Assembly: GCA_965603475.1 (NCBI GenBank) | Contig: CBFDDD010000013.1 | Location: forward strand, 2,687-66,686 | Length of the DNA: 64,000 nt | Reading direction: 5' to 3' | Origin: an uncultured Myxococcales bacterium | GTDB lineage: Bacteria; Myxococcota_A; UBA9160; UBA4427 | Shown here: piece after piece, positions 1-64,000 of the stretch | Numbering within the stretch: the first letter of the stretch is position 1 | Layout of the letters: every line of letters starts with the position of its first letter | Notes under the pieces: model-generated | The model's database searches: none | The model's input: only the letters and a program-made list of their open reading frames with translations | Told to the model about the DNA's origin: nothing | Made by a program: the position numbers and the translations under genes

Positions 1-649
1 CGACGCTCCCGACCTCTTCGGGCTTGGCAGAACGGCCCATGGGGATCGCTTGCACGAGGCGGTCGACGGTTTCGGTGCCCAGATCGAACAACATGTCGGT
101 CTCGATGGCGCCTGGATGCACCGAGTTCACTCGCACGTTGTACTTCGCCAGCGTGGCCGCGGCGCTCTTGGTCATGCCTCGAACCGCCCATTTGCTGGCC
201 ACATAGGCGATCGCTCGCTGCCCTCGCATGCCGGCGATCGACGATATGTTCACAATGCTGCCTGCGCCCTGCTCCTTCATGAAGGGGGCAACCGCGGCCA
301 TTCCCAGATATGTACCGTGCTGGTTGACCTCGGTGATCAGCCTGAAATTGTCCTCGTTCGCGTCAAGGACGCTGTCGGGCCGAAAGATCCCAGCATTGTT
401 CACGAGACCGTCGATGCGGCCGTGGTCAGAGACGACCTGTTTCACCACGGCCTGCCACTCGCTGGACGAGGTGACGTCGAGGTGGTGGAAGGAGCCACTG
501 ATCTCGCCTGCTATGTCGACGCCGAGATCGTCGAGAACATCAGTGACGATCACGTGCGCTCCGTGTTCGGCAGCCTGGCGGGCCTCCGCCGCGCCCTGCC
601 CTCGGGCGGCGCCCGTGATGAGAATGACCTTGTCGTCGAGTCGACCCAT
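1..649 (-). CDS. short-chain dehydrogenase/reductase (SDR), N-terminal part only; the C-terminus lies beyond the window start
   Basis: Absent from the ORF track because it runs off the edge. Reverse-strand ATG at 649-647 gives MGRLDDKVILITGAARGQGAAEARQ... (TGxxxGxG Rossmann motif). The frame stays open to position 2 (...VDRLVQAIPMGRSAKPEEVGSV). Confidence 0.85.
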   Translation of the reverse strand, partial: MGRLDDKVILITGAARGQGAAEARQAAEHGAHVIVTDVLDDLGVDIAGEISGSFHHLDVTSSSEWQAVVKQVVSDHGRIDGLVNNAGIFRPDSVLDANEDNFRLITEVNQHGTYLGMAAVAPFMKEQGAGSIVNISSIAGMRGQRAIAYVASKWAVRGMTKSAAATLAKYNVRVNSVHPGAIETDMLFDLGTETVDRLVQAIPMGRSAKPEEVGSV

Positions 650-1169
650 CGGTATCTCCTTGCTCGCCCGGGAGGGGCGAGAATACCTCGTTGAGGTGCA
701 TGAGTTGGGTGACCCGACCTAACATCATCGAAGCACCGTCGTAGATGAAGAACCGTGAGTCCCTTCAGAGAATCCCCTCGGCTCTCGTATCGAATCCATC
801 CGGGTGGACAAGATGCCCTCCTTCTGGTTTCGAGGTCGTTGCGCGAATCGCGGCGCGTGCCCGAATCGATGGATCTCCGGATCAGATATTACGGGAGTAC
901 CGAATCCCCGTCTGATGGGACGCGCCCAATTCTGTGGCCAGCGCAAACTCGTCTTCGGAACTCGCTTCGAACCCGAGGATACGCTCTCCAAGCTCGCGCG
1001 TTTGGCGCTCAGAATCGTCCGGTGGTGTGCCAGAACTCGGCTGATCGAAATTCTGAATGAAATCGAATAGTTGCCGCACAGCGGGAACCTCTCGAATCGA
1101 ACGGATGCACGGGAGACTGCGAGAGGTCGGCGTCTGTACGAGGATGTGCGCGTTTTGACTGGACGTTAC

Positions 1170-1181
1170 GAGTAATTACTC
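1170..1181. promoter_or_regulatory. perfect 12-bp palindrome GAGTAATTACTC, candidate MerR operator
   Basis: Lies between TTGACT (1155-1160) and TAGAAT (1183-1188). TAGAAT is 6 nt from the ATG at 1195 and there is no Shine-Dalgarno sequence. Confidence 0.4.
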
Positions 1182-1194
1182 TTAGAATAATCAC

Positions 1195-1977
1195 ATGAAT
1201 TACAAGGTCGAAGAGCTGGCTGTAGCGACCGGCGTCAAGGTCGATACGATCCGGTTCTATCAAGCAAAGAAGCTGATTCCGGCACCCAGCAGGCAGGGTC
1301 GAAACGCCATCTACGGGCCCTCTCATGTGGCCCGTATCCAGCAGATCCGCACGCTGATGAGCGAAGGTTTCAGCCTTGCCCAGATCCAGCGCGTGCCGGG
1401 GCCCGAGGACGGGACGGCCGACCCACAGCGGATTTCGCCCGCCGCGAGCGCCGACGCGCTCCTCCGCGCACTCGCAAAGGAACGCCGCGGTGAAAGCACC
1501 TTTGGCCGCGCCGAACTCGCCAGCCGGGCGGGGGTTCCCGAAGAACTGGTCAGTGCAGCGCAGGCCGCAGGCCTGCTCGAACCCACGGAACGCGATGGCG
1601 AGGAGGTCTTCTCCTCGGTCGATCTCGAGATGCTCGAGAACGGACTTTCGATCCTCGGCGCGGGACTGCCGCTCGGCGAATTCCTCGCCCTCGCGGCCGA
1701 ACACGATCAGAACATCCGCGCTGTCAGTGAACGCGGGATCGATCTGTTCGACGATCACGTGCGCAAGATCGCGACCGATGGCGATGATCCAGAAGTGGTC
1801 GCGCAGGCCTTTCGCGATCTGCTGCCGCGACTCACGCGTCTGGTCGCACTTCACTTTCAACGCACGATCGTGAGCCGCGCCATGGAACGGCTGCGTGCCA
1901 AGGGTGAAGGGCCGGCGCTCGAACGAGCACTCGCAGCGGTCGAAGCCACACATCTGGAGGGAGAATGGCGACGCTGA
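1195..1977 (+). CDS. MerR-family transcriptional regulator
   Basis: N-terminus MNYKVEELAVATGVKVDTIRFYQAKKLIPAPSRQGRNAIYGPSHVARIQQIRTLMSEGFSLAQIQ is a typical MerR HTH plus start of the coiled coil. The gene overlaps menG by 13 nt. Confidence 0.85.
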   Translation: MNYKVEELAVATGVKVDTIRFYQAKKLIPAPSRQGRNAIYGPSHVARIQQIRTLMSEGFSLAQIQRVPGPEDGTADPQRISPAASADALLRALAKERRGESTFGRAELASRAGVPEELVSAAQAAGLLEPTERDGEEVFSSVDLEMLENGLSILGAGLPLGEFLALAAEHDQNIRAVSERGIDLFDDHVRKIATDGDDPEVVAQAFRDLLPRLTRLVALHFQRTIVSRAMERLRAKGEGPALERALAAVEATHLEGEWRR

Positions 1978-2663
1978 AACTGCCGACCGGGCGCGAGAAG
2001 CACACCGCGGTTCAAACCATGTTCGATCGAATCGCGCCGCGCTACGACTTGATGAACCGGCTCGTGAGTCTCGGTCTCGACCAGGGTTGGCGGCGACTCG
2101 CGCTCGACATTGCAGAAGTCGGTCCAGGAGATCGCGTTCTCGATCTCGCGTGCGGGACCGGTGATCTCAGCGAAGCGGCCCAAAAACGTGGCGCGTATGT
2201 CATCGGCGCCGACTTCGCGCGCGAAATGCTGCGCGGAGCGACCCGACGCGGCATCGCTGCGAACTTCGCCAATGCGGACGCAGCCCGGCTACCGATCGCA
2301 AGTGAGCGTATCGACGTCGTGACCTGCGGCTTTGCATTGCGCAACTTCGTCTCCCTGCCCGAAGTGTTTGCCGAAATCGCGCGCGTCCTGAAGCCGGGTG
2401 GCCGAATTGCCTTGATCGATGTCGACCGACCGACCTCCCGCTTCGTGCGCGTCGGTCATTCGCTCTACTTCGACCGGTTCGTTCCCTGGCTCGGTGCACG
2501 ACTCTCCGACGGGGACGCCTACCGATATCTGCCCGCATCCACCGCCTATCTCCCGCCTCCCACGGAACTGTTCGCGATGCTCGACAAAGCGGGCATCCAG
2601 CAGGTCGCGAAGAAGCGCCTGCTCCTGGGTTCTGCCCAGATACTCACGGGGGTGAAGGCGTGA
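1965..2663 (+). CDS. menG: demethylmenaquinone methyltransferase (UbiE/MenG family SAM methyltransferase)
   Basis: FDRIAPRYDLMNRLVSLGLDQGWRR and the SAM motif VLDLACGTGDL. It is the first biosynthetic gene of the men operon. Confidence 0.9.
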   Translation: MATLKLPTGREKHTAVQTMFDRIAPRYDLMNRLVSLGLDQGWRRLALDIAEVGPGDRVLDLACGTGDLSEAAQKRGAYVIGADFAREMLRGATRRGIAANFANADAARLPIASERIDVVTCGFALRNFVSLPEVFAEIARVLKPGGRIALIDVDRPTSRFVRVGHSLYFDRFVPWLGARLSDGDAYRYLPASTAYLPPPTELFAMLDKAGIQQVAKKRLLLGSAQILTGVKA

Positions 2664-4135
2664 TGTCGCTGCTTCGGAGTACGAACGAACTGCGCGAGCT
2701 CTTGCACACGCCCCTCGAAGCCGTCGCTGCACGGGCGGCCGACACCGGAAAGCAGCACTATTTTTCTGCGCGCTGGAGGATCGACCCTCGCGACCTGCTG
2801 ATGGATTTTCTTGCGGCCACGACGTGCGACGCGTTTCTTTGGCAGGAACCTTCACGGGGTGTTTCGCTGCTTGGACTGGGGCGCGTCGAAGTGATCGAGG
2901 CCATGGGCCGCGATCGCTTCGAGCGGGCTTCTGCCCTTGCACGGGATGTGTTCGAACGCATGGAGCGGATCACGCTCGACGACGACCCGCGGGTCGAAGA
3001 TTCCGTCGGCCCTCTTCTCGTCGGTGGATTCGGCTTCTACGATCGGGAGACCGACCCGGAAAGCGAATGGGCCGGCCTCGGACCCGGACGTCTCGTCCTG
3101 CCGGCGCTGACGATTTCAGGCCGCCCGGACGCGACGTGGCTGACGCGCTGTTGCGCCGTCGAACCCGGCGATGATGTCGCAGTGCTGCTCGAACGGCTTT
3201 GCAGTTCGCTCACGGATGAACCACAAACGTCGAACTGCGCGTCAGCGGCCCTGTACCGCGATCCAGGTCGCAGTCTGGGCGATGGGGCGCGCGGTCCCGA
3301 GATTCGCGTGCAGTCCGACCGCACCCACGGTCGCTACGTGGCCCAGGTGGAAGCCGCGCTCGAGGCCATCGAAGCCGGAAAGATCGAGAAGGTCGTAGTC
3401 GCGCGCTCGCTCCGGGTCGCGGCCGAAGAGGATTTCGACCTGCATGCCTTCCTTGCAGCGTTGTGCGACATCTATCCATCGTGCGCCACCGTTGCGGTGC
3501 GAGAGGGAGAGCATCTTTTCATCTGTGCGACTCCCGAGCGTCTGGTCTCCCTCGACGGCGATGCGGTTCGGACTGCTGCGATCGCCGGCTCGGCGCCCAG
3601 GGGGCGCAGTCCCCAAGAAGAGAAGAGTTTCAGCGATGCGTTGCTCGGTAGCGAGAAAGAACGAGACGAACACGAGGTCGTCAAACGGGCAATTCGCGCG
3701 GCACTGCGGGATGTGTGCGGCGAGCTCGCAGGCCCTTCGAAGCCGGCGTTGCTCAAACTCGATGGCATACAACATCTCGAGACTCAGCTTGCAGGTTGCT
3801 TGAATGACGATGCGCGCGAGCACACGAGCCTGCTCGAACTCGTCGGGCGTTTACATCCCACTCCAGCAGTAGGGGGCGCACCCAGCGCGGCGGCGCTCGA
3901 CTGGCTCGAGTGTTTCGAAGATCTCGATCGCGGCTGGTACGCGGGTCCGATCGGTTACGTCGACGCGGCGGGGGATGGCGAGTTTCGCGTGGCACTGCGT
4001 TCGGCGCTGCTACGCGGTCGCGTCGCCCGGTTGTTCGCCGGTGCCGGCATCGTCGTGGGATCCGACCCGGGACGCGAACTCGCCGAGACTCGACTCAAAT
4101 TGCGCGCCCTACTCGCACCTCTGACCGAGATCTAG
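2660..4135 (+). CDS. menF: isochorismate synthase
   Basis: C-terminal chorismate-binding signature LHPTPAVGGAP...GWYAGPIGYVD..GDGEFRVALRSAL. The start is GTG 2660 or ATG 2663, overlapping the menG stop. Confidence 0.9.
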   Translation: MMSLLRSTNELRELLHTPLEAVAARAADTGKQHYFSARWRIDPRDLLMDFLAATTCDAFLWQEPSRGVSLLGLGRVEVIEAMGRDRFERASALARDVFERMERITLDDDPRVEDSVGPLLVGGFGFYDRETDPESEWAGLGPGRLVLPALTISGRPDATWLTRCCAVEPGDDVAVLLERLCSSLTDEPQTSNCASAALYRDPGRSLGDGARGPEIRVQSDRTHGRYVAQVEAALEAIEAGKIEKVVVARSLRVAAEEDFDLHAFLAALCDIYPSCATVAVREGEHLFICATPERLVSLDGDAVRTAAIAGSAPRGRSPQEEKSFSDALLGSEKERDEHEVVKRAIRAALRDVCGELAGPSKPALLKLDGIQHLETQLAGCLNDDAREHTSLLELVGRLHPTPAVGGAPSAAALDWLECFEDLDRGWYAGPIGYVDAAGDGEFRVALRSALLRGRVARLFAGAGIVVGSDPGRELAETRLKLRALLAPLTEI

Positions 4136-5998
4136 ATGAGCGTTCCCGCTGCGCAGATATCCGCGGTTCCCGACGTCGCTTCGGCACCCAACGCCACGTA
4201 TGCATTTCTGCGCGCGTTCTTCGAGGAACTCCAGCGCTCCGGAGTCGAGCACGTCTGCGTTTCTCCCGGCTCGCGCTCGACACCCTTGGCAGTGACCGCC
4301 GCGAGCGTGGACGGCCTACTCATCTGGTCGCAGCTTGACGAACGCGCTGCCGCCTTCTTTGCGCTCGGTCTCGCCAAGGCGAGCCGCGCTCCGGTCGCGC
4401 TGGTCTGCACGTCGGGCACCGCGCTCGCAAACTACGCGCCGGCGGTGATCGAAGCCCACTACGCCGGCGTTCCGTTGATCGTGCTGAGCGCCGACCGTCC
4501 GCCCGAACTACGCGAATGGGGCGCGGGCCAGACGATCGATCAGCCGAAGCTCTTTGGCGCGCAGGTCCGCTACTTCGCCGAACTCCCTATCCCCACGGCG
4601 GGCAGTCGCATGCTTCGCTATGCGCGTGCGATGGCCTGTCGTGCCGTCGGTGAGTCTGTCGGCGCGTCGCCGGGTCCCGTGCATCTCAACTGGCCCCTGC
4701 GCGAACCCCTCGAGCCGTCGGTCGATCCGACGGCAAGCGATTGGGCCGATGGCGACGCCGTCGCCGAGCGGGGACGTGCGAACGGTCAACCCTACGCCCA
4801 CACGGTCCACGAAGCTTCGCGTGCTTCGGTCGCCGTGATCGAGGCGCTCGCTACAGCATTCTCCCATACGGAGCGCGGTGTCATCGCTTGTGGGATGCTC
4901 GACGAACCCGAATTCGCCGATGCCGTAGCGCGCCTCGCGCGAAGACTGGGCTGGCCGATTCTCGCTGAACCGATCTCCAACGTGCGCAGCGGGTCACACG
5001 TCGAATCCGCGCCGGTTCTTGCGGGCTACGACCTTTTCTTGCGCGACGTCGAATTCCAGGCGAACCATCAACCGGAAGTCGTGCTTCGTTTCGGCGGTAC
5101 ACCGACCTGCAAGGCCTTTCGCCTCTGGCTCGAAGCCACACCGCCCGATCGCATGGTGGTGGTGAGCGGGGACGGAGATTGGAACGAGCCTTCCCATCTC
5201 ACATCGGATTTCATCGTCGCCGATCCGACAGCGTTCTGTCTCGAACTCACCGCTGCGCTCGAACGGCTCGGTACCGATCCACGTCAGGGAGGGCAGAGAG
5301 GTCAGGCAAAATGGACCTCGAGCTTCCTCGCCGCGGAGGCGCGAGTCCAGGCGGTACTCGACTCCGAACTGGGCGCCAACCCGACACTCTTCGAACCGCG
5401 CGCGACGCGAACACTGAGCGAGTCCCTCCCCGAGGATTCGATTCTCTACGTCTCGAATAGCATGCCGGTGCGCGATCTCGACGCCTTCATGCCGACTCGG
5501 CAGTCTCGGCTGCGCGTGCTTGCCAACCGGGGCGCGAACGGGATCGACGGCATGGTGTCGAGCGCACTCGGTGCCGCAGCCTCCGGACAGGGGCGCGTGT
5601 TCCTCCTGACGGGGGATCTCGCGTTTCTGTACGACATCGGCGGGCTGCTGGCCGCACGTCGCTATCCGCTGAAAGCGACGATCGTCGTCTTCAACAACGA
5701 CGGCGGGGGGATCTTCTCCTTTCTCCCCATCGCCCAGTACGGTGAAGCGGTTCGCTTCGACGAACTCTTCAACACGCCACACGGCGTCGACCTTTCGGCT
5801 GCCGCGTCGCTGTATGGCTTGCATCATACCTGCGTGGCGAATTTCGACGAGTACGAGGCTGCCATCAACAAGTCGCTTTCCGAATCGGGTGTGAGCGTCA
5901 TCGAGGTGCCGATCGACGGAGAGGCGAATCGCGATCACTTCCGAGCTCTCGTGACCGCAGTCCAGGAATCACTTTGCGTCAATGGAGAGGCACAGTGA
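4136..5998 (+). CDS. menD: 2-succinyl-5-enolpyruvyl-6-hydroxy-3-cyclohexene-1-carboxylate (SEPHCHC) synthase, ThDP-dependent
   Basis: 620 aa. N-terminus FFEELQRSGVEHVCVSPGSRSTPLA and the ThDP motif GDLAFLYDIGGL...NNDGGGIFS. Operon context also supports the call. Confidence 0.95.
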   Translation: MSVPAAQISAVPDVASAPNATYAFLRAFFEELQRSGVEHVCVSPGSRSTPLAVTAASVDGLLIWSQLDERAAAFFALGLAKASRAPVALVCTSGTALANYAPAVIEAHYAGVPLIVLSADRPPELREWGAGQTIDQPKLFGAQVRYFAELPIPTAGSRMLRYARAMACRAVGESVGASPGPVHLNWPLREPLEPSVDPTASDWADGDAVAERGRANGQPYAHTVHEASRASVAVIEALATAFSHTERGVIACGMLDEPEFADAVARLARRLGWPILAEPISNVRSGSHVESAPVLAGYDLFLRDVEFQANHQPEVVLRFGGTPTCKAFRLWLEATPPDRMVVVSGDGDWNEPSHLTSDFIVADPTAFCLELTAALERLGTDPRQGGQRGQAKWTSSFLAAEARVQAVLDSELGANPTLFEPRATRTLSESLPEDSILYVSNSMPVRDLDAFMPTRQSRLRVLANRGANGIDGMVSSALGAAASGQGRVFLLTGDLAFLYDIGGLLAARRYPLKATIVVFNNDGGGIFSFLPIAQYGEAVRFDELFNTPHGVDLSAAASLYGLHHTCVANFDEYEAAINKSLSESGVSVIEVPIDGEANRDHFRALVTAVQESLCVNGEAQ

Positions 5999-6897
5999 AC
6001 CGGGTGCATTCGAAATTTGTCGAGGCGGGCGACGTGCTAATCCATGCGCGCGTCGTAACCTGCGCCGCAACCGACGCAACGCCGGTGGTGATCCTGCACG
6101 GATTCACGGGTTCGACAGAAAGCATGCGCGAAGTCGTCGCACAACTATGCCAGACCCGAACGACCGTCTGCATCGATCTGGTGGGCCACGGCCGCAGCGA
6201 CGCACCTGAAGACGTGGCGCGCTATTCGATGGAGTCGTGCATCGATCAACTCGCCGAGGTGATCGAATCGCTCGGGCTCGACCGACCCCACCTCCTCGGC
6301 TACTCGATGGGCGGGCGCACGGCCCTCACGTTCTGCACTCGATACCCCGATCGAGCGCGTTCCGCGCTGCTGGTCGGCGCGAGCGCGGGCTTCGCAGATC
6401 CCGAAGCGCGCCGTGCGCGCGTCACCGACGACGAGTCGCTCGCCGACCGCCTGCTCGAAGTCGGTCTCGAAGCCTTCATCGACGAGTGGATGGCCAAGCC
6501 AATCTTCGTCAGCCAGACTCGGCTCGGTGTAGTCGCGCTCGAGCGCTCTCGCACCCAGCGTCTGGGCAATCGCCCTCACGGTCTGGCCCAGAGTCTGCGC
6601 GGCATGGGAACCGGGGCGATGCCGCCCATCGATCTCACCTTTCTCAAGCTGCCGACCTGCTTCGTGGCGGGCGCAGAGGACGAGAAGTTCATCGCGCTTG
6701 CACGCAGCTATGGCGACCGCATCGACAATGCCCAGATCGAGATCATTGACGAAGCAGGCCACGCGGCCCATCTCGAAAACCCCGAAGCCTTCGGTCGTAT
6801 CGCTCGCGAATTCTTCGCGAGAGTCGACGCGTCCACTGACTGCCCGCGGCGCGAGCCTCGGCAATCCTCCCCGCGAGACCTCAACCCTCGCCAATAA
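5995..6897 (+). CDS. menH: SHCHC synthase, alpha/beta hydrolase
   Basis: [10 protein letters not shown] and the nucleophile elbow GYSMGG. GTG 5995 forms a GTGA overlap with the menD stop. The track ORF starts at 5974. Position between menD and menB fits menH. Confidence 0.8.
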
Positions 6898-6907
6898 AGG
6901 AAAGAAC

Positions 6908-7735
6908 ATGAGCAGTGAAAACTGGAAAGTCGTCAAGGAATTTCAGGACATCAAATACGAGAAGCTCGACGATGGAATCGCGAAAATCACGATCAACCGG
7001 CCCCACGTCCGCAATGCGTTCCGCCCCGAGACCACCAAGGAACTGATCGAAGCCTTTATGCACGTGCGTGAGGACTCGAGCGTTGGCTGCATCCTGTTCA
7101 CCGGCGAAGGCGACAAGGCGTTCTGTTCGGGTGGCGACCAGAGCGTGCGCGGACATGCGGGTTATGTCGGCGAGGATGACGGGGTCGCGCGGCTCAACAT
7201 CCTGGACGTGCAGCGTCTGATCCGCACCATGCCCAAGCCCGTGATCGCACTGGTGGCCGGCTACGCGATCGGCGGTGGTCACGTTCTCCACGTGGTCTGC
7301 GATCTGACGATCGCCGCGGAGAACGCCCGCTTCGGCCAGACGGGCGCCAAGGTGGGCAGCTTCGATGCCGGATTCGGTACTTCGTACCTCGCCCGCGTCG
7401 TCGGTCAGAAGAAGGCTCGCGAAATCTGGTTCACCTGCCGCCAGTACGACGCACAGCAAGCCCTCGACATGGGGCTCGTCAACGACGTCGTGCCGGGCGA
7501 GGAACTCGAAGCCGCGGGACTCGTGATGGCGCGTGAGATCGTGAGTATGAGCCCGACCGCGATTCGCTGTCTCAAGAGCGCGTTCAACGCCGACTGCGAC
7601 GGCCAGGCGGGGATCCAGGAACTTGCGGGCAATGCCACGATGCTCTTCTACATGAACGAAGAAGCCCAGGAAGGACGCAACGCCTTCATGGAGAAACGCA
7701 AGCCCGATTTCTCGCGCTTCCCCTGGAGGCCCTGA
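6908..7735 (+). CDS. menB: 1,4-dihydroxy-2-naphthoyl-CoA synthase (crotonase fold)
   Basis: From ATG 6908 the protein reads [40 protein letters not shown]...FCSGGDQ...[11 protein letters not shown]. The track ORF begins upstream at 6698, inside menH. Confidence 0.95.
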
Positions 7736-7738
7736 TCG

Positions 7739-8647
7739 ATGGGTGCCCTTCCGATCGAAGCGCCGGTCGCCTTCGACTGGCGCGCCTGGCTGCTGGCGGC
7801 GCGGCCGCGAACCCTCGCCGTCGCGCTCGGCCCGATTGCAGTGGGGACCGCCGTGGCCTCGGGCGATGGCGGTGCCCGCCTGATGCCCGCCCTCGCTGCG
7901 CTGGTGGGCGCGGTGTTGCTGCAGCTCGGTTCAAACTTCGCAAACGACGTCTACGACTTCGAGAAGGGTGCGGACACCGACGCACGAGTGGGACCTGCCC
8001 GCGCCACACAACTCGGCTTGCTCACTCCCGAGCAGATGAAGCGCGGCATGTGGGCGGTCTTCGCCGCCGCGACGATCGTCGGCTCTTATCTCGTGGCGGT
8101 CGCGGGTTGGCCGATTGTCTGGATCGGGCTGGCTTCGATCCTCGCGGCAATCGCCTATACCGGGGGCCCGTGGCCATTCGGCTACCACGGTCTCGGCGAT
8201 CCGATGGTGTTCCTGTTCTTCGGCGTGATCGCCGTGATGGGCACGATGTATGTCCAGACCCTCGATGCGACCGCTGCGGCATTGCTGGCCTCCTTGCCCG
8301 TCGGGGCCCTCGCAACCGCGACGCTGGTCGTCAACAATGTGCGCGATCGCGAAACCGACCTCGTGGCCGGCAAGCGAACCCTCGCCGTTCGACTCGGGGA
8401 TCGCGGTGGGCGAATCGAGTACGTGCTGCTCGTCGCGTCCGCCTACGGGATGTTGCCGGTCTTCTACCTTGCGTGTGAGCGGTCGGCGGCCGTCTTCCTG
8501 CCTCTGCTCACCATACCCATCGCCTATCGACTGCTCGATCGCGTGTTCCGCCATCGGGACGCTGCAAGTTTGAATGCGGCACTCGGCGGAACGGCTCAGC
8601 TCGGCCTGTTCTACTCGCTCTTGCTCGCGCTCGGCTGGTGGATCTGA
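7739..8647 (+). CDS. menA: 1,4-dihydroxy-2-naphthoate polyprenyltransferase (UbiA family)
   Basis: Polytopic membrane protein with NFANDVYDFEKGADT and NNVRDRETD Asp-rich motifs. Confidence 0.9.
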   Translation: MGALPIEAPVAFDWRAWLLAARPRTLAVALGPIAVGTAVASGDGGARLMPALAALVGAVLLQLGSNFANDVYDFEKGADTDARVGPARATQLGLLTPEQMKRGMWAVFAAATIVGSYLVAVAGWPIVWIGLASILAAIAYTGGPWPFGYHGLGDPMVFLFFGVIAVMGTMYVQTLDATAAALLASLPVGALATATLVVNNVRDRETDLVAGKRTLAVRLGDRGGRIEYVLLVASAYGMLPVFYLACERSAAVFLPLLTIPIAYRLLDRVFRHRDAASLNAALGGTAQLGLFYSLLLALGWWI

Positions 8648-8654
8648 GACGCAG

Positions 8655-9788
8655 ATGAAGGTCGTTCGCGGAAAGCTGATCCCGATCCGGTTGCCGCTTG
8701 CGCGTCCGATCATCAGCGCACACGGAATCGTGACAGCGCGCGAGTGCACTCTACTGAAACTCGAAACCGACGTCGGGCTCGTGGGATGCGGTGAAGCTTC
8801 GCCATATCCAGGTTTCGGCAACGAGACGACCGCGAGTGCGCGCGCGGCACTCGAGCGCGCAGTCGAGGATTCAATCGGCTGGGAGGTCGACGTGGCGCTC
8901 GCCCGCGAAGCGCCGAATTCGCTGGCCGCCCGTGGTGCACTCGAAACCGCGCTCCTCGAATTGCAGTCGAAAGCGCGGGGGGTTTCGCTTTGCGAGAGGC
9001 TTTCCACGGGTAGCGCCCACTCAGTCCGGAAGATCCAATGCAACGTCCTCGTCTCGGGAGAAGATCCCGTCGAGGTCGCGCGGGAAGCCGCATCAGCGAA
9101 GGCCCGGGGATTCGAAACCTTCAAACTCAAGGTCGGTGCCCTCACGGTCGAGCGAGATCGTTTGCGCGCGGCTGCCTTGCGCGATGCCGTTGGGCCCGAC
9201 GCGAAGATACGGCTCGATGCCAATCAGGCGTATTGCGAAAGCGAAGCCGCCGACGCGATCGCGGCCTTTGCCCCGTTCGAAATCGAATACCTCGAGCAGC
9301 CCGTGGCGGCCGCGGACATCGACGCAATGGCATCGGTACGCGCGAAATCACCGATCCCCCTGGCCGCAGACGAAGCGGCGATCGGTCTCGACGACGTGCG
9401 GCGGCTCATCGCGCGCGAGGCCGCGGACGTGATCATCATCAAACCGGGGGCCGCGGGCGGACCGCGGGCAGCCTTGAGCATTGCGCGGGAGGCGCGCCAC
9501 GCGGGACTCGATCTGGTCGTGACTTCCATCATCGATTCCGCGGTCGGTGTCGCGACCGCGCTCCACGTGGCCGCGGCAATCGCCAACGAAGGCAGCCTAC
9601 GAGCGTGCGGGCTTGCGACCACAGGGCTATTTGAATTCAACGTCGCGTCTCTCGGCGCTCCGATTGGTGGCAGGATGCAAGTGCCGCGCGGCCTCGGACT
9701 CGGACTAGGACTAGGACTCGGCATCGAAGAGGACCCCTCGCTGCTCGCACAGTGCCAGGACGAGCCGATGATCGAGATCGACCGGTGA
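8655..9788 (+). CDS. menC: o-succinylbenzoate synthase (enolase superfamily)
   Basis: From ATG 8655: MKVVRGKLIPIRLPLARPIISAHG..., then FKLKVG, IRLDANQAY and IEYLEQP metal-ligand blocks. Confidence 0.85.
   Translation: MKVVRGKLIPIRLPLARPIISAHGIVTARECTLLKLETDVGLVGCGEASPYPGFGNETTASARAALERAVEDSIGWEVDVALAREAPNSLAARGALETALLELQSKARGVSLCERLSTGSAHSVRKIQCNVLVSGEDPVEVAREAASAKARGFETFKLKVGALTVERDRLRAAALRDAVGPDAKIRLDANQAYCESEAADAIAAFAPFEIEYLEQPVAAADIDAMASVRAKSPIPLAADEAAIGLDDVRRLIAREAADVIIIKPGAAGGPRAALSIAREARHAGLDLVVTSIIDSAVGVATALHVAAAIANEGSLRACGLATTGLFEFNVASLGAPIGGRMQVPRGLGLGLGLGLGIEEDPSLLAQCQDEPMIEIDR
9690..9722 (+). repeat. hexanucleotide microsatellite (GGMCTN)x5.5 encoding GLGLGLGLGLG inside menC
   Basis: ggc ctc gga ctc gga cta gga cta gga ctc ggc, read directly in the menC frame. 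Confidence 0.9.
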
Positions 9789-11299
9789 ATTCGGGAGCAG
9801 GACGCGTCTATCGAAGCGGCGATTGGCGGGCACCGTGGCTCGGCGCGCGGGCCGCCACCTCCCCGGAAGCGGTCGCACTCGTGTTCGAAGGTCGCAGCTT
9901 CGACTACGCCGAACTCGCCACCCGCGTCGACGCCGTCGCGCAAGTCTTCTCGGATGCGGGCGTCGGACGCGGCGATGTCGTGGCGGTTCAACTCGGCAAC
10001 GGACTCCCGATGGTCGAAGTCGTACACGCGGGATTCGTTGCGGATTTCGTGGTCCAGCTCGTCAACACGCGGTTGACCGCTTCGGAAATCGAGTTCCAGC
10101 TCCGCGACAGTGGGGCACGCTGGTTCGTGCATCTCGTCGGCGACCGGGACTGCGAAACGGTCGATCTCGAGCCGGGAGTCGAACGCCTGCGCGTTCGCGA
10201 TCGCCATTCGGCCGCATCGATCTCGGAGAAGACGACGCGTGGCAATCCTGATTTGGCGCCCGGGACCAAGCAGATCGACCTCGAATCCCCCCGCTTCATT
10301 CTCTACACATCGGGTACAACAGGTCAGCCGAAAGGCGTTGCGCTCACCGGCGCAAACCTACTGGCGAGTGCCGACGGCTCCGCGGCGTTGCTCGGCGCCG
10401 ACCCAGGGGATCGCTGGCTCGTCTGCCTTCCGATCTTCCACATCGGAGGCTTGTCGATCCTGCTGCGCAGCGTGCTTGCGGGTTCGGCGGTCGTACTCCA
10501 TGAGCGTTTCGACCCCGAGGCCGTCGATCGGGACCTCGAACGCGAGCGAATCACTGGAATCTCGCTCGTCGCAAACATGCTCGCGCGTGTGCTCGAAGTT
10601 CGTGATCGCGGGACCAAGCCTCAGCATCTCGCGTGTGTCCTGGTGGGTGGCGGACCGGTGCCCATTCCGCTGCGTGAAGCGGCGGTCCATGCAGGCTTTC
10701 CGGTTGCCGCGACCTACGGCCTCACCGAAGCGGCGTCACAGGTCGCGACCCGTCCGCCTGGTATGTCTGACGACCGAGGACTCGTGCCCCTGCCGGGAAC
10801 GGAGGTTCAGATCATTGACGAAACGGGGCGCGTACTCGCGGCCGACGAGACCGGCGAAATCTGCGTGCGCGGTGATTCGGTGATGGACGGATATTGGCAG
10901 CGTCCGGATGCCACTCGCGACGTACTGTCCGACGGCTGGCTCCGCACCGGTGACGTCGGCGCAATCGATCGCGAGGGCGGGTTGCATGTATTCGATCGGC
11001 GCAGCGATCTCATCGTGTCCGGAGGCGAGAACATATACCCCGCTGAAATCGAAGCGGTTCTCCTCTCTCATCCCGCTATCGCCGAAGCGGGTATCGGGGG
11101 CCGGGAGGACGAAATCTATGGAGCGCGCCCCGTCGCTTGGCTGGTGTGCGGCGAAGGCCAGACACCGACGGCCGAAGAACTGAGGGCATTCTGTAGGGCG
11201 CGACTTGCGGCCTACAAATGTCCAGCCGACTACCGATTCGTCGAAGCCCTGCCTCGCAACGCCACCGGCAAGCTCGTTCGCCGTCGACTCGGCGACTGA
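9785..11299 (+). CDS. menE: o-succinylbenzoate-CoA ligase (ANL adenylating enzyme)
   Basis: AMP-binding motif LYTSGTTGQPKGV, then GDVGAIDREG and SGGENIYPAEIE. GTG 9785 forms a GTGA overlap with the menC stop. The track start is GTG 9752. Confidence 0.85.
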   Translation: MNSGAGRVYRSGDWRAPWLGARAATSPEAVALVFEGRSFDYAELATRVDAVAQVFSDAGVGRGDVVAVQLGNGLPMVEVVHAGFVADFVVQLVNTRLTASEIEFQLRDSGARWFVHLVGDRDCETVDLEPGVERLRVRDRHSAASISEKTTRGNPDLAPGTKQIDLESPRFILYTSGTTGQPKGVALTGANLLASADGSAALLGADPGDRWLVCLPIFHIGGLSILLRSVLAGSAVVLHERFDPEAVDRDLERERITGISLVANMLARVLEVRDRGTKPQHLACVLVGGGPVPIPLREAAVHAGFPVAATYGLTEAASQVATRPPGMSDDRGLVPLPGTEVQIIDETGRVLAADETGEICVRGDSVMDGYWQRPDATRDVLSDGWLRTGDVGAIDREGGLHVFDRRSDLIVSGGENIYPAEIEAVLLSHPAIAEAGIGGREDEIYGARPVAWLVCGEGQTPTAEELRAFCRARLAAYKCPADYRFVEALPRNATGKLVRRRLGD

Positions 11300-11343
11300 A
11301 CCCAACCATTCAGCACGACAGTCTGAAACGCGGCCTCTTCTGC

Positions 11344-11736
11344 CTATCCGCTTCCAGCTTTTGATCCGTCATAGGATTTCAGGAGTTCATACCAACCAGA
11401 ACCGTTTATCTTGATAGGCAGTTGGCCGGCCCTTTTCATCGTTTCCATGTGATGCCGGCGACCTTCCCAGGCGTCCGGGTCGGCCTGCCATTCGTTGAGC
11501 GCCCGCTCGGCTTCTTCGTAGCTTTCCGCCTCGACCTCGTAGACCGACAGGTAGTTCGAAACAGTCTCCCCATCGAGATGCGGTCCGGAAAGCTTGTAGA
11601 CACTGCCTTTGATGAAATTGGGACACTTGGTTGTGTCTTCGATGTGCTGATCGATAAACCACTCATCGAAAATCGCCTGGTCGTCGGTGCTTGTCGGCTC
11701 ACAGAGCCCTATCAATACGTACCGTGCCATGACCAT
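11344..11736 (-). CDS. hypothetical small cytoplasmic protein
   Basis: 130-aa ORF (MVMARYVLIGLCEPTSTDDQAIFDEWFIDQH...). Its composition looks like coding sequence and the overlapping frames are Arg-rich shadows. I did not recognise a family. Confidence 0.5.
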   Translation of the reverse strand: MVMARYVLIGLCEPTSTDDQAIFDEWFIDQHIEDTTKCPNFIKGSVYKLSGPHLDGETVSNYLSVYEVEAESYEEAERALNEWQADPDAWEGRRHHMETMKRAGQLPIKINGSGWYELLKSYDGSKAGSG

Positions 11737-12028
11737 CCCTTCTCTTTCTCGTTTCGGGTTCTCGGTGCGGGACAGGCCTGTCGGACGTGACGAGGCAAGA
11801 CCGCAGGCTTGTGGCCACTCTCAGGGCGGAATTCTCCGTCCTCATCGAGCTTATTCAACGTCTCAGGGTAAGAGGAATGCGCAGGCGACGCCACGATCCA
11901 CCCACCCGTTCTGTCGGTTTGTTATGTGACGCCCGAACCCGGCCTCCCTGGCGTCCGGATGGGGCAATCCCCTGTTTGTCGATCGGCTCCACCTCGCGTA
12001 GACTCACCGTCAACACACGGGAGGAAGT

Positions 12029-12589
12029 ATGCCGAGAATCAGCGAGGCGGGAGGAGTCGAGGGATTTGCAGGGGTCTACCTCCACTGTCCGAATCTCTTC
12101 AAGGGCTTCATGTTCAACTACGGGCTGTTGTGGTCCCACAGCAAGCTCGACCCCATTCTCAAGGACTTGATCCGACTGAAGTCCTCGAATCTGAACGGCT
12201 GCCGGTATTGAATACCTGCTCGATCCGCTGCGGCGCAGCGGAATGGCATGAATGAAGACATGGTCGCGAAGATGCTGGACCACCGAAGCTCCGACCTCGA
12301 CGAACGCACGAAGGTAGCCCTCGATTTGACCGAGGATTTCGTGATGAACCACGCTCATGGAATCGATGACGCGTTCATGAAACGATTGCGCGAGCACTTC
12401 ACAGAGGAGCAGGTCGTCGAGCTGACGATCGCTGTTGGAATCTGGGACTCGATCCACAAGTTCAACAACGTCTTCGACGTCGATCCACCCGTCTCGGACG
12501 GCCAGTTCACGGTCGAGCCCCCGGACGTCCCGCCCGACATGCGACAACACGTCCTCGGGGCCAAGCCGGTGGAGGAGGTAGGGGAGTAG
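12029..12589 (+). CDS. AhpD-like / carboxymuconolactone decarboxylase (CMD) family protein with in-frame UGA, predicted selenoprotein (CxxU)
   Basis: Track ORFs 12029..12211 and 12248..12589 are in the same frame and are separated only by TGA 12209-12211. Read-through gives ...LIRLKSSNLNGCRY[U]IPARSAAAQRNGMNEDMVAKML..., so the TGA falls on the second Cys of the CMD CxxC. The family consensus continues straight across it. RBS GGGAGGAAG lies at 12018-12026. Confidence 0.75.
12224..12242 (+). promoter_or_regulatory. SECIS-like hairpin downstream of UGA 12209
   Basis: TCCGCTGC-GGC-GCAGCGGA forms a perfect 8-bp stem starting 12 nt after the UGA, with a G-rich apex. Confidence 0.55.
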
Positions 12590-12694
12590 CCTACTCGCCT
12601 GAACTCGTTCCCAGTTCTCGATCACAGGAAATCCGTCGCCACCGCACCGAGTACGCTCGGAAAGATCAGCGACACGATTCAGCGGCGTCTCGTC

Positions 12695-13630
12695 CTACTG
12701 CCCGAAAGCAACGATCTCGGCTGCGATCTCGCGGGCGTGGGTCACCGGGAGCATGTGACTGGCACCCGGGTATTCGACGAGTTTGGCATCGGGAATACGA
12801 GCCGCGAGATATCTCGAAACGCCGACGGGGACCAGGCGATCATCATCGCCATGCAGAAGGAGCGTAGGCACGGCAATTCGCGAGGGATCGAAATTCATCA
12901 CACTTTCGGAGCTCATCCCCAGCATCTCTTCGCGATAAGTGACGAGCGTTTCCCAGCGGCTGAAGTTCGCGCGCACGCCATCGAGCCACCAATCGGGCTG
13001 AGGCCCTTCGCTGAAGGCGGCGTCGGAGAGCACCTTCATGAGCGCCACGCTCAGCGGAGGAATCGCGGTCCGCCACCTCAACACGGCGTCGGAGTAGAAG
13101 AACCGCAGCATCGCCGACGGCTCGGGGGGCGCTGCTTCGTCTGAGTCGGGACCACCCGTGCCGACCAGAATCAGTCGCCGGATCCGATCGGGCTGTTCCA
13201 TGACCGCCGTCATGGCGGTCGGACCGCCGTAGGACCAGCCGACGACCGTGGCGTCGCGCAGATCCATCGCTTCCAGGAGTCCGATGAGTTCGGCGGCATT
13301 GCCTTCTGGAGTGTAGGCGCCCGTCTTCCGAGCATCGGAGCGTCCGTAGCCTACTCGATCGTATGCGATCGCCCGCATCCCCAGCGCGTTCAACGCAGCC
13401 TGCGTTTCACGCCATTCGTAGCCGGTGCCGGGGAGCCCGTGAACCATGACGACCGGCGCACCCTGGCCGGAGTCCAGAACATTCAAGCCCGTCCCGTCAC
13501 TCAACACGACGCGCTTCCCGGCGGGCGGAAGCATCGGTGGCGCATCCGCAGGGAAGATCGCAAACCACAGCGGCGGAATTGCGATCGCCACGATCAGCAC
13601 GCCAGAGATGATCAAGAGTACGCGCCTCAT
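12695..13630 (-). CDS. alpha/beta hydrolase with N-terminal membrane anchor
   Basis: MRRVLLIISGVLIVAIAIPPLWF anchor, then VVMVHGLPGTGYEW, the GWSYGG nucleophile elbow and a C-terminal GASHM. Confidence 0.85.
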   Translation of the reverse strand: MRRVLLIISGVLIVAIAIPPLWFAIFPADAPPMLPPAGKRVVLSDGTGLNVLDSGQGAPVVMVHGLPGTGYEWRETQAALNALGMRAIAYDRVGYGRSDARKTGAYTPEGNAAELIGLLEAMDLRDATVVGWSYGGPTAMTAVMEQPDRIRRLILVGTGGPDSDEAAPPEPSAMLRFFYSDAVLRWRTAIPPLSVALMKVLSDAAFSEGPQPDWWLDGVRANFSRWETLVTYREEMLGMSSESVMNFDPSRIAVPTLLLHGDDDRLVPVGVSRYLAARIPDAKLVEYPGASHMLPVTHAREIAAEIVAFGQ

Positions 13631-13823
13631 GTTCGGAAACCTATCACCCGGAGCGCGGAAATTCGAGGGACCGATTCGAAAAGCGATTCAGCAGCGTGAC
13701 ATTGAATGGAGGAAATGTCCACTTCCGCGTTCCGCGTGAGCGCTCGTTCAGTCTTTTCGAAGCGCCGAAGCGCCGAAGCGCGAAGGCACGATCTGGAAGC
13801 GTCCCGACCACTTCCTGCGCAAG

Positions 13824-14285
13824 ATGTCGGGCGTCCCGCTCGGCGTCGCCGCCGATGCACTCGACACGGCCCGCAACATCCTCGAGGACAAGACCGATCG
13901 CGTGGTCGGCCTGCCCTACAGTCAGATGCCCCGGGTCCAGTCAGCCATTGCCGAGGCCCAGGCGATGCTCGGCTCGACCCGCAGCTACGTATTCACTTCG
14001 CTCGAGAATCAGTGGGCCAAGCTGGAGCGAGGAGAAGACCTCACCACCGAGGACCGGGCCAACGCCTGGCTCTCCGGCACGAACGCCTTCCAGACCGGAC
14101 GCAAGGTCGCGTCACTGCTCTACGACGTGATCGGCGGCAGTGCGATCTACAGCAAGAAGAGCCCCTTCGACCGGCACCTGCGCGACATGCAGACCGCGCG
14201 TCAGCATATGGTCGCACAGACGAAGGGCTGGGAAGGCGTGGGGTCCATGCTGCTCGATGGTGAGAGCGATCATCCGCTGATGTGA
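13824..14285 (+). pseudogene. C-terminal domain fragment of an acyl-CoA dehydrogenase type-2 / flavin monooxygenase family protein
   Basis: 153 aa (GVAADALDTARNILEDK...FDRHLRDMQTARQHM) matches only the C-terminal helical domain of proteins that are about 390 aa long. In frame upstream, a TGA at 13737 is reached after non-homologous sequence. Confidence 0.6.
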
Positions 14286-14300
14286 GTTCGCCATACCCGA

Positions 14301-15653
14301 TCAGGCATTCCGGTTGGCGACAGCCTCGTTCCGCTCCTCGATTTGTGCGCGAATCTCACGATGACGGGCTGCCGTGATCGGGTACTTCCACACGATCGCG
14401 GCCCCGATCAGGAAGAACAGCGATGGAAAGGTCGAGAAGAGGAAGCGCAGGCCGAAGAGTTCCTCGGCACTGTTGGCATCGCCGAGCTTGGCGTCGTAGC
14501 CGAACAGACTGAGGCCGTACATCGCGATCCCCGCACCTACGGTTGCCGTAGCCTTTTGAGCGAAGGACCAGGCGGCGAAGAAGAGGCCCGCGCGATTCTC
14601 GCCGCTCTCGAGCGCATCGAGATCGATGACGTCGGCCTTCATCGAGTTCGGCAAGGCCTGGGAAAAACCGCCCGCGGCGAAGCCGGTCGCGACCGTAATC
14701 GGCAGCATCCACCAGAAGTCACCCTTGCCTAACAAGAGATAGAAGGGGTGGGCGAACGCGAGCAGGAAGAAGGCGCAGATGTACGCGCGATGCTTCCCGA
14801 TCCGGCCCGAGAGCCAGACCCAGATCGGCACCGAGAACAGGCTCGTGAGATAGAAGAAGCTCAGCATATAGATCGTCTGGTCCTCGGAACCGAGTACGTC
14901 GGCGACAAAGAACGCGTAGAGCGGCGTCGTGATATTGAGACCGATCGAACCGATCATGAACGCGAGCACGAGTTGCAAAAACGGCTTGTTGCCGACCATG
15001 AGCTTGAGTCCGGCCATGGTCGGAACTTGCGACTGGATCTCGACTTCGGGCTCGGGTGTTCGCCAGACCGTGATCGCAACGCAGAGCGGCATCAACACGA
15101 GCATGGTCATTCCGACGGAGGTCAGGACGAAGTCGGTCCCGCCGAGCCCGAAGGCCAACAGCCCAACCGCCGGAACGGCCTGTGCCGTGAAGCTTCCGAT
15201 GACGTTGAACATGGCGCGCGCACCGGTCACACGCGAGCGCTCGTGATAGTCGGCGCTCAGCTCTGCCCCCCATGCGTAGTAGGGGATGATGATCATGGTT
15301 GTGCCGATCGAGAGCACCATGCCCCAGATGAGGAGATGCCAACCTCCCGCACCTTCCGGCGGCATGAATAGCTGATAGACCGCGAGCATGAGGATCGGGG
15401 CGGATGCAGCGACCCACGGACGCCGGCGACCGAATCGCGAACGCGTCCGATCGCTGACGATGCCCATCAGCGGATCGGTGACGACATCGAACAGGCGCTG
15501 GGCGATCAGGATCGTGCCCACCCACGCGAGAGGCACCCCGAGATCCGCCGAGTAGAAGCGCGGAATGAAGACGATCACCGGGAACATCGACATCGCGACC
15601 GGCATGTCCGCCAGCGAGTAGGAAAACAGCGTCGCTTTCGAGAGCTTCGGCAA
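14301..15653 (-). CDS. MFS transporter, glycoside-pentoside-hexuronide (MelB-like) type
   Basis: 450 aa and about 12 TM segments. Motif DVVTDPLMGIVSDRTRSRFGRRRPW. Confidence 0.85.
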   Translation of the reverse strand: MPKLSKATLFSYSLADMPVAMSMFPVIVFIPRFYSADLGVPLAWVGTILIAQRLFDVVTDPLMGIVSDRTRSRFGRRRPWVAASAPILMLAVYQLFMPPEGAGGWHLLIWGMVLSIGTTMIIIPYYAWGAELSADYHERSRVTGARAMFNVIGSFTAQAVPAVGLLAFGLGGTDFVLTSVGMTMLVLMPLCVAITVWRTPEPEVEIQSQVPTMAGLKLMVGNKPFLQLVLAFMIGSIGLNITTPLYAFFVADVLGSEDQTIYMLSFFYLTSLFSVPIWVWLSGRIGKHRAYICAFFLLAFAHPFYLLLGKGDFWWMLPITVATGFAAGGFSQALPNSMKADVIDLDALESGENRAGLFFAAWSFAQKATATVGAGIAMYGLSLFGYDAKLGDANSAEELFGLRFLFSTFPSLFFLIGAAIVWKYPITAARHREIRAQIEERNEAVANRNA

Positions 15654-15909
15654 GTCGCGCCTCTGTGTCCGGGGTGGAGCGGGTTAGACGATGACAGCGT
15701 TCTTCAGCGAGATGACGGCCCCCTACGGCTCGACCGGCCGCCTAAGAATATCGCGGGTGAGCGCGATCGCTTGCTCGGTTTTCCCTGCTCGCCGGAACGA
15801 AATCGCTGGTCCTGCGTTCAGGGAATTGGTCTCTACGACTCCAGCTCGGTGACCCTGGTTTCGATGTTCCCCAGGTTTGACGAAGCATCTGTTTTGATAG
15901 AGTCGCGCG

Positions 15910-16794
15910 ATGCCGCGCAGCCCCGCGAGTCGAAAGCGAACGCGAAGGCCGCCTCGGCGCCGTACTCGGCGTACTCGTTGGTCCCGTTTCCACCCGAGCA
16001 AGCTTCGAAAAAAGCTCCCGAGCAAGCGAACACGGCGGCGGTGGTGGCGCGCCTGGCGGGGTTTGCCGAGGGGCGTTCAATGGCCGATCGGAGCGGCCGC
16101 GGTCGTCGTCCTCTTCCTTGCGTTGAATGGCGTCTACCAGATCGTTCGCAAGCCGACCGAGCTCTTCTTCCCCGTCAGCGAGGTGCTTCAAAAGTCGCCT
16201 GCGGAAACATGGCGCGCCTATGCGCCGCTCTTCCGGCGCCATGCGACCGACGTGATCACCCCGGACCTGCTCGCTGCGCTCGCGCAGGTGGAGGGGGCCG
16301 GCAATCCGATCGCGCGGACGTATTGGCGTTGGTCTTTCGACTTCAACCCCTTCAACGTCTACCAGCCGGCCTCGAGTTCCGTCGGCATGTACCAGATCAG
16401 CGACGGGACCTTCGAGCAAGCCCGTCGCTTCTGCATCCATGACCACCAGGTCGTCGCGAGCGGCCCCTGGAACAACTGGCGGTCGTGTTGGTTCAATGTC
16501 CTTTATACCCGCGTGATTCCCTCCCATGCAATCGAGCTCACCGCCGCCCACCTCGATCGTAGTGTCGAGCAAGCCTTCAAGCGACACCCGGTCCCGAATG
16601 CGACGCTGCGGGACAAGCAGGAGCTGGCCGCGTTGGTTCATCTCTGTGGAGCCGGTGCCGGGCGTGCACATGCGCGGCGCGGTCTCGCGCTCAGGCCGGA
16701 CCAGCGTTGCGGCACGCATGACGTCCGGCGCTATCTCGCGAAGGTCGCCACTCAACAGGCACGTTTTCGGGCGCTGGCAGCCGCGGCGGGGTAA
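15910..16794 (+). CDS. lytic transglycosylase (SLT) domain protein, membrane anchored
   Basis: LLAALAQVEGAGNP...SSSVGMYQISDGTF resembles the SLT catalytic Glu and GLMQ blocks. The start is uncertain. The Arg-rich first 50 aa may be spurious, and TTG 16063 would give MPRGVQWPIGAAAVVVLFLAL. Confidence 0.65.
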   Translation: MPRSPASRKRTRRPPRRRTRRTRWSRFHPSKLRKKLPSKRTRRRWWRAWRGLPRGVQWPIGAAAVVVLFLALNGVYQIVRKPTELFFPVSEVLQKSPAETWRAYAPLFRRHATDVITPDLLAALAQVEGAGNPIARTYWRWSFDFNPFNVYQPASSSVGMYQISDGTFEQARRFCIHDHQVVASGPWNNWRSCWFNVLYTRVIPSHAIELTAAHLDRSVEQAFKRHPVPNATLRDKQELAALVHLCGAGAGRAHARRGLALRPDQRCGTHDVRRYLAKVATQQARFRALAAAAG

Positions 16795-16888
16795 TGAAAC
16801 AGCTACGCAAGAGCGCCGGTGTGGCTGAGCGACCGCACTGTCTGGTAGAATGGAAACCGTCTCGCTATAGCATCACTCAGCCTGATCC

Positions 16889-17554
16889 ATGAAAAAGCTA
16901 CTCACCCGAATACTGATCGGCTTCGTCGTGTTCGCCCTGCTGGCATTCTGGGCGCTCTTTTTCTCGCCCCGCCCACCGCTGACCACGGATCCCGCCACCC
17001 TCGCCGGTGACGGCAGTCTGGTGAACTACTGCGAGCTACCGGTGCTGGATGGATCGGGCTTGATGGCAGCGGACATCCCCAAAGGCAATACCCCGGGATG
17101 TGGCTACAAACACTTTCCGCTGCCGATACTGGCGCTCTGCACGGAACCACTCGTCGACGGTGCGGATGACATTCGCGGCCTGTGGCAGGAAGTGGGTGGG
17201 GGTCATGTCGAGCGTATCGAGCAGTGCGGCAGCCGCGTGGTGGTGACCTCGAGCGACATCATCCATGATTCGGGTCCCAACAGTACGCTCGGCGAAACCA
17301 CCAACGACACCGAAGGCGTGCTGTTCCGGATCGGGGGTAAACCGTTCTGCCCCCGCACGTCCGCCGCTATGGTCTGGAAGGACGGCGTGCTGGACTTTCA
17401 TGTCTTCGGATTCGGTCCCGTGGTGGTGAAGCGCTACCGCGAGGGTGAGCAGCTGGTGTGGGAATATCTGAACGGCAGCGTTACCCGTATGAACCGCATC
17501 TGCACGCTGCCGCCGGACAAAAAGTACCCCGAACGCGCACGGGTCACGGACTGA
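16889..17554 (+). CDS. hypothetical exported or membrane-anchored protein
   Basis: N-terminus MKKLLTRILIGFVVFALLAFWALFF. The ORF is clean but I did not recognise a family. Confidence 0.6.
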   Translation: MKKLLTRILIGFVVFALLAFWALFFSPRPPLTTDPATLAGDGSLVNYCELPVLDGSGLMAADIPKGNTPGCGYKHFPLPILALCTEPLVDGADDIRGLWQEVGGGHVERIEQCGSRVVVTSSDIIHDSGPNSTLGETTNDTEGVLFRIGGKPFCPRTSAAMVWKDGVLDFHVFGFGPVVVKRYREGEQLVWEYLNGSVTRMNRICTLPPDKKYPERARVTD

Positions 17555-17573
17555 TCGGCGCGACTAGCCAAAA

Positions 17574-17599
17574 CAGGCAGCTCTACATTGAGCAGCCTG
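17574..17599. terminator. hairpin between convergent genes, possible bidirectional terminator
   Basis: CAGGCAGCTC-tacatt-GAGCAGCCTG pairs at 9 of 10 positions. There is no clear T-tract. Confidence 0.35.
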
Positions 17600-17634
17600 G
17601 CCCATGTTCGTCGACCGGAAATCAATCAGCCAGA

Positions 17635-18753
17635 TTAGAGCCAGACCTCGAGATTGTTGTCTCGTCCAATCTGCCTCGAGAGCTTGAGATCGAGTAGCTC
17701 GGTCATGCCGCAAGCCGCCATCATCGCGGCGGCATCCTTCCGATCCTGCTGGCCCAGTGATTCGAATTCATCCTGCACGCGCTTGAGCAAGTAAAAGCGG
17801 AAGGGTTGCGCCAACGCGTTCACCGTGACGCCTCTCAGGTCGAAGGGACAGAGGCCAACCCCGCGAACGACTTCCGTTCCAGGCGCCAGCTCGCCTTGCT
17901 GATCAATCCATTCGTTGATGCAAACCGACGCAGCACGAGTCTCCGGCACGAAATCGATGGCGATGTGCTTCAGCACATCGATCAGGGACTCGGGAATCTC
18001 ATCACCGGCGAGATACGTCCCATCCTGCACAGCGAACTCGCCCACATCGAGCTCTGGTCGATTCATGCGCTCGACCCATCTGAAGAGCCGGACCGCATGT
18101 GCCTGCATCAGCGAGAGCGGCTTCGGGTCCCGACCCAGGTGGCCGTACAAGGGCGCGATCATGCCAAAATCGCCGATACAAGGCTTGCCGCCCAGGAGAT
18201 ACGGCTGACTAGCGAAATGCGCGTTCAGCTTCTCCAGCAATTCGAGGTAGAGGACTTCTACCACCTCAAACGTGTCCGGCACGGCACCGAAGCCCATACA
18301 GGCGGCTCGCATACGGTCCGCAGCTGCGTCCGCCTTCTGTTCCCGATCGGGACCATCCGGCATCACGGACTGAAAGTGGAATCTCAGAAAGTCGAGGTTC
18401 TGCTCCGGGAAGTTCCACCGATAGTGCATCGCCGGACGCAGTAGTCCCTCAGCGCCAATGACGTCAAAAAGCCTGCTGAGGATCTTCTGCTTTGGTGAGG
18501 TGGGAGAAAATGACTGCCCGCTCTCCTCTTCGAAGTGGTCGACAATGGCCACACCGTCCCGGATCACCCTGCCATCCGCCAGCTCGACCGTTGGCATGCT
18601 CTGTCGTCCGCCCGTCATAGGCGCCACGTTCTCCAGGTAGTGGCGGGTGGTGGGTGTCGTTTCTCGGTACGCAAGCCCCGCTTTGATCAGATAGCTACGG
18701 GCTCTACCTGTGTAGAGGGATAGCGGCGTTCCGTATAGCGTCGTGTTAGTCAT
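17635..18753 (-). CDS. glutathione S-transferase family protein (extended)
   Basis: Thioredoxin-like N-terminal domain LYGTPLSLYTGRARSYLIKAGLAY...MPTVELADGRVIRDGVAIVDHFEE, followed by a helical C-terminal domain. Confidence 0.7.
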   Translation of the reverse strand: MTNTTLYGTPLSLYTGRARSYLIKAGLAYRETTPTTRHYLENVAPMTGGRQSMPTVELADGRVIRDGVAIVDHFEEESGQSFSPTSPKQKILSRLFDVIGAEGLLRPAMHYRWNFPEQNLDFLRFHFQSVMPDGPDREQKADAAADRMRAACMGFGAVPDTFEVVEVLYLELLEKLNAHFASQPYLLGGKPCIGDFGMIAPLYGHLGRDPKPLSLMQAHAVRLFRWVERMNRPELDVGEFAVQDGTYLAGDEIPESLIDVLKHIAIDFVPETRAASVCINEWIDQQGELAPGTEVVRGVGLCPFDLRGVTVNALAQPFRFYLLKRVQDEFESLGQQDRKDAAAMMAACGMTELLDLKLSRQIGRDNNLEVWL

Positions 18754-19113
18754 CGGGTTTCCCTACTTCGTCTGCAAAGAGCATCCGTATAGTCGCTGCC
18801 TGATCCGGCAAGCGGCGGCAGAAGGATAAACGATCTCGATCAGGAAACGAGGAGCGGCATCGACAATCCAGCCGGTTCCTCATGCATTGCTCGCGTTCGG
18901 AATCGTGGGTGCGCCGGGTCGTCGCGACCGATCAGGGCCCGAAACAACGCGGACCCGCCTCGTTCAGAGCCCATTCAGCAAATCGGAATCGCGACCTGGC
19001 GGCCCGGCGCTGGGCTAGGGGAGGCAGCCGCGCAGCATTTCCGCCGGCCTGCGCAACGGTGATGATCGTTCTACTGTTTCGGTGCGCAATCAGCGGCAAC
19101 CGGGAGAGGCCCC

Positions 19114-19947
19114 ATGCAGCGACTCAGCGACAAGACCGCGATCATCACCGGAGGCGCCAGCGGGATCGGCGCAGCCAGCGCCCGGCTCTTCGTCGAAGAG
19201 GGCGCACGCGTGTTGATCGCCGATGCCCAGTCCGAGCGAGGCGAAGCGCTCGCCAAAGAACTCGGCGATGCGGCCGCCTTTCATCAGGTCGACGTAACAC
19301 GCGAAGACGAAATCCGAGCGGTCGTCGGCGATGCTGTGGAGCGCTGGGGTCGACTCGATTGCATCTTCAACAACGCTGGTTTCGGTGGTGCCCTCGGGTC
19401 GATCGAAACGACGACGGTCGAAGAATTCGACATTACGTTCGACGTTCTGCTCAAGGGTGTCTTTCTCGGGATCAAACACGCCGCGCCCGTCATGCGCGCG
19501 CAAGGTGGCGGCTCTATCATCAGTACAGCTTCGGTCGCAGGACTCAAGACGGGCGAGTCTCCCCATCTCTACAGCGTCGCGAAGGCGGCGGTCATTCACC
19601 TCACGCGTTCCGTCGCCCTGGAACTCGGTGAACACGGCATTCGGGTCAACTGCATCTGTCCGGGCATCGTCGCAACGCCGCTCGCCGCCGGCCGGCCGAA
19701 CGCCAGTCATGAAGCCCTCGAGCGCCTCGCGGACGGTCTGGCCAAGACGCAAGCGATGGGACGCGTCGGACAGCCCGAGGACATCGCGCGCGCCGCGCTC
19801 TGGCTGGCGAGTGACGATTCGGAATGGGTGACGGGCCACGCGCAGGTCGTCGACGGGGGCGCGTTTGCCGGACGACCTTGGAGTCGACAGGGGGATTGGA
19901 TCACGCAGGACCGGCCCATCAAATTGTATCGGCCCGAAGGTCGCTAA
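19114..19947 (+). CDS. SDR family oxidoreductase
   Basis: KTAIITGGASGIGAA, NNAG, and YSVAK as the YxxxK motif. Confidence 0.9.
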   Translation: MQRLSDKTAIITGGASGIGAASARLFVEEGARVLIADAQSERGEALAKELGDAAAFHQVDVTREDEIRAVVGDAVERWGRLDCIFNNAGFGGALGSIETTTVEEFDITFDVLLKGVFLGIKHAAPVMRAQGGGSIISTASVAGLKTGESPHLYSVAKAAVIHLTRSVALELGEHGIRVNCICPGIVATPLAAGRPNASHEALERLADGLAKTQAMGRVGQPEDIARAALWLASDDSEWVTGHAQVVDGGAFAGRPWSRQGDWITQDRPIKLYRPEGR

Positions 19948-19951
19948 CGCC

Positions 19952-20629
19952 GTGGTCAAGCTCATCGCATTCTTCAAGCGCAGGATCGGCATGTCGGTCG
20001 AGGATTTCCAGCGACACTGGCGGACACGTCACGCAGCGCTGGTGGTTCGCCAGAGCGGACTGCGCCGATACATCCAGAATCACACACTTCTATCCGCCTA
20101 CGATCGAAGCGAACCGTCTTACGACGGCGTCGCGGAGGCGTGGTTCGACGACACCGACTCGATGCGGGCTCTTTCCTCGTCGCCGGAATTCCGAGCGGTC
20201 CAGGCGGACGAGTCCAACTTCATCGACGCGAAGAGCATCGACTCCGTGATCACAGACGAGGTCGTCATCATCGACGGCACGATTCCCGAAGACAGCGTAA
20301 AAATGATCGCATTCCTGAACAAGCGACCCGACGTGAGCTTCGAGTTCTTTCAAAGATATTGGCGAGAAACGCACGGGCCCATTGCATCGCGCATTCCGGG
20401 CAACAGACGCTATGTGCAATGTCACGTCCGGCCCGGCATCTACGAGGCTGGCAGGACACCTGCCTATGATGGCGTCCCGATTTCGTGGTTCGCAGACGTG
20501 CAAGCGCTGCGCGATTCGGGATCGTCGCCAGAATACGCTGCCACGCGTGCGGACGAAGCGAATTTCATGATCTCTGGTCGACTGCCCTTCGTGATCGCAA
20601 ACGCCCTCGAGATCGAGATCGAGCATTGA
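19952..20629 (+). CDS. tandem EthD-domain protein
   Basis: Two repeats of the EthD signature: VVKLIAFFKRRIGMSVEDFQRHWRTRH and VKMIAFLNKRPDVSFEFFQRYWRETH. GTG 19952 lies 5 nt after the SDR stop. The track start at 19865 is inside the SDR gene. Confidence 0.75.
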   Translation: MVKLIAFFKRRIGMSVEDFQRHWRTRHAALVVRQSGLRRYIQNHTLLSAYDRSEPSYDGVAEAWFDDTDSMRALSSSPEFRAVQADESNFIDAKSIDSVITDEVVIIDGTIPEDSVKMIAFLNKRPDVSFEFFQRYWRETHGPIASRIPGNRRYVQCHVRPGIYEAGRTPAYDGVPISWFADVQALRDSGSSPEYAATRADEANFMISGRLPFVIANALEIEIEH

Positions 20630-20632
20630 ACG

Positions 20633-21139
20633 ATGCATGAGTCGGCGCTTCAATCCTTGCTCGACCGCGCCGCGATCAGCGACGTCGTTCATGCGTACGC
20701 GACCGGGCTCGATCGACGCGACTGGGCGCTTCTTCGATCGATCTTCATGGACACGATCGATATGGACTTCCAATCCGTTGGCCTGCGACCGGATCACTAC
20801 GACGCGGATCAATGGGTACGCGACGCAGAACGACTCTTTGCCGGCTTCCGAGCAACTCAACACACCAGTTCGAATCATGTTCACGATCTGCGGGGTGACT
20901 ACGCGACTTGTGTCTCGAATATGCAGGCCGAGCACTTTCTCCTGCTTGAACCGGATGACGCTTTCGAGAACGGTGCGGATCGCTGGACGATTGGCGGTTA
21001 CTACATCAACGAACTCGTTCGCACGGCCGACATCTGGAAGCTTGCGAAGGTGACGCTCAACGTGACCTGGCAGACCGGGAACGAAAATCTCTCCCGAATG
21101 GCGCTTCGCCGAGGGCGCAAGGCCACAGGCGACGCGTAG
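20633..21139 (+). CDS. SnoaL-like / NTF2-fold protein
   Basis: LLDRAAISDVVHAYATGLDRRDWALLRSIF is typical of the SnoaL_4 family. Confidence 0.8.
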   Translation: MHESALQSLLDRAAISDVVHAYATGLDRRDWALLRSIFMDTIDMDFQSVGLRPDHYDADQWVRDAERLFAGFRATQHTSSNHVHDLRGDYATCVSNMQAEHFLLLEPDDAFENGADRWTIGGYYINELVRTADIWKLAKVTLNVTWQTGNENLSRMALRRGRKATGDA

Positions 21140-21243
21140 CCCCTGGTCGTGAGGCCCATCAGAGGCCGGGATGGTCGGACCGCCTCGGCGTGGCTCCCGA
21201 AAAACACGCCCAACTGGGCAGTGAAAAGTCGTACAATCGACCT

Positions 21244-22461
21244 ATGAAATTTGGAATCTTCTACGAACATCAGCTGCCGCGGCCCTGGACGGAGCGAGCG
21301 GAGTATGAGCTGTTTCAGAACTCTCTCACGCAAGTCGAACTGGCCGACGGGCTCGGCTACGACTACGCCTGGGAAGTCGAGCACCACTTCCTAGAAGAAT
21401 ATTCTCATTCCTCCGCGCCGGAAGTGTTTCTCGCTGCGGCCAGCCAACGCACAAAGCAGATCCGGCTCGCGCACGGAATCATCCAGCTCACGACCAATCA
21501 TCCCGCACGCGTCGCCGAACGCGTGAGTACCCTCGACCTGCTCTCGAATGGTCGAGTCGAGATGGGCATTGGTGAAGGCTCCTCGATTACCGAACTCCAC
21601 CCATTCGATCGACGCTTCCGCGACAAGCGTGCCGTATGGGAAGACGCCGTCAAAGCAATCATGCCCATGTTCACGAGCGAAGGCTGGGAATACCACGGCG
21701 AGTATTTCGATTTCCCGCTTCGCAACGTGTTGCCCAAGCCGTATCAGAAACCGCATCCGCCCCTTTGGGTGGCGTGTTCACAGCTCGAAACGATCGACAT
21801 GGCCGGCCGCCGCGGCATGGGTGCGCTGGGCTTTCAGTTCGTGTCGGCGGACGCGGCACACGCTTGGGTCAACACCTACTACAACGCCTTCGTGAAAAGA
21901 CAGGAGAAGCTCGCGGACTACCAGACAAATCCGAATATCGCGCTCGTGTCCGGCTTCATGTGCTGCCGCGACGACGAAGAAGCACTGCGCAAAGCCGACG
22001 GCTGGACCTTCTTTCAATTCGCGCTTCGCTTCTACTCGAAACACGGCCCCGTTGCACCGGGTTCCGTCAATCTCTGGGAGCAATACCTCGAGTGGAAGGA
22101 AACGCCGGCCGGCGAAAAACAGCGCCGCACGGGACTCGTCGGATCCCCGGAAACGCTGCGCGCGAAGCTGCGCAAATTCGAGGCCTCGAACATCGATCAG
22201 GTGATCCTGCTCAACCAGGCCGGCAGCAACACCCACGAGGACATCTGTGAAAGCCTCGAACTGTTTGCCGAGGAGGTGATGCCCGAATTCCACGCGCGCG
22301 AGCCCGAACACCAGGAATGGAAACGCAAGGTCCTCTCGGGAGAGATCGAACTCGAGGAAACGGATACTGAGGAGTTCAGCTTTCGCGGGACTGCGAAGCC
22401 AACGATTACCCCGGACGGATCGCGCACCGAATCGGCTACGCCTACGATGGCGCAAGACTGA
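21244..22461 (+). CDS. LLM-class (luciferase-like) flavin-dependent oxidoreductase
   Basis: From ATG 21244: MKFGIFYEHQLPRPW...GYDYAWEVEHHFLEEYSHSSAPEVFL. Confidence 0.85.
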   Translation: MKFGIFYEHQLPRPWTERAEYELFQNSLTQVELADGLGYDYAWEVEHHFLEEYSHSSAPEVFLAAASQRTKQIRLAHGIIQLTTNHPARVAERVSTLDLLSNGRVEMGIGEGSSITELHPFDRRFRDKRAVWEDAVKAIMPMFTSEGWEYHGEYFDFPLRNVLPKPYQKPHPPLWVACSQLETIDMAGRRGMGALGFQFVSADAAHAWVNTYYNAFVKRQEKLADYQTNPNIALVSGFMCCRDDEEALRKADGWTFFQFALRFYSKHGPVAPGSVNLWEQYLEWKETPAGEKQRRTGLVGSPETLRAKLRKFEASNIDQVILLNQAGSNTHEDICESLELFAEEVMPEFHAREPEHQEWKRKVLSGEIELEETDTEEFSFRGTAKPTITPDGSRTESATPTMAQD

Positions 22462-22473
22462 GTTCCGCGCGTC

Positions 22474-23637
22474 ATGGATTTCCCCCTCGAAGGTATCCGT
22501 GTACTCGACTTTTCGCGGGTCCTTGCCGGTCCCTTCGCAGGCCGCATGCTGTCGGACCTCGGTGCAGAGGTCGTCAAACTCGAACCGCCCGAAGGCGACG
22601 TGACGCGCGCCTGGGGACATGTCCGAGCTGGCCTATCCGGCTACTACACTCAACAGAACGCCGGCAAAGAGAGCATTTGCATCGACCTCGAGGCGACGGG
22701 ATCGACTGATCTCGTACAGCGGCTTGCGTCGCGGGCCGACGTCGTCATCGAGAATTTTCGGCCCGACGTCATGACTCGACACGGTCTCTCGTGGAAGGAA
22801 CTCTCCGCGGACAATCCCGGTCTCATCATGCTTTCGATTTCCGGCTTCGGTCAAGACGGACCCGAGTCTCATCGGGCCGCCTACGCCGCGGTCCTCCACG
22901 CCGAATCCGGTATCGTGGCGCGCCAGGCCGAACTCGATGGTCGACCCGCCAGCGATCCCGTCCTCTCCATTGCCGACATGAACGCCGGCCTGCACGGACT
23001 CGTGGCGATCCTCTCGGCCCTTCACCTGCGAAACCGGACCGGCCGCGGCCAACACCTCGACATCGCAATGCTCGACACGATGTTGGTGACGGATGACTAC
23101 GCCAATTTCACAGTCGACGGAATTCCACTCGAGCGAGGAGGTGGAGAGGTCTGGGATGCGACCGGCGGTCCGATCATGATCACCGGTGATTTTCGCTTCA
23201 TCTGGAAGCTGCTGGTGAAGCATCACGGCGTAGTCGACGCAACGCCTGCGGGAGCCGATCTCGAAACAAAGATCCGCCATCGGCGAGAGGCGACGGCCGC
23301 ATTCTACACATCGTTCCCCGACCGCCCGTCGCTGATTGCCGCGCTCGACGGTATGAACCTCGCCTGGGGCGATATTCGGCCGAACGTCGACGCCTTCACC
23401 TCACCCACCGCGTTGGCCCGGGGAAGCGTCGCGCAGGTGGACGATCGCTGTGAAGGAAAGCGGCCGGTCGTACAGTCGCCGTATCGCTTCTCGGACGCAG
23501 CCAGTGGTGTGCGTGCCGGACCGGCCTATCGAGGCGAGCACAATCGGCAGGTCCTCGTGCGCTGGCTCGATGCCACGGCGGACGAGATCGACCGACTCTC
23601 ACGCGATGGCGTACTCGACGCCGAGCGCATGCCATGA
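22474..23637 (+). CDS. family III CoA-transferase (CaiB/BaiF)
   Basis: GIRVLDFSRVLAGPFAGRMLSDLGAEVVKLEPPEGD. Confidence 0.9.
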   Translation: MDFPLEGIRVLDFSRVLAGPFAGRMLSDLGAEVVKLEPPEGDVTRAWGHVRAGLSGYYTQQNAGKESICIDLEATGSTDLVQRLASRADVVIENFRPDVMTRHGLSWKELSADNPGLIMLSISGFGQDGPESHRAAYAAVLHAESGIVARQAELDGRPASDPVLSIADMNAGLHGLVAILSALHLRNRTGRGQHLDIAMLDTMLVTDDYANFTVDGIPLERGGGEVWDATGGPIMITGDFRFIWKLLVKHHGVVDATPAGADLETKIRHRREATAAFYTSFPDRPSLIAALDGMNLAWGDIRPNVDAFTSPTALARGSVAQVDDRCEGKRPVVQSPYRFSDAASGVRAGPAYRGEHNRQVLVRWLDATADEIDRLSRDGVLDAERMP

Positions 23638-23900
23638 GTCAGCCTGAGAATCCATTCGCATTCGACACGAGCCGCAAGCAACGCAAGCCACAAGACTACT
23701 ACGACGAGATCAAGAAGAAGTTTGGTGCGGAACGGGACCTTCGACTGGGCTACCGGCCGGAAGGCACGCCGCAGTTCACGTCGGAATTCGCTGGAGGGCT
23801 CGAGAAATACGCCATCGATCCGAACGTCAGCGGGGAACGAGACGATACACCCAGACTCCCTCGAGGTCGTCAGGGTGGCGAAGGATCATCGAATGGCTGA
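23634..23900 (+). pseudogene. N-terminal remnant of a Baeyer-Villiger (type I flavin) monooxygenase
   Basis: YYDEIKKKFGAERDLRLGYRPEGTPQFTSEFAGGLEKYAIDP matches the N-terminal extension of BVMOs (the ..REKYRxERDKRLR..G..QY...DPY.. pattern). The FAD GxGxxG fold never follows, and the ORF runs into the convergent gene. ATGA overlap with the CoA-transferase stop. Confidence 0.5.
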
Positions 23901-24276
23901 CCCACGCGTCATCGAACTCCGAGATCTCGGCCGGATCGACGACCCGCTCGGCACGCGCAAGATAGATCACATCTCCGGTGCGTAGCCGGACGAGCGGATT
24001 CGACTCCATGTGCACGACCCATTTCTTCTCCGTGTCGCCCGCATTGATATAGAGGCGCCCGTCGATCTGTGCGTAGGAGATATTGACCGAGTAGGGATCC
24101 TCCGGTCGCGTCTCGAGTTGAACGGTCGCGAAGTCTTCGTCGAGCGCCCATTCCTCGGGTGCGGGACGTTCGTCCCCGGACAACTCCCCGCCGGACATGA
24201 AAGGCAGGGGTCCGTTGCAGCCGCTCATGACGAGCGCGACCGAACACAACCACATCCCGCGAGTCACCCATCCCAT
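23827..24276 (-). CDS. hypothetical lipoprotein
   Basis: From ATG 24276: MGWVTRGMWLCSVALVMSGC (lipobox-like), then a soluble domain. The longer track start would overlap the thiolase gene. Confidence 0.6.
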   Translation of the reverse strand: MGWVTRGMWLCSVALVMSGCNGPLPFMSGGELSGDERPAPEEWALDEDFATVQLETRPEDPYSVNISYAQIDGRLYINAGDTEKKWVVHMESNPLVRLRTGDVIYLARAERVVDPAEISEFDDAWVSHSMILRHPDDLEGVWVYRLVPR

Positions 24277-24322
24277 CGCGACTTGCCCAACCTTCCTCGC
24301 CACCGATCGGCGTGACAGCGCT

Positions 24323-25543
24323 CTAGACGCGTTCGATGATGATCGCCGGGGCCATCCCGCCACCGGCACACATCGTGATCAGACCTGTCTGGAGATCTCG
24401 CCGCTCGAGCTCGTCGAGCACCGTGCCGATCAGGATCGCGCCCGTCGCGCCAATGGGATGTCCGAGCGCCATGGCTCCGCCGTTGACGTTCACCTTGTCG
24501 CGAGCGAGGTCGAGATCCCGCTGGACCTTCTCCGAGACGACGGCGAAGGCTTCGTTGACCTCGACGAGGTCGATGTCCGCGAGTGTCATACCGGCTCGCT
24601 TCAGCACCTTCTTCGCAGCGGGGACCGGCGCGTTCAGCATCAGGGTCGGGTCATCGCCCATGTTGGCGGTGGCGATGACACGTGCTCGCGGCCTGAGTCC
24701 ATGAGCGTCCGCGTACTCCTTGCCGGCGAAGAGGATCGCGGCGGCGCCATCGACCACTCCGCTCGAATTACCCGCGTGGTGCACGTGCACGATCTCGAGG
24801 TCCGGATACTTCTTGGCGACGAGTTCGCGAAAGGTCAGGCTGTCCTCGTGTCGATAGTCGGCGAGCTTCGGGAAGCTCGGGGCCAGTGCGGCGAGGGATT
24901 CGGCCGTCGTGCCGGGCCGCGGAAACTCCTCGTGGTCCAGCGCGAGTGTGCCGTCGAGGTTATGCACGGGAACGAGGCTCCTATCGAATCGGCCTTCTTT
25001 GATTGCGACGTCGGCCCGTCGCTGGGACTCGGCTGCGAGCGCGTCGAGCGCTTCACGCGAAATCCCTTCGAGCGTGGCGATCGCGTCGGCGCACACGCCT
25101 TGGTGAGGCTGTGGATGCAACTCCTGGAGATGCATGTTGTTCGCCCCCATCGGCAGCATCCCCTTCTTGGGCAGCGACATCATCTCCGTGCCGCCCGCGA
25201 TCACGAGGTCCTCCATCCCCGCCATGACGGAATTGGCGGCGATGTTCGCGCTCGTAATGCCGGAACCGCAGAAGCGATCGAGGGTGACTCCACTGGCCTT
25301 GATGTCGTAGCCGGCGTCGAGCGCGGCCATGCGACCGAGATCGCCGGACTGTTCGCTGACCTGCGAACTCGTTCCCCAGACCACGTCGTCGACTTCGGCG
25401 GAATCGAAACCGTTTCGCTCCTGGAGCGCGCGGAGCACGGTCGATCCGAGATGCTGCGGGTGCAGGTGCGCAAGGGCTCCCTTGCCTTGCTTGCCGATTC
25501 CACGAGGGGTACGGCAGGCGTCGATGATGAATGCGTCGGGCAT
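24323..25543 (-). CDS. acetyl-CoA C-acyltransferase (thiolase)
   Basis: From ATG 25543: MPDAFIIDACRTPRGIGKQGKGALA..., then DRFCGSG (active-site Cys), NVNGGAMALGHPIGATG and CAGGGMA. Confidence 0.9.
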   Translation of the reverse strand: MPDAFIIDACRTPRGIGKQGKGALAHLHPQHLGSTVLRALQERNGFDSAEVDDVVWGTSSQVSEQSGDLGRMAALDAGYDIKASGVTLDRFCGSGITSANIAANSVMAGMEDLVIAGGTEMMSLPKKGMLPMGANNMHLQELHPQPHQGVCADAIATLEGISREALDALAAESQRRADVAIKEGRFDRSLVPVHNLDGTLALDHEEFPRPGTTAESLAALAPSFPKLADYRHEDSLTFRELVAKKYPDLEIVHVHHAGNSSGVVDGAAAILFAGKEYADAHGLRPRARVIATANMGDDPTLMLNAPVPAAKKVLKRAGMTLADIDLVEVNEAFAVVSEKVQRDLDLARDKVNVNGGAMALGHPIGATGAILIGTVLDELERRDLQTGLITMCAGGGMAPAIIIERV

Positions 25544-25794
25544 GGGAAACTCCTGATGGTTGGGTGTACTGAAAGGATCGCCGCAGTCGGCTTGGAGACG
25601 CGGACGATCGTGAATGGGTCCGGCCAGAGAGTAACCGAATGCGGAGCGACGCGAGAGGGTCGACCGATGAGGCGGATCCGGGCTTCGAGTTCGATCACTC
25701 TGTTCCCCAGCACGACTGCCGCCCCCCGGCGCCACGCATCCGAGCGCTCCGCTGAGAAGCGATTCGCCATCGCCTCATCTACCCTTGAAGCAGG

Positions 25795-28029
25795 ATGAAC
25801 CGGCGCCGGGGAGGCCCATTGAGAGCTATTCGCTTCGTCTTGACACCGCTTCTGCTGTTGCTGGCGGTGGCCGTTGGCTGGGGCTACCTCGCTGGAACAG
25901 GCTACTGGGGACAGCGGCAGGCGCCGGGTGAGATCATTCTCGAGCCGAGAAAGCCTGCCCCCGCAGAGCCAGAGTTGATGCGTTCCGACAAGCAGATCCT
26001 GTTTGGAGATCTGCATGCGCACACCACTTTTTCCTTTGACGCCTTCAATATCAGTTTGCCGATGTACGGCGGTGAGGGTTCGCATCCACCTTCTGACGCC
26101 TGTGATTTTGCCCGCTATTGCTCGGCACTGGATTTCTGGTCCATCAATGATCACGCCGAGGGACTGACACCCAGACAATGGTCTTTGACCAGGGATGCCG
26201 TTCGTCAGTGCAATGCCGTCGCGGGTGACCCGCAGAATCCGGATATGGTGACTTTCCTTGGCTGGGAGTGGACCCAGATCGGTAACGTCCCGGACCAGCA
26301 CTACGGGCACAAAAATGTGATCCTGAAAGATACCGCCGAAGGAAAGATCCCCGTTCGCCCGATCTCTTCGCGGGAGCAGCTCTTTCCTGGCGGCACCGAT
26401 CCATTCGGAATTCCGATGCGCCTGTTGTTGATCGCCGGCGGCATGGGTGACCAGGGACGGCAGCCCTACCATGATTTTGCCCGCTTCCTGGAGGATCGAG
26501 CGCAGCTCGAAACTTGTCCCAGCGGCATTCCGGTGCGGAGTCTGCCAGCCGATTGCCAGGAGAGTGCACCCACACCCACTGAATTGTTTGGCAAGCTGGA
26601 TGACTGGGGTTTTCCTTATATGGTGATTCCCCATGGCAACACATGGGGTTTCTATACGCCGCCGTTGACCAGTTGGGACAAACAACTGGCCGCACACACG
26701 ACCCCCGATAAGCATGAGCCGCTCATCGAAGTTTTCTCGGGCCATGGCAACACCGAGCAGTACCGATCCTGGCGAGCGCGTGGCATCGACGAGAATGGTG
26801 CAGAGTATTGTGCGGCGCCCACCGAAGATTTCTTGCCCGAGTGCTGGCGAGCCGGACAGATCATTTTTGATCGCTGCATGCTGGCGGGTGAAAGCAGCGA
26901 GGTCTGCGAGCAACGGGCGGCGGCCACGCGCGCCAATTTTATCCTGACCAAGGATTCCGGCCACTGGACGGTGCCCGGAGCGACGATCGAGGACTGGCTG
27001 AATGCGGGGCAATGCACCGACTGCTACATGCCCGCCTACAACTATCGGCCAGCCAGCTCGGTTCAGTACGGACTGGCCATCCGTGATTTTTCTGTGGACG
27101 GTGAACCCAAGCGTTTTCGCTGGGGCATGATCGGTTCATCCGATGTGCATACGGCGAGGCCAGGTACCGGCTACAAAGAATTTCAGCGCCTCAACATGAC
27201 GGATGCCGGATTGGGGCGATTGGGCCCGCCTGCCATCCTCAAAGACGAGGAACAGACAGCTGAGTTTCTCAGCGTCGAAGAAGCTGGTGGATTGCTGAGC
27301 CCGAATTTCGAACGTTTCGCGTCCTTCTTTGGCACCGGCGGTCTGGTCGCGGTGCATAGCGAAGGGCGTAGTCGCGATGCGGTGTGGGACGCTCTGCAGC
27401 GCAAGGAGGTCTACGCCACCAGCGGAGATCGGATCCTGCTGTGGTTCGACTTGCATAACGGTTCGCAGTCTGCCGCGATGGGCAGTTCCATCCGCAGCCG
27501 GCAGAACCCCAGCTTCGAAGTCACTGCCGTCGGTGCATTCGAGCAAAAGCCGGGCTGTCCACCGGATACCTTGCGAGTGATGCCGAAGGATAAATTGCAG
27601 CGCTTGTGCGGGGGTGAATGTTATCACCCCTCCGATCGGAGAAAGCGCATCGACCGGATCGAAGTGGTGAGAATCTTGCCGCAGAACTCGCCGGGCGAAG
27701 ACGTGGCGGGGCTGATACAAGACCCCTGGCGGACCCTCCCCTGTCCGCCGACGAGCGAGGGTTGTTCAGTCCGATTCAGCGATGAGGACTACGCAAGCAA
27801 TGCCAGGGATGCGGTGTATTACGTTCGGGCGATCGAGGAAGCGAGTCCCACGATCAATGCCGGCCAGCTGCGTTGCGAACTCGATGAGCAGGGACAATGT
27901 ATTGCGGTGAACCCGTGCCGAGCGACATTGCCCACGGATCCTGCTGATGATTGTCTTGCCTCCGCCGAAGAGCGAGCCTGGTCATCCCCGATCTATATCG
28001 ACTGGCTTTCGACGGGCCAGCGCCAATAG
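25795..28029 (+). CDS. DUF3604-family (PHP-like metal-dependent) protein, N-terminally anchored
   Basis: ILFGDLHAHTTFSFDAF...FWSINDHAEG is the DUF3604 hallmark. TM helix FVLTPLLLLLAVAVGWGYL. Confidence 0.8.
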   Translation: MNRRRGGPLRAIRFVLTPLLLLLAVAVGWGYLAGTGYWGQRQAPGEIILEPRKPAPAEPELMRSDKQILFGDLHAHTTFSFDAFNISLPMYGGEGSHPPSDACDFARYCSALDFWSINDHAEGLTPRQWSLTRDAVRQCNAVAGDPQNPDMVTFLGWEWTQIGNVPDQHYGHKNVILKDTAEGKIPVRPISSREQLFPGGTDPFGIPMRLLLIAGGMGDQGRQPYHDFARFLEDRAQLETCPSGIPVRSLPADCQESAPTPTELFGKLDDWGFPYMVIPHGNTWGFYTPPLTSWDKQLAAHTTPDKHEPLIEVFSGHGNTEQYRSWRARGIDENGAEYCAAPTEDFLPECWRAGQIIFDRCMLAGESSEVCEQRAAATRANFILTKDSGHWTVPGATIEDWLNAGQCTDCYMPAYNYRPASSVQYGLAIRDFSVDGEPKRFRWGMIGSSDVHTARPGTGYKEFQRLNMTDAGLGRLGPPAILKDEEQTAEFLSVEEAGGLLSPNFERFASFFGTGGLVAVHSEGRSRDAVWDALQRKEVYATSGDRILLWFDLHNGSQSAAMGSSIRSRQNPSFEVTAVGAFEQKPGCPPDTLRVMPKDKLQRLCGGECYHPSDRRKRIDRIEVVRILPQNSPGEDVAGLIQDPWRTLPCPPTSEGCSVRFSDEDYASNARDAVYYVRAIEEASPTINAGQLRCELDEQGQCIAVNPCRATLPTDPADDCLASAEERAWSSPIYIDWLSTGQRQ

Positions 28030-28320
28030 CAGCACGAGTACAGTCGCTCCGAGCAAGCTGGCGCTCGGTTCGGGGACCAGCTTCTCGGCCTCGCCCCAGG
28101 AGGCCCCGTCGAAGTCGAAGATGTAGCCGGAGCCTACTCCCTGTGTGTTCTCAATATTCGTCCGCGAGTCCCGACGCCGCATGCGAGGGCAAGGCCGATC
28201 GAACTCAGCCCGAGCCTCGGTGGTCAGAAATACAGACATGGCGCTGGCGACCGCAGGGCGCCACGGATCGACTCGCGAGCAGCCCACCGTCCCGGACGGA
28301 CCGCCGCAGGAGAGATCCAT
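27982..28320 (-). CDS. possible small PEP-CTERM-tailed protein, or a remnant of one
   Basis: The C-terminus ...WGEAEKLVPEPSASLLGATVLVLLLALARRKPVDIDRG has the PEP motif, a TM helix and an RRK cluster (28006-28077). No N-terminal signal peptide is present in this frame. The 3' end overlaps the DUF3604 gene by 48 nt. Confidence 0.3.
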   Translation of the reverse strand: MDLSCGGPSGTVGCSRVDPWRPAVASAMSVFLTTEARAEFDRPCPRMRRRDSRTNIENTQGVGSGYIFDFDGASWGEAEKLVPEPSASLLGATVLVLLLALARRKPVDIDRG

Positions 28321-28353
28321 GAAGCTGCTCTTACTCGTCGAAGAGGTTGTGCG

Positions 28354-29247
28354 CTAGTCCTCGAGCAGGGCGACTCGCTGCTCGAGATCCTCCAGGGATG
28401 CGATGTGATCCACTCCGCCTGGAAGTTTGATCGCGCTCGCGCCAGATCCACCGAGCCAGAGATGAATCGGGCCCGCCAACCCTTCGCGGAGGGCGAGAAT
28501 CGTACGCGTTGCCTGTGAAGTCGGGATCGTGACAAGACTCAGGCCTAGTGCCACTGCGCGGGTTTCCTCAACGGCACTCAGTAGATCGTCGACGGGCACC
28601 TCGCTTCCCAGATAAAGGGGGTTTGCTCCCGCGCCGAGCGCGGTCAGAGCCGCAATCAACCCACCGAGCTCGTGGCGCTCTCCGGTTGGCGTCGCGAATA
28701 CGACACGAGGACCCAGGATTGAGCTGGAGGTTTGTTGAAGCGCCGATCCGAGCAATGATCGAAGAATGCCTGTCGCAAGATGTTCTGCTGCAATGCCCAT
28801 CTCTCCATTGGCCCAGCGCACGCCGATCTCGTGCACGAGCGGAATTGCGATCTCGCGCGCAAACCTCGATGGACCCAGAGTGGACAGTTGAAAGGAGAGA
28901 AGCCTCTGGGAAGTCGCATCATCGAGTCGGTCGAGTGCAGCCAGGATCTCGTCGAGCTGGCCGGCCGGACGGGCTTCACCGACCGCCGACCTGCTTTTTA
29001 GCTCTGAGACGTCCAGCTTTGCGACTTTTCCGATCCGGTGACCTGCATCGACCGCGGCCTTCACCAGACGAAGCCGTTCAAGGTCGGCTGCGCTGTATCG
29101 CCGCGTCCCACCCGCCGTTCGAAGAGGCACGACGACTTCATATCGTCGTTCCCAAGCACGCAGTAGCTCCGGCGAAAGGCCGGTCAGCCGCGCGGCGGTG
29201 CGAAGTGGGTAGGTCAGCTCGAGTGGATCGCCTTCTGCTTCTGACAT
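28354..29247 (-). CDS. carH: CarH/LitR-type light-responsive regulator (MerR HTH plus cobalamin-binding domain), paralog 1
   Basis: MerR HTH YPLRTAARLTGLSPELLRAWERRYEVVVPLRTAGGTRRYS. Wx9EH motif in RWANGEMGIAAEHLATG. Lower-axial His motif in ATPTGERHELGG. Confidence 0.85.
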   Translation of the reverse strand: MSEAEGDPLELTYPLRTAARLTGLSPELLRAWERRYEVVVPLRTAGGTRRYSAADLERLRLVKAAVDAGHRIGKVAKLDVSELKSRSAVGEARPAGQLDEILAALDRLDDATSQRLLSFQLSTLGPSRFAREIAIPLVHEIGVRWANGEMGIAAEHLATGILRSLLGSALQQTSSSILGPRVVFATPTGERHELGGLIAALTALGAGANPLYLGSEVPVDDLLSAVEETRAVALGLSLVTIPTSQATRTILALREGLAGPIHLWLGGSGASAIKLPGGVDHIASLEDLEQRVALLED

Positions 29248-29392
29248 GGCCGTATTCTATATCGAATCACAGATCTGTCCATATTCAATCTCCTCAATCG
29301 TCCCCCCTTCAATTTACAAAAAATACTGTAAACCATTGTTTTATAACAATAAAAATGCACGATGAGTTGACAATCTGATCTCCAAAAAAAAT

Positions 29393-29440
29393 ATTGTATA
29401 GATAATATCTTGACAGAAACTCAAATCGAGAGGATAGTCC
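29393..29440. promoter_or_regulatory. bidirectional promoter/operator module, copy 1 (carH1 <-> SRPBCC operon)
   Basis: Plus strand: ATTGTATAGATAATATCTTGACA-N17-GATAGTCC, giving -35 TTGACA at 29410-15 and -10 GATAGT at 29433-38, then SD GGAGGA at 29455-60. Minus strand: TTGAGT (29424-19)-N18-TATACA (29400-395) pointing at carH1. An imperfect 21-bp palindrome TGTATAGATAATATCTTGACA spans both promoters. Confidence 0.55.
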
Positions 29441-29465
29441 CGCCATTGCGGAACGGAGGAGTGAA

Positions 29466-30047
29466 ATGGCCAGATATGTAGACGCGATTGACCTGCCCAT
29501 CCCAATAGAGGAGGCATTCGACTATCTCGCTGATTTCAGCCGCACCGCTGAATGGGACCCAGGCGTCGAGGAGTCTCATCGTCTAACGAAGGGCAAGGTC
29601 CGTGTCGGCAGCCGGTTCAATGTGATCGTTTCGTTTTTCGGGCAGTCGATTCCGCTCGAGTACGAGATCACCGAATTCGATCGACCCTCGCGTTTGGTCC
29701 TGAGCGGAGGCGATTCCTCCGTGCGTTCAATCGACGAAATTACCTTCGTCGCAAGACCTGGCGGTACCCGCGTCACCTACGAGGCGAGAATCGATCTGGT
29801 CGGCATTCGCCGGATAGCAGATCCCCTGGTCGATATTCTGATGCAGCGAGTCGGTCGCCTCGCGGTGCGAGGTTTGCGAGAGCGACTGTCTGGGATTGGC
29901 CAAATGAACAATGAACCGGGAGCGCCTCCCGAGGATGCGATTACGTCGAGGGAAGGCAAGCGTCGATCTTCTACGCGAAGCGGAAAAAGCGCCAGAGCCG
30001 CAAAAAACTTCACTTCCAATCAACAAGAAAAAGGAGTTGCATCATGA
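29466..30047 (+). CDS. SRPBCC (polyketide cyclase/dehydrase-like) family protein
   Basis: MARYVDAIDLPIPIEEAFDYLADFSRTAEWDPGV... is typical of the family. Confidence 0.8.
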   Translation: MARYVDAIDLPIPIEEAFDYLADFSRTAEWDPGVEESHRLTKGKVRVGSRFNVIVSFFGQSIPLEYEITEFDRPSRLVLSGGDSSVRSIDEITFVARPGGTRVTYEARIDLVGIRRIADPLVDILMQRVGRLAVRGLRERLSGIGQMNNEPGAPPEDAITSREGKRRSSTRSGKSARAAKNFTSNQQEKGVAS

Positions 30048-30280
30048 ACGTAAGAGTCGAAGAACCACGTGCGAAGGAGCGCGCAATTGAGAGGCGAGAG
30101 GTGATTCCAGGCGTCAGCAAACCAAAGGCATTGTTCATTCTGGCGGCCGGACTCTCGTTCCTGATGTCAGTGTCGCTCTTCTTCACAGGAAGCCAGGAGC
30201 AAGGAATCTACGTCGGCATCTGGGTTCCCTCGATCTTGTCGGCCGGTGCATTGTTGCTTGGAGGGAACGGTCGTGAGTGA
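30044..30280 (+). CDS. small membrane protein (2 predicted TM)
   Basis: ATGA overlap with the SRPBCC stop. ...KALFILAAGLSFLMSVSLFF...IYVGIWVPSILSAGALLLGG. Confidence 0.55.
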   Translation: MNVRVEEPRAKERAIERREVIPGVSKPKALFILAAGLSFLMSVSLFFTGSQEQGIYVGIWVPSILSAGALLLGGNGRE

Positions 30281-30437
30281 AGTTGTCCTACTGTCCTTTG
30301 GATGCGCTGTGAGCTTCATCGTCGTTGCAGCTGTCTATATCTATGTAACCGAAGACTTCGCGGGAGCCGAGGGATACCGCAAGCAGGAGGCGAAAAGCGC
30401 AGACGGCGAAGTCAAGGATCTTTCAAAAATGGCATGA
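30273..30437 (+). CDS. small membrane protein (1 TM)
   Basis: GTG 30273 overlaps the previous stop (GTGAGTGA). VSEVVLLSFGCAVSFIVVAAVYIYV, then a charged tail. Confidence 0.45.
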   Translation: MSEVVLLSFGCAVSFIVVAAVYIYVTEDFAGAEGYRKQEAKSADGEVKDLSKMA

Positions 30438-30574
30438 TCACATTCGAGGTCTGCGAGCCGGCGCTGAATACCCTGGCGATTATCGCTGTGGGGTTTGGGG
30501 GGCGAGTGACCGCATCGCCGTATTGGACTGCATGCCAGCGCAAAATCGAGAAGAACTCTGACTGTCGCAGATGA
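30434..30574 (+). CDS. possible 46-aa micro-ORF
   Basis: ATGA overlap with the previous stop. MITFEVCEPALNTLAIIAVGFGGRVTASPYWTACQRKIEKNSDCRR. Support comes only from the coupling geometry. Confidence 0.3.
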   Translation: MITFEVCEPALNTLAIIAVGFGGRVTASPYWTACQRKIEKNSDCRR

Positions 30575-30586
30575 GAGAGCAATATA

Positions 30587-32110
30587 ATGAGAATTGCAAA
30601 CAAGCTTTCACGCATTGAACTCTCTGATTGGACGGGGCAGCAAGAACGCCTTGGAGCATTCTGGCGAGAGCGTCCGGTCGTACTCGTATTCATTCGCCAC
30701 TTTGGTTGACTTTTTTGCCGAGAGCAAGTCGCGCAGTTGCGCGACCGAATGAACGAAATACGCGCCCAAGGAGCAGAGATCGTCATCGTCGGGAACGGAG
30801 CCGAAAATTTTGCGGCGGCCTTCCGAGAGGATTTCGACCTCGATTGTCCGATTCTGGTGGATCCGGATCTCCGCGCGTATCGCGCGGCCGGTCTTCGAAG
30901 AGGCCGGGTTGAACTGCTCTCCCCGAGGCTTCCTCTGAATGCGCTGCGCGCTCTTCGTGCAGGTTCTCGCCAGACGGGCGTTCAGGGTGACCCCTGGCAG
31001 CTCGGCGGATTGTTCGTGATTAGGCCTGATGGCGAGCTGATGTATCGACATGTTAGCCGCGAGGCGGGAGATCATCCGCCTGTGGACGAAATTCTCGAGG
31101 CGCTCGAAGAAGGGGCAGAGCCAATCTCCGATATGTCTGGTTCTTCCGCGGGTCAAGTCTGGCTGGGACGCGCGCTCAGTCGAGTCGTTGATCCATTCAT
31201 CGTTTCCTCCTTCGACCGAACTGGATTCCGAATTCATAGCTTGACCTTTGGGGCCGACGACCTGGATGTCGATCTCTCGGGAAGACGGTGTCTCGTTACC
31301 GGCGCGAACTCAGGGATCGGGTACGAGACAGCGTTGGCGATGGCGGACCTCGGCGCTGAGGTCGTGCTTCTCTGTCGCAATGCCGAGCGAGGTACCGAGG
31401 CGGTAGAGCGTGTGCGCCAGCAAACAGGAAATTCGCGGGTATCGCTCGAGATCGTCGACATGTCGGACATGGAATCGATTCGAGCGGCGGCGGTTCGGCT
31501 GAATTCAGCACCGATCGATATATTGGTGCACAATGCGGGCGTTCTGCCGGATGAGCGCGTCGAGAGCCGTGATGGGTTGGAACTCACACTGGCCACGCAT
31601 GTGGTCGGGCCATTCCTGCTCACGCGCCTACTGCGCGAGAGCCTGGAAAAGTCCTCCGATGGTCGGGTGATCTGGGTTTCGTCGGGTGGAATGTACTCTC
31701 GCCGATTGAATCTGGAGGATCCGAACTGGAAGGGTCGCGATTACGATGGTGTTCTCGCCTACGCCGAGACCAAGCGCGCCCAGGTGATCCTTGCTGAGCT
31801 CTGGGCTGAAGAACTGCGGGGGGGGCCCGTCGTCGTGAACGCGATGCATCCCGGTTGGGCTGACACGCCCGCCGTACAGGACTCGCTGCCTCGGTTCCAT
31901 AAAGTGACTCGTCATATCCTGCGTACGCCGGCCGAGGGGGCAGATACCGTTGTTTGGCTTGCGGCGTCCGAACAGGGGCGACGATCGACCGGTCGATTCT
32001 TCTTCGATCGAAGGGAGCGGAGAACCCATCTGATTCCCATCACGAGGGAATCCCAGAAGGATCGTCGAGCACTCTGGGCGCTTTGTGAAAATCTAAGCTC
32101 AAAGAGTTAG
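30587..32110 (+). CDS. peroxiredoxin-like (AhpC/TSA_2, PRXL2/SelU-like) domain with UxxC, fused to an SDR domain; predicted selenoprotein
   Basis: The frame is open from ATG 30587 to the stop at 32108-10 except for TGA 30707-09: ...RPVVLVFIRHFG[U]LFCREQVAQLRD... This aligns with the in-window paralog LLVFLRHFGCIFCREIVGDLRK. SDR part: CLVTGANSGIG, HNAG, YAETK. The track ORF starts only at TTG 30737. Confidence 0.75.
30728..30745 (+). promoter_or_regulatory. SECIS-like hairpin downstream of UGA 30707
   Basis: GTCGCGCA-GT-TGCGCGAC has perfect arms. A realistic fold is a 7-bp stem with an AGUU loop. It starts 18 nt after the UGA and carries GU at the apex. Confidence 0.55.
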
Positions 32111-32186
32111 CCGGTGCCAAACGATTCGATTTCTCCGTCAGCTGTGCTCCGTAACGTGGGGAGAAATTGAGACTCAATCGTCCGGT

Positions 32187-32414
32187 TCAACTCCAGCCTG
32201 GTTTCCACTGAGTGTTGTCCGCGAGTTCACACGCTCCTACGAATTGCTCACGACCGGACAGGATGGCGCGAAGGCGGACCGAACGGTCTTCTTGGCCGGC
32301 GACAGAACGTTTCACAACAGCGATAACGATAAAGTGCTTGTCGCGCTCCTTTGGAAGAGTTGCCGTCCAACTCGAGCCGAGGAGCTTCTTCGGGTGAATG
32401 ACGTTCGAGGGCAA
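32187..32414 (-). CDS. TIGR02450-like Trp-rich small protein
   Basis: ..VIHPKKLLGSSWTATLPKERDKHFIVIAV...NTQWKPGWS matches the family pattern (NPKKLL.SKWTA...EKHF.V...W..GW). The only in-frame start is TTG 32414. Confidence 0.7.
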   Translation of the reverse strand: MPSNVIHPKKLLGSSWTATLPKERDKHFIVIAVVKRSVAGQEDRSVRLRAILSGREQFVGACELADNTQWKPGWS

Positions 32415-32617
32415 GGTAGATTCTCCGCTCTTGGATCGGCTTTACGATGAACTCGCTACTGATATTGTCGTCACCGTTGATGATTCGTTCTGGTCTGATC
32501 GCAATGTAGCCCTCGAAGTCCAATCATGGACTGAGCGAAGCGCAGATTCGGATTTTGTGCGGACCCGCGTCAACGCTCCACGAGATTTCTAGAACGCCCT
32601 GGTTGAAGGATTCCAAC

Positions 32618-32947
32618 ATGCCCAACTACCCCGAAAAAACCTGCAGCATCGAGCGCCTCGTGCGCCAGAAGAAGCTCGTCGACGCGACCCTTGCTGGAAC
32701 CAAGACGGAGCAGCGGCGGGATGGCGTGTACGGCTATCCCGGCGAATCGTTCACGCTCGAATCACGCAGCTTCGAAATCGTCTCATTGACCCACGATCGT
32801 CTTGGCGACATGACGGACGAAGAAGCCCGCGCCGAAGGCTTCACGGATCTCGAAACCTACCGGGCGTTGATCATCCGGATGCATCGCGGGATGGAATGGG
32901 ATCCGGACCATCTCGTCTGGGTTCACCGTTTTCGAGAAGTGCGCTAG
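32618..32947 (+). CDS. ASCH-domain protein
   Basis: From ATG 32618, with SD GAAGGA at 32605-10: MPNYPEKTCSIERLVRQKKLVDATLAGTKTEQRR... Confidence 0.75.
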   Translation: MPNYPEKTCSIERLVRQKKLVDATLAGTKTEQRRDGVYGYPGESFTLESRSFEIVSLTHDRLGDMTDEEARAEGFTDLETYRALIIRMHRGMEWDPDHLVWVHRFREVR

Positions 32948-33012
32948 GTGAACGGTGTGGACGAGCGAGATGGGCTAATGTGCCCGAGCCCGTATCGCCA
33001 GGGAGTGCGACG

Positions 33013-33648
33013 ATGTCCTCGGATTCAGTGGTGAAGGAGCGCCGTGCCGATGAGCCTGAACCCGCCGCGGCGGTTCAGGGTCACGAAGGCGGCCTTCACC
33101 CAGATTCCATCTCGCCCGAGACACTCGAAGCATCCGTCGTGGGGGTCGGGCTTTCACCGGGTTCGTTGCGAGACCAACTCGCGTCGGCCGAGACACTGCT
33201 GGTCTTCCTGCGCCACTTCGGCTGCATCTTCTGTCGTGAGATCGTAGGAGACCTTCGCAAGGCGACGACGGAGATCGACAATTTCCCGGACGTGCTCTTC
33301 TTCTTCCAGGGGACGCCGACGGAGGGCCGTGCATTCCTCCGGCGTGATTGGCCGGACGCACGCGCGGTGGCCGACCCGGAGCTCGAATTCTACGAGCGCT
33401 TCGGTGTTCACCGAGCGAGTTATTTCGAAGCGCTCGGCCCCGCGGTGTTCGCCGCCGGTCGCAGAGCGCGAAAGAAGGGATACGAAGGCGGACCGCGCTC
33501 CGGCGATATCTGGAGAATGCCCGGGATCTTCGCTGTGGAGCGAGAGCGTGTGATCTGGTCGCATCGTCCTCGCCATGCTGCGGACCATCCCGACTTTAGT
33601 GAGATCCCATCACTGATTCGCGCTGCACAGGGGTCCGGCGGGCAGTGA
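33013..33648 (+). CDS. peroxiredoxin-like protein (AhpC/TSA_2), Cys form with CxxC
   Basis: From ATG 33013: ...LLVFLRHFGCIFCREIVGDLRK...IWRMPGIFAVERERVIW. It is the Cys-containing paralog of the N-terminal domain of 30587..32110. Confidence 0.8.
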   Translation: MSSDSVVKERRADEPEPAAAVQGHEGGLHPDSISPETLEASVVGVGLSPGSLRDQLASAETLLVFLRHFGCIFCREIVGDLRKATTEIDNFPDVLFFFQGTPTEGRAFLRRDWPDARAVADPELEFYERFGVHRASYFEALGPAVFAAGRRARKKGYEGGPRSGDIWRMPGIFAVERERVIWSHRPRHAADHPDFSEIPSLIRAAQGSGGQ

Positions 33649-34036
33649 GTTTCAAGAGGTCTCTCCCATTCGGATTTCTCGGTCTGGCCACTTTCTGGAC
33701 ATTCCACGCGGTCGCCGACATCAACCTCCCCGATCGGTATGCGCTTGGTCCCGCCCCGCGTGATTTCGGCGATTGATCAACGAGCTGGAGCGGCAATTTT
33801 TCTCACGGAACTTTCGGCGTCCGATTCCCATTCTTGATGCGTCGCCTGGGAACGCTCTTTCGAAGCGGGTCGGCCACACCCACGCGCGCGGGGAATGACG
33901 GCGTTTATCTGCGCGAGAACGCCACGGAATCAGACTGGGGCGGATCCATATTGACCTCGCCAATGATTCCTGAATCAAACAATCGCTCGAACCCGAACCC
34001 CGACTATCACTTATGTCATGGCGGCGACCCTACAGG

Positions 34037-34957
34037 TCAGTAGAATTTTTCGAGGATATCCGTTTGCGCAAGGGTGTGTGTCGGGTACCGGAAAGCGAAT
34101 CCGCAGCCAATCAGTCGTGTCGGCAAAATGTTGTAGCTCGAAAGAACCAGCGAAGAAGCTTCGCCGAGCGCGGCACGAACGAGTACGGAAGGAACCTTGA
34201 TGAAACTCGGACGCCTGAGGCTCCGAGCGAGCGTTCGACCGAACGTCTCGAGCGATACCGGCTCCGGACCGACCAGGTTGATCGGCCCGCTCAGTTCCCT
34301 GTGTTCGAGGACGAAACGCATCATATTGACAAGATCTTCTATGTGCACCCAGGGAATTTTCTGGCTGCCGTCTCCGATCGGTCCACCTAGACCAAGCCGA
34401 TAGATCGGCACGAGAGGCGCGAGCATTCCGCTTTCAGCCAGTACCAGACCGATCCTCAAGCAGGCCTGTCGCCGCTTCGTCGTCATTGCTGCAGCGGCTG
34501 CCTCTTCCCAGTCGGTGCACAGACGCGTCATGAAGGTGTTAGGTGTGGGTAGAGGCGAGCTTTCATCGAAAGGCTCATGCGTATCACCCGGATAAATCCC
34601 GATCGCACTGGCGCAGAAAAAGTCCGTTACGTCGTCGGTGAGAGAGGCGACGAGCTTCTGCGTGCTGAGGATGCGAGATTCGCGCAGCGCCTTCTTCTTG
34701 CGAGCCGTCCAACGCCCGCTGCCGATATTCTCGCCCATCAGGTGATACACTGCAGAGACACCCGCGAGTGCCGCGACTGGGAAGGGCTCATGCCGATAGT
34801 CCCAGTCGAAGCATTTGACAGAGTCGCCCAGGCTCTTCTGAGCACGAGCGCGATCTCGTGATGTGGCTACGACATGGTGGCCGTCTCTTTCGAGCGAAGC
34901 GACGAGTCGCTTGCCGAGCAACCCGGTCGCGCCGGTAATGAGGATTCGTTTCGACAT
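34037..34957 (-). CDS. TIGR01777-family (YfcH-like) NAD-dependent epimerase/dehydratase-fold protein
   Basis: From ATG 34957: MSKRILITGATGLLGKRLV...GRWTARKKKALRESRILST. The start shares one nucleotide with the upstream stop (TGATG). Confidence 0.85.
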   Translation of the reverse strand: MSKRILITGATGLLGKRLVASLERDGHHVVATSRDRARAQKSLGDSVKCFDWDYRHEPFPVAALAGVSAVYHLMGENIGSGRWTARKKKALRESRILSTQKLVASLTDDVTDFFCASAIGIYPGDTHEPFDESSPLPTPNTFMTRLCTDWEEAAAAAMTTKRRQACLRIGLVLAESGMLAPLVPIYRLGLGGPIGDGSQKIPWVHIEDLVNMMRFVLEHRELSGPINLVGPEPVSLETFGRTLARSLRRPSFIKVPSVLVRAALGEASSLVLSSYNILPTRLIGCGFAFRYPTHTLAQTDILEKFY

Positions 34958-35835
34958 CAAATAGTTCGGGGTGGGCGGGGAAAGAGCGCCGGCGTCGATC
35001 GCATGTAGGCGACGAAATTCGGATCTTCTCCCCACTTCTTTTTCGCGCGGGCTTCGAGTAGCGGGACACCGCTAATCCGTGTGAGCAGGAGATACACAAA
35101 AACAGGCGAGATCAGGGTCGCGAGCTGCCAGCCTGATAGCACGGGCACCGCAATCAAGGCGATTCCGATCCAGAGGGCGATCTCGCCGAAATAGTTGGGG
35201 TGCCGGGACCAGGCCCAGAGACCCGATCGGATGAAGCCGTCGCGATTGCCGGAGTCGGCCCGAAAGCGACGTTTCTGTTGATCCGCGGCCACTTCGATTG
35301 CGAAGCCCACAGCCCACAGAAGGCATCCAAGAGCCGCGAATATTCCCAATGGTCGAACTTCACTCGAAGTCATCGCCGCGAGCGCACAGGCAGCCGTCAG
35401 GAAGACCCATAGCGCCTGCAGTGTCCAGGCCATCAGGAATCGCGGCAGACTCATTTTGATCTGGTCGAAGCGTCGATCGGAACCGTCTCGATTGACACGA
35501 ATGAAGAGGAAACTCCCGAGGCGCAAGGCCCATACGGCGATCAGGCCTCCGAGGACGAGCGATCGGGGGTCCAGCTCTCCGCGCAGGCTAACGGCCAGAG
35601 CGACGAGGCTCATGTAGGTCATGCTGCCAGTGAGATCGTAATAGCGCTCGGTCTTGGAGGCGTAGGCGCCAACGAATGCCGACCAGTTGATCGCCAATGA
35701 ACAGAGGCCGCACAGAGCGAAGAGTGGAATACCCAAGGCTTGGATCCCATTGTGACTACCGGCCCAGGCGATCGCGGTTCCGAGCAGCAGAATGAGGGGG
35801 ATCGCGGCGGCGCTTTGCATTTCGAGTTTAGTCAT
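34957..35835 (-). CDS. DUF1295 (steroid 5-alpha-reductase / ICMT-like) membrane protein
   Basis: Polytopic protein with GLWAWSRHPNYFGEIALWIG near the C-terminus. Confidence 0.85.
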   Translation of the reverse strand: MTKLEMQSAAAIPLILLLGTAIAWAGSHNGIQALGIPLFALCGLCSLAINWSAFVGAYASKTERYYDLTGSMTYMSLVALAVSLRGELDPRSLVLGGLIAVWALRLGSFLFIRVNRDGSDRRFDQIKMSLPRFLMAWTLQALWVFLTAACALAAMTSSEVRPLGIFAALGCLLWAVGFAIEVAADQQKRRFRADSGNRDGFIRSGLWAWSRHPNYFGEIALWIGIALIAVPVLSGWQLATLISPVFVYLLLTRISGVPLLEARAKKKWGEDPNFVAYMRSTPALFPRPPRTI

Positions 35836-35844
35836 GGACGGTAT

Positions 35845-36378
35845 TTATCCTCGAGCCAGTGGATTTCTTGCTGGCATAGCTTCGTGAGGCGATACGGCGA
35901 GAGACCTCTCTTCGGCCGGCGAAGCCTGGGGCGTCAGCAACTCACGCACTCTGTTCTCCCGGTACTCGAAGATTCGATCTAGTCTCGAACGAATCAGGGG
36001 ATGTGCCATTCGGCCGAGCGGCTCGAATGGGAGCGCATAATGAACTTCGTCGCGGATGCGTGTCGACGCGTCACTGACAGATTCGAATCGATGCTCATGA
36101 ATCCACGTGTGAAAGGGACCTGAGATTTGTTCGTCGACGAATCGCCTTCCGGGCTCCCAGCAAGTTATTTCGGTCAACCAGGAGAAGGGGATTCCGAAGA
36201 GTCGGATGCGATACTCGATTCGTGTTCCGGCTTTCATCTCGATCGGCATAGCTGTCCGGATCTCGAAACGCAGCTCCGGTGGTGTGAGCGTCTCGAGGTT
36301 CGAAGCGTCGCAGAATAGGTCAAATGCATCCTCGAGCGAGCGCGCCAGCGTCATGTCCGTATAGAGAGCGTAGGTCAT
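35845..36378 (-). CDS. SRPBCC family protein
   Basis: ...FDLFCDASNLETLTPPELRFEI...GPFHTWIHEHRFE. ATGA overlap with the DCC gene stop. Confidence 0.8.
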   Translation of the reverse strand: MTYALYTDMTLARSLEDAFDLFCDASNLETLTPPELRFEIRTAMPIEMKAGTRIEYRIRLFGIPFSWLTEITCWEPGRRFVDEQISGPFHTWIHEHRFESVSDASTRIRDEVHYALPFEPLGRMAHPLIRSRLDRIFEYRENRVRELLTPQASPAEERSLAVSPHEAMPARNPLARG

Positions 36379-36815
36379 CGTGATTGATCAATCTCCTCGC
36401 TCTCGCAAGCAGGCTCGCCCGGGCCGATTTCACATCGTTTGGGCGCTCGGCCTGTGATTCGGAGACGGTATTTCGCAAAGACGAGATAGAGACGGTCGAG
36501 CAACCACCTAGCCCCGCGCCACTCTGACAGTGTGGAAATCCAAGTCACGCCCACGGCCGAGTAAGCGCGCGAGAATACCTCCACTCCTTCCACAACGGTC
36601 CCGTCGGGTAGGATTCCGTGGATCCGCGCTTCTACCATTGCCTGGTTGAGGCCGTACTTTTTTGGGTCGAATTCGACTGACGACAGATCTTCGAGTTCGA
36701 TTCTCCCTCGCCCGCGATCCATCCGCTCCAGAAATCGGGCCTCACGTGCACATAAGGGACACTCACCATCGACTAGTACGCGGATCTGCCAAGTCGGCTT
36801 TTCGATCGCGACCAT
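36375..36815 (-). CDS. DCC1-like thiol-disulfide oxidoreductase (DUF393)
   Basis: From ATG 36815: MVAIEKPTWQIRVLVDGECPLCAREARFLERMD, with the CxxC at the family position. It begins 1 nt after the sigma gene stop. Confidence 0.8.
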   Translation of the reverse strand: MVAIEKPTWQIRVLVDGECPLCAREARFLERMDRGRGRIELEDLSSVEFDPKKYGLNQAMVEARIHGILPDGTVVEGVEVFSRAYSAVGVTWISTLSEWRGARWLLDRLYLVFAKYRLRITGRAPKRCEIGPGEPACESEEIDQSR

Positions 36816-36816
36816 C

Positions 36817-38079
36817 CTAGAGGCAGCCGACTTCGAAGGCGATGGACTGCGCCACCTGGTTCTCACGAAGCTGCTCGAGCGCATGATGCTCGATTTGTCG
36901 GACTCGCTCTCGGCTTACGCCCAACTCACACCCAATATCGTTGAGCGAGCGCGGAGCATCTCCCCGCAATCCAAATCGCGCTTCGATGACTCGCTGTTCG
37001 CGCTCGGTCAGCGTCGGAATGATCTTCCGGATGCATTTATTGAGGACTCGCTCATCAATCGATGAGATGATTTCGTCCCCGTCATCTTTGACGAGCGTTT
37101 CTTCGACAGTCAGGTTTTCTGTCCGACCGACCAACGCTTGTGTCGAAACCTCAGCCGAGAGGCTGCGCCGAAGATCGTCCGATTGGCTTGGATCAATTTC
37201 GAGTCTTTCTATCAAATCCATCGGCGTCAGTTCAGCTGCGCTCGTGGCTCGTCCCGACTGCTCGATCTGCCGGAGCTTTCGCTTCTGGTCGATCAGTGGA
37301 CTCGGGATGCGAACCGTTCGCGAGTCGGTCGCGACTGAACGAACCAAAGACTGTTCGATCCACCAGATCGCATAGGTCGAAAATTTGTAACCACGGCGAT
37401 AGTCGAACTTCTCGACAGCACGCATCAATCCCAGATTGCCTTCCTGGATCAAGTCCAGGAAAGGGATATTCTGATTGCGATAGTTCTTGGCACAGCGAAT
37501 CACAAGTCGAAGATTGTGGTTGATGAAGAGGTTTTTGCTGTCTGTGAGCTGGGCGCGATGTTCGATCGCGAGGAGGAGAGATTTGCTGGAGTCCTTGTCT
37601 CTCATTAGTTCTTCGGAATCCTCCAGAGTCTCGAGGATCTCCAGAAGAAGAGGCAGCGCAAATTCGGCAGCGAGTACACTCTGGGCCAGCGCTTTGCGCA
37701 ATTCACGTCGATCCGTGGCTTTCTTGGATCTAGAGCGATCGAGCGCCAAAAGTGATGATTCGATCCCCACGAACGCCTCATCGATCAGCTTGTTCACATC
37801 CCTACTAGACCCGTCTCGATGCCATCGGGACAACGCGCCCGTCACTCGTCCCTGCGCTCGTTTTTCGCTCCAGCGCCCGAGGAGGATCCTCGCGGCCTCC
37901 GGAATCTCTGCAAGAGATTCTCGGAGCGACGCTTCCGCGGCTTCCATTCGCTTGAACAGCCTGAGTTGTTCCTCGGAATCCAGTACGGACATGTCAGCGA
38001 TGTCAGTGAGGTAGTCCTGAAGAACATCTCTTGAAGATCTGTCGCTCGCGGCCGCTTCAGATCCGGTTCGATATCCCAT
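36817..38079 (-). CDS. RpoD-like sigma-70 family sigma factor (regions 1.2, 2, 3 and 4 plus a non-conserved insert)
   Basis: NLRLVIRCAKNYRNQNIPFLDLIQEGNLGLMRAVEKFDYRRGYKFSTYAIWWIEQS is region 2, and LGVSRERVRQIEHHALEQLR is region 4.2. ATG 38079 is preceded by GGAG at a 7-nt spacing. The track start TTG 38109 is less likely. Confidence 0.9.
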   Translation of the reverse strand: MGYRTGSEAAASDRSSRDVLQDYLTDIADMSVLDSEEQLRLFKRMEAAEASLRESLAEIPEAARILLGRWSEKRAQGRVTGALSRWHRDGSSRDVNKLIDEAFVGIESSLLALDRSRSKKATDRRELRKALAQSVLAAEFALPLLLEILETLEDSEELMRDKDSSKSLLLAIEHRAQLTDSKNLFINHNLRLVIRCAKNYRNQNIPFLDLIQEGNLGLMRAVEKFDYRRGYKFSTYAIWWIEQSLVRSVATDSRTVRIPSPLIDQKRKLRQIEQSGRATSAAELTPMDLIERLEIDPSQSDDLRRSLSAEVSTQALVGRTENLTVEETLVKDDGDEIISSIDERVLNKCIRKIIPTLTEREQRVIEARFGLRGDAPRSLNDIGCELGVSRERVRQIEHHALEQLRENQVAQSIAFEVGCL

Positions 38080-38119
38080 GAATTGACTCCGTGTTTGGCG
38101 GGCGCCCAATCTCTTGGAC

Positions 38120-38167
38120 GGACTATCGTCGGCAAGTTGACATTTGTAAAGGTTTTATCTATACAAT
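38120..38167. promoter_or_regulatory. bidirectional promoter/operator module, copy 2 (sigma factor <-> carH2)
   Basis: Minus strand reads ATTGTATAGATAAAACCTTTACA-N17-GATAGTCC, with -35 at 38150-45 and -10 at 38127-22, pointing at the sigma gene. Plus strand reads TTGACA (38137-42)-N17-TATACA (38160-65), pointing at carH2. The architecture is block-for-block the same as 29393-29440. Confidence 0.55.
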
Positions 38168-38223
38168 GTTCTCCTAAATGAAAAATATTTAATCCCTATG
38201 GGGACATTCCGTCATTTTTTCTA

Positions 38224-39189
38224 TTGGCAGAGATGGTCTGGCGAATGAAACAGTTCGAGAAAGCAAGGGACACTTCGGGTTATCCGGTCCGAGTGGCCGC
38301 GAGAATGACCGGTCTGAAGCCCGAATTGCTTCGTGCCTGGGAGATTCGATACCGCGCGGTGATACCAAGCCGAACCCAGGGCGGGTCTCGACGCTACTCC
38401 GGGGAGGACCTCGATCGGCTGATGCTTCTCCGAGACATCGTGGAATCTGGCCGTCGAATCGGAAAAATCGCTCATCTGAGCGTTGATGAACTCCAAGTCC
38501 TCCTTGTCGAGTCGAGGAGCCAGTATCCCAATGCAATGGAGCTAATCATCGCAGTCCTTCAGAGGCTCGATGGATTCAAAGCGCGACGCTTGCTGACCGA
38601 CGAACTGACGAGGCTTGGTTCGCTTGAATTCGTAACGAACCTTGTCCTTCCGCTTCTGTTCGAGATCGGTCGGCGCTGGGAGCGCGGAGACCTCACTATC
38701 TCGGCCGAACATCTCGCGTCGGGCGTCCTTCGGTCCATATTGATGACTCTCGTCGACGCCGAAAACGAGAATCGAGGGTCACCAAAGATCGTTTTCGCAA
38801 CGCCAAGCGGAGAGCCTCATGATCTTGGAACGCTCGCAGCGTCGATCGTCGCGAATCGGGCCGGAACCGATTTGGTTTTTCTAGGAGCAGATGTCCCCGC
38901 CAAAGATCTCGTCGATTGCGTCGTCCGCTCAAATGCATCGGCCCTCGTACTGGGAGTCGTGACATTGCCGAAAGAGAGCGCTGAGCGAATTCTCCGAGAA
39001 GTCCGAAAGGAACTGCCTGAAAAGATCGGCGTTCTAATCGGAGGTGCCGGAATCCAGGGCCTTGCACCTATCAAAGGCATTGATCGAATAGACAACCTCG
39101 GTCAGCTCGAGGCGCAACTCACAAACTTGGCACTCGGCGGGATCGCCAGTCCAATGGCACGGGAACAGAGTGGCTCGAAATGGACGTGA
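38224..39189 (+). CDS. carH: CarH/LitR-type light-responsive regulator (MerR HTH plus cobalamin-binding domain), paralog 2
   Basis: YPVRVAARMTGLKPELLRAWEIRYRAVIPSRTQGGSRRYS. Wx9EH motif in RWERGDLTISAEHLASG. ExH motif in ATPSGEPHDLG. The start is ambiguous: TTG 38224, ATG 38233 or ATG 38245. Confidence 0.85.
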   Translation: MAEMVWRMKQFEKARDTSGYPVRVAARMTGLKPELLRAWEIRYRAVIPSRTQGGSRRYSGEDLDRLMLLRDIVESGRRIGKIAHLSVDELQVLLVESRSQYPNAMELIIAVLQRLDGFKARRLLTDELTRLGSLEFVTNLVLPLLFEIGRRWERGDLTISAEHLASGVLRSILMTLVDAENENRGSPKIVFATPSGEPHDLGTLAASIVANRAGTDLVFLGADVPAKDLVDCVVRSNASALVLGVVTLPKESAERILREVRKELPEKIGVLIGGAGIQGLAPIKGIDRIDNLGQLEAQLTNLALGGIASPMAREQSGSKWT

Positions 39190-39199
39190 GATACCGATT

Positions 39200-40171
39200 A
39201 TGAAGGCCGCCATCGTTGGAGCAGGGCTCGCAGGACTCCGGCTCGCAAATCGCTTGCGCGACACTGGTGCGGAGGTCCGAGTCTTCGAAAAGGCGCGTGG
39301 CCCGTCGGGGAGGCTCGCGACTCGGAGAACGGTCGAGGGACAGTTCGACCATGGAGCACAGTATTTTACCGCTCGAACTCCGAGTTTCGTCGACCAAGTC
39401 GACGACTGGTGCCGTCGAGGCATAGTCGAAGAATGGAAAGGGACGATTGCGTCCCTCCAGAACGGCGTAGTGAGCACGGAGAAAGCACCGCCGGTTCGCT
39501 ATGTCGGCGTGCCTCGCATGAGCGCGATTGCGCGTGACCTGGCAGCAGAGATTCCTGCGGAATTTTCTGTACGCGTCGAATCTGTTCGCAGGGAGGGGGC
39601 GTTATGGACTCTCGTGACAGACGGTGGAGTGGATCGCCGAGGCTTCGACGCCGTTTTCATTGCCGCGCCAGCACCTCAGGCGGTACCCCTGCTCGCGGCA
39701 AGTCCGTCGCTCGCTCGGCGCGCGAGTGAAGTACGTATGCTGTCTTGCCATGCGTTGATGCTGAGGTTCGAATCGGATGTCGATGTCGAATTCGATGCTG
39801 CGTTCGTCCGATCTTCTCCGCTTGCGTGGATCGCTCGGAATGGGTCCAAGCCGGGTCGAGAAGACGAACCGACTTGGGTTCTGCATTCGACGGCTGCGTG
39901 GAGCGAGTCCCATCTGGATCTCGGGCCAGAAGAGGTTCGAGACGTTCTCTTGGCAGGTCTCGGGGCGGCGTTGGGAAAATCACTTTCGGCGGTTCGCTTT
40001 TTCGCGGTTCACCGTTGGCTCTACGCACGTCCGACTGAGTTCTTTGCTGAAACACCGGTCTGGGATCGAGAATTGGGACTCGGGGCCTGCGGCGATTGGA
40101 CTCATGGAGATCGCGTTGAGGACGCCTATGCGAGTGCCGAGGCGTTGGCCGACGCGATTGGAGTTCCTTGA
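39200..40171 (+). CDS. NAD(P)/FAD-dependent oxidoreductase (renalase-like)
   Basis: From ATG 39200: MKAAIVGAGLAGLRLANRLRDTGAEVRVFEKARGPSGR (dinucleotide-binding fold). Confidence 0.8.
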   Translation: MKAAIVGAGLAGLRLANRLRDTGAEVRVFEKARGPSGRLATRRTVEGQFDHGAQYFTARTPSFVDQVDDWCRRGIVEEWKGTIASLQNGVVSTEKAPPVRYVGVPRMSAIARDLAAEIPAEFSVRVESVRREGALWTLVTDGGVDRRGFDAVFIAAPAPQAVPLLAASPSLARRASEVRMLSCHALMLRFESDVDVEFDAAFVRSSPLAWIARNGSKPGREDEPTWVLHSTAAWSESHLDLGPEEVRDVLLAGLGAALGKSLSAVRFFAVHRWLYARPTEFFAETPVWDRELGLGACGDWTHGDRVEDAYASAEALADAIGVP

Positions 40172-40189
40172 TTTGATGATCGGATCTCT

Positions 40190-41650
40190 ATGACACGCGG
40201 AATTCACTGGTTCCGAAACGACTTGCGACTTCACGACAATCTCGCATTGACGGCGCTTGCCGAGCGGAGCACGGCTTGGCTTCCGATATTCGTGATCGAC
40301 CCGGCCATGCTCGCGCGGTCAGGCCGGGATTCTCCTCGTGCCCGCTTTCTTTTCGACTGTCTCGCACGACTAGAGGGTGATTTGTTGGCGAAAGGGTTTG
40401 CGCTTCAGATTCTTGAAGGAAAGCCGGAGAGATTGATTCCTGAACTGATGGCTAAAACCGGTGCAACCCTGGTTTCGTGGAACAACGCGTCAACTCCATT
40501 GGGTCAGCGTCGAGACCTGAAGGTTGCCAATGCAATTTCTCGAGCCGGAGGGCAGGCCATCCAGCTCGACGATCACACGGTATTTGGCCCGGACGAGATC
40601 AAAACCAAGGATGGCGGTCACTATCGCGTTTACACGCCCTATCGAAATGAATGGTGGAAGACGTGGGAGAGAGAGCCCCGACCTTCTTCATCGACGGCAC
40701 GGTACCCAAAGGCTAACATCCCAAAAATCGCGATCTCCCGAGAACGACATTCGACGTTCTTTTCCGAGAACGGGAGCAAGATTCGCCTACCGAGAGGCGG
40801 AGAAGAGAGCGCAAAGCGCCGGCTCCGAAACTTCCTGTCTGGGCCGGCGAGTCGATATCATCTCGACCGAGACCGCCCAGATATCGATGGAACCTCGCGC
40901 CTATCTCCCTACCTCCGCTTCGGCGCGATATCGGCGAGGAGATGTTTTACAGAGGGCCTTCGAAAGATCGAGTCCGATCCGCGCGCACGGCCCGGAATCT
41001 CGAAGTGGCTCGACGAGCTGATCTGGCGTGAGTTCTACAATGCGGTGCTCATCAACAACCCCCATGTGCTCTCCGGGGCTTTCAAGCCGGAGTACGACGA
41101 GCTCAACTGGAAAGGGAGCGCGGCGCAATTTGCGGCCTGGTGTGAGGGGCGGACTGGCTATCCCTTCGTGGATGCTGGGATGAGGCAGCTGCGTTCCACG
41201 GGTTGGATGCACAATCGAGTGCGTATGGTCGTCGCAAGTTTTCTGACGAAGGATTTGCTCGTTGACTGGCGTCGTGGTGAACGCTTTTTCTTTGATTCGC
41301 TTGTCGATGGCGACCCCGCCTCGAACAACGGTGGATGGCAGTGGTCGGCATCGACCGGGACCGACGCCCAGCCCTATTTCAGGATCTTCAATCCGGTCGT
41401 TCAAGGGAAGAAATGGGACCCAGATGGAAAATACATCCGTCGATGGGTCCCTGAACTGCGGAAAGTAGATCCCAAGTGGATTCATGCGCCCTGGCAGGAG
41501 CCGAGCTCTCGCGTTCAATACATAAGGCCCATTGTCGATCATGGCGTACAGCGGCGATTGGCCTTGGATGAGTTCAAAAGGGTCCGGGCGATCGGTGGAG
41601 GACCGCGTTTGCTGGTCCCAGAAACAGGAGCGAAGTCAGCCAATGAGTAA
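40190..41650 (+). CDS. phrB: deoxyribodipyrimidine (CPD) photolyase
   Basis: MTRGIHWFRNDLRLHDNLAL...SRLSPYLRFGAIS...GYPFVDAGMRQL..TGWMHNRVRMVVASFL...GGWQWSASTGTDAQPYFRIFNP. Confidence 0.95.
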   Translation: MTRGIHWFRNDLRLHDNLALTALAERSTAWLPIFVIDPAMLARSGRDSPRARFLFDCLARLEGDLLAKGFALQILEGKPERLIPELMAKTGATLVSWNNASTPLGQRRDLKVANAISRAGGQAIQLDDHTVFGPDEIKTKDGGHYRVYTPYRNEWWKTWEREPRPSSSTARYPKANIPKIAISRERHSTFFSENGSKIRLPRGGEESAKRRLRNFLSGPASRYHLDRDRPDIDGTSRLSPYLRFGAISARRCFTEGLRKIESDPRARPGISKWLDELIWREFYNAVLINNPHVLSGAFKPEYDELNWKGSAAQFAAWCEGRTGYPFVDAGMRQLRSTGWMHNRVRMVVASFLTKDLLVDWRRGERFFFDSLVDGDPASNNGGWQWSASTGTDAQPYFRIFNPVVQGKKWDPDGKYIRRWVPELRKVDPKWIHAPWQEPSSRVQYIRPIVDHGVQRRLALDEFKRVRAIGGGPRLLVPETGAKSANE

Positions 41651-42647
41651 TCTATCCGTGCGAGATAGACCAATCTGGATGGAGTGGCATGATACAGCCA
41701 TGCCGATCCGAGTCGGAGTCTCGGCCTGTCTACTCGGGGGAGAAGTTCGTTTCGACGGAGGTCACAAGCGAGATCGCTACCTAACGGATGTGCTCGGCGA
41801 GAACGTGACTTGGCTCCCGGTCTGCCCGGAGATCGAAGTCGGTATGGGGATTCCAAGGCCAGTGATTCAGCTTAGGCAGGGTGAGATCGGAGAACGGCTC
41901 GTCGAGAGAGAATCGGGCGAGGACTGGACGGATCGGATGCAGAAGTACGCAGATGCGCGGACATCCGAGCTTTCCCGCATCGGTCTCGACGGTTTCGTCC
42001 TCAAAAAAGATTCGCCTTCCTGTGGGATGGCTCGGGTTCGCGTCTACGGAAGACCGGGAGCAATGCCGTCAAAAGGAGGCGTCGGTCATTTCGCGCAGGC
42101 GCTGAATCGCGGAATGGCAGATCTTCCCATCGAGGAAGAGGGAAGACTCCGTGACGCGGTTCTGCGCGAACGATTTATCGAGGCGGTGTTCAGCCACAAT
42201 CGGTGGCGAGTTCTCGTATCGAGAGGCTTGACGCGAGGTCGGTTGGTCGCTTTCCACGAAGCGCACAAGATGCTGATTCTCGCCCACGACCAGCATATCT
42301 ACCGCGAACTGGGTCGCCTCGTGGCGAGTTTTGGTCGTGTCCCGGACGAGGAAGTGTACCCGGCCTACCATGCGCTCTTCGTCGCTGCATTTCGGAAGCC
42401 CACAACGATCTCGCGACATGTCAACGTGCTCGAGCATCTCTTCGGACACGTCAAGAAGAAGATCAACAGCGCCGAGAAAAGAGAAATCTCCGCAGCGATC
42501 GAAGACTACCGGGACGCTCGAAGTCCTCTCGTCGTCGTGATCTCGCTCTTGCGATTTCTCGTTGCGGCCCACGACGTCAAGTATGTGCGAGGGCAGCTCT
42601 ATCTAGAGCCTCACCCTCGCGAGCTGATGCTGAGAAATCATGTCTGA
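41643..42647 (+). CDS. ybgA: DUF523 plus DUF1722 protein (YbgA-like)
   Basis: IRVGVSACLLGGEVRFDGGHK is the DUF523 part and the helical C-terminal half is DUF1722. The start is uncertain, at ATG 41643 or a downstream Met. Confidence 0.85.
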   Translation: MSNLSVRDRPIWMEWHDTAMPIRVGVSACLLGGEVRFDGGHKRDRYLTDVLGENVTWLPVCPEIEVGMGIPRPVIQLRQGEIGERLVERESGEDWTDRMQKYADARTSELSRIGLDGFVLKKDSPSCGMARVRVYGRPGAMPSKGGVGHFAQALNRGMADLPIEEEGRLRDAVLRERFIEAVFSHNRWRVLVSRGLTRGRLVAFHEAHKMLILAHDQHIYRELGRLVASFGRVPDEEVYPAYHALFVAAFRKPTTISRHVNVLEHLFGHVKKKINSAEKREISAAIEDYRDARSPLVVVISLLRFLVAAHDVKYVRGQLYLEPHPRELMLRNHV

Positions 42648-43803
42648 AGAAAAAGATGCCAAGATCTCTTCCGCTGAATCGGAACGAACCGGCATAGCAG
42701 AAAGCGTGATGTCGGCTCGAATCCAACCGCTGAGAGTCGCCATCACAGGAGCGACCGGCTTCATCGGAAGCGCGCTGGCGTCAGGCCTGGAGAGCGACTG
42801 TGCAGTCATTGCGCTCGGACGGCGTTATGCGTCAGCTACCAAAATGAACGCACACACGGATCTCAGCGTACCCGGTATCGTGAGGAGACGGTGCGACCTG
42901 TTCTCCATTGAGCAGACCCGCGACGCACTGGAGAACGCGGATGTCGCCGTCTATCTAGTCCATTCCATGAGCCCGAATGCAAGGCTCACGCAGGGTCGAT
43001 TCCAAGACCTGGATCTCTTGCTCGCCGACAATTTCGGACGCGCGGCCGCCAAAACTGGGGTCCGACGCATCATCTATCTCGGCGGATTACTCCCAGGTCA
43101 CGAAAGTCAGAGCCTCTCTCCGCATCTAGCCAGTCGACTCGAAGTCGAGAGGGCTCTTGGAGCGCATGGTGTTCCGGTGACCGCGGTCCGTGCTGGTCTG
43201 GTCGTTGGTGCAGAGGGTTCTTCTCTGAACATCCTCGTCCGCTTGGTCGAACGTTTGCCGCTGATGATCTGTCCGAGCTGGACGTCGTCTCGCACACAGC
43301 CGATCGCGCTGTCGGATGTCGTCGAAATTCTAAAACACTGCTGCGTCGACGAAGAAACCACGGGACGGATCTGCGAGGTCGGTGGCCCCGACGTTCTCTC
43401 CTACCGGGAGATGATGCAGACTACAGCCAAAGTAGTCGGGCGCCGTCGGCCAATGATTCCGGTACCCATCGTCACGCCTGCACTTTCAGAACTCTGGGTA
43501 TCTCTGGTTACGGGGACCTCGCGAAGCCTCGTTCGTCCTTTGATCGAGAGCCTGAGGCATCCGATGGTCGTGTCGGACCCCTGGCTGCAAAAGAAAATGG
43601 GACTCGCCGGACGTTCCTTCGAAGATGCGCTTCGCGATTCGCTGCGTCGATCGCGAGTTTGGAAGCGGTCAATCGCGAGGTCGGTTCAGCGCTCCAAGCT
43701 GCCGGCCGGTCGCGACGCGGTCTGGGTGGGCGAGGAGTATCCGAGATGGCTGGAGCGAACTCTGCCGGGACTTCTGAAGGCCACGCACGATGAGATCAGT
43801 TGA
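42640..43803 (+). CDS. NAD(P)H-binding (NmrA/atypical SDR-like) protein with C-terminal extension
   Basis: LRVAITGATGFIGSAL Rossmann motif. ATG 42709 is an alternative start. Overlaps the ybgA stop. Confidence 0.75.
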   Translation: MSEEKDAKISSAESERTGIAESVMSARIQPLRVAITGATGFIGSALASGLESDCAVIALGRRYASATKMNAHTDLSVPGIVRRRCDLFSIEQTRDALENADVAVYLVHSMSPNARLTQGRFQDLDLLLADNFGRAAAKTGVRRIIYLGGLLPGHESQSLSPHLASRLEVERALGAHGVPVTAVRAGLVVGAEGSSLNILVRLVERLPLMICPSWTSSRTQPIALSDVVEILKHCCVDEETTGRICEVGGPDVLSYREMMQTTAKVVGRRRPMIPVPIVTPALSELWVSLVTGTSRSLVRPLIESLRHPMVVSDPWLQKKMGLAGRSFEDALRDSLRRSRVWKRSIARSVQRSKLPAGRDAVWVGEEYPRWLERTLPGLLKATHDEIS

Positions 43804-44030
43804 GGCTGGATGGTCGGCAGGTTCTGGCGGCGCTTCAAGACTTCGAGCCGCGACTTCCCTGGTGGATCTATGCGTTTACGCAAGCACGAATTCACTCTGC
43901 GGTCATGTCGGCCTATCGGAGATACCTGGCAACGGCGACTTAGCTGGTCGCAGTCAGGGTTTGGTGGTTTTCGAAATCGACGATCCTATGAAGCATCGCG
44001 AACGGAAACAAAAGGAAGGAGTATTCAAGT

Positions 44031-44480
44031 ATGGATTCTGTGAGTGTCGCCAGTGCCTGGCCCGTGGACAAGATCGAAGATTATCTCACGACATATGTGT
44101 CGCCGCTGAGGCTCGCGGTCGTGAGTGATTCGGGTTTTCCGCTGATCTGCTCGCTCTGGTACGCCTACGAACCTGGCCGTCTCCTCTGCGCCACGACACG
44201 CCAGGCGAAGGTCGTCGAGTGCATTCTCGCCAACCCGCGATGCGGATTCGAAATTGCACCTAGCGAACCGCCCTATTTCGGCGTTCGAGGGCGAGGTGTC
44301 GCGACCATCTCATCCGACGGTTCGATGGATCTGCTGGGGAATCTAGTCGACCGTTATCTCGGCAGTCGCGAGACGAAATTTGCGCGTTGGCTGCTGAGTC
44401 GGGGCGATGACGAAGTCACGATTGAAATTGACATTCGCTGGATGACGTCGTGGGACTACAGCAATCGGATGTCCGATTGA
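44031..44480 (+). CDS. pyridoxamine 5'-phosphate oxidase-like (split-barrel flavin-binding) family protein
   Basis: ...PLRLAVVSDSGFPLICSLWYAYEPGRLLCATTRQAKVVECILANPRCGFEI... resembles the PPOX fold. SD AAGGAGT lies upstream. Confidence 0.65.
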   Translation: MDSVSVASAWPVDKIEDYLTTYVSPLRLAVVSDSGFPLICSLWYAYEPGRLLCATTRQAKVVECILANPRCGFEIAPSEPPYFGVRGRGVATISSDGSMDLLGNLVDRYLGSRETKFARWLLSRGDDEVTIEIDIRWMTSWDYSNRMSD

Positions 44481-44584
44481 AAATGGTGATTTGGATATCC
44501 GCTTCGTGATAGTCGAGTTACGCGTCGACTTGAAACTTGGCATGGCAAAAAATGCAAAGACATTGAAGAACGAGGAGTCATAGA

Positions 44585-45154
44585 TTGTCTACCCAAAAGA
44601 TCACCATAGAACGCCTGCTACGCGATCCGCTCAGGCGAAATTTTGCATTGTTGAACGTAATCGGCGGCGTTCTCGTAGTCGCGACGTATGGCTGGGGTGC
44701 GGTCGCGGAAAGCACGATGATGGCCTCGCTCTGGGGTGGTGTGCCCGAAGCGATTCGTCCCCTCTATACGGCGAATATGTTGCTTTCGGCGGCGGGCTAC
44801 TTTTTCTTTGCCCCATACATTCTGCTTCGCGTCGACTCGGATCGGCTGGATATTCTCGGAGGCTTTGGATATTCGCTGTTCAGCAAGTTCATGATGCTCG
44901 TCTTGCTGCCGTCCGCATGCTGGCTTCCACTGACGTCAATGATGCTGTCTCAGCCCAGCCCGGGGCTCTGGGTTGCCATCCGCGTCGTCCTTGCGCTGGT
45001 TGCAGTTGGCAGTCTGGGCCTCTTTTTTTCTCTCTGGACTCTTCGGCCGCCCCGTGAGCCGGGGCGCGTGGCGGCTCTAGTCGGGCTCGTTCCGTTCTGC
45101 CTTCAAACGGTCGTACTCGACGCGCTGGTATGGCCCGAGTATTTCACATACTGA
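44585..45154 (+). CDS. hypothetical polytopic membrane protein
   Basis: TTG start with GAGGAG 7 nt upstream. About 5 hydrophobic helices. No family recognised. Confidence 0.5.
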   Translation: MSTQKITIERLLRDPLRRNFALLNVIGGVLVVATYGWGAVAESTMMASLWGGVPEAIRPLYTANMLLSAAGYFFFAPYILLRVDSDRLDILGGFGYSLFSKFMMLVLLPSACWLPLTSMMLSQPSPGLWVAIRVVLALVAVGSLGLFFSLWTLRPPREPGRVAALVGLVPFCLQTVVLDALVWPEYFTY

Positions 45155-45774
45155 TGGGACACGAAATGCATAGAATTTTCGAATCAGACCGATCAAGACT
45201 ACGGTACGCAGCACTCGCGTTCGCCGTGATTCTGAGCCTGCCATTCCCAGCGAACACCGCCGAGATAGAAGGGGTGGAGTTTGCTGACGAAATCAAGTTC
45301 TCGAAACCAATCGATGGAACTCTTCGACTGCACGGAATGGGCTTGCTTCGCTATCGAGTTGTCTTCAAGGGTTATGTTGCGGCCCTCTATCTACCCGAAG
45401 GCCTATCTGGAGAAGACGCACTCGAAGATGTGAACCGTCGTCTCGAGCTCAGCTATTTCTGGTCGATCGGCGCCGAAGACTTTGCCCACGCTGCCGATCA
45501 GTTGCTCGAAAAGGAGCTGAGTGCCGCGCAGCTCGCACCTCTTCGGCTTCGCATCGACGCCCTCCACACTGCCTATCGCGATGTTCGACCAGACGACCGC
45601 TATTCGCTGACATATTTTCAAGGAGTGGGTACGGAACTTCGTCTCAACGGGGAATTGCTGGTGTTGATACCGGGAGCCGACTTTGCGAGAGCCTATTTTG
45701 GAATCTGGCTTGGGCGTAACGCTCTCGACACCGATCTGCGCGACGCCCTTCTTCGGCGTGACCGGCTCTCCTAG
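45154..45774 (+). CDS. chalcone isomerase-like family protein (secreted)
   Basis: Signal-like YAALAFAVILSLPFPANTA, then LRLHGMGLLRYRVVFKGYVAALYLP, which is typical of the Chalcone_3 family. TGATG overlap with the previous stop. Confidence 0.7.
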   Translation: MGHEMHRIFESDRSRLRYAALAFAVILSLPFPANTAEIEGVEFADEIKFSKPIDGTLRLHGMGLLRYRVVFKGYVAALYLPEGLSGEDALEDVNRRLELSYFWSIGAEDFAHAADQLLEKELSAAQLAPLRLRIDALHTAYRDVRPDDRYSLTYFQGVGTELRLNGELLVLIPGADFARAYFGIWLGRNALDTDLRDALLRRDRLS

Positions 45775-45776
45775 GC

Positions 45777-46832
45777 ATGGCCTTCGAACAAGACAGGTCG
45801 ACTGTTCTGGGCGAGACGCGAGCTGATATCTGGATGCGTCGCGCAATATCCGTACCTGCCGTCTATCTAGGGTTCTTCGTGGTGATCGCCACGGCCCCGT
45901 TCTGGATTGTAATTGCCCTTTGTGTCGATTTAGCGAATGCGTTTCGGACGACCACGGTACGGACCGGGCTATTTCTGGCTGTCTACCTGGGCTGCGAGGT
46001 CATCGGAGTCGCTGCGAGCTTGATTTTCTGGGTAATCAACGCGATTCACAGAACCTCCGCGGTGGAAGCCAAAAAATATTATCGCCGACACCTCATGCTG
46101 CAGCGTTGGTGGGCCGGAACCTTGCTGCGAGTTGCCATTCGGCTCTTTCGCCTGAAGATTCGAGCTGCGGGATGCGAAGTTCTCGATACTCCAATGATCT
46201 TGATGATCCGGCACGCGAGCATTGCGGATGCGTTGTTAGCGAACGAGTTCATTGGCGTTCCCCACGGTATTCATCTTCGTTATGTCATGAAGCGCGAGCT
46301 ACTGATCGATCCATGCCTTGATATTGTTGGTCACCGCCTGCCCAACTATTTTGTTGACCGAGATTCGGACGACCCGACAGGCAAACTCGCCGGAATGGTC
46401 AAGCTCCTTTCTGGTCTGCGGGAAGACGAGGGTGTGTTGATCTATCCCGAGGGCACGCGATTCACAGAAAAGAAACGTGAGCGGATTATCGAACGCCTTT
46501 CGGAGCAAGGGAAACTTGAAATGGCCGCCCGCGCCCGCGCGCTGCGACATACTCTGCCCCCGAGGCTCGGCGGATCACTTGCGTTGCTCGAGGCGAACCC
46601 GGGACTTGACGTGGTCTTCTGTGCACATACCGGATTCGAGGCTGCCGGTAAGCCCACGGACTTGTCCAATGGCTCGATGCTGGATCGCGAGATAGCCGTG
46701 CGGTTCTGGCGAGTACCTCTGGACGAGATTCCAATCGACGCATCTGCGCGCAGTGCCTGGCTTTTTGATCACTGGCAGAAGATCGACGACTGGATCGATG
46801 TGAACAGGGTTCGGGCCGGACGGAGTCGGTGA
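45777..46832 (+). CDS. PlsC-family lysophospholipid acyltransferase
   Basis: HX4D motif in MIRHASIADA and the YPEGTR block. N-terminal TM helices. Confidence 0.8.
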   Translation: MAFEQDRSTVLGETRADIWMRRAISVPAVYLGFFVVIATAPFWIVIALCVDLANAFRTTTVRTGLFLAVYLGCEVIGVAASLIFWVINAIHRTSAVEAKKYYRRHLMLQRWWAGTLLRVAIRLFRLKIRAAGCEVLDTPMILMIRHASIADALLANEFIGVPHGIHLRYVMKRELLIDPCLDIVGHRLPNYFVDRDSDDPTGKLAGMVKLLSGLREDEGVLIYPEGTRFTEKKRERIIERLSEQGKLEMAARARALRHTLPPRLGGSLALLEANPGLDVVFCAHTGFEAAGKPTDLSNGSMLDREIAVRFWRVPLDEIPIDASARSAWLFDHWQKIDDWIDVNRVRAGRSR

Positions 46833-46988
46833 CGATTCCTTCAGCGAATGGTATCTGTTTCCTGGTGGGGATAAGGTCGTCAAGCGCTGTGTCAATCTTT
46901 GCGTCTCGGGTTCGCCTGGGTCGTGGACGCTAAAATGGGAGCAAAGGCGACATTGCTGATTGCGGCCGCCGATGGGAGACCAAGAATT

Positions 46989-47549
46989 ATGCTGCAGCCC
47001 GATCTGCTCCGACGTTCCTTGCGCCTGGTCGGAGCGCTCCTTGCGAGTGGGCTGCTCTTCGCCTGTCAAACTCCCTATGAGCGGCGTGATCCGACCGGCG
47101 AAGTATTTCCTTCGGTCTCGGGGACATCGCTCAATGGCGAGGTGACGTCCTTGCCCCAGTCACTTGCGGGCGAGCCGGCACTCCTTCTGATCGGCTTCGA
47201 GCAGGACAGTCAATTCGATCTCGACCGCTGGGCGCTGGGTCTCTGGCAGAGTGGTTTTGCGTTGCCGGTCATAGAGGTTCCGACGATTCCCGGCATTGTG
47301 CCGCGCGTCATTTCGGATCGCATCGACAGCGGAATGCGAAGTGGAATTCCGATGGAAGATTGGGCGAGCGTCATTACGGTCTATCGTGATGCCGATGCCA
47401 TCGTGCGATTCACTGGCAACGAGAACCCACGTCCGGGCCGCGTTCTGCTTCTCAATGCAGCGAGTCAGGTTACGTATTTTCACGATCGGGGCTACTCGAC
47501 GGGAGCGCTGGCGCGACTCATCGAAGCAGTCGGGCAGCTCGGGAAATAG
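46989..47549 (+). CDS. hypothetical lipoprotein
   Basis: From ATG 46989: MLQPDLLRRSLRLVGALLASGLLFAC (lipobox). Confidence 0.6.
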   Translation: MLQPDLLRRSLRLVGALLASGLLFACQTPYERRDPTGEVFPSVSGTSLNGEVTSLPQSLAGEPALLLIGFEQDSQFDLDRWALGLWQSGFALPVIEVPTIPGIVPRVISDRIDSGMRSGIPMEDWASVITVYRDADAIVRFTGNENPRPGRVLLLNAASQVTYFHDRGYSTGALARLIEAVGQLGK

Positions 47550-47930
47550 GCAAAACAAGGCCCCTTTTTCGGCACTACCAACAGAAAATGTTCCTGTAAA
47601 TAGACGTCGGGGCGAGCAGATTATCCGTTGGCTACTGCGGTGTCCTCTGCGCGCGCTTCGCTTCGACCTGCATACGCAGCGTAGTGAGAGCCCTGGGCCC
47701 TGGTGCGCCGTCCCCAACGAGCTCCGCGAGAAGCAACGTAAACCCGTGAGCGAGTCCCAGCACGACGCGCCCGCCCTCGACGAACGTTAGTACTGGCACC
47801 CGAGTGAGCTTCTCGGTGAGGGCCGTCTAATACTTCCGCTGTCGCAGGCAATCCGCAGCCTCTAGAGTCGCCGCCGCGCGGAAGCGCAGGGGGACTTTGT
47901 CTCAATCGGACCCAATCTTGAGTCCACGTC

Positions 47931-49685
47931 TCATTCTGCGAGGCCGAGCCGACTCAGGATCGAGACAAAGCGCGACTCGGAACGATACTCGGAGAACGCC
48001 GAATCCGGAGCAATCACGATCGCGATCGCTCCCGCCCCCTTCCCCACTCCTTGCTCCAGGCACTCGTACATCGGTTCCGGATCTTTGAGCAGCGCGAATG
48101 TCATCGCGGCGAGGTCCGGCCGGTCCGTGCACGGCCGCTTCGTTTCGGCGATCCGCATATCGAGCGCCCGTCTCATGAGTTCGTCGATCCCACCGTTTTG
48201 ATAGGCGACTCGGAGCGTCGCTGTGTCCTGCCCCGGGAACCATCCGAACTTTTCCGGTTCCTTGCCGAGCGCAACATTCGCAAGGACCATATACAGGCGT
48301 GCCAGGGGTACGTCGGGATACAGTTTCAGCGCCTTGGCCATCCACTCGGATGCCCGTTTGTACTCGCCCCGATAAAAGTGAGTTCGGCCGACCTCGCGAT
48401 TGATGATGGGCGCCAGGGGATCCAGTTCCAGGGCCTTCGTCATCTGGACCTGCGCGTCCTCGATCCGACCAATCGTTCGCAAGAAGAGCGCGTAGAAGAG
48501 ATGCGCGGTGGCGTAGCCGGGACTGAGGCGAAGCGCTTCGCGATATTCGGCCTCCGCCTCTGCCCAGCGCCATCGCGTCATCTGTATATAGCCGAGAGAC
48601 GCGTGTGCTTCGCCACTGTTGGCGTCGAGGGCGAGTGCGCGCCGGGCTGCGACCTCCGCCTTGGCGAGTGACGTGACATCTTCCTCGTAGGCGTAGATGA
48701 ATGCAAGCACGTGAGCGTCCGCGAATCCCACATAGGCCAGCTGGAAGTTCGGATCGATGGCGAGCGCACGCTCGAAGTAGCGGACGGCCTCCCGAAGATC
48801 CTCCTTGGTTCGGTGGCTCAAGAAATGTCGCCCCGTCAGGTACAAATCGTAGGCGCGGACGTCGCCCGTCGTGCTCCTGACAAGCGGCTCGCTTCCGACG
48901 AGTTGGACCTTCAGCGCGTCGACCGTGGCGCGCGCAATCTCCTCCTGGATCGCGAACACGTCATCGAGCTTGCGGTCGAAGGTATCGGACCAGAGTTCGA
49001 AGCCATCTGACACACGGATGAGTTGCGCTGTGATGCGAAGCCGATCACCCGACTTGCGTACGCTGCCCTCGACGACCGCGCCGACGCCGAGCTGCTCGCC
49101 AATCGTCTGGATGTCTTCGTTTCTTCCCTTGAATGTGAAGGCGGAAGTCCGGGCGGTCACGCGCAGTTCGTCGACTTTCGAGAGGCCGCCCATGATCTCC
49201 TCGGCGATTCCGTCGCCGAAGTATTCCTGGTCTCGCGCCGGACTCATGTCCGCGAAGGACAAGACCGCAATGGTTCGGATGGGCGGAGCCTCGTCTGGCG
49301 CGATCTCCATATCCGGTCCGAACAGCGCCATGCCGAGGGCCAGAACCAGCACACCGATGATGGCGAAATCGATCCGACGATGGCCTCGAAGCCGCGCGAC
49401 TGCCTGACCCGGGTCGTCCGGGGTGCGAACCACGCCCGCTGCCGTCCAGTCGAAGAGCCAGCCCACGACGAGTGCGACGGGGAAGCCGAGGGCAACGGCG
49501 ATGATCAGGATTCTCAGGGAGCCGCCGGGAAGACCCAACGCGTCGAAAGTCGTCTCGCCGATCTGAATCAGGAGCCAGCCTGCCACCGCGTACATGGCGC
49601 CAACCCGGAAGACATTGCGCCGCTTCAACTCTTCGAAGAGGCCGGACTGCGGGTCGTTCATTCTTCGAGGCCCGCCAAAACGCAT
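47931..49685 (-). CDS. membrane-anchored TPR-repeat protein
   Basis: N-terminus LFEELKRRNVFRVGAMYAVAGWLLIQI with a TM helix. The C-terminal half carries multiple TPR-like AxxxYxxALxLxP repeats. Confidence 0.8.
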   Translation of the reverse strand: MRFGGPRRMNDPQSGLFEELKRRNVFRVGAMYAVAGWLLIQIGETTFDALGLPGGSLRILIIAVALGFPVALVVGWLFDWTAAGVVRTPDDPGQAVARLRGHRRIDFAIIGVLVLALGMALFGPDMEIAPDEAPPIRTIAVLSFADMSPARDQEYFGDGIAEEIMGGLSKVDELRVTARTSAFTFKGRNEDIQTIGEQLGVGAVVEGSVRKSGDRLRITAQLIRVSDGFELWSDTFDRKLDDVFAIQEEIARATVDALKVQLVGSEPLVRSTTGDVRAYDLYLTGRHFLSHRTKEDLREAVRYFERALAIDPNFQLAYVGFADAHVLAFIYAYEEDVTSLAKAEVAARRALALDANSGEAHASLGYIQMTRWRWAEAEAEYREALRLSPGYATAHLFYALFLRTIGRIEDAQVQMTKALELDPLAPIINREVGRTHFYRGEYKRASEWMAKALKLYPDVPLARLYMVLANVALGKEPEKFGWFPGQDTATLRVAYQNGGIDELMRRALDMRIAETKRPCTDRPDLAAMTFALLKDPEPMYECLEQGVGKGAGAIAIVIAPDSAFSEYRSESRFVSILSRLGLAE

Positions 49686-49984
49686 TGGAGAATATCGGCC
49701 CCGGCGTGGAGCCCGCCGATAGCGATCATTCAGTCAATTAGGCTCGGAGGGAGGCAACCTGGCCACTTCCGGGCGACTCACCGCCCCTCATCATGCGCAT
49801 CATGCTGAACGCAGATAGGAATTTCAAGCAGCGTTTTCCGTAGCGCCGTCGAGTCCTCAGCCGAGCCTGCCAATCGATCCGTTCATTCGTGAAGCGAGCG
49901 ATCGCGGCACCCTACGTGGGACGCATCGAGCCCCGGATCGTCTTAGAGAGTCTCTGGTGCTTCGCCAGAAGCGCGATTCGAGCA

Positions 49985-51313
49985 TCAGGCGTGGTAGAGC
50001 TCCCGGGCGCGCGTCCGGAGCATGTCTCGGAAATCCGGATGGGCAATCTCGCAGAGCGCACGCGCTCGTTCTTGAACGGTCTTCCCGCGAAGTTCTGCAT
50101 GGCCGAACTCGGTCACGACGAAGTCGACATAGGTGCGGGGGACGGTGACCGGCGTCCCGGATTCGAGAGTCGGGACGATTCGCGTGACCCGGGAACCGCC
50201 GCCGGTGCTCGGAACGGAACTCGAGGGAACCACACTGATCGACTTCCCGTTTGGGGAATACGCCCCCGCGAGCATGAAGACGGTTTGGCCGCCGACTCCG
50301 GTATAGGGCCGATGATCGAACGCTTCGGCTGAGACCTGACCCGTCAAGTCCACGACCATTGCGTTGTTCACCGCGACGAAGCTATCGAGCTGGATTAGTC
50401 GGCGCAGATCGTCGGTGTGCCCGAAGTCGTAGAGTTCGAAGGCCGGGTTCTCATGAATCTTCTGGAGCTCGTCGTGTTGCATGGAGACGAGCGCGCTTCC
50501 GACTACTTTCCCTCGGTGAATCTCCTTGCGGAGCCCCGTGACATTCCCACGTTCAACGAGGTCCGCGATCCCGCCAGTCACGAGCTCCGTCTGGATTCCG
50601 AGATCGTTTCGAAAATCGAGAAACTGCGCCAAAGAAGCAGACACCGTCCCGACCCCCATCTGGAGGGTGTCGCCATCGTTGACCAGTTCGACGGCGACGG
50701 TCGTGCAGATCGCTTCGACCTGGGAAATTTCCTCCTCACTCGGGGGCGGAGACACCGTCGCACCGATTTGCGCCTCACCCTCCACGAAGAGATCGATCTC
50801 GTCCATGTGGATGTAGTTTTCACCGCCGGTCCGGATGAAGTCTTCCTGGACTTCGGCAAGTACCAGCTTCGCCGCGCGGGCTGTCGTCGGCGACATCCAG
50901 ACGCCTGGCCCAAAGCTGCACATCCCGCGAGCGTCAGGAGGCGATACGGGAACCAGGAAAACATCCGGAGTAGGATTCAGACCGTCGGGAAGCTCATAGC
51001 TTCGATAGAGTCCAATTGGCAGGTAGTCGCTTCGGCCCGCGTGACAGGCAGCGCGATTGGCGACCGTTGCGTAGTTGTCGCGTAGTCTGAAGACCCCTTC
51101 CAGCTCGGGATCCGTCCAGCAGAAGGCAGAAGCGAGGTGATCGATTCGAACGTTCTCGAGGCCCCCTTTTCGGCCCCGATCGGCCAGCCCCTTGCAGAGC
51201 GTCATCGGGCTACATGTGAAAGGAGAGGCCGCGACGGTCTGGCCGGATTCGACTCGGCTGACCGCTGCTTCGAGGGACACCAACTTTGCGCCGAGTCGAT
51301 CTCGCCAGTGCAT
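49985..51313 (-). CDS. acetyl-CoA hydrolase/transferase family protein (4-hydroxybutyrate CoA-transferase-like)
   Basis: 442 aa. ...SGQTVAASPFTCSPMTL... and GGQTVFMLAGAYSPNGKSI blocks resemble this family. Confidence 0.8.
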   Translation of the reverse strand: MHWRDRLGAKLVSLEAAVSRVESGQTVAASPFTCSPMTLCKGLADRGRKGGLENVRIDHLASAFCWTDPELEGVFRLRDNYATVANRAACHAGRSDYLPIGLYRSYELPDGLNPTPDVFLVPVSPPDARGMCSFGPGVWMSPTTARAAKLVLAEVQEDFIRTGGENYIHMDEIDLFVEGEAQIGATVSPPPSEEEISQVEAICTTVAVELVNDGDTLQMGVGTVSASLAQFLDFRNDLGIQTELVTGGIADLVERGNVTGLRKEIHRGKVVGSALVSMQHDELQKIHENPAFELYDFGHTDDLRRLIQLDSFVAVNNAMVVDLTGQVSAEAFDHRPYTGVGGQTVFMLAGAYSPNGKSISVVPSSSVPSTGGGSRVTRIVPTLESGTPVTVPRTYVDFVVTEFGHAELRGKTVQERARALCEIAHPDFRDMLRTRARELYHA

Positions 51314-51378
51314 TCGTAGAATTGCTCCCTCGTATTCGCTTCAAGATTGGACCGGTGCGCGGTCGTCGCATCTACGTT

Positions 51379-51423
51379 GCCAGAAGTTGCCAGAAGTCCC
51401 CAGAAGTCCCCAGAAGTCCGCAG
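51379..51423. repeat. 4.5 tandem copies of a 10-bp unit (SCCAGAAGTY)
   Basis: gccagaagtt gccagaagtc cccagaagtc cccagaagtc cgcag. It abuts the gltA stop (51424) and lies 66 nt upstream of the CoA-transferase start (51313). Confidence 0.9.
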
Positions 51424-52701
51424 TCAGCGTTCGTCCAGCGGCACCCAGGCTCGCGCGGTCTCTCCCGTGTAGATCTGCCGGGGGCGAGCGATGCGAGTGC
51501 CAGGCTGGTTTCGCTGCTCGAGCCAGTGCGCGATCCAGCCAGGTAGGCGCCCGAGCGCAAACATCACTGTAAACATATCTGTCGGAATGCCCATCGCGCG
51601 ATACAAGACGCCACTGTAGAAGTCGACGTTTGGGTAGAGATTGCGCTCGATGAAGTAGCTATCTGCGAGCGCTACTTCCTCGAGTCGCTTGGCAATCTCG
51701 AGCAGAGGGTCGTCCACTCCGAGGTTCGCGAGAACCTCGTCCGCCGCCTCCTTCAGAATACGGGCGCGCGGATCGAAGCTCTTGTAGACCCGGTGGCCGA
51801 AGCCCATCAGCCTGAAGTCCGAATCCTTTGACTTGGTCAGATCGACGTATTTCTGGAAGTTCGAGCCGTCCTGCCGAATGACTTCCAGCGTCTCGATGAC
51901 GGCCTGATTCGCCCCACCGTGGAGCCGTCCCCAGAGCGCACTGATTCCCGCGGAGATCGACGCATAGAGATTCGCGCCGCTGCTTCCGACCGTGCGGACG
52001 GTCGTGGTACTGCAGTTCTGTTCGTGGTCGGCGTGTAGGATCAGGAGCTTGTTGAGCGCACGCTGGACCACCGGATTCACTTCGTACGGCTCGCTGGGCA
52101 AGGTGAACATCATGAGAAGAAAATTCTGGAGGTACGAACGATCGTTCCGTGGATAGATGAAGGGCTGCCCGATCGATTTCTTGTACGCGAATGCTGCGAG
52201 CGTCTTGGCTTTCGCGAGCAGGCGAATGATATTGAGGTCGATCTCTTCCGGCGTTTCGTCCTCGGGATAGTAGGCGGAGAGCGACGCGACCATCGCAGAA
52301 AGAATCACCATCGGATGCGCAGAATGCGGAAGTCCCTCGAAGAAGAGTTTCATATCCTCGTGAACGAGCGAATGGCGCGTGAGTCGCGTACGAAAACCCT
52401 CGCGCTCCGGCCGTGTCGGCAGGCGACCGTAGATCAGCAGGTGGCAGACCTCGGGAAAGCTCGCGTACTCCGCAAGATCCGCGATGTCGTAGCCCCGGTA
52501 GCGCAGAATCCCCTGCTCGCCGTCGATGTAGGTGATGGCGCTTTCGCACGCGCCCGTGTTGGCAAAGGAAGGATCGAGTGTGATGGCTCCCGTTTGCGCG
52601 CGGAGCTTCGAGATATCGATTCCGACTTCGCCCTCGCTACCCACACTGACCGGTAGCTCCGTCTCCTTCGAATCCAGTACGAGTCTGGCCGTGTTTGTCA
52701 T
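51424..52701 (-). CDS. gltA: citrate synthase
   Basis: From ATG 52701: MTNTARLVLDSKETELPVSVGSEG...ITYIDGEQGILRYRGYDI...LHADHEQNCST...GFGHRVYK..DPR. Confidence 0.95.
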   Translation of the reverse strand: MTNTARLVLDSKETELPVSVGSEGEVGIDISKLRAQTGAITLDPSFANTGACESAITYIDGEQGILRYRGYDIADLAEYASFPEVCHLLIYGRLPTRPEREGFRTRLTRHSLVHEDMKLFFEGLPHSAHPMVILSAMVASLSAYYPEDETPEEIDLNIIRLLAKAKTLAAFAYKKSIGQPFIYPRNDRSYLQNFLLMMFTLPSEPYEVNPVVQRALNKLLILHADHEQNCSTTTVRTVGSSGANLYASISAGISALWGRLHGGANQAVIETLEVIRQDGSNFQKYVDLTKSKDSDFRLMGFGHRVYKSFDPRARILKEAADEVLANLGVDDPLLEIAKRLEEVALADSYFIERNLYPNVDFYSGVLYRAMGIPTDMFTVMFALGRLPGWIAHWLEQRNQPGTRIARPRQIYTGETARAWVPLDER

Positions 52702-52849
52702 GCCCGGAAGAATGCCACGCGCGACCGCAAGTTGCGAGCGGGTGTCGGATACTTGGGCCTCGATGCGCTCCTCGACGAGGCCGCTGGAGACGACGCGCCC
52801 ACGCAGCTCGTCTACGAACGGGAAAATGTCCGGCACAGAGTCGAGTTCG

Positions 52850-52978
52850 CGCGAACTCTCCAACCGGAAGATCGGTGAGGTCCTCGGGATCTCGGCGGGC
52901 ACGGTCAAGACACACGTCGCCGCGTAGCTCGAGATCCTTGACGTATCCAATCGCACCGAGGTCACCCTGGATGCACAT
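52850..52978 (+). pseudogene. remnant of a LuxR/GerE-type HTH, interrupted by an in-frame TAG
   Basis: RELSNRKIGEVLGISAGTVKTHVAA[TAG]LEILDVSNRTEVTLDAH matches the GerE consensus (SN.EIA..L.IS..TVK.HV..I..KL.V.NRT.A). No receiver or N-terminal part precedes it. It sits in the gltA upstream region. Confidence 0.45.
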
Positions 52979-53052
52979 AGTCAACGAAGCTACTATTCCT
53001 CTTCCTCCACTCTCAAGTCAGAGTACTGAAACCACCCGGGAGAACGATTTCC

Positions 53053-53337
53053 ATGAGACTCGCGATCGCCCTGCTTCTCGCTGCCTTCCTGATCGGATGC
53101 AGCACCACCTACTATCAGGTTCGGGATCCGAGTTCGGGGCAAACCTACTACACGACCGAGATTGAAGAGGAGAAGGGTGGCGCCGTCTCGTTGAAGGACC
53201 ACCGTACGAATGCCCAGGTGACGATCCAGAATTCGGAAGTGATGGAGATGACCCCGGACCAGTACGACGCAGCGATTCGAACGGTCGCTGCGCCTCCGGC
53301 GCCGCCCGAAACCACGGAGAACGAGTCGACTCCCTGA
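53053..53337 (+). CDS. small lipoprotein
   Basis: MRLAIALLLAAFLIGCSTT has a clear lipobox. Confidence 0.7.
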   Translation: MRLAIALLLAAFLIGCSTTYYQVRDPSSGQTYYTTEIEEEKGGAVSLKDHRTNAQVTIQNSEVMEMTPDQYDAAIRTVAAPPAPPETTENESTP

Positions 53338-53357
53338 TCGAGCGCCAGTCGTTCGGG

Positions 53358-54932
53358 CTACGCTCCGAACGCGCGCAAGGCACGAAGCACGACGCCGGGA
53401 TCTCGATAGCCGCGGTAGATCGGCGTGACTGCCCGAGGCAAATCGAGCAGATGGTAGACCGCCGTCTGGGCCGTACGTACCGAATACTCCACGGTAAAGA
53501 TGGTGTCGTCGGCCAGCTCACAGAATTGTCCCAGAAACGCGAAGTTGGAAACACCGGCAGGAATCACGGCGGGTCGGTCTCCAGCTGCCCTCGGCATGAA
53601 CTGGCTCGTAATGAACGGCATCATGCACGGTATGCAGTTGGACCCCGCCAGAATTCGATCACTCGCCTCACCCACCGGTAGATGAAATAACAGCTCCTGC
53701 AGGATCTCTTTCCCGCTGCACTCCGTCATAGGTTTCGCGATGAAGTCGCCGGGCCGACCGGGCCTCAAGGCATAGCCCCAGAACACCTGAACGCGTTCGG
53801 GCTGGTTCAGAAAATGGGGTTGATGGGCGAGGACCACGGAGATGCGCCAGTTGGAATCCTTGATCGTGACCAGGCCTCCCGTGCCCGCGCGATTGCCCGT
53901 AAACCGTTCCATGAACGCAAAGAAGGTCGGTTCCTGCAGCGTGACGGTAAACGATTCCCAGAAGGTTCTTTCGATATCGTCGCAGAATACCTGCGGGCGT
54001 CCGAAATGTTCAGAATGCGCCGCGATCTTCCGCCATAGGGCCCAGCTTCCATTAGGCGACTCGGACTTCAATCGCGGCGCTTCCTCCATCGAACCGAGCG
54101 AGGAGTCTGCGGTCATCGATCCCAAAGTGATCAGCACCAGGTCCTGCTCTCCGACGTCGATGCGCTCCGGGCCATTCGCGCCATCGAACGCTATTGCAGT
54201 CGCCGTGGACGCTGATTCGTCGTCGGCGAAACGAATATTCGTCACGAGAGTGTCGCTACGCATCTCGACGCCGGCATCACTCAGCCAGCGCAGCAGCGGT
54301 AGGACCAATGAATCGTACTGATTCAGTGGCGTCCGCATGATTCCTTCGAGCCGATTGAAGCCGGGGAGCAGATGCATAAAGCGGCGCGTGTAGCGTCGGA
54401 ACTCGACCAGGCTGTGCCAGGGTTGAAAGGCGAACATCGTGGACCACATGAGCCAGAAATTCGTTTCAAAGAAGGCGCAGTTGAAGTAGCTGTCGATGGT
54501 TCTGACACCGATGGTGGATTCGCCGAGTAGCGTCAGTCGCGCGAGGTCCCATTTATCACGAAAACTAAGACCGAACTCCGGCGCCTCTAGTTTCTGTCCA
54601 CCAACGACCAGACGACTTTTCGATGAACTCGAAACATGACGATTGAATGCATGGATCTCCTCGCTGACCGACTGGCCGTCGCTCGTTAGAGACGGGATGC
54701 CGCTAAACAGATCGTAGGTGCAGGAAAAATGCGCCTCGAACATTCGACCACCGCGAATGACGTAACCCGATTGCGGATCGCCAGCGCCATCGAGACTGCC
54801 GCCGAACCTGTCAGACTCTTCCAGGACATGGATACAGTCGCCGCGAAAGCCTCCCTCGCGAATCAGGAGCGCCGCGGCCGCCAACCCGGCGATACCGCCA
54901 CCAACGAGGTACGCGTGGCGGTCAGCGGACAT
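53358..54932 (-). CDS. oleate hydratase (MCRA family, FAD-dependent)
   Basis: AYLVGGGIAGLAAAALLIREG...GGSLDG......GYVIRGGRMFE..F.CTYDLFSGIPS is typical of MCRA/oleate hydratases. Confidence 0.8.
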   Translation of the reverse strand: MSADRHAYLVGGGIAGLAAAALLIREGGFRGDCIHVLEESDRFGGSLDGAGDPQSGYVIRGGRMFEAHFSCTYDLFSGIPSLTSDGQSVSEEIHAFNRHVSSSSKSRLVVGGQKLEAPEFGLSFRDKWDLARLTLLGESTIGVRTIDSYFNCAFFETNFWLMWSTMFAFQPWHSLVEFRRYTRRFMHLLPGFNRLEGIMRTPLNQYDSLVLPLLRWLSDAGVEMRSDTLVTNIRFADDESASTATAIAFDGANGPERIDVGEQDLVLITLGSMTADSSLGSMEEAPRLKSESPNGSWALWRKIAAHSEHFGRPQVFCDDIERTFWESFTVTLQEPTFFAFMERFTGNRAGTGGLVTIKDSNWRISVVLAHQPHFLNQPERVQVFWGYALRPGRPGDFIAKPMTECSGKEILQELLFHLPVGEASDRILAGSNCIPCMMPFITSQFMPRAAGDRPAVIPAGVSNFAFLGQFCELADDTIFTVEYSVRTAQTAVYHLLDLPRAVTPIYRGYRDPGVVLRALRAFGA

Positions 54933-54972
54933 GCTTGTCGAGTGTCAGGCTCATGTATCCATAATAGCCGGA

Positions 54973-56178
54973 ATGAGCGGAGCGCCATCGAAGGTCCCAG
55001 CCGTCGGGGACAAGCACCGAGCGACTCGTCGAATTCGATGCGATGATGTCGACGAGGAGGAGATCTTCGCCGTGACCACGACGCCTGCTGGTCCGGCCGG
55101 CTTTCGACCGGTCGTATTCCGCCATCTACTGCTCCACCAGCTTTCGTTCGTGCCGGCGGGGCTCGCATTCGTGTACGTCTTGACCGGTCCCCACCTGTGG
55201 TGGCAGTCGCTGCTCCTCCTCGTTCCGCTCTTGCTATTCCAGCTCGCGGACAACTTTTCGCCCAACGAGACCCGCCAACCGCCCGACGAGATGCCGCGAT
55301 TTCCCTTCGACGCGATGCTCTACGTCATGTTTGTGATGCGGCTCGCGACGGTCGTACTCGGGGCGCGATTGATCTCGCAGATCGGCTTCCTCTCTCTCGA
55401 CGGGCTGCTCATGCTGCTACTCGTCGGGGGCAGCGGCGGCTTCAGCATCATTACCGCCCACGAGTTGATCCACCGCCGAGAGGCCCACTTCCGCATGATG
55501 GGTCGCATCATGCTGGGCGTCGTGCTCTACGAGCATTTCTATACCGAGCACGTACGCGGCCATCACGTGCGCGTGGGTACGCTGAACGATCCGGCCACCG
55601 CGAGCTTTGGCGAGCGCTTCGGGGCGTTCTACAAACGCACCGTGCCCGCGCAGTTTCGAAGCGCATGGCGGCTGGAGACGAAGCGGCTCGGGGACGTCGA
55701 CATGGGCCTCTTCGATCGGCGCATCCTGAAAAGTCGCGTCCTGCACGGACTCGTCGCCGAGTGGGCGTTCGCGATCGTGATCTTCGGCGTCTTCGGCTGG
55801 CGCGCCTTTGTCTTTCAACTCGTGCAGGCCAGCATGGCCGTCACGGCCCTCGAGGTCGTCAACTACTTCGAGCACTGGGGACTGCAGAGATCGCCCGGCA
55901 CGCGTGTTCAGCCGACCGACTCCTGGGACACCACGAACAAGGTCACCCTCTACGGGCTCGTCGGCCTCTCCCGCCATGCCGACCACCACGCCTTCGCGAG
56001 CAGGCCCTTCCAACAGCTACGACACTGGGACGAAAGCCCCAAGCTGCCGCGGGGCTACCCGGGCATGATTCGCCTCGTTCTCTTCAACAACCGCAGGTTC
56101 CAGCTACAGATGACCGAAGCCCTGAAGCGCGCGAGGCTCGGACCCTTCCGCGAGGAGATCGACCCGGCCTCGCTGTGA
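54973..56178 (+). CDS. AlkB-like membrane di-iron hydroxylase / fatty-acid desaturase family protein
   Basis: Histidine boxes HELIHR, EHVRGHH, NYFEHWGL and LSRHADHHA. The start is uncertain (ATG 54973 chosen). Confidence 0.8.
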   Translation: MSGAPSKVPAVGDKHRATRRIRCDDVDEEEIFAVTTTPAGPAGFRPVVFRHLLLHQLSFVPAGLAFVYVLTGPHLWWQSLLLLVPLLLFQLADNFSPNETRQPPDEMPRFPFDAMLYVMFVMRLATVVLGARLISQIGFLSLDGLLMLLLVGGSGGFSIITAHELIHRREAHFRMMGRIMLGVVLYEHFYTEHVRGHHVRVGTLNDPATASFGERFGAFYKRTVPAQFRSAWRLETKRLGDVDMGLFDRRILKSRVLHGLVAEWAFAIVIFGVFGWRAFVFQLVQASMAVTALEVVNYFEHWGLQRSPGTRVQPTDSWDTTNKVTLYGLVGLSRHADHHAFASRPFQQLRHWDESPKLPRGYPGMIRLVLFNNRRFQLQMTEALKRARLGPFREEIDPASL

Positions 56179-56624
56179 TTGCGACCGACTCGGCTCGTCA
56201 GCCGGGCTTACGTCCGACGAGCTCGACGACGGACGCGAGGCAACCTTGAGGCCGTTTCTACAGCAGAGTCAGGCCGAGCTGGCCGGAGGGGTGGGGGAGA
56301 GCGCGGAGCGCGCTCGACTACTACGAGAGGCGCACAGCGGATTCGAGGCAATCGGAGCGCCGCTACGGGCCGGGCGGGCGGACGAGTAACGCGGAGCTGT
56401 CCGGACTTCAGCCCCCACTATTGCGGTCAGTCCTCGCCGGTCTGCTCTGGAGATGTGCGGAGTGCCTCGAAACTCATATGTCTCCTTGCGGAGGATGCTC
56501 GGCGGAGCTTGGAACGGATGACTTGCAGTCGCACAATATCTAGAGCTGCATCGCAGGAGATTCTGTAGAACCTCGCTTCTTGACCCATCCCCGGCCAATC
56601 CGGCCGATTCAAAGGAGATTGTTT

Positions 56625-57029
56625 TTGAGACTCGAACGTACGATCAGGATCGGAATCACGACGCTGCTGGCCCTCGCAATCGCGAGCTTCATGTCGAGTT
56701 CCGCCTTCGCGGACTCTCATGAGGGGTTGGCCGCCGAAGCCCAGGGCATGGGCGACGCGATGAAGAAGTCCGGCGAGGACACCGCCGAAGCTGCCAAGCA
56801 CAAGGGCAAGGACAAAGCCAGCTCTGAAACGGAGCGAGCCGAAAAGAAGGCCGAAAAGCAGCAGACCAAGGCCGCAGAAAAGGCGGAGAGGGAGCAGGCC
56901 AAAGCCGCCAAAAAAGCAGATAAGGCGAATGCCAGCGCTAAGAAGAGCGTAGACAAGGGCATCGCGAAGGGGAACGAGGAAGCGGACGCCGCCGTCAAGA
57001 AGCTCGACGGGCTGGGGACGCCGGAGTAG
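56625..57029 (+). CDS. secreted Lys/Ala/Glu-rich low-complexity protein
   Basis: TTG 56625 lies 7 nt after AAAGGAG. Signal peptide RLERTIRIGITTLLALAIASFMSSSAFA, then AEKKAEKQQTKAAEKAEREQAKAAKKADKA. Confidence 0.6.
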   Translation: MRLERTIRIGITTLLALAIASFMSSSAFADSHEGLAAEAQGMGDAMKKSGEDTAEAAKHKGKDKASSETERAEKKAEKQQTKAAEKAEREQAKAAKKADKANASAKKSVDKGIAKGNEEADAAVKKLDGLGTPE

Positions 57030-57098
57030 TCATCTCTCCCTGGTCGGCCGAAGCGCGTCGCGTCGCAGACGATGTCGCGTTTCGAACCCGAAGCAATG

Positions 57099-57141
57099 CA
57101 GCCCCGTTAGGCATTAGGCCTTTCGGGGCTGTTCTCGTTTC
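57099..57141 (+). terminator. rho-independent terminator candidate
   Basis: CAGCCCCG..AGGC-attag-GCCT..CGGGGCTG followed by TTCTCGTTTC, 70 nt after the stop at 57029. Confidence 0.55.
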
Positions 57142-57208
57142 GGAAAGCAGATGCGGCAGCGATGCAGACGACTCGAGCAGGGGACGAACCGCCACTTAGC
57201 TGAAAAGA

Positions 57209-58036
57209 TCAATTTCGGAGGCCGCCACTGGCAACGATGATCTCGCCGGTGATGAAGTCCGACTCGGGCAGGCAAAAGAGAAGAATCGCTCCGGCACCAT
57301 CCTCGGGCGTTCCCACTCGACCCAACGGCGTCATGCGTTTGTTCAATTCGATGGCTGCCGCCGGCACGCCCACCTTGCGCTTGTGGCCCTTGACTTCGAT
57401 TTCTGGGATTTCCGAGTCGAAGGCCTGGGTGAGTCGGGTGTCGATATGACCGAAAGCGACACAGTTGACGGTCACGTTGTAGCGGCCCCAGTCCTTGGCC
57501 AGGGAACGGGTCATGCCGATGAGCGCCGACTTCGCCGCGGAGTAGCTGAATTGCGTGTCGACACCGTAGAGGCCGGAAATGGACGACACGTTGACCACTT
57601 TGCGCGCTGACTCGGTGTTGCCCCCCTTGTGTTGCTGTCGGAAGTGTCGGCCCGCAGCGCGCAGCAGTCGGAACGGGGCCTTCGCATGCACGTCGAGCAT
57701 GGCATCCCACTGTTCATCCGTATGGTTGACGATGCGCGAGTTCCAGATGTAGCCGGCATTGTTGACGAGAATGTCCAGATCACCGAAGCGAGACACGCAA
57801 GCCTCGACCGCGCGGTCACCAAAGTCTTTTTCAGTAATGTCCCCGGGAAAGCCGATGTAGTGCCCGCCCATCGCGTCGACTTCTGCCTCGAGCGTTTTCA
57901 GTCCGTCCTGATCCAGATCATTCGCAAAAATGTTTGCGCCCTCTGCGGCGAGCTTCAACACCAGTGCCCGACCGATGCCCTGCGCCGTTCCCGTGACGAG
58001 TGCGGTCTTTCCCGAGAGCCTCCCGTCAACCATCAC
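57209..58036 (-). CDS. SDR family oxidoreductase
   Basis: GKTALVTGTAQGIGRA, NNAG, and YSAAK as the YxxxK motif. Confidence 0.9.
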   Translation of the reverse strand: MMVDGRLSGKTALVTGTAQGIGRALVLKLAAEGANIFANDLDQDGLKTLEAEVDAMGGHYIGFPGDITEKDFGDRAVEACVSRFGDLDILVNNAGYIWNSRIVNHTDEQWDAMLDVHAKAPFRLLRAAGRHFRQQHKGGNTESARKVVNVSSISGLYGVDTQFSYSAAKSALIGMTRSLAKDWGRYNVTVNCVAFGHIDTRLTQAFDSEIPEIEVKGHKRKVGVPAAAIELNKRMTPLGRVGTPEDGAGAILLFCLPESDFITGEIIVASGGLRN

Positions 58037-58217
58037 AAGTCATCCTGGCGTTGCAGATCGTGTCTGCTTCCCTCATCTTCACTACCCCTTCGATTCGTGG
58101 AACCCGCATCGCCCGAAAACGGACGACAGTCATAGCCCGCTCGGGCTCCGGCGTGTATCAAGGATAGGCCCCCAGACCAGCGACGTCGGCAGAAAAATCC
58201 CAGACGAGGAACGCATC

Positions 58218-59084
58218 ATGATCACAGGCATGCCACGCATTGCAATTGCGGTCCGCGACTTCGATACGAGCGTCGCCACTTTCAGGGAGAAGCTCGGGAT
58301 GCCCGTCGTCGACCTCTCGGAAAGCAGCGTGAAGAGCCTCGGTGCGAGCCTGGCGCTGTGTGTCCCGGAGGGTGGAAGCAATATCGAAATCATGTCGCCG
58401 GCAGATCCCAGCGCGGCGCTCAGCCAGAGCCTGCAGAGATTCCTCGATCGCCGCGGAGAGGGATTGTTCGCCCTCATGCTCGAAGCCCCGGATCCTGATA
58501 GAGAAGCCGAAGTTCTGTTGGACCGCGGGCTCAACGTGCTTCCCTTGATGAAAGGTGCGAGTGGCCGCGACGTTCACCCCAACTCGACGCATGGCGTTTT
58601 GATCCGCGTGTACCCGGTGGATTCCCTTGCAGGGTACGAGGGCATCGGCCCCATGAACGCGGAAGACAAGCCCGAGCTCTCTGGAATCGCGCGGGTCATC
58701 ATTGCAGTCGAGGATTTGGACAATGCCGTGGATGTCTACGGCACTCGATTCGCCATGGACATGCACATAGACAGGGTTAGTCCGTCGCTGGACGCGGAGC
58801 GGGGAGTGCGAACGGCGATTTGCAGGCCGCCGTCTGGGGGTGTGATCGAACTCGTCTCGGTCAAGGACTCGAAGCGCCCCTTTGCCCGGTCTATCCGGGA
58901 ATTTCTCGACAGAGATCGGGAAGGTATGTTCGCCGTGGTCCTGCAGTCACGCGACTTGCAGTCCTCGCGGCACGCCCTGCTCGCGCGGGGGGTCAACGTC
59001 ACTCCCAGCGACGAATCTCCAGATGTCCTCGAGGTCGAACGCGGCGCGACCTTTGGCATGCGGGTGCGAATCGAAGCGATCTAG
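58218..59084 (+). CDS. two-domain VOC (glyoxalase/bleomycin-resistance/dioxygenase) family protein
   Basis: From ATG 58218: MITGMPRIAIAVRDFDTSVATFREKLGM..., and the second repeat is IARVIIAVEDLDNAVDVYGTRFAM. Confidence 0.8.
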   Translation: MITGMPRIAIAVRDFDTSVATFREKLGMPVVDLSESSVKSLGASLALCVPEGGSNIEIMSPADPSAALSQSLQRFLDRRGEGLFALMLEAPDPDREAEVLLDRGLNVLPLMKGASGRDVHPNSTHGVLIRVYPVDSLAGYEGIGPMNAEDKPELSGIARVIIAVEDLDNAVDVYGTRFAMDMHIDRVSPSLDAERGVRTAICRPPSGGVIELVSVKDSKRPFARSIREFLDRDREGMFAVVLQSRDLQSSRHALLARGVNVTPSDESPDVLEVERGATFGMRVRIEAI

Positions 59085-59159
59085 TACGTGGTCATTCTCG
59101 ACTGGCGGATGTGGCGCAATTCAACTCGCTATGTCGAACGTTAGTCCTGGTGCGGCAGA

Positions 59160-59729
59160 TCAATCCACCGTCCAATACTGCCGTAGCGCCCAGGACGCCT
59201 GGTAGCTGAGCATGGCGATCGCCATGGTGCCGTGAAAACGCGGATTCCGGGTAACCATCGCGACAATGCACAAGATCGGATGAGCCACCCGCGCGATGTG
59301 GTACTCCATGCCCAGGGCCAGCCAGTAGTCCACACCCTTGGCCAACGAGTCGACTACATCGGTGAGACCAATGACCCCCAACAAACCGAAGAGCCAGAGT
59401 CTTCGCGAATAGAAGTAGTCACGATACCCGTCGTAACCCTCTAGGCTGTCCGGAAACAGAATCGAAGCCGTCAGAAACATGAGAACGGCGTACAGCACGA
59501 CGAACATGTATAGCTGGAACGTCCACAACCCGACGTCGCCCAGACTAAATTCCCACCACCACCAGAACACCAACGAAAGGAACACGTAACCAACCCAGCA
59601 CAGATGCACCCAGTAGACAGGCTCTGTATCCGGGTGCTGGATCAATCGCGCAACGCCGCGAAGCAGGTGGGTGATGCCCAGACCGATGATGATCGAGGTG
59701 AGTACAGCGACGTATTCGAAGATGCCCAT
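59160..59729 (-). CDS. hypothetical polytopic membrane protein
   Basis: 189 aa and about 6 TM segments (MGIFEYVAVLTSIIIGLGITHLL...). No family recognised. Confidence 0.6.
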   Translation of the reverse strand: MGIFEYVAVLTSIIIGLGITHLLRGVARLIQHPDTEPVYWVHLCWVGYVFLSLVFWWWWEFSLGDVGLWTFQLYMFVVLYAVLMFLTASILFPDSLEGYDGYRDYFYSRRLWLFGLLGVIGLTDVVDSLAKGVDYWLALGMEYHIARVAHPILCIVAMVTRNPRFHGTMAIAMLSYQASWALRQYWTVD

Positions 59730-59777
59730 GCGTGAGCAGTATAGTACCAGCGGCGGACGAGTGTGTCCGAAGCGGGC

Positions 59778-60536
59778 CTAGCGCCCGGGCCAGTCGACCT
59801 TGCGCCTCTTTGCGAAAGCTTTGACGCCTTCCTTCCGATCTTCTGAGTTCATGACTCGGGTCTGCACCCAATCCGTGACCTGGTCGATTGCGTTGTAGTC
59901 GAGAGTCGAGCCGCGCACCATCAGCTCTTTCATTCCCTGCACCGCCATCGGGCTCAGCTCGCAAAGCCTCTCTGCCGCCTTCTCGGCTTCGGCCATCAGT
60001 TCGTCTCGGGTGACGACCTTGTTCACGAGTCCGACTTGATAGGCGCGCTCCGCATTCACACGCTCGGCCATCAGCAACAATTCGGAGGCAATCGCCCAGG
60101 GCATGATTTTCGGAAACCACGCGGCCGGAATCGTGGCGATTCCCCACTGGGGTTCGGGCAGCCAGAACGAGGTGTCCTCCGCAGCGATTCGGATATCCGC
60201 GTCCAGTGAGATCCACATGCCGTAGCCGACGACATGACCGTGCAACGCGGCGATGATGGGCTTGAAGACGTTCCGCGTCTGTGTGATGTCGGGGAAGTCC
60301 CCGGTATAGCGGTATTTCCCGGTGGTACGCTCGGACAGATCCGCACCCGCGCTGAAACACTTGCCCTTACCCGACAAGATGGCAACGCGTAGGTCGGGAT
60401 CGTCTCTGAAGTCTTCCCAGACCCGACCCAACTCTTCATGCATCTGGTTGTTCATCGCATTGAGCTTGTCTGGGCGATTGAGTGTGACGTACGCGATTGC
60501 ACCCTTCTTTTCATATTCGACGGTGCTGAGTTCCAT
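59778..60536 (-). CDS. enoyl-CoA hydratase/isomerase (crotonase) family protein
   Basis: From ATG 60536: MELSTVEYEKKGAIAYVTLNRPDKLNAMN...GKCFSAGADL. Confidence 0.9.
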   Translation of the reverse strand: MELSTVEYEKKGAIAYVTLNRPDKLNAMNNQMHEELGRVWEDFRDDPDLRVAILSGKGKCFSAGADLSERTTGKYRYTGDFPDITQTRNVFKPIIAALHGHVVGYGMWISLDADIRIAAEDTSFWLPEPQWGIATIPAAWFPKIMPWAIASELLLMAERVNAERAYQVGLVNKVVTRDELMAEAEKAAERLCELSPMAVQGMKELMVRGSTLDYNAIDQVTDWVQTRVMNSEDRKEGVKAFAKRRKVDWPGR

Positions 60537-60691
60537 TTTTTCGGCTTCCTGACAATCTAAGAGAGAAATGGGCTGATTCTCTCTGTACAATTCGTCAACG
60601 CGCCCAAATCGTCCTGTGCAGTATCACATATTTTTTGCGACTCATTCAAATCCGTGAATCGCAAGCCGTCCTCTACTCCAGGAGTTGCCCC

Positions 60692-61108
60692 ATGTCTGTC
60701 GTCATCGAAACTGGTTCATTCGCTGTCCCCGCTTCCAGCCTTTGGAAGCTGGTGAGCGACTTTGGCGGCCTCGACAAGATCATGGACGGCATCGATGAGT
60801 GTGTGCTCGAAGGGGAAGGCATCGGTGCAACCCGAAGGGTGACCCTCGCAAACGGACCGGTGGTGGAGTCTCTCGACGTACTCGATCAAGAAAAGATGAC
60901 CTTGACCTACTCGATTGTCTCTGGGCCTCTGCCTTTCAAGGACTACTCGGCAACAATGGTTGTGACCGAGGACAGCGACGATCGCTGCAGCCTGACCTGG
61001 ACGGGTACTTTCGAAGCCAACGGAGTTCCGAGCGAGAAGGCCAATCGAATCGCACGCGGCATCTACCGCAGCGGCATCGCCGGTTATTCCAAGGCGCTGG
61101 GCCTCTAA
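60692..61108 (+). CDS. SRPBCC (Bet v1-like) family protein
   Basis: From ATG 60692, with SD CCAGGAG: MSVVIETGSFAVPASSLWKLVSDFGGLDKIM... Confidence 0.75.
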   Translation: MSVVIETGSFAVPASSLWKLVSDFGGLDKIMDGIDECVLEGEGIGATRRVTLANGPVVESLDVLDQEKMTLTYSIVSGPLPFKDYSATMVVTEDSDDRCSLTWTGTFEANGVPSEKANRIARGIYRSGIAGYSKALGL

Positions 61109-61463
61109 CACCCCCTAAGAGGTGGACCGCCGATTGGGCCTGGGCCCTCTCGGCCGTCTTGGGGCTGTTAGAGCGCTGTGGGCACAGCCCGGCTGGCCTT
61201 CAGATCGAGCCGCTCACACAGACCCATTCTTCTTTACACCCCCCAGCCGCCAAATCCGGGCCCTGCTTCCCGCAAGGCGGAGAAACGCCAAGCGGAGGTG
61301 CTCCCTGGCTTCCGGTCGCGGCCCGACGGGACCCGATCCCGTTCCTAGTCCGCCAAGCAGCCCCACTTCGACCTCCTTTGCGAACGCGTTCTCTAAGTTT
61401 TCGAAGCGCCACGCTCAAGAAAATCGACCGGAGCGTCGAATGTTCTTGAGTCTCGATCCAATC

Positions 61464-61479
61464 TTGGAGTAGACTCCAA
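61464..61479. promoter_or_regulatory. inverted repeat TTGGAGT-AG-ACTCCAA, candidate TetR operator
   Basis: Perfect 7-bp arms, 28 nt upstream of the TetR start codon. Confidence 0.45.
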
Positions 61480-61506
61480 TTTCATAGAACCCTCCACCCA
61501 TTCAAG

Positions 61507-62184
61507 ATGATGACCCTCCCAGAAGAACCAAATTCCTCTGCACCGGATAGCTCGACCGATGAGCCGCACGTTCCCCTCGGGCGCCGTGAGCGACGAAAGC
61601 TCGAGGTGCGAGAGCGGATCTACTCTGTCGCTCGAGAGCTCTTTGCCAAACAGGGGTTCGAATCCACCACGGTCGACGAGATTGCACGAGTCGCCGACGT
61701 CGCCCCGGCCACCTTTTTCAATCACTTCCAGAGCAAACAGGCTCTGTTGGGCATCATGACCGGGGAGGTCTTCGAGGTTCTCCACTCGATGACTTCGGAG
61801 CATCTCGAAGGCGAAGGGTCGAGTCCCGAAAAACTGCGGGCGTTCATTTCCTCGGCCACCGAAGGCATCTCGGCGAGCCGTGGGATCGCCCGCGACGTGC
61901 TGCTCGAATTCATGCGGAGCGACGCGACGCCCGACGGCCCTCATCCCTATCTCGAACGCGTCTTCGAACCCTTCGTCGCGTTGATCGAGCAAGGCCAGCG
62001 CGCCGGCGAGGTACGAAGCGACTACGACGCAACCTTTCTGGCCCAGATGGCCGCCGGCATGCTGAACTCAGCCATCACGAATTGGCTCGCCAACCCCGAT
62101 TACCCCGTCGAAACCGGCCTCGTAGACGCGGCCGAATTCGCATTGATCACACTTCGTCCCGAATCGGGCGAAGTCTCATCCTAA
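61507..62184 (+). CDS. TetR/AcrR family transcriptional regulator
   Basis: RERIYSVARELFAKQGFESTTVDEIARVADVAPATFFNHFQSKQALL. Confidence 0.85.
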   Translation: MMTLPEEPNSSAPDSSTDEPHVPLGRRERRKLEVRERIYSVARELFAKQGFESTTVDEIARVADVAPATFFNHFQSKQALLGIMTGEVFEVLHSMTSEHLEGEGSSPEKLRAFISSATEGISASRGIARDVLLEFMRSDATPDGPHPYLERVFEPFVALIEQGQRAGEVRSDYDATFLAQMAAGMLNSAITNWLANPDYPVETGLVDAAEFALITLRPESGEVSS

Positions 62185-62198
62185 AGGAACTCTCTCTG

Positions 62199-63449
62199 AT
62201 GGAAATCGACGTCGACTTCTCCCATTCCTCGAGCTGGAATCACGAAATGACCGAGCGGACGCGCTGGCTCCGCGAGAACGAGCCCATTTTCTGGAGCGAG
62301 AAGACCAACCACTTCATCATCAGTCGATTCGAAGACGTGACCTTCGTCTCGAAGAACAACGATGTCTTTTGCTCGGGCCAGGGGGTGCTGCCCGATCCAC
62401 GAATCACGAATATCGGGCTGATCGATGAAGACGAGCCCCGCCATACCGAAATGCGCGGGCTCATCAATCGCGGATTTACCCCCCGCATGGTCAAGCAGTG
62501 GGAAGCCGTTTTTCAGAGGATTACCAACGAAACCCTCGATGAGATCGCTCCGAAGGGTGAATGCGATTTCGTAGAAGACATCGCCGTCCCACTGCCTCTG
62601 CTCCTGATCGCGGAGATGATCGGGATTCGGCGGGAAGATCGCGAACGCTTTCATCAATGGTCCGATGCCATGATCGGATCGACCGGAAACATGGATGACC
62701 CGCTGAAAGTGGCCGCTGCTGCCAACGCGGCGCTCGAATATTTCGCGTATGTGACCGAAATCATCGAAGATCGGCGAAGGAACCCGAAGCAAGACCTCAT
62801 CAGCATCCTCGTTCGTGCCAAGGACGACGGCGTTCTCGTTCAACACGAAGGCGGCTATGAGAGCGATGACGATTTCGGTACCTCGCGATCGGATGAAGAG
62901 CGCGAAATGAGCAACGACGAGCTCATCAAAATGTGTGTCCTGCTCCTGGTTGCTGGAAACGAGACCACTCGAAATGGCCTCTCGGGTGCAATGCAGCTCC
63001 TGATCGAGAATCCTGAGGCGCGTGAACGACTGACAGGGGATCCTTCGCTGATCCCTGCCGCGATCGAGGAGATGCTACGATTGATTTCGCCCGTAGTCTC
63101 CTTCGCGCGGACCGCCACCTGCGATACGGAGCTTCGGGGCGTCCCCATCAAGAAGGGACAGAAGGTCCTGATGATCTATGGCTCCGCGAATCGGGACGCC
63201 GAAGAATTCGAGAATCCAGACGAATTCGATATCGATCGAAACCCGCAACACCTCGCCTTCGGAATTGGAAATCATTTCTGCATGGGCGCAAACCTGGCTC
63301 GCATGGAGCTACGTGTCGCACTGGCTGAGCTACTCCGACGAATCCCAGACATGAGCTACGCAACCAACGGCCCGGAGTTCGGTGCGTCAGCCCTGGTCCG
63401 CAGCGTCGCGCACATGCACGTACGCTTCTCGCCAGAAAAGCCTGACTAG
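62199..63449 (+). CDS. cytochrome P450
   Basis: Heme-binding loop FGIGNHFCMGANLA, I-helix LLLVAGNETT and the EEMLR (ExxR) motif. Confidence 0.9.
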   Translation: MEIDVDFSHSSSWNHEMTERTRWLRENEPIFWSEKTNHFIISRFEDVTFVSKNNDVFCSGQGVLPDPRITNIGLIDEDEPRHTEMRGLINRGFTPRMVKQWEAVFQRITNETLDEIAPKGECDFVEDIAVPLPLLLIAEMIGIRREDRERFHQWSDAMIGSTGNMDDPLKVAAAANAALEYFAYVTEIIEDRRRNPKQDLISILVRAKDDGVLVQHEGGYESDDDFGTSRSDEEREMSNDELIKMCVLLLVAGNETTRNGLSGAMQLLIENPEARERLTGDPSLIPAAIEEMLRLISPVVSFARTATCDTELRGVPIKKGQKVLMIYGSANRDAEEFENPDEFDIDRNPQHLAFGIGNHFCMGANLARMELRVALAELLRRIPDMSYATNGPEFGASALVRSVAHMHVRFSPEKPD

Positions 63450-63461
63450 CCCAAGGACGTT

Positions 63462-64000
63462 ATGCAGAGCGGCGAACGCGCCCTGATCTTCGACATGGAT
63501 GGCGTCTTGATCGACTCCGAGCCGCTCTGGCGGCGCGCGGAAGTCGAAATCTTTGCGGAGGTGGGGCTCGCACTCGAGGAGTCGGACTGTTTTCAGACCC
63601 AGGGACTTCGAATCGATGAAGCCGTCGCCTTCTGGTACGAACGAGCCCCGTGGGCCGACCGCTCGATCGACGACGTCGCGAATTCGATCGTGTCACGCGT
63701 GGCCGGGCTCATCCGAAGCGAAGGCGAACCCATGCCGGGTGTGCTGGCTTCGATCGATTGGGCCGCCAAGTCGCACTGGAGACTCGCTCTCGCGTCCTCC
63801 TCTCCGAAGTACTTGATCGAGACCGTGCTCAATCGATTCGACATGGCCAATCTCTTCGAATGTACTCGCTCCGCCGAAGACGAAGTCTCCGGCAAACCTC
63901 ATCCGGACGTCTATTTGTCGGCCGCTCGCGACCTTCTGCTCGAACCAGCGGCCTGTGTGGCGGTCGAGGACTCTCCAAACGGGATGGACTCAGCGCTCGC
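63462..64000 (+). CDS. HAD-superfamily hydrolase (beta-phosphoglucomutase/HxpB-like), 3' end beyond the window
   Basis: MQSGERALIFDMDGVLIDSEPLW (DxDG motif) ...SGKPHPDVYL...AVEDSPNG. Absent from the ORF track because it runs off the edge. Confidence 0.85.
   Translation, partial: MQSGERALIFDMDGVLIDSEPLWRRAEVEIFAEVGLALEESDCFQTQGLRIDEAVAFWYERAPWADRSIDDVANSIVSRVAGLIRSEGEPMPGVLASIDWAAKSHWRLALASSSPKYLIETVLNRFDMANLFECTRSAEDEVSGKPHPDVYLSAARDLLLEPAACVAVEDSPNGMDSAL

What the first reader, a model, noticed from the sequence alone, without database searches (positions are those of the whole stretch)
12029..12589. AhpD-like/CMD-family gene split by UGA at the CxxC position: second predicted selenoprotein
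Track ORFs 12029..12211 and 12248..12589 share one frame and are separated only by TGA 12209-11. The read-through product ...LDPILKDLIRLKSSNLNGCRY[U]IPARSAAAQRNGMNEDMVAKMLDH...EEQVVELTIAVGIWDSIHKFNNVF follows the carboxymuconolactone-decarboxylase/AhpD consensus continuously across the stop (..L..S.LNGC.YC....A...G...). That puts U at the second redox Cys, giving CxxU. A perfect 8-bp hairpin TCCGCTGC-GGC-GCAGCGGA (12224-42) starts 12 nt after the UGA. AhpD-like selenoproteins are a known marine and deltaproteobacterial family, so this is a mis-annotation trap rather than a new family. It independently supports Sec decoding in this organism and so strengthens the call at 30707.
Basis: partly seen in the sequence, partly recalled or inferred. 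Interest (0 to 1): 0.65.

Follow-up and report, generated by a model that had tools for sequence, protein, structure and literature searches.

The report
Selenocysteine AhpD/CMD-like redox protein gene
The two short ORFs are one 186-codon gene for an AhpD/CMD-family redox protein whose in-frame UGA is almost certainly read as selenocysteine; the family is already known, but gene callers routinely cut it in two.

Summary
ORFs 12029-12211 and 12248-12589 share a frame, are separated only by TGA 12209-11, and are followed by the 8-bp hairpin at 12224-42.

- The Pfam CMD domain runs across the stop.
- All 68 distinct homologous loci recovered from other genomes keep TGA at this codon. These come from Gammaproteobacteria, Chloroflexota and one deltaproteobacterial MAG.
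- In those loci the N-terminal part stays conserved under purifying selection.
- Full-length Cys homologues have CxxC where this gene has CxxU.
- The hairpin meets all four criteria of the published bacterial SECIS model. It shows compensatory changes and frozen synonymous sites.
- Independent metagenome assemblies show the same TGA, and TGA is the usual stop in the window.
- A second gene in the window (30587-32110) shows the same pattern.

The family is known: "CMD domain-containing protein" (Sargasso Sea), "AhpD-like 2" (GOS).

The ~110-aa "stand-alone" homologues in protein databases are truncation artefacts, not a refutation.

Not shown: Sec machinery in the source genome, actual Sec insertion, and the substrate.

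Verdict: a new member of a known kind, of low-to-moderate interest. Its value lies mainly in annotation.

The parts
12020..12024 (+). Shine-Dalgarno GGAGG, 4 nt upstream of the start codon
   Evidence: An SD-like motif lies upstream of the homologous start in 65 of 69 loci, and the start is ATG in 68 of 69.
12029..12589 (+). Single CDS of 186 codons (Sec at codon 61, stop TAG 12587-89) for an AhpD/CMD-family selenoprotein
   Evidence: dN/dS against the nearest relative is 0.045 before the TGA and 0.066 after it.
12113..12334 (+). Pfam CMD domain (PF02627), aa 29-102, spanning the UGA
   Evidence: E 1.7e-10, 41.2 bits against a cut-off of 23. TIGR00778 ahpD_dom scores 30.1 against a cut-off of 27.8.
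12164..12166 (+). Asp46 codon (Asp or Glu in homologues), equivalent to Glu36 of PA0269 and Glu118 of Mtb AhpD in the E-X11-C spacing
   Evidence: Relay residues are taken from PMC3141380. The equivalence is inferred from spacing and alignment.
12200..12202 (+). Cys58 codon (TGC), the first residue of CxxU and the presumed resolving cysteine
   Evidence: Cys in 68 of 68 homologues and invariant in distant full-length homologues.
12209..12211 (+). UGA, predicted selenocysteine codon 61
   Evidence: TGA in 68 of 68 distinct homologous loci. Cys in 8 of 10 full-length distant homologues. No read-level variation.
12221..12223 (+). Arg65 codon, at the +4 position where AhpD and PA0269 have the relay histidine
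   Evidence: Arg in 68 of 68 and also Arg in most Cys homologues. His55/His137 are taken from PMC3141380.
12224..12242 (+). Bacterial SECIS-like hairpin: 8-bp stem and GGC loop, with the loop starting 20 nt after the UGA
   Evidence: 96.8% of cells are paired in 51 sequences. 4 of 8 pairs show double-sided changes. Synonymous sites are frozen.

Best explanation
Window 12029-12589 is one gene. It encodes a ~186-residue all-helical AhpD/CMD-fold thiol-selenol oxidoreductase with the active-site motif D/E-X11-C58-R-Y-U61-X3-R65. During translation, the hairpin 12 nt downstream of UGA 12209-11 acts as a bacterial SECIS. It recruits SelB carrying Sec-tRNA(Sec), so the UGA is decoded as selenocysteine instead of terminating. 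Sec61 replaces the second cysteine of the CxxC pair. By analogy with AhpD, it is inferred to be the attacking nucleophile on an oxidised partner (a peroxiredoxin, a peroxide or a disulfide). Cys58 then resolves the intermediate as a selenenylsulfide, which an unidentified reductant recycles.

Shown here: one continuous conserved frame, the conserved UGA, Cys at that column in homologues, RNA-level selection on the hairpin, and the AhpD-like fold of the Cys relatives.

Inferred: actual Sec insertion, the SelB-SECIS interaction, the chemistry and the substrate.
For: - The CMD domain crosses the stop. PDB relatives Atu0492 and PA0269 align over residues 21-146 with NGC-x-Y-C on NGCRY-U.
- All 69 intact homologous loci have TGA at codon 61. 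They come from Gammaproteobacteria (including the isolate Litorirhabdus singularis), Chloroflexota (including complete Tepidiformaceae chromosomes) and a deltaproteobacterial MAG. The flanks are conserved on both sides.
- dN/dS is 0.045 and 0.066 on the two sides of the TGA.
- The full-length Cys homologue P0124 (46% identity) reads LNGCKMC. The column is Cys in 8 of 10 distant full-length homologues.
- In the hairpin, 96.8% of cells are paired, against 23-69% when the partners are slid. 4 of 8 pairs have compensatory changes, and 0 of 500 shuffles reach the observed score.
- Third-position entropy is 0-0.38 bit in hairpin codons 66-71, against 1.5-1.8 bit in codons 62-65.
- The hairpin meets the published bSECIS model from PMC13188914: loop 3 nt (allowed 3-9), stem 8 bp (4-16), G in the first two loop positions, spacing 20 nt (16-37), and MFE -13.2 kcal/mol (required <= -7.5).
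- TGA is the commonest ordinary stop in the window, 32 of 55 crude ORFs, so the code is not reassigned.
- No sequencing error is visible.
- A second gene with UxxC has a conserved TGA in 17 of 17 homologues and its own hairpin.
- The AF2 model of the Cys relative matches AhpD-like structures, TM 0.85 normalised by the target's length.
- The Sargasso CMD selenoprotein AACY01716242 has the same layout and 34% identity.
Against: - No selA, selB, selD or tRNA-Sec was found in the 64-kb window or in the flanks of the homologous loci.
- No Rfam family matches the hairpin.
- The hairpin overlaps conserved coding sequence (SAAAQ). Part of its conservation is therefore protein-level, and the shuffle control ignores relatedness.
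- The relay His of AhpD is Arg here, so the chemistry may differ from AhpD.
- No partner gene is conserved nearby, so the substrate is unknown.
- There are no proteomic or 75Se data.
Confidence: 0.88

Rival explanations
1. These are two real, separately translated small proteins of 60 aa and 113 aa, as the databases annotate them. The UGA is a true stop.
For: All 120 listed database homologues are 103-145 aa. Other assemblies-aa and 113-aa ORFs. An ATG at codon 74 is present in 65 of 68 homologues.
Against: The split would cut the CMD domain inside its active-site motif. The 12 codons between the TGA and that ATG are as conserved as the rest, with Pro63 and Arg65 invariant. Codon 74 is Leu (TTA) in three genomes. 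Full-length Cys forms exist as single chains. RNA-level selection on a hairpin placed as a SECIS would have no explanation.
Confidence: 0.03
2. The gene is a pseudogene, or the TGA is a sequencing or assembly error.
For: An in-frame stop in a single sequence is most often one of these. One homologue (L066) is frameshifted.
Against: TGA occurs at the same codon in 68 of 68 distinct sequences spanning three phyla at 65-93% identity. dN/dS is about 0.05 on both sides. Independent metagenomes agree.
Confidence: 0.01
3. The UGA is read through, but not as Sec. Possible routes are near-cognate Trp or Cys insertion, or a stop-codon reassignment, with the hairpin acting as a generic read-through stimulator.
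For: Sec machinery was not observed. Downstream hairpins can stimulate read-through in general (established knowledge).
Against: TGA is the main ordinary stop codon here. The position is the catalytic Cys of a CxxC pair, the classic Cys/Sec exchange site (PMC1088965). The hairpin fits the bSECIS model in all four criteria. The carrier taxa include lineages reported as selenoprotein-rich (Dehalococcoidia in BSepDB; Deltaproteobacteria).
Confidence: 0.06

Closest known systems
"CMD domain-containing protein" selenoprotein family of the Sargasso Sea (Zhang, Fomenko & Gladyshev 2005, PMC1088965). The same family is "AhpD-like 2" (pfam02627, CxxU) in GOS (PMC2398784) and "CMD-like protein, PF02627, CxxU" in the 2026 review (PMC13188914).
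   Same: It shares the Pfam PF02627 domain and the CxxU motif with Sec at the second position. AACY01716242 reads ADCNY-U-GNVRSASAKQQGLTEE against NGCRY-U-IPARSAAAQRNGMNED here, with Arg at +4 and Ser at +5 in both. It has a 7-bp stem with a GGC loop starting 13 nt after the TGA. Identity is 34%, E 2e-13. It is marine.
   Different: Identity is only 24-34% to the four Sargasso members. The motifs IPARS and HKFNNVF are absent from that supplement, so this is a separate subclade. In this subclade every recovered genome copy is the Sec form.
"AhpD-like" / "AhpD-like 1" selenoprotein family (COG2128, TIGR01926; CxxU)
   Same: It has the same superfamily fold, the same CxxU motif and the same marine abundance. 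JGI names the fragments "alkylhydroperoxidase family enzyme".
   Different: Identity to AACY01589336 is 18%, E 2e-5. TIGR01926 scores 34.7 bits against a cut-off of 81.8. That family has His at +4 (CEY-U-IRAH), whereas this gene has Arg.
PA0269 / Atu0492-type AhpD-like proteins (PDB 2o4d, 2ijc, 7xw1, 2gmy) and M. tuberculosis AhpD
   Same: They share the all-helical AhpD fold: TM 0.85 (normalised by the target's length) for the Cys relative and sequence E 1e-10. The relay layout E-X11-C-x-Y-C corresponds to D/E46, C58, Y60 and U61.
   Different: Sec replaces the second Cys. Arg65 replaces the relay His55/His137. There is a ~35-residue C-terminal extension (PPDVPxDMR). No adjacent ahpC was found.
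NF053654 "YciW-related (seleno)protein" (NCBIfam)
   Same: It is the best NCBIfam hit and is also a CMD-superfamily (seleno)protein.
   Different: The score is 52.7 bits against a cut-off of 310, so this gene is not a member.

Membership tests
Bacterial selenoprotein gene (Sec-decoded UGA) | In-frame UGA conserved among orthologues, with coding conservation on both sides | tested here: met
   TGA in 68 of 68 distinct sequences. dN/dS is 0.045 and 0.066 on the two sides.
Bacterial selenoprotein gene (Sec-decoded UGA) | Cys-containing homologues aligned at the UGA position | tested here: met
   P0124 reads LNGCKMC. Cys occupies the column in 8 of 10 full-length homologues.
Bacterial selenoprotein gene (Sec-decoded UGA) | bSECIS stem-loop as defined in PMC13188914: 3-9 nt loop, 4-16 bp stem, G in the first two loop positions, 16-37 nt from the UGA to the loop, MFE <= -7.5 kcal/mol | tested here: met
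   The loop is GGC (3 nt), the stem is 8 bp, the spacing is 20 nt and the MFE is -13.2 kcal/mol. Covariation and frozen synonymous sites support it.
Bacterial selenoprotein gene (Sec-decoded UGA) | Genome encodes selA, selB, selC (tRNA-Sec) and selD | not testable with these tools
   None was found in the 64-kb window or in the flanks of the homologous loci. The rest of the source genome cannot be fetched. Indirect support comes from a second conserved-TGA gene in the window.
Bacterial selenoprotein gene (Sec-decoded UGA) | Selenium actually incorporated at the UGA | not testable with these tools
   This needs 75Se labelling or mass spectrometry.
CMD / AhpD superfamily (Pfam PF02627) | Domain match above the gathering threshold | tested here: met
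   41.2 bits against 23. TIGR00778 scores 30.1 against 27.8.
CMD / AhpD superfamily (Pfam PF02627) | All-helical AhpD-like fold | tested here: met
   The test was done on the Cys relative P0124 (46% identity), because the read-through sequence could not be submitted. pLDDT is 73, and TM (normalised by the target's length) is 0.85 to 2gmy and 2ijc.
AhpD proper (AhpC-reducing alkylhydroperoxidase D) | Proton relay Glu, Cys, His/Tyr, Cys, His (E-X11-CxxC-X3-H) | tested here: not met
   Asp/Glu46, Cys58, Tyr60 and Sec61 are present, but position +4 is an invariant Arg65, not His.
AhpD proper (AhpC-reducing alkylhydroperoxidase D) | Genomic or functional coupling to AhpC | tested here: not met
   No conserved peroxiredoxin neighbour was found. 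Only scattered, non-orthologous SDR genes lie nearby.
TIGR01926 peroxidase-related enzyme (the model the 2026 review lists for its 'AhpD-like protein' entry; the GOS paper defines 'AhpD-like 1' by COG2128) | Score above the model's cut-off | tested here: not met
   34.7 bits against 81.8. Identity to a Sargasso AhpD-like member is 18%.
Sargasso "CMD domain-containing" / GOS "AhpD-like 2" selenoproteins | PF02627 domain with CxxU, and significant similarity to published members | tested here: met
   E 2e-13 at 34% identity to AACY01716242 and E 6e-12 to AACY01567769. The UGA-to-hairpin layout is the same.

The most novel reading that the evidence does not exclude
This subclade (…NGC-x-Y-U-IPARS/T-A/S-AAQ…) may be an obligate-Sec cassette that moves horizontally as one unit, gene plus embedded SECIS (UGA-N12-8 bp-GGC). 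It is found in marine Gammaproteobacteria, Chloroflexota (Tepidiformaceae/Dehalococcoidia) and a Myxococcota-like deltaproteobacterial lineage. That would imply that very divergent SelB proteins accept the same minimal hairpin. Gene callers split it everywhere, so no full-length form appeared among the 122 protein-database hits. Arg in place of the relay His may mark a catalytic variant of the AhpD mechanism.
Probability: 0.4. Interest if true: 0.4.

Novelty: new member of a known kind. Interest (0 to 1): 0.25.

Why it matters
The value is practical. Here and in at least 69 species-level genomes, pipelines annotate this gene as two fragments of about 60 aa and 110 aa, or as one 110-aa "hypothetical / CMD family" protein. 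Selenoproteomes and antioxidant gene inventories of abundant marine groups (Halieaceae and other Pseudomonadales, SAR202-like Dehalococcoidia, sediment deltaproteobacteria) are therefore under-counted.

The alignment gives a clean, covariation-supported example of a very small bSECIS that constrains the encoded peptide (S-A-A-A-Q). It could serve as a test case for SECIS models, since Rfam has no match.

Together with the UxxC peroxiredoxin-SDR gene at 30587-32110, it indicates that the source organism uses selenocysteine.

It does not open a new biological question.

Tried and rejected
I therefore searched with the post-UGA part and folded the Cys relative P0124 instead.
- Rfam gave nothing relevant at the gathering threshold or at the permissive threshold. 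The only hit was a chance Zeta-pan match at E 4.8.
- ARAGORN on the window and 60 loci found no tRNA-Sec.
- tblastn with E. coli SelA, SelB and SelD against the window and the 74 flanking loci of the AhpD/CMD gene held at that point found nothing.
- A search for conserved neighbours found no synteny across phyla. SDR genes recur, but at different positions and at 27-38% identity.
- A whole-window scan for further in-frame TGA candidates by GC3 and folding energy was too noisy in this 60% GC sequence. It did not even recover the 30707 case, so I abandoned it.
- The Shine-Dalgarno argument against independent initiation at codon 74 is weak. The coding sequence CAGGAAGGC mimics an SD in 40 of 69 loci.
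- The listing of cluster members does not accept U, so I could not check whether any public record annotates the full-length Sec form.
- The raw-read run X20 had no reads on the region at the sampled depth.

Full report
**1. Observation**

The sequence is as described. From ATG 12029 to TAG 12587-89 there is one frame of 186 codons, interrupted only by TGA at 12209-11. The context is ...LKSSNLNGCRY-[TGA]-IPARSAAAQRNGMNEDM.... A GGAGG Shine-Dalgarno at 12020-24 precedes the start.

The perfect hairpin TCCGCTGC-GGC-GCAGCGGA occupies 12224-42, starting 12 nt after the TGA. Alone it folds at -13.2 kcal/mol (z = -2.8). In a longer 71-nt context the z-score is only -0.9, so single-sequence folding is not the evidence that matters.

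A 256-aa ORF on the opposite strand (11855-12625) covers the gene. It is the usual open antisense frame of a 60% GC genome.

**2. One gene, not two**

Pfam CMD (PF02627) matches residues 29-102, straight across codon 61 (E 1.7e-10). NCBIfam TIGR00778 (AhpD core domain) passes its cut-off. The (seleno)protein model NF053654 and TIGR01926 hit but stay far below theirs. Solved structures Atu0492 (2gmy) and PA0269 (2o4d, 2ijc, 7xw1) align over residues 21-146, with their NGC-A-Y-C on NGC-R-Y-[U].

**3. The database trap**

A search of 5.8 billion protein clusters returned 122 hits at E <= 1e-5. The 120 listed were all 103-145 aa and covered only the part after the TGA. Other assemblies of this very sequence carry separate 60-aa and 113-aa gene calls. 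It is not one.

Scanning genome DNA gave 74 loci, and in 70 of them tblastn ran from residue 1 through the stop. Translating them shows TGA at codon 61 in every intact locus: 69 loci, 68 distinct sequences. The N-terminal 60 codons are conserved and the start is ATG in 68 of 69. One copy (L066) is frameshifted.

Carriers are:
- marine Gammaproteobacteria (Pseudomonadales, Halieaceae, Azotimanducaceae, including the cultured Litorirhabdus singularis IMCC14734);
- Chloroflexota (many closed Tepidiformaceae chromosomes, Dehalococcoidia);
- one "Deltaproteobacteria bacterium UBA4427" MAG, which is the nearest relative at 93% amino-acid and 83% nucleotide identity, with partial synteny.

Against that relative, dN/dS is 0.045 upstream and 0.066 downstream of the TGA. 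The ATG that gene callers use (codon 74) is TTA in three genomes.

**4. Cys at the same column**

An exhaustive profile-free search with the post-UGA part found a full-length 184-aa homologue. P0124 has 46% identity, and its N-terminus matches the upstream ORF. It reads LNGCKMC where the window reads LNGCRY-TGA.

In an alignment with ten full-length distant homologues, the first Cys is invariant and the UGA column is Cys in eight. The Cys clade closest to this gene is small, with five clusters. Every genome copy recovered for the window's subclade is the Sec form.

**5. The hairpin is under RNA-level selection and fits the bSECIS model**

I aligned 51 distinct sequences and counted the pairs of the 8-bp stem:
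- 96.8% of cells are paired, against 23-69% when the 3' partners are slid by 1-3 columns.
- Four of eight pairs show changes on both sides: U-A to C-G, G-C to U-A, U-A to C-G, C-G to A-U.
- No shuffle of 500 reaches the observed covariation.

Relatedness inflates such shuffle tests, so I also looked at synonymous sites. Third-position entropy is 0-0.38 bit in codons 66-71, which form the stem and loop. It is 1.5-1.8 bit in the immediately preceding Ile-Pro-Ala-Arg codons. Ala68 and Ala69 are GCG in 68 and 67 of 68 sequences, whereas Ala64 uses all four codons. The amino acids themselves co-vary with the stem (SAAAQR, SAAAQQ, SSAAQK, SAAARQ, SAEAQR).

The published consensus model asks for four things (PMC13188914). 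The hairpin meets each:

| Criterion | Required | Observed |
|---|---|---|
| Apical loop | 3-9 nt | 3 nt (GGC) |
| Upper stem | 4-16 bp | 8 bp |
| G in the first two loop positions | yes | GG |
| UGA-to-loop spacing | 16-37 nt | 20 nt |
| MFE | <= -7.5 kcal/mol | -13.2 kcal/mol (-9.0 to -13.2 in the four homologues tested) |

Rfam has no matching family.

**6. Alternatives excluded**

- TGA is the commonest ordinary stop in the window, 32 of 55 crude ORFs, so there is no genome-wide reassignment.
- Contigs from three independent marine-sediment metagenome runs cover 12209-11 without difference. One variant strain carries six other substitutions in the same piece. This excludes a sequencing error.
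- Conservation across three phyla excludes a pseudogene.

**7. Sec use in this organism**

No selA, selB, selD or tRNA-Sec lies in the window or in the flanks of the homologous loci.

There is indirect support. The gene at 30587-32110 is an AhpC/TSA-SDR fusion whose thioredoxin-fold domain crosses a TGA at 30707-09 (RHFG-U-LFC, UxxC). All 17 full-length homologues, from Myxococcota and "Deltaproteobacteria" MAGs, keep the TGA. All 17 also show a near-invariant downstream core (TCGCGC-AGTT-GCGCGA, within GTCGCGC-AGTT-GCGCGAC in the window), with the loop starting 25 nt after the UGA.

The literature lists Deltaproteobacteria as the phylum with most selenoproteins in 2006. Dehalococcoidia MAGs are among the largest selenoproteomes in BSepDB.

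**8. How it most likely works**

Shown: the fold and motif.

Inferred: SelB carrying Sec-tRNA(Sec) binds the hairpin as the ribosome reaches the UGA and inserts Sec61.

The AlphaFold model of the Cys relative (pLDDT 73) matches Atu0492, PA0269 and AhpD structures at TM 0.85 normalised by the target's length. The CxxC sits where one helix ends and the next begins.

The AhpD proton relay is Glu118/Cys130/His132/Cys133/His137 in M. tuberculosis and Glu36/Cys48/Tyr50/Cys51/His55 in PA0269 (PMC3141380). It maps to Asp/Glu46, Cys58, Tyr60, Sec61 and Arg65. Four of five positions are kept. The fifth is an invariant Arg, in the Sec forms and in most Cys relatives alike.

From my own knowledge of the AhpD literature (Koshkin et al. 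2003, not re-read here), the second Cys is the nucleophile. Sec at that position, resolved by Cys58 as a selenenylsulfide, is the expected arrangement.

The partner is unknown. No peroxiredoxin or other gene is conserved next to it. CMD-fold enzymes also include decarboxylases and the debrominase Bmp8.

**9. Comparison with known families**

Four AhpD/CMD-related selenoprotein families are catalogued. The supplement of the Sargasso Sea paper gives sequences:
- The "AhpD-like" (COG2128) example is 18% identical.
- The "CMD domain-containing" examples are 24% and 34% identical (E 6e-12 and 2e-13).
- AACY01716242 (ADCNY-U-GNVRSASAKQQGLTEE) shares Arg at +4 and Ser at +5. It also has a 7-bp stem with a GGC loop starting 13 nt after the TGA.

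The gene therefore belongs to the family called "CMD domain-containing protein" (2005), "AhpD-like 2" (GOS 2008, 70 Sec and 207 Cys sequences) or "CMD-like protein" (2026 review). It forms a distinct subclade not present in that supplement.

**10. Verdict**

This is a new member, and a well-populated all-Sec subclade, of a known selenoprotein family. Interest is modest. The main value is correcting a systematic annotation error, plus a clean small-SECIS covariation data set.

Noticed in passing
window 30587-32110 (+); TGA 30707-09; hairpin 30728-45: This is a second predicted selenoprotein: an AhpC/TSA (peroxiredoxin-like, UxxC) domain fused to a short-chain dehydrogenase. The TGA is conserved in 17 of 17 full-length homologues from Myxococcota and 'Deltaproteobacteria' MAGs. 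A 7-bp hairpin with an AGUU loop follows, whose core is near-invariant across the 17.
   Followed up: partly
window 13824-14285 (+): This ORF encodes only the C-terminal domain of an acyl-CoA dehydrogenase (153 aa), and there is no room for the N-terminal domains. It sits at a synteny break relative to the nearest relative L001, so it is probably a gene remnant left by a rearrangement.
   Followed up: partly
window 11344-11736 (-): This 130-aa divergent upstream neighbour has no Pfam match. It is the only neighbour syntenic with the closest relative L001.
   Followed up: no
L010 (MAG labelled Candidatus Fonsibacter ubiquis) and L036 (MAG labelled Flavobacterium sp.): These copies are 70-73% identical to the window and look like the gammaproteobacterial ones. 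The contigs are probably mis-binned rather than genuine occurrences in those taxa.
   Followed up: no
L066:3001-3533 (Tepidiformaceae contig CBDFIA010000002.1): This is the only homologous copy whose frame is broken before codon 61. It is either a decayed copy or an indel error of a long-read assembly.
   Followed up: no
window 11855-12625 (-): A 256-aa ORF antisense to the whole gene is longer than either sense fragment. It could be mis-called as the gene in this 60% GC sequence.
   Followed up: no
loci L001-L070: The gene and its embedded hairpin are 65-76% identical between Gammaproteobacteria, Chloroflexota and the deltaproteobacterial lineage, with no conserved neighbours. This suggests horizontal spread of the Sec form as a unit.
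   Followed up: partly
one search hit list (P0125-P0168 and others): Many more distant homologues (30-50% identity) are also ~90-117 aa and align from their first residue to the position just after the UGA. The same truncation artefact probably affects further Sec-containing subclades.
   Followed up: no

What the first reader, a model, noticed from the sequence alone, without database searches (positions are those of the whole stretch)
28354..47549. About 19-kb candidate B12-gated light/UV/photo-oxidative stress island with two CarH paralogs, its own sigma factor and a selenoprotein effector
Two MerR plus B12-binding regulators (28354-29247 on the minus strand, 38224-39189 on the plus strand) both carry the Wx9EH motif (RWANGEMGIAAEH, RWERGDLTISAEH) and the ExH lower-axial His motif (GERHELG, GEPHDLG) described for AdoCbl photoreceptors of the CarH type. 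They bracket or lead several genes: a CPD photolyase, ybgA (DUF523/DUF1722), a renalase-like FAD oxidoreductase, NmrA-like and TIGR01777 NAD-binding proteins, DUF1295, two SRPBCC proteins, a DCC thiol oxidoreductase, two peroxiredoxin-like paralogs (one with U), ASCH, a TIGR02450 Trp-rich protein, a PPOX-like protein, a chalcone-isomerase-like protein, a PlsC acyltransferase and an RpoD-like sigma factor. Parts of this gene set recur next to photolyase in light-inducible MerR/LitR/PplR regulons and in singlet-oxygen regulons. The combination of two CarH paralogs, a full-length sigma-70-type factor and Sec chemistry, with no carotenoid genes, is unusual. My spot counts of a few 60-nt lines gave 52-60% GC inside the island against 62-67% in the men operon, which hints at a compositional difference. 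That needs proper computation.
Basis: partly seen in the sequence, partly recalled or inferred. Interest (0 to 1): 0.8.

Follow-up and report, generated by a model that had tools for sequence, protein, structure and literature searches.

The report
B12-light regulon with sigma and selenoprotein
This 19-kb stretch from an uncultured Myxococcota-like bacterium holds two conserved gene modules, each apparently switched on by light through a vitamin-B12 photoreceptor repressor, that together encode DNA, tRNA, cofactor and probably lipid damage-repair enzymes, a dedicated RpoD-like sigma factor and a selenocysteine enzyme that public databases annotate only as a truncated protein.

Summary
Both MerR+B12 regulators align over their full length with T. 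thermophilus CarH and keep the Wx9EH and ExHxxG motifs. The in-frame TGA at 30707 is a genuine Sec codon. It is conserved in four distant loci, aligns with Cys in the paralog, and is followed by a hairpin under synonymous-site constraint. The "island" is two conserved modules. Module A is carH1 divergent from SRPBCC, two small membrane ORFs and SelL(U)-SDR. Module B is sigma-DCC-SRPBCC-DUF1295-TIGR01777 divergent from carH2-renalase-photolyase-RudS-NmrA-PPOX-TM-CHI-like-PlsC-orf. Loci found through the Sec protein (3/3) or the sigma factor (5/5, down to 52% identity) all show the same pairings, and the pairing is lost at 44%. One 24-bp operator, TTTGTmAAG-N5-ATCTrTACAa, lies in 12 of 12 carH-adjacent intergenic regions and overlaps predicted divergent promoter elements. 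Its half-sites fit the CarH 11-bp repeat consensus but are inverted, not tandem. The GC deficit is real but small (57.4% versus 60-62%), and distant relatives do not show it, so foreign origin is not supported. Best reading: a CarH-type, light-derepressed photodamage-repair regulon. Light response, B12 binding and DNA binding remain inferred. It is a new variant of a known kind.

The parts
28354..29247 (-). carH1: MerR DNA-binding domain + four-helix bundle (Wx9EH) + Rossmann B12 domain (ExHxxG); regulator of module A
   Evidence: Pfam; full-length alignment to TtCarH 5C8D, E 6e-32; orthologs at 72-86% identity in L004, L006 and L007 with all motifs invariant
29394..29417 (-). Operator copy 1 (TCTGTCAAGATATTATCTATACAA). 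On the + strand its left half is the TTGACA -35 of the predicted SRPBCC1 promoter (29410-29438)
   Evidence: Exact 11-mer shared with IG2, found only twice in 64 kb; position-weight-matrix scan; conserved in L004, L006 and L007; promoter scan
29254..29281 (-). Predicted proximal carH1 promoter, TGGACA-16-TAGAAT, preceded by an ATCTGGACA half-site-like motif in relatives
   Evidence: conserved ATCTGGACA...TATAGA/TATAAA in L004, L006 and L007
29466..30047 (+). SRPBCC1 (Polyketide_cyc2), first gene of the module A effector operon
   Evidence: Pfam 6.5e-15; same position in L004-L007
30044..30437 (+). Two small overlapping membrane ORFs (30044-30280, 78 aa; 30273-30437, 54 aa)
   Evidence: ORFs of 78-79 and 53-54 aa at the same place in L004-L007; no family hit
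30587..32110 (+). Selenoprotein: SelL-related (Prx-like2) redox domain with a U41-x-x-C44 motif, fused to a classical SDR domain; 507 aa; UGA at 30707-30709
   Evidence: N-terminal domain scores 152.8 bits against the NF040769 cutoff of 120. TGA conserved in L004-L007. Top 120 homologs are all called N-terminally truncated
30728..30745 (+). SECIS-like hairpin GUCGCGC-AGUU-GCGCGAC, starting 21 nt after the U of UGA
   Evidence: Fold; conserved, with a U-A to U.G change in L004; covers the only run of 5 or more identical codons in the gene across 4 homologs
32187..32414 (-). DUF2389 / TIGR02450-type Trp-rich small protein
   Evidence: Pfam 5e-13; a DUF2389 gene also follows the module in L007
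32618..32947 (+). Possible ASCH-domain protein (marginal)
   Evidence: Pfam ASCH 17.3 bits, below the cutoff of 21.2; conserved in L003
33013..33648 (+). SelL-related redox protein, Cys form (CxxC); paralog of the Sec domain (34% identity)
   Evidence: NF040769, 145.8 bits, above cutoff; alignment puts U41 on its first Cys; present in L003, L004/5, L010 and L012
34037..34957 (-). TIGR01777 (YfcH-type) NAD-binding epimerase-like protein with DUF1731; last gene of the sigma operon
   Evidence: TIGR01777, 276.8 bits, above cutoff; same place in L003 and L008
34957..35835 (-). DUF1295 membrane protein (steroid-reductase / ICMT-like)
   Evidence: Pfam 4.9e-58; in L003, L008 and L009
35845..36378 (-). 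SRPBCC2 (Polyketide_cyc)
   Evidence: Pfam 1.9e-9; in L003, L008 and L009
36375..36815 (-). DCC1-like thiol-disulfide oxidoreductase (DGECPLC), abutting the sigma gene's stop codon
   Evidence: Pfam 2.6e-23; directly downstream of the sigma gene in window, L003 and L008-L012
36817..38079 (-). Primary-like (group 2-type) sigma-70 factor, 420 aa: region 1.2, a spacer of about 110 aa, and regions 2-4; no region 1.1
   Evidence: Pfam r2 + r4; gapless alignment to SigA/RpoD regions 2-4 and to region 1.2; below every NCBIfam equivalog cutoff; P0121 is the window's own protein
38143..38166 (+). Operator copy 2 (TTTGTAAAGGTTTTATCTATACAA). The left half is the -35 (TTTACA) of the predicted sigma promoter on the minus strand; the right half holds the -10 (TATACA/TACAAT) of the carH2 promoter
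   Evidence: conserved in L001, L003 and L008-L012
38224..39189 (+). carH2: second CarH-type regulator (44% identical to carH1); first gene of the long + strand operon. The true start is probably the ATG at 38233
   Evidence: Pfam; TtCarH alignment, E 1e-28; orthologs in L001-L003 and L008-L012
39200..40171 (+). Renalase-type FAD oxidase
   Evidence: PDB 4ZCC renalase, E 2e-68; present in L002/3, L007 and L010-L012; absent in L001, L004, L008 and L009
40190..41650 (+). Class I CPD photolyase
   Evidence: Pfam 3.6e-86 and 2.1e-40; PDB 1QNF/1OWL/1DNP, E 1e-103 to 6e-100
41643..42647 (+). RudS/YbgA: TudS-type [4Fe-4S] desulfidase + DUF1722 (tRNA 4-thiouridine de-modification)
   Evidence: Pfam; TudS 6Z92; function from PMC11417400
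42640..43803 (+). NmrA-like / NAD_binding_10 protein
   Evidence: Pfam; conserved in L004, L006, L008 and L009
44031..44480 (+). PPOX-class (PNPOx_N-like) small protein, weak
   Evidence: Pfam 23 bits, below cutoff; 149-150 aa ortholog in L004, L008 and L009
44585..45154 (+). Conserved membrane protein of 189 aa, no family
   Evidence: 188-190 aa ortholog in L004, L008 and L009
45130..45774 (+). Chalcone-isomerase-like (Chalcone_3) protein
   Evidence: Pfam 2.1e-34; in L004 and L008
45777..46832 (+). PlsC-type acyltransferase
   Evidence: Pfam 5.8e-10; in L004, L008 and L009
46899..47549 (+). Conserved last gene of the operon, no family (probably about 186-204 aa)
   Evidence: 187-194 aa ortholog in L004 and L008

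Best explanation
The region is a light-derepressed photodamage-repair regulon made of two conserved modules, each controlled by its own class I (AdoCbl-type) CarH/LitR repressor acting on one shared operator.

Inferred mechanism. In the dark, AdoCbl-loaded CarH1 and CarH2 oligomers sit on the 24-bp operator TTTGTmAAG-N5-ATCTrTACAa. In module B the operator covers the -35 of the sigma-operon promoter and the -10 of the carH2-operon promoter. In module A it covers the -35 of the SRPBCC1 / SelL(U)-SDR operon promoter. UV, blue or green light photolyses the Co-C bond, the oligomers fall apart, and all three transcription units are derepressed.

Outputs:
1. CPD photolyase (DNA repair).
2. RudS (removal of photosensitive s4U from tRNA).
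3. Renalase (re-oxidation of damaged NAD(P)H isomers).
4. Thiol and selenol redox proteins: the selenoprotein SelL(U)-SDR, the Cys paralog, and DCC.
5. Lipid-binding and lipid-modifying proteins: two SRPBCC proteins, DUF1295, a CHI-like protein, PlsC, and TIGR01777/NmrA-type reductases. I take these to repair or remodel photo-oxidised membrane lipids.
6. A primary-like sigma factor that probably extends the response to promoters elsewhere in the genome.

Shown here: domain architecture and motifs, the Sec codon with a SECIS-like element, conserved synteny, and the conserved operator overlapping promoter-like hexamers. Inferred: cobalamin binding, photolysis, repression, the biochemical roles of most effectors, and any sigma regulon.
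For: - Regulators. Full-length alignment to TtCarH with Wx9EH and ExHxxG in register. These residues are invariant in 10 orthologs from two ortholog groups, whose recognition-helix regions are nearly identical.
- Operator. An exact 11-mer is shared only by the two carH intergenic regions of the window. TTGTAWAG occurs 3 times in 64 kb, always there. The operator is present in 12 of 12 independent carH-adjacent intergenic regions, always in the same orientation relative to carH, with non-conserved flanks. The half-site ATCTrTACA occurs 11 times in 260 kb, each time in such a region. Each half fits the published CarH repeat nAnnTnnACAn (PMC8156234). The operator overlaps sigma-70-like hexamers.
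- Synteny from unbiased sampling. Loci found through the Sec protein show carH1 divergent from SRPBCC, two small ORFs and SelL(U)-SDR in 3/3 independent cases. Loci found through the sigma factor show sigma-DCC divergent from CarH-(renalase)-photolyase-RudS in 5/5 cases at 83-52% identity. The pairing is lost at 44%.
- Cargo is coherent with photodamage. Class I CPD photolyase. RudS, which has been reported in LitR/photolyase operons (PMC11417400). Renalase. KatG and a second photolyase inside module A of L006.
- Precedents. CarA and CarH paralogs share one operator in M. xanthus, and LitR controls the ECF sigma LitS in Streptomyces (PMC8156234, PMC11519972).
Against: - There are no expression, binding or photochemistry data; everything regulatory is inferred from sequence.
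- Both proteins score far below the NCBIfam CarH equivalog cutoff (133 and 122 bits against 400).
- The operator is an inverted pair of half-sites, whereas all characterised CarH operators are tandem direct repeats (PMC9304148). The oligomeric state or binding mode may therefore differ.
- No B12 uptake or synthesis gene, and no cobalamin riboswitch, is in the window.
- The -35 upstream of carH2 is not conserved in more distant loci, so the promoter assignments are tentative.
- No target promoter of the sigma factor was identified.
- The lipid-repair role of about half the cargo rests only on family names.
Confidence: 0.72

Rival explanations
1. The two regulators sense cobalamin availability, not light. 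They would be B12-dependent repressors whose regulon responds to cofactor status, and the photolyase association would be incidental.
For: B12-binding domains also act as plain cofactor or ligand sensors in other proteins, and the PDB matches include non-photoreceptor cobalamin-binding proteins (8J2W, 8JBS). No experiment here shows photolysis.
Against: Wx9EH, which caps the upper-axial adenosyl group and is specific to the CarH-type photoreceptor as opposed to B12 enzymes, is invariant in all 10 orthologs. None of the conserved cargo uses or makes B12. Instead it includes a light-driven enzyme (photolyase) and a tRNA-s4U desulfidase. No B12 metabolism genes are linked in any of the 10 loci.
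Confidence: 0.08
2. Only one paralog is a photoreceptor. The other acts like M. xanthus CarA, a light-independent repressor relieved by another signal, or acts only in hetero-oligomers, so that the two modules answer to different inputs.
For: Precedent: CarA and CarH share an operator but differ in B12 dependence (PMC8156234). The two groups are only 40-46% identical. Module A (redox and selenoprotein cargo) and module B (photolyase, RudS, sigma) carry different cargo, and each occurs without the other nearby in some genomes (L007, L008, L009).
Against: Both groups keep every photoreceptor motif residue invariant (W, E, H, and E-x-H-x-x-G). Published CarA keeps a B12 motif yet does not need B12, so motifs alone cannot settle this. 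In L006, module A itself carries a photolyase, which argues that CarH1 is also a light switch.
Confidence: 0.15
3. The 19 kb is a horizontally acquired genomic island of foreign composition.
For: GC is 57.4% against 62.4% and 60.1% in the flanks. Gene GC and GC3 are lower (p = 9e-6 and 8e-4). The closest relatives L008 and L007 show the same 3-point deficit. The order of the modules differs between genomes.
Against: There is no integrase, transposase, tRNA or flanking repeat. The deficit is only 3-5 points. In L004, L006 and L009-L012 the modules have the GC of their hosts, across a range of 61-72%, which indicates long residence and vertical descent within the clade. Parts of the neighbourhood recur as well: DUF3604 near module A in L004/5, and a 584-aa TPR protein near module B in L009.
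Confidence: 0.08
4. The TGA at 30707 is a true stop, giving a 40-aa peptide plus a separate SDR protein, or the gene is a pseudogene. There would then be no selenoprotein.
For: All public gene calls treat it that way: a 40-aa ORF plus a protein of about 459 aa. No Sec machinery (selA, selB, selC, selD) and no tRNA-Sec is in the window.
Against: - The TGA is conserved at the identical codon in 4 independent loci at 77-85% protein identity, and the amino-acid sequence is conserved on both sides of it.
- It aligns with the first Cys of the CxxC motif in the paralog.
- Read through, the reconstituted N-terminal domain passes the curated SelL-related cutoff.
- A hairpin 21 nt downstream is the only run of 5 or more invariant codons in the 507-codon gene.
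- Without the first 40 residues and U41, the redox domain has no active site.
Confidence: 0.03

Closest known systems
CarH of Thermus thermophilus / Myxococcus xanthus / Bacillus megaterium (class I LitR; AdoCbl photoreceptor-repressor)
   Same: Same three-part architecture, with a full-length alignment to the solved structure. Wx9EH and ExHxxG are conserved. The operator half-sites fit nAnnTnnACAn, and the operator overlaps sigma-70-type promoter elements. As with CarA/CarH in M. xanthus, two paralogs share one operator.
   Different: - The cargo has no carotenoid genes (not found in the window, nor in the gene calls of any related locus).
- The operator is an inverted pair 12 bp centre to centre, not 3-4 tandem repeats.
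- Both paralogs keep the photoreceptor motifs.
- Each paralog heads its own module.
- Scores are below the NCBIfam equivalog cutoff.
LitR-LitS of Streptomyces (AdoB12 LitR plus partner ECF sigma factor)
   Same: A B12-type LitR is genetically coupled to a dedicated sigma factor that relays the light signal (PMC11519972).
   Different: Here the sigma is a 420-aa primary-like factor with regions 1.2, 2, 3 and 4, not an ECF sigma. It is transcribed divergently from carH and is always followed by a DCC thiol oxidoreductase. Its target promoters are unknown.
Pseudomonas PplR/PmlR (class II LitR) light regulons
   Same: A MerR-type LitR controls an operon with the PhrB photolyase, RudS/YbgA, an SDR, an FAD oxidoreductase and proteins of unknown function (PMC9758184, PMC11417400).
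   Different: Class II LitRs lack the B12 Rossmann domain and depend on LOV proteins. Those regulons include furan fatty-acid and folate genes that are not seen here, and they have no sigma factor and no selenoprotein.
SelL / Prx-like2 (PRXL2, AhpC-TSA_2) redox proteins and listed bacterial Prx-like selenoproteins
   Same: The N-terminal domain passes NCBIfam 'SelL-related redox protein'. It has a UxxC redox motif like the Prx-like UxxC/UxxU selenoproteins listed in the 2026 review (PMC13188914).
   Different: It is fused to a classical SDR domain (RDH/DHRS12-like). It sits in an operon next to a B12-photoreceptor gene in bacteria whose related loci also carry photolyase and, in L006, KatG. 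No such fusion is in the review's tables, and public records call it a truncated SDR.

Membership tests
CarH / class I LitR (AdoCbl photoreceptor repressors) | N-terminal MerR-type winged-helix DNA-binding domain | tested here: met
   PF13411, E 1.3e-14 and 4.7e-10; aligned to the TtCarH DNA-binding domain
CarH / class I LitR (AdoCbl photoreceptor repressors) | Four-helix bundle carrying W-x9-E-H, which caps the 5'-deoxyadenosyl group | tested here: met
   In register with TtCarH W131/E141/H142; invariant in 10 orthologs
CarH / class I LitR (AdoCbl photoreceptor repressors) | Rossmann B12 domain with E/D-x-H-x-x-G (lower axial His) | tested here: met
   GERHELG and GEPHDLG aligned to TtCarH GERHEIG; E, H and G invariant
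CarH / class I LitR (AdoCbl photoreceptor repressors) | Operator made of tandem 11-bp direct repeats nAnnTnnACAn overlapping the promoter | tested here: inconclusive
   Two half-sites fit the consensus in 9/10 and 9/10 copies and overlap promoter-like hexamers, but they are inverted, not tandem. The literature stresses operator plasticity
CarH / class I LitR (AdoCbl photoreceptor repressors) | Score above the NCBIfam equivalog NF052513 (TransRegCarH) cutoff | tested here: not met
   132.8 and 121.6 bits against a cutoff of 400. It is the best-scoring model for both proteins. This is an equivalog-level threshold, not a definition of the family
CarH / class I LitR (AdoCbl photoreceptor repressors) | AdoCbl binding, dark oligomerisation, and light-induced release from DNA | not testable with these tools
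   Needs purified protein, UV-visible spectroscopy, SEC and EMSA
Bacterial selenoprotein | In-frame UGA conserved among orthologs and aligned with Cys in homologs | tested here: met
   all top homologs are truncated at this codon
Bacterial selenoprotein | SECIS stem-loop just downstream of UGA, with G/U in the apical loop | tested here: met
   A 7-bp stem with an AGUU loop at 30728-30745. Its fold energy alone is not exceptional (z = -0.94). It is the only run of 5 or more invariant codons in the gene, and L004 has a U-A to U.G change. The spacing and loop rules are from my own knowledge of bacterial SECIS models
Bacterial selenoprotein | selA, selB, selC and selD present in the genome | not testable with these tools
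   None in the 64-kb window; the rest of the genome is not available
SelL-related redox protein (NCBIfam NF040769) | Score above the curated cutoff | tested here: met
   152.8 bits (Sec domain, with U read as C) and 145.8 bits (Cys paralog) against a cutoff of 120
Group 1/2 (primary-like) sigma-70 factors | Regions 1.2, 2.1-2.4, 3 and 4 alignable with RpoD/SigA, including the RGYKFSTYA..WWI..Q box and the region 4.2 RERxRQIE motif | tested here: met
   Gapless 229-residue alignment to SigA regions 2-4, plus region 1.2
Group 1/2 (primary-like) sigma-70 factors | Membership of a named equivalog (RpoD, RpoS, RpoH, cyanobacterial group 2, MzaA) | tested here: not met
   All scores are below the cutoffs (for example TIGR02997 230 against 384; MzaA 235 against 800). 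There is no region 1.1, so it is not the housekeeping sigma
RudS (TudS + DUF1722 tRNA s4U desulfidase) | Fusion of a DUF523/TudS domain and DUF1722 | tested here: met
   PF04463 1e-36 + PF08349 2.3e-35; TudS 6Z92; family function from PMC11417400
Class I CPD photolyase | Photolyase N-terminal domain + FAD_binding_7, with class I CPD enzymes as closest relatives | tested here: met
   1QNF/1OWL and 1DNP at E 1e-103 to 6e-100, ahead of cryptochromes and (6-4) photolyases. Below the NCBIfam equivalog cutoffs
Genomic island (horizontally acquired) | Mobility genes, a tRNA or repeat boundary, and clearly foreign composition | tested here: not met
   None found. The GC deficit is only 3-5 points, and distant relatives do not share it

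The most novel reading that the evidence does not exclude
In a clade of uncultured Myxococcota, B12 photoreceptors gate a two-tier circuit that has not been described.

First tier: CarH directly derepresses repair genes.

Second tier: CarH also derepresses a dedicated primary-like sigma factor. The invariably co-transcribed DCC (DxxCxxC) protein would control this sigma's activity as a thiol-switch partner. The wider regulon would then fire only under light AND oxidation.

A second CarH paralog would bring a selenium-dependent bifunctional enzyme (SelL-type selenol peroxidase/reductase fused to an RDH-like SDR) under light control, to detoxify lipid hydroperoxides and aldehydes. That would be a rare selenoprotein dedicated to aerobic photo-oxidative stress.
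Probability: 0.15. Interest if true: 0.75.

Novelty: new variant of a known kind. Interest (0 to 1): 0.52.

Why it matters
- CarH/LitR photoreceptors are best known for switching on carotenoid genes, and they are widely used as optogenetic parts. This cluster shows a conserved, carotenoid-free output in a poorly studied lineage: repair of DNA, tRNA, NAD(P)H and probably lipids.
- It offers a compact 24-bp inverted operator shared by two paralogs, which could reveal a new CarH DNA-binding geometry.
- It links a B12 photoreceptor to a primary-like sigma factor, where the documented precedent is an ECF sigma.
- It exposes a widespread selenoprotein family (at least 120 sequence clusters) that automated annotation truncates. 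The family is linked to photolyase and KatG genes, while the 2026 review states that aerobic bacteria rarely retain selenoproteins.
- All of this is directly testable with two purified proteins, one oligonucleotide and a reporter.

Tried and rejected
- Exact-protein look-ups of the window's own CarH2, photolyase and sigma factor found no record, so sample provenance could not be obtained.
- The reference-genome scan with CarH2 gave only one short contig and the metagenome scan gave two. Synteny therefore had to be built from homologs of the Sec protein and the sigma factor.
- Rfam found nothing in the window at gathering thresholds, and nothing in the island at E up to 1: no cobalamin riboswitch and no curated SECIS.
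- No tRNA or tRNA-Sec is in the window.
- A position-weight-matrix scan for further operator copies inside the island found none beyond the two intergenic regions and one weak site at 29321-29351. I rejected the idea that every gene has its own CarH site; the cargo is organised in three long transcription units.
- I tried reading the operator as tandem direct repeats. In the window a third consensus match (38133-38143) sits in 11-bp register upstream, but it is not conserved in other loci, so I rejected that reading.
- The MFE z-score of the SECIS hairpin alone was unremarkable (-0.94). I replaced it with the synonymous-site test.
- Foreign-island hypothesis: rejected.
- MzaA (anti-phage sigma) was the top NCBIfam hit for the sigma factor but lies far below its cutoff, and only its C-terminal part aligns. 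Rejected.
- The toxin-antitoxin hit for SRPBCC1 (Rv0910 family, 42 bits against a cutoff of 100) was rejected as generic SRPBCC similarity.
- Two J. Bacteriol. papers on class II and class III LitR could not be read.
- I did not use the third protein-database search, the representative-library search or structure prediction. No open question here depended on them.

Full report
**1. What is in the sequence**

The two regulators, 28354-29247(-) and 38224-39189(+), have MerR_1, B12-binding_2 and B12-binding domains. They align from the DNA-binding domain to the end of the Rossmann domain with T. thermophilus CarH (5C8D/3WHP; E 6e-32 and 1e-28). The quoted motifs fall on TtCarH's W-x9-E-H and E-x-H-x-x-G. 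The two proteins are about 44% identical to each other.

The other assignments:
- The photolyase is closest to class I CPD enzymes.
- The FAD protein is a clear renalase homolog (4ZCC, E 2e-68).
- YbgA is a TudS + DUF1722 fusion. This family was shown in 2024 to be RudS, a tRNA 4-thiouridine desulfidase often found in LitR/photolyase operons (PMC11417400).
- ASCH and PPOX-like are marginal.
- The TIGR02450-type protein (DUF2389) is on the minus strand at 32187-32414.

The flanks are ordinary chromosome: a men operon, citrate synthase, fatty-acid enzymes and a DUF3604 protein. No carotenoid, integrase, Sec-machinery or B12 gene turned up among the ORFs scanned, and there is no tRNA.

**2. The selenoprotein is real**

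- The gene runs from 30587 to 32110 with TGA at 30707-30709, giving FIRHFG-U-LFCRE.
- Read through, the N-terminal 175 residues pass the curated cutoff for 'SelL-related redox protein' (152.8 bits against 120), and the rest is a classical SDR.
- U41 aligns with the first Cys of the CxxC motif in the paralog at 33013-33648 (34% identity).
- In a search of 5.8 billion proteins, the 120 best hits (74-94% identity) all cover only about 90% of the query and are about 459 aa long. Several begin at MFCREQ, the codon right after the UGA.
- I checked the DNA of four loci. Each has the same in-frame TGA, with conserved coding sequence on both sides.
- A hairpin, GUCGCGC-AGUU-GCGCGAC, starts 21 nt after the UGA. 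Its folding energy alone is unremarkable.
- Among four homologs, only 23% of amino-acid-identical columns share the same codon. The single run of five or more identical codons in the whole 507-codon gene is EQVAQLR, which is exactly the hairpin. That is the signature of an RNA-level constraint, so I read it as a bacterial SECIS.
- A 2026 review of prokaryotic selenoproteomes lists Prx-like UxxC/UxxU and Prx-like2 UxxS proteins but no SDR fusion. It also states that aerobes rarely keep selenoproteins (PMC13188914).

**3. Two conserved modules, not one island**

The lineage is poorly sampled. A reference-genome scan found one 3.6-kb contig from a 'Deltaproteobacteria' MAG, and metagenomes gave two short contigs at 90-95% identity that keep the gene order. 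I therefore sampled context through other proteins.

Loci found only through the Sec protein (L004/L005, L006, L007) all show a CarH1-type regulator divergent from SRPBCC, ORFs of 78 and 54 aa, and SelL(U)-SDR. The extras vary: lipocalin, the Cys paralog, KatG, photolyase, renalase, DUF2389.

Loci found only through the sigma factor at 83, 62, 56, 54 and 52% identity (L008-L012) all show sigma-DCC(-SRPBCC-DUF1295-TIGR01777) divergent from a CarH-type regulator followed by (renalase)-photolyase-RudS, and in the closer ones by NmrA-PPOX-TM-CHI-like-PlsC-orf. At 44% identity the pairing is gone.

In L004/5 the module B operon runs straight into module A. In L008 and L009 module B sits alone among unrelated genes. 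Source names for the homologs are Myxococcota, Deltaproteobacteria or Proteobacteria MAGs.

**4. A shared operator**

- The 11-mer ATCTATACAAT occurs exactly twice in the window, once in each carH-adjacent intergenic region.
- TTGTAWAG occurs three times in the window, all in those regions.
- Aligning the intergenic regions of all loci, oriented on carH, reveals TTTGTmAAG-awwww-ATCTrTACAa in 12 of 12 independent regions, with unconserved flanks.
- The half-site ATCTrTACA occurs 11 times in 260 kb of window plus loci, never outside these regions.
- The right half fits the published CarH repeat nAnnTnnACAn and the left half fits its reverse complement (9/10 each). The site is therefore an inverted pair 12 bp centre to centre. 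Characterised CarH proteins use three or four tandem repeats (PMC8156234, PMC9304148).
- In module B the left half is the -35 (TTTACA) of a predicted minus-strand promoter for the sigma operon, and the right half contains the -10 (TATACA/TACAAT) of the carH2 promoter.
- In module A the left half is the TTGACA -35 of the SRPBCC1 promoter.
- No further copies occur inside the island, which agrees with three long transcription units.
- The recognition-helix region is nearly identical in CarH1-type and CarH2-type proteins, and W, E, H and E-x-H-x-x-G are invariant in all ten.

**5. The sigma factor**

It is 420 aa (P0121 is the window's own product). It has region 1.2, a spacer of about 110 residues, and regions 2-4 that align without gaps to SigA/RpoD, including the RGYKFSTYA..WWI box and SRERVRQIE in region 4.2. 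It lacks region 1.1 and reaches no equivalog cutoff.

It is therefore a primary-like alternative sigma, not an ECF factor such as CarQ or LitS. Those two are the documented sigma factors in light-induced carotenogenesis circuits, and LitS is the documented partner of a LitR (PMC8156234, PMC11519972). A DCC1-like DxxCxxC protein follows it directly in all seven loci.

**6. Composition**

The island is 57.4% GC against 62.4% and 60.1% in the flanks. Gene GC3 is 0.63 against 0.68 (p = 8e-4). The closest relatives share a deficit of about 3 points, but in L004, L006 and L009-L012 the modules match hosts that range from 61 to 72% GC. With no mobility genes, this does not support recent horizontal acquisition.

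**7. Interpretation**

The best-supported reading (confidence about 0.7) is a CarH-type, light-derepressed photodamage-repair regulon. The architecture, motifs, Sec codon, synteny and operator are shown here. Cobalamin binding, photolysis, repression, the sigma regulon and the lipid-repair role of much of the cargo are inferred.

Rivals I considered:
- B12 sensing without light.
- One paralog acting like the light-independent CarA.
- A foreign genomic island.
- The TGA as a true stop.

Each is weighed in its own section.

**8. Novelty and score**

The kind is known: LitR/CarH regulons with photolyase and RudS, LitR with a partner sigma factor, and paralogous CarH-type repressors on one operator. 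Within what I could search, the following appear to be new:
- the carotenoid-free conserved cargo;
- two motif-intact class I paralogs, each heading a module;
- the inverted operator;
- the primary-like sigma paired with DCC;
- the mis-annotated SelL(U)-SDR selenoprotein family.

I rate it a new variant of a known kind, with interest of about 0.5.

Noticed in passing
window 33640-33960: About 310 bp between the convergent ends of the SelL-Cys gene and the TIGR01777 gene is absent from the roughly 93%-identical metagenome contig L003. It is single copy in all the sequence I hold, has no terminal repeats and no ORF with a family match.
   Followed up: partly
window 38194-38203 (and the matching place in L001, L002, L003, L008, L009, L010): A conserved palindrome, CCCTwwGGGG, lies in the carH2 leader, downstream of the operator and upstream of the start codon. 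It could be an RNA hairpin over the ribosome-binding site or the site of a second regulator.
   Followed up: no
window 30587-32110; proteins P0001-P0120: Public gene calls truncate this selenoprotein family. At least 120 sequence clusters are annotated as SDR oxidoreductases of 442-478 aa, some starting at the codon right after the UGA. A separate 40-aa ORF is called upstream in some loci.
   Followed up: yes
window 36375-36815 and 36817-38079; L003, L008-L012: The DCC1-like DxxCxxC protein always lies directly downstream of the CarH-linked sigma factor, in an arrangement like that of sigma/anti-sigma pairs. A thiol-switch partnership is an untested idea.
   Followed up: partly
window 30044-30280 and 30273-30437: Two small overlapping membrane ORFs (78 and 54 aa) lie between SRPBCC1 and the Sec gene. 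Their size and order are conserved in L004-L007, and they match no family.
   Followed up: partly
window 29309-29351: An AT-rich stretch with inverted TTTACA/TGTAAA motifs lies between the main operator and the predicted carH1 promoter. Similar motifs occur at the same place in L004, L006 and L007. These may be auxiliary CarH half-sites.
   Followed up: partly
L006 7559-9826 and 12288-13697 (GCA_029261875.1): In this relative the module A operon also carries a catalase-peroxidase (KatG), its own photolyase and an NmrA-DUF2867 protein. This ties the CarH1 module to oxidative and UV stress as well.
   Followed up: no
L013 1742-3025 (GCA_031394605.1): The sigma homolog at 44% identity has no divergent CarH and no DCC. 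A MerR protein without a B12 domain lies 2.5 kb downstream. This marks the edge of the CarH-linked sigma subfamily.
   Followed up: partly
window 53358-56178: An MCRA-family fatty-acid hydratase and a fatty-acid desaturase are adjacent, about 6 kb beyond the island. I found no operator copy there.
   Followed up: no
window 25795-28029; L004/L005 from 21077 to the locus end at 21365 (gene continues beyond): A DUF3604 protein flanks module A in the window and lies about 8 kb from it in L004/5. The 584-aa TPR protein that flanks the island on the right has an equally sized TPR protein near module B in L009. Parts of the wider neighbourhood are therefore conserved.
   Followed up: no

What the first reader, a model, noticed from the sequence alone, without database searches (positions are those of the whole stretch)
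29393..29440. Near-identical back-to-back promoter/operator module present at both carH loci (copy 1; copy 2 at 38120-38167)
Read in the direction away from each carH gene, the two AT-rich intergenic regions align block for block. Copy 1 (+, 29393-29440) is ATTGTATAGATAATATCTTGACA-gaaactcaaatcgagag-GATAGTCC. Copy 2 (-, 38167-38120) is ATTGTATAGATAAAACCTTTACA-aatgtcaacttgccgac-GATAGTCC. The first 13 nt and the last 8 nt are identical. The -35-like hexamers are TTGACA and TTTACA, both spacers are exactly 17 nt, and the spacers themselves are not conserved (5 of 17). On the opposite strand the same DNA gives TTGAGT-N18-TATACA (copy 1) and TTGACA-N17-TATACA (copy 2), pointing at carH1 and carH2. 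Each module is therefore a pair of overlapping divergent promoters sharing a 21-bp imperfect palindrome, TGTATAGATAATATCTTGACA and TGTATAGATAAAACCTTTACA. That is what one expects for a single operator gating both a carH gene and its partner transcript, the SRPBCC...Sec-Prx/SDR operon in one case and the sigma-factor operon in the other. Both downstream genes have good SD sequences at the expected distance.
Basis: seen in the sequence. Interest (0 to 1): 0.75.

Follow-up and report, generated by a model that had tools for sequence, protein, structure and literature searches.

The report
Conserved palindromic CarH operator-promoter pair
The two look-alike stretches are real copies of a conserved 23-bp palindromic binding site for vitamin-B12 light-sensor repressors (CarH) that overlaps the promoter of a neighbouring light-stress operon; this is an expected kind of switch, though its half-sites are inverted rather than tandem.

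Summary
Both copies read exactly as described, and the similarity exceeds chance. Both neighbouring regulators are CarH-type (MerR HTH, Wx9EH, ExHxxG).

A position matrix built only from other genomes finds exactly these two strong sites in the 64 kb window. About 60 of 75 CarH loci retrieved by protein homology carry the same element upstream of carH, and in 59 of those 60 the TTGACA half points away from carH.

The core is TTGTAyAGAT-www-ATCTTGACAA. It consists of two canonical 11-bp CarH recognition units (nAnnTnnACAn) in inverted orientation. The right unit holds the -35 of an outward sigma70-type promoter. Its -10 lies 17 bp further on, with A at position 2 and T at position 6 each in 89% of 53 sites.

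The outward operons encode light and oxidative-stress genes: SRPBCC and Prx-SDR at copy 1, and an RpoD-like sigma, DCC1 and DUF1295 at copy 2.

carH1 has its own conserved leaderless-type promoter about 125 bp away (29281-29254). carH2 probably uses TATACA as a -35.

Verdict: a real CarH operator-promoter module and a new member of a known kind. Its inverted-unit architecture differs from the characterised tandem-repeat operators.

The parts
29394..29416 (+). Copy 1 core: 23-bp palindromic operator TTGTATAGATAATATCTTGACAG, made of two inverted 11-bp CarH units around one central base pair
   Evidence: 37.8 bits with a matrix that excludes the window; units TATCTATACAA and TATCTTGACAG fit nAnnTnnACAn
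29410..29415 (+). -35 hexamer TTGACA of the outward promoter, inside the right operator unit
   Evidence: per-base frequencies at the six -35 positions (16-21) are 81-100% across 53 sites
29433..29438 (+). -10 hexamer GATAGT, 17 bp after the -35
   Evidence: columns 40 (A, 89%) and 44 (T, 89%); spacer peak at 17
29466..30047 (+). First gene of the outward operon at copy 1 (SRPBCC/polyketide-cyclase-like). It is followed by two small ORFs and the Prx-SDR gene (30587-32110, with an in-frame TGA)
   Evidence: synteny SRPBCC-orf78-PrxSDR next to the element in L135, L104, L107, L119, L123, L127, L130, L144, L154 and L165
28354..29247 (-). carH1, an AdoCbl-type CarH regulator
29254..29281 (-). carH1's own promoter, TGGACA-16-TAGAAT, ending 6 nt before the ATG (leaderless-type). 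The -35 is itself a CarH half-site. In most orthologues the -10 region is a second half-site (TGTATAGAnT); here it has degenerated to GATATAGAAT
   Evidence: alignment of 27 orthologues; counts
38144..38166 (-). Copy 2 core: 23-bp palindromic operator TTGTATAGATAAAACCTTTACAA
   Evidence: (33.8 bits)
38145..38150 (-). -35 hexamer TTTACA of the outward (sigma-operon) promoter
38122..38127 (-). -10 hexamer GATAGT, 17 bp after the -35
36817..38079 (-). RpoD/SigA-like sigma factor, first gene of the outward operon at copy 2. It is followed by DCC1 (36375-36884), SRPBCC (35845-36378), DUF1295 (34957-35835) and an epimerase/DUF1731 gene (34037-35035)
   Evidence: synteny in L100, L101, L155, L140 and L131
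38245..39189 (+). carH2, an AdoCbl-type CarH regulator. Its operon continues into an FAD oxidoreductase (39170-40171), a photolyase (40190-41650) and a ybgA-like gene (41532-42647)
   Evidence: synteny in L099, L100, L101 and L155
38160..38189 (+). Putative carH2 promoter (inferred). The left operator unit TATACA (38160-38165) serves as -35, and AAATAT or AATATT (38183-38189) as -10 at a 17-18 bp spacer
   Evidence: Orthologue comparison (L004: TATACA-17-TATAAT; L101: TGTACA-17-AAAGAT; L099: a TATAAT just upstream of the hairpin, contig cut before the half-site). The same geometry with a leaderless start occurs in L117, L132 and L163. Not supported clade-wide
38192..38205 (+). Conserved GC palindrome/hairpin ATCCCTATGGGGAC between the putative carH2 promoter and the carH2 start; role unknown
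   Evidence: conserved in L099, L100, L004, L101, L109 and L140

Best explanation
Each copy is a CarH operator fused to a sigma70-type promoter. The 23-bp core consists of two canonical 11-bp CarH recognition units (nAnnTnnACAn) in inverted orientation around one central base pair. The unit distal to carH contains the near-consensus -35 (TTGACA or TTTACA) of a promoter that fires away from carH, and its -10 (GATAGT) lies 17 bp downstream.

In the dark, AdoCbl-loaded CarH1 and/or CarH2 would occupy the core and block RNA polymerase from the -35. This would silence two operons: SRPBCC...Prx-SDR at copy 1, and the RpoD-like sigma with DCC1, SRPBCC and DUF1295 at copy 2. Light photolyses the cofactor, the repressor oligomer falls apart, and both operons are transcribed. 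The two paralogs have nearly identical recognition helices and wings, so either could bind both sites.

Shown here: the sequence element, its specific and oriented association with carH genes in many genomes, the promoter geometry, the fit of the units to the CarH unit, and the CarH signature motifs in both proteins.

Inferred: actual binding, repression rather than activation, light release, which paralog binds where, and the oligomeric state on DNA.

carH1 itself is transcribed from a separate leaderless-type promoter at 29281-29254. carH2 is probably transcribed from a divergent promoter that uses the other operator unit as its -35.
For: Proteins:
- Both have MerR HTH + B12-binding_2 + B12-binding domains.
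- The best NCBIfam hit for both is CarH.
- Both align along their full length to T. thermophilus CarH 3WHP/5C8D (E 5e-32 and 1e-28), with Wx9EH and ExHxxG conserved. PMC8156234 states that these two motifs define CarH homologs.

Element:
- It is beyond chance in the window.
- It is present at the orthologous position in L004, which was found independently by protein.
- About 60 of 75 loci retrieved by CarH protein similarity have a site scoring above 18 bits upstream of carH, where the 99.99th percentile of background is 1.3. The TTGACA half faces away from carH in 59 of the 60 (L164 is the exception). The distance to carH is specific to each subgroup.
- In 80 cross-phylum CarH loci, every hit of at least 18 bits lies immediately upstream of carH, and none falls in the other roughly 400 kb.

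Symmetry and promoter:
- The 53-site profile shows two-fold symmetric conservation, plus A (89%) and T (89%) at -10 positions 2 and 6, exactly 17 bp from TTGACA.

Units:
- Both halves match the unit derived from 130 tandem-repeat units in 42 other loci (A2, C4, T5, G/T7, ACA, A11). They also match the published nAnnTnnACAn (PMC8156234) and nnnnTnnACAn with the -35 inside a repeat (PMC9304148).

Regulon:
- Outward genes are photolyase, Prx, DUF1295, SRPBCC, DCC1, ybgA and a sigma factor. Second sites sit in front of such genes in L112/113, L120/125, L122 and L146.
Against: - There is no experimental binding or transcription-start data for this lineage.
- All class I CarH operators I could read about are tandem direct repeats with an 11-bp period (PMC9304148, PMC8156234). 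The window copies have no tandem pair. The 15-bp centre-to-centre spacing of the hexamers does not obviously fit the solved TtCarH-DNA geometry.
- The palindrome is centred near -40 relative to the predicted start, which is also a classical position for class II activators.
- Another MerR/LitR-type protein in the genome could be the true binder.
- The matrix was seeded by a regex (TGT..A-N9-T..ACA), so part of the core conservation is imposed by construction. The flank columns, the strand bias and the position bias are not.
Confidence: 0.8

Rival explanations
1. Activator site rather than repressor site. CarH, or another MerR/LitR-type protein, binds the palindrome centred near -40 and recruits RNA polymerase in a class II-like manner, by analogy with a proposed activator role of LitR at the litS promoter in Streptomyces (my recollection, not checked here).
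For: With -35 at core positions 16-21 and -10 at 39-44, the palindrome centre is about 40 bp upstream of the predicted start. One outward operon starts with a sigma factor, as in the LitR-LitS pair (PMC11519972).
Against: The -35 is near-consensus TTGACA (per-base frequencies 81-100%) with an optimal 17-bp spacer, so the promoter should not need an activator. The classical MerR activation geometry (operator inside a 19-20 bp spacer) is absent. Characterised CarH/LitR proteins whose sites overlap a -35 act as repressors (PMC9304148, PMC9758184).
Confidence: 0.08
2. The element is only a shared strong promoter with an AT-rich upstream (UP-like) element. It would be conserved for polymerase binding, perhaps by the locus-encoded RpoD-like sigma, with no repressor involved.
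For: TTGACA-17-nAnnnT is a plain sigma70-type promoter. The regions are AT-rich. A group 1/2-like sigma is encoded at copy 2.
Against: The upstream half is conserved base for base (T1 96%, G2 89%, T3 100%, A6 92%, A8 91%, T9 87%) and mirrors the -35 half, which an UP element would not do. Both halves match the CarH unit. The element is tied to carH genes, and no hits occur elsewhere in about 400 kb. The same two half-site types recur in a different arrangement at the carH1 promoter.
Confidence: 0.05
3. The resemblance of the two copies reflects a recent duplication of one carH locus (shared ancestry of the DNA), not a shared functional constraint.
For: The two carH genes are paralogs lying 9 kb apart. 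13 + 8 nt are identical between the copies.
Against: The proteins are only 43% identical. The spacer is unconserved (5 of 17), and the flanks do not align. Each locus has its own orthologue series with its own synteny and its own element-to-carH distance: about 126-148 bp for CarH1 types and about 80 bp for CarH2 types.
Confidence: 0.03

Closest known systems
Class I CarH/LitR operators (T. thermophilus, B. megaterium, Myxococcales)
   Same: The regulator type is the same (MerR wHTH plus an AdoCbl domain with Wx9EH and ExHxxG). The 11-bp recognition unit is the same (nAnnTnnACAn). One unit contains the -35 TTGACA of a sigma-A/sigma70 promoter. carH lies next to its target operon. Operators serving two divergent promoters are described for Sorangiineae and Nannocystineae (PMC9304148, PMC8156234).
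   Different: Characterised operators are 3-4 tandem direct repeats or pseudo-repeats with an 11-bp period. Here there are exactly two units in inverted orientation (TGT..A-N9-T..ACA) and no tandem partner in either window copy. The targets are photolyase, Prx, SRPBCC and sigma genes rather than carotenoid genes.
Class II LitR sites of Pseudomonas (PplR1/PmlR2): T(G/A)TACA-N12-TGTA(C/T)A
   Same: The hexamers are the same type (T[A/G]TACA), one site overlaps a -35, and the regulon is similar (photolyase, fatty-acid modification, unknowns) (PMC9758184). The carH1-proximal element in orthologues (TGGACA-N12-TGTATA) has exactly this geometry.
   Different: Class II LitR lacks B12 binding and is controlled by a LOV antirepressor. 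The main element here has N9 spacing with the units facing the other way. In the window's own carH1-proximal element only the first hexamer is intact.
Streptomyces LitR-LitS cascade
   Same: A B12-type LitR/CarH regulator sits next to a sigma factor gene, giving a light-triggered transcriptional cascade (PMC11519972).
   Different: LitS is an ECF sigma. Here the sigma is a 420-aa RpoD/SigA-like protein, transcribed divergently from carH2 from an operator-overlapped sigma70-type promoter.
PhrR, a B12-dependent light regulator of Proteobacteria (Romine et al. 2017, PNAS; recalled from memory, PMC5320969 not held)
   Same: As I recall it, this is a CarH-like regulator whose comparative-genomics regulon includes photolyase and stress or cofactor genes, with a palindromic predicted motif.
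   Different: I could not check this. I could not read the motif or its spacing, so I cannot tell whether the N9 inverted element is already described there.

Membership tests
CarH/LitR class I (AdoCbl photoreceptor repressor): the two regulators | N-terminal MerR-type winged-helix DNA-binding domain | tested here: met
   PF13411 at residues 13-78 (CarH1) and at 20-85 of the TTG-start ORF (CarH2). Both align to the TtCarH DNA-binding domain.
CarH/LitR class I (AdoCbl photoreceptor repressor): the two regulators | Wx9EH motif capping the adenosyl group | tested here: met
   CarH1 has RWANGEMGIAAEHLA and CarH2 has RWERGDLTISAEHLA, aligned to TtCarH AWHRGEIGVAEEHLA.
CarH/LitR class I (AdoCbl photoreceptor repressor): the two regulators | E/DxHxxG motif with the lower axial His ligand, in a Rossmann B12-binding domain | tested here: met
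   CarH1 has GERHELG and CarH2 has GEPHDLG, aligned to TtCarH GERHEIG. PF02310 and PF02607 hits are present.
CarH/LitR class I (AdoCbl photoreceptor repressor): the two regulators | AdoCbl-dependent oligomerisation and light-reversible DNA binding | not testable with these tools
   Needs purified protein.
Canonical CarH operator | 11-bp recognition unit nAnnTnnACAn | tested here: met
   Window units are TATCTATACAA, TATCTTGACAG and AACCTTTACAA. The clade profile has A2 81-87%, T5 92-100% and ACA 89-100%, and matches 130 tandem units from 42 other loci.
Canonical CarH operator | Three or four units (or pseudo-units) in tandem direct orientation with an 11-bp period | tested here: not met
   The two units are inverted (TGT..A-N9-T..ACA). 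Neither window copy has T..ACA at offset -10 or any N5 tandem pair. An extra in-phase unit exists in only 8 of 53 related sites.
Canonical CarH operator | Overlap with the -35 and/or -10 of the regulated promoter | tested here: met
   The -35 lies inside the right unit.
Class II LitR site | T(G/A)TACA-N12-TGTA(C/T)A | tested here: not met
   The main element has N9 spacing and the opposite unit order. The N12 geometry is found only at the carH1-proximal element of orthologues (20 of 68 loci), and is incomplete in the window (TGGACA-N12-GATATA).
Sigma70-type promoter (outward) | -35 close to TTGACA, 16-18 bp spacer, -10 with A at position 2 and T at position 6 | tested here: met
   TTGACA-17-GATAGT and TTTACA-17-GATAGT. 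Conserved geometry across 53 sites.
Sigma70-type promoter (outward) | Mapped transcription start | not testable with these tools
   Needs 5'-RACE or dRNA-seq.
MerR-type activated promoter | Palindromic operator inside an over-long (19-20 bp) -35/-10 spacer | tested here: not met
   The spacer is 17 bp, and the operator lies over and upstream of the -35.

The most novel reading that the evidence does not exclude
A whole clade of B12-dependent CarH photoreceptors, mostly from uncultured sediment and marine delta-proteobacteria-like organisms, may read its canonical 11-bp unit as a two-unit palindrome instead of tandem repeats. That would imply a DNA-binding-domain arrangement on DNA different from the solved TtCarH tetramer: either a head-to-head pair as in classical MerR proteins, or two domains from different dimers.

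In this reading the clade also wires two paralogous sensors with the same DNA specificity into a cascade. That cascade switches on an RpoD-like (non-ECF) sigma factor and a selenocysteine peroxiredoxin in light.
Probability: 0.3. Interest if true: 0.55.

Novelty: new member of a known kind. Interest (0 to 1): 0.4.

Why it matters
The result gives a well-defined, comparatively validated cis-element: a matrix from 53 sites with essentially no false positives in about 400 kb. That element can be used to read light regulons of uncultured bacteria directly from metagenomes.

It shows that CarH control in this clade is aimed at photolyase, peroxiredoxin, lipid-protection genes and a sigma factor, rather than at carotenoids.

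It also offers a compact 23-bp palindromic operator fused to a near-consensus promoter. Together with an AdoCbl CarH, this could serve as a small optogenetic part.

If the inverted-unit geometry reflects a distinct binding mode, it would extend the known plasticity of CarH-DNA recognition.

Tried and rejected
1. An exact-pattern scan of genome contigs for TTGTATAGATAANNNCTTNACA gave 18 hits. My arithmetic gives about 17 expected by chance (596 Gb, both strands, 18 fixed bases). Only L004 and L016 lie next to carH-like genes. L012 (Phycisphaerae) has no good -10 and no visible carH and was dropped.

2. A single-protein search with CarH2 in genome contigs found only L004.

3. A third N9 palindrome in the window at 59507 lies inside an ORF and scores below 8 bits with the matrix, so I treat it as chance. 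The 10.4-bit hit at 34326 lies inside the epimerase gene and is at the level of shuffles.

4. Neither gives a sharp peak. The symmetric model holds only in subgroups.

5. TACAAT, shifted 2 nt from TATACA, would be a good -10 in both window copies. It needs 19-20 bp spacers, and it is TACAAA in most relatives (13 of 53 sites are -10-like).

6. The Rfam scan of the window found nothing, so no riboswitch or known RNA explains the region.

7. I tried to read Jost et al. 2015 under a guessed PMC id and the PhrR paper (PMC5320969). Neither is held, and a PhrR text search was unproductive.

8. The conserved hairpin at 38192-38205 has an invariant stem, so a covariation test would be uninformative and I did not run one.

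Full report
**Observation**

The best local alignment of the two intergenic regions, each read away from its carH gene, scores 40. In 2000 shuffles the score was 17.0 +/- 2.5 with a maximum of 31. The 12-mer TTGTATAGATAA, allowing up to two mismatches, occurs nowhere else in the 64 kb.

**Genes**

The two regulators are carH1 (28354-29247, minus strand) and carH2 (38245-39189, plus strand). I place the carH2 start at the ATG rather than the mechanical TTG at 38224, which fits the orthologue alignment.
- Both carry MerR_1, B12-binding_2 and B12-binding domains.
- Both have NCBIfam CarH as their best family hit.
- They are 43% identical to each other.
- Both align over their full length to T. 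thermophilus CarH (3WHP, 5C8D/E/F; E 5e-32 and 1e-28). The Wx9EH and ExHxxG motifs are conserved, and the literature uses these two motifs to define CarH homologs (PMC8156234).
- The recognition helix and wing are almost identical in the two paralogs (PELLRAWExRY...RTxGGxRRY).

Outward of copy 1 lie an SRPBCC gene, two small ORFs and a peroxiredoxin-SDR fusion. Outward of copy 2 lie a 420-aa RpoD/SigA-like sigma factor that is not an ECF sigma, then DCC1, a second SRPBCC gene, DUF1295 and an epimerase. carH2 is followed by an FAD oxidoreductase, a photolyase and a ybgA-like gene. This is a light and photo-oxidative stress gene set.

**Is the element functional? Comparative evidence**
- The closest genome relative, L004 (a Deltaproteobacteria MAG, CarH 74% identical, found by protein), has TTGTATAGATAATATCTTTACA-N17-GATGCT at the same position, facing a sigma-like gene start.
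- A clade-specific protein alignment retrieved 80 metagenomic loci. I seeded a matrix with regex hits and scored it against the rest of each locus. About 60 of 75 loci with enough upstream DNA have a site scoring above 18 bits, where the 99.99th percentile of background is 1.3.
- The TTGACA half faces away from carH in 59 of those 60 sites (L164 is the exception).
- The distance to carH depends on the subgroup: about 126-148 bp for CarH1-type loci, about 80 bp for CarH2-type loci, and about 28-40 bp for a third group.
- A matrix rebuilt without the window's own sites scores the window copies at 37.8 and 33.8 bits and finds nothing else above noise in the window.
- In 80 further cross-phylum CarH loci, every hit of at least 18 bits lies directly upstream of carH, and none falls in the other roughly 400 kb.
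- Synteny is conserved separately for each paralog: PrxSDR-orf78-SRPBCC <- element -> carH1-type, and DCC1-sigma <- element -> carH2-type-FADox-photolyase.
- Extra sites in related loci sit in front of orf78, sigma and similar genes.

**Anatomy**

The profile of 53 distinct sites gives TTGTAyAGAT-www-ATCTTGACAA.
- Conservation is two-fold symmetric: T1/A21, G2/C20, T3/A19, A6/T16, G7/C15, A8/T14 and T9/A13.
- The exception is the two positions that the consensus unit leaves free. On the right they are fixed as TG by the -35 requirement. On the left they are (A/G)T.
- Each half is therefore one 11-bp unit fitting nAnnTnnACAn, the published CarH repeat (PMC8156234; nnnnTnnACAn in PMC9304148).
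- The halves also match the unit I derived independently from 130 tandem units in 42 other loci.
- Exactly 17 bp beyond TTGACA there is a hexamer whose position 2 is A in 89% of sites and whose position 6 is T in 89%. The -10-like signal peaks sharply at spacer 17 (26 of 53 sites, against 0-9 at other spacings).
- The promoter scan reports both outward promoters. GGAGG or GGAG lies 8-9 nt before each ATG, by direct reading.

**How this differs from known operators**

Characterised class I CarH operators are three or four tandem direct repeats with an 11-bp period, one of which contains the -35 (PMC9304148, PMC8156234). In my cross-phylum set that tandem arrangement is indeed the most enriched one upstream of carH: 69 hits in 23 kb against 17 in 402 kb. 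The inverted N9 arrangement is also enriched, with 12 hits against 9, and it dominates the window's clade. The window copies have only the two inverted units. In relatives, extra units appear at offsets -10 (11-bp phase) and +34 (N12 geometry, overlapping the -10) in 5-8 of 53 sites. Footprinted class II LitR sites are T(G/A)TACA-N12-TGTA(C/T)A (PMC9758184), which use the same hexamers at a different spacing.

**The carH-facing promoters**

- TATACA lacks T at position 6 and is not called by the scan.
- The proposed -35 hexamers are not conserved (L004 has ATGGCA, L101 has TCAAGT). Only 5-7 of 53 sites have a -35-like hexamer at any one spacing.

Instead, 27 CarH1 orthologues share a strongly conserved element abutting the start codon: ATnTGGACA-N12-TGTATAGAnT, then about 7 nt, then ATG/GTG. 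In the window this is TGGACA-16-TAGAAT at 29281-29254, with the ATG at 29247. That is a leaderless-type promoter. Its -35, and in most orthologues its -10 region, are themselves CarH half-sites (20 of 68 loci by strict regex). In the window and in L135 the second half-site has lost its TGT. Copy 1 is therefore an operator plus one outward promoter, and carH1 is transcribed from about 125 bp away.

For carH2, the orthologues fit a symmetric model in which the carH-facing unit T(A/G)TACA is a -35 and an A2/T6 hexamer lies 17-18 bp downstream. L004 has TATAAT at a 17-bp spacer, L101 has AAAGAT, and the window has AAATAT or AATATT. L099 also has a TATAAT just upstream of the hairpin, but its contig ends before the half-site, so its spacing cannot be measured. 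This hexamer sits just before a conserved TCCC..GGGA hairpin. The same geometry with a leaderless start occurs in L117, L132 and L163. In the third group an extra TGTACA unit 11 bp from the core serves as the carH -35. One operator shared by two divergent promoters is therefore real in parts of the clade and plausible at copy 2, but it is not shown there.

**Mechanism (inferred from the family)**

AdoCbl-CarH occupies the palindrome in the dark and occludes the -35. Light releases it. Repression rather than activation is favoured because the promoter is near-consensus with an optimal spacer, and because characterised relatives repress. A class II-type activator role, with the site centred near -40, cannot be excluded without experiments. 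Because the paralogs share their DNA-reading residues, cross-regulation of both sites is likely. Putting an RpoD-like sigma under the operator suggests a second regulatory tier, analogous to LitR-LitS (PMC11519972) but with a non-ECF sigma.

**Novelty**

A CarH operator overlapping the -35 of a divergent light-inducible operon is the expected design, so I rate this a new member of a known kind. Three features stand out: the inverted two-unit architecture, the non-carotenoid regulon, and the RpoD-like sigma target. From memory, a palindromic motif for a B12-dependent regulator (PhrR) was proposed by comparative genomics (Romine et al. 2017). I could not read that paper, which limits any novelty claim.

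Noticed in passing
window 29254-29281 (-), ATG at 29247: carH1 has its own conserved promoter, TGGACA-16-TAGAAT, ending 6 nt before the start codon (leaderless-type). In most of 27 orthologues it reads ATnTGGACA-N12-TGTATAGAnT, that is, two CarH half-sites in the class II LitR geometry. The window and L135 have lost the TGT of the second half.
   Followed up: yes
window 38192-38205 (+): A short GC palindrome/hairpin, ATCCCTATGGGGAC, lies between the operator and the carH2 start. It is conserved in all CarH2-type orthologues (L099, L100, L004, L101, L109, L140). The stem is invariant, so covariation cannot be assessed. It could be a 5' stem-loop of the carH2 mRNA or a second protein-binding site.
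   Followed up: partly
window 30587-32110 (+), TGA at 30707-30709: The peroxiredoxin-SDR fusion in the copy-1 operon has an in-frame TGA at the first position of its redox motif (HFG*LFCRE, i.e. UxxC). This is consistent with selenocysteine. I did not look for a SECIS element or for sel genes.
   Followed up: partly
window 36817-38079 (-): The sigma factor under copy 2 is RpoD/SigA-like (regions 2-4, with a roughly 170-aa N-terminal extension) and is not an ECF sigma. Its position next to the element is conserved in L100, L101, L155, L140 and L131, and it lies downstream of carH behind a second site in L122.
   Followed up: partly
related loci, offsets -10 and +34 from core position 1 (e.g. 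L105, L135, L118, L139; L104, L127, L130): Some relatives add a third half-site. It sits either 11 bp from the carH-side unit (direct phase) or 18 bp beyond the -35 unit, overlapping the outward -10 (N12 geometry). The number of units per operator therefore varies from 2 to 3 or 4 within the clade.
   Followed up: partly
window 29313-29332 and 29335-29350 (+): There are further small palindromes in the carH1 intergenic region: TTTACA-N8-TGTAAA and ATTGTTTTATAACAAT. The second is weakly conserved in orthologue alignments (TTGTTTTATA...ACA). Their role is unknown.
   Followed up: no
core positions 24-26 of the outward spacer in many related sites: A recurrent ATG (A24 58%, G26 42%) occurs just after TTGACAAn in the outward spacer across the clade. 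It is unexplained, and it is absent from copy 1 of the window.
   Followed up: no
window 40190-42647 (+): The photolyase is followed by a 2-thiouracil desulfurase/DUF1722 (ybgA-like) gene, the same gene pair as the E. coli ybgA-phr pair (from memory). In a subgroup of related loci (L139, L156, L159, L161, L162) ybgA is the gene driven by the outward promoter.
   Followed up: no
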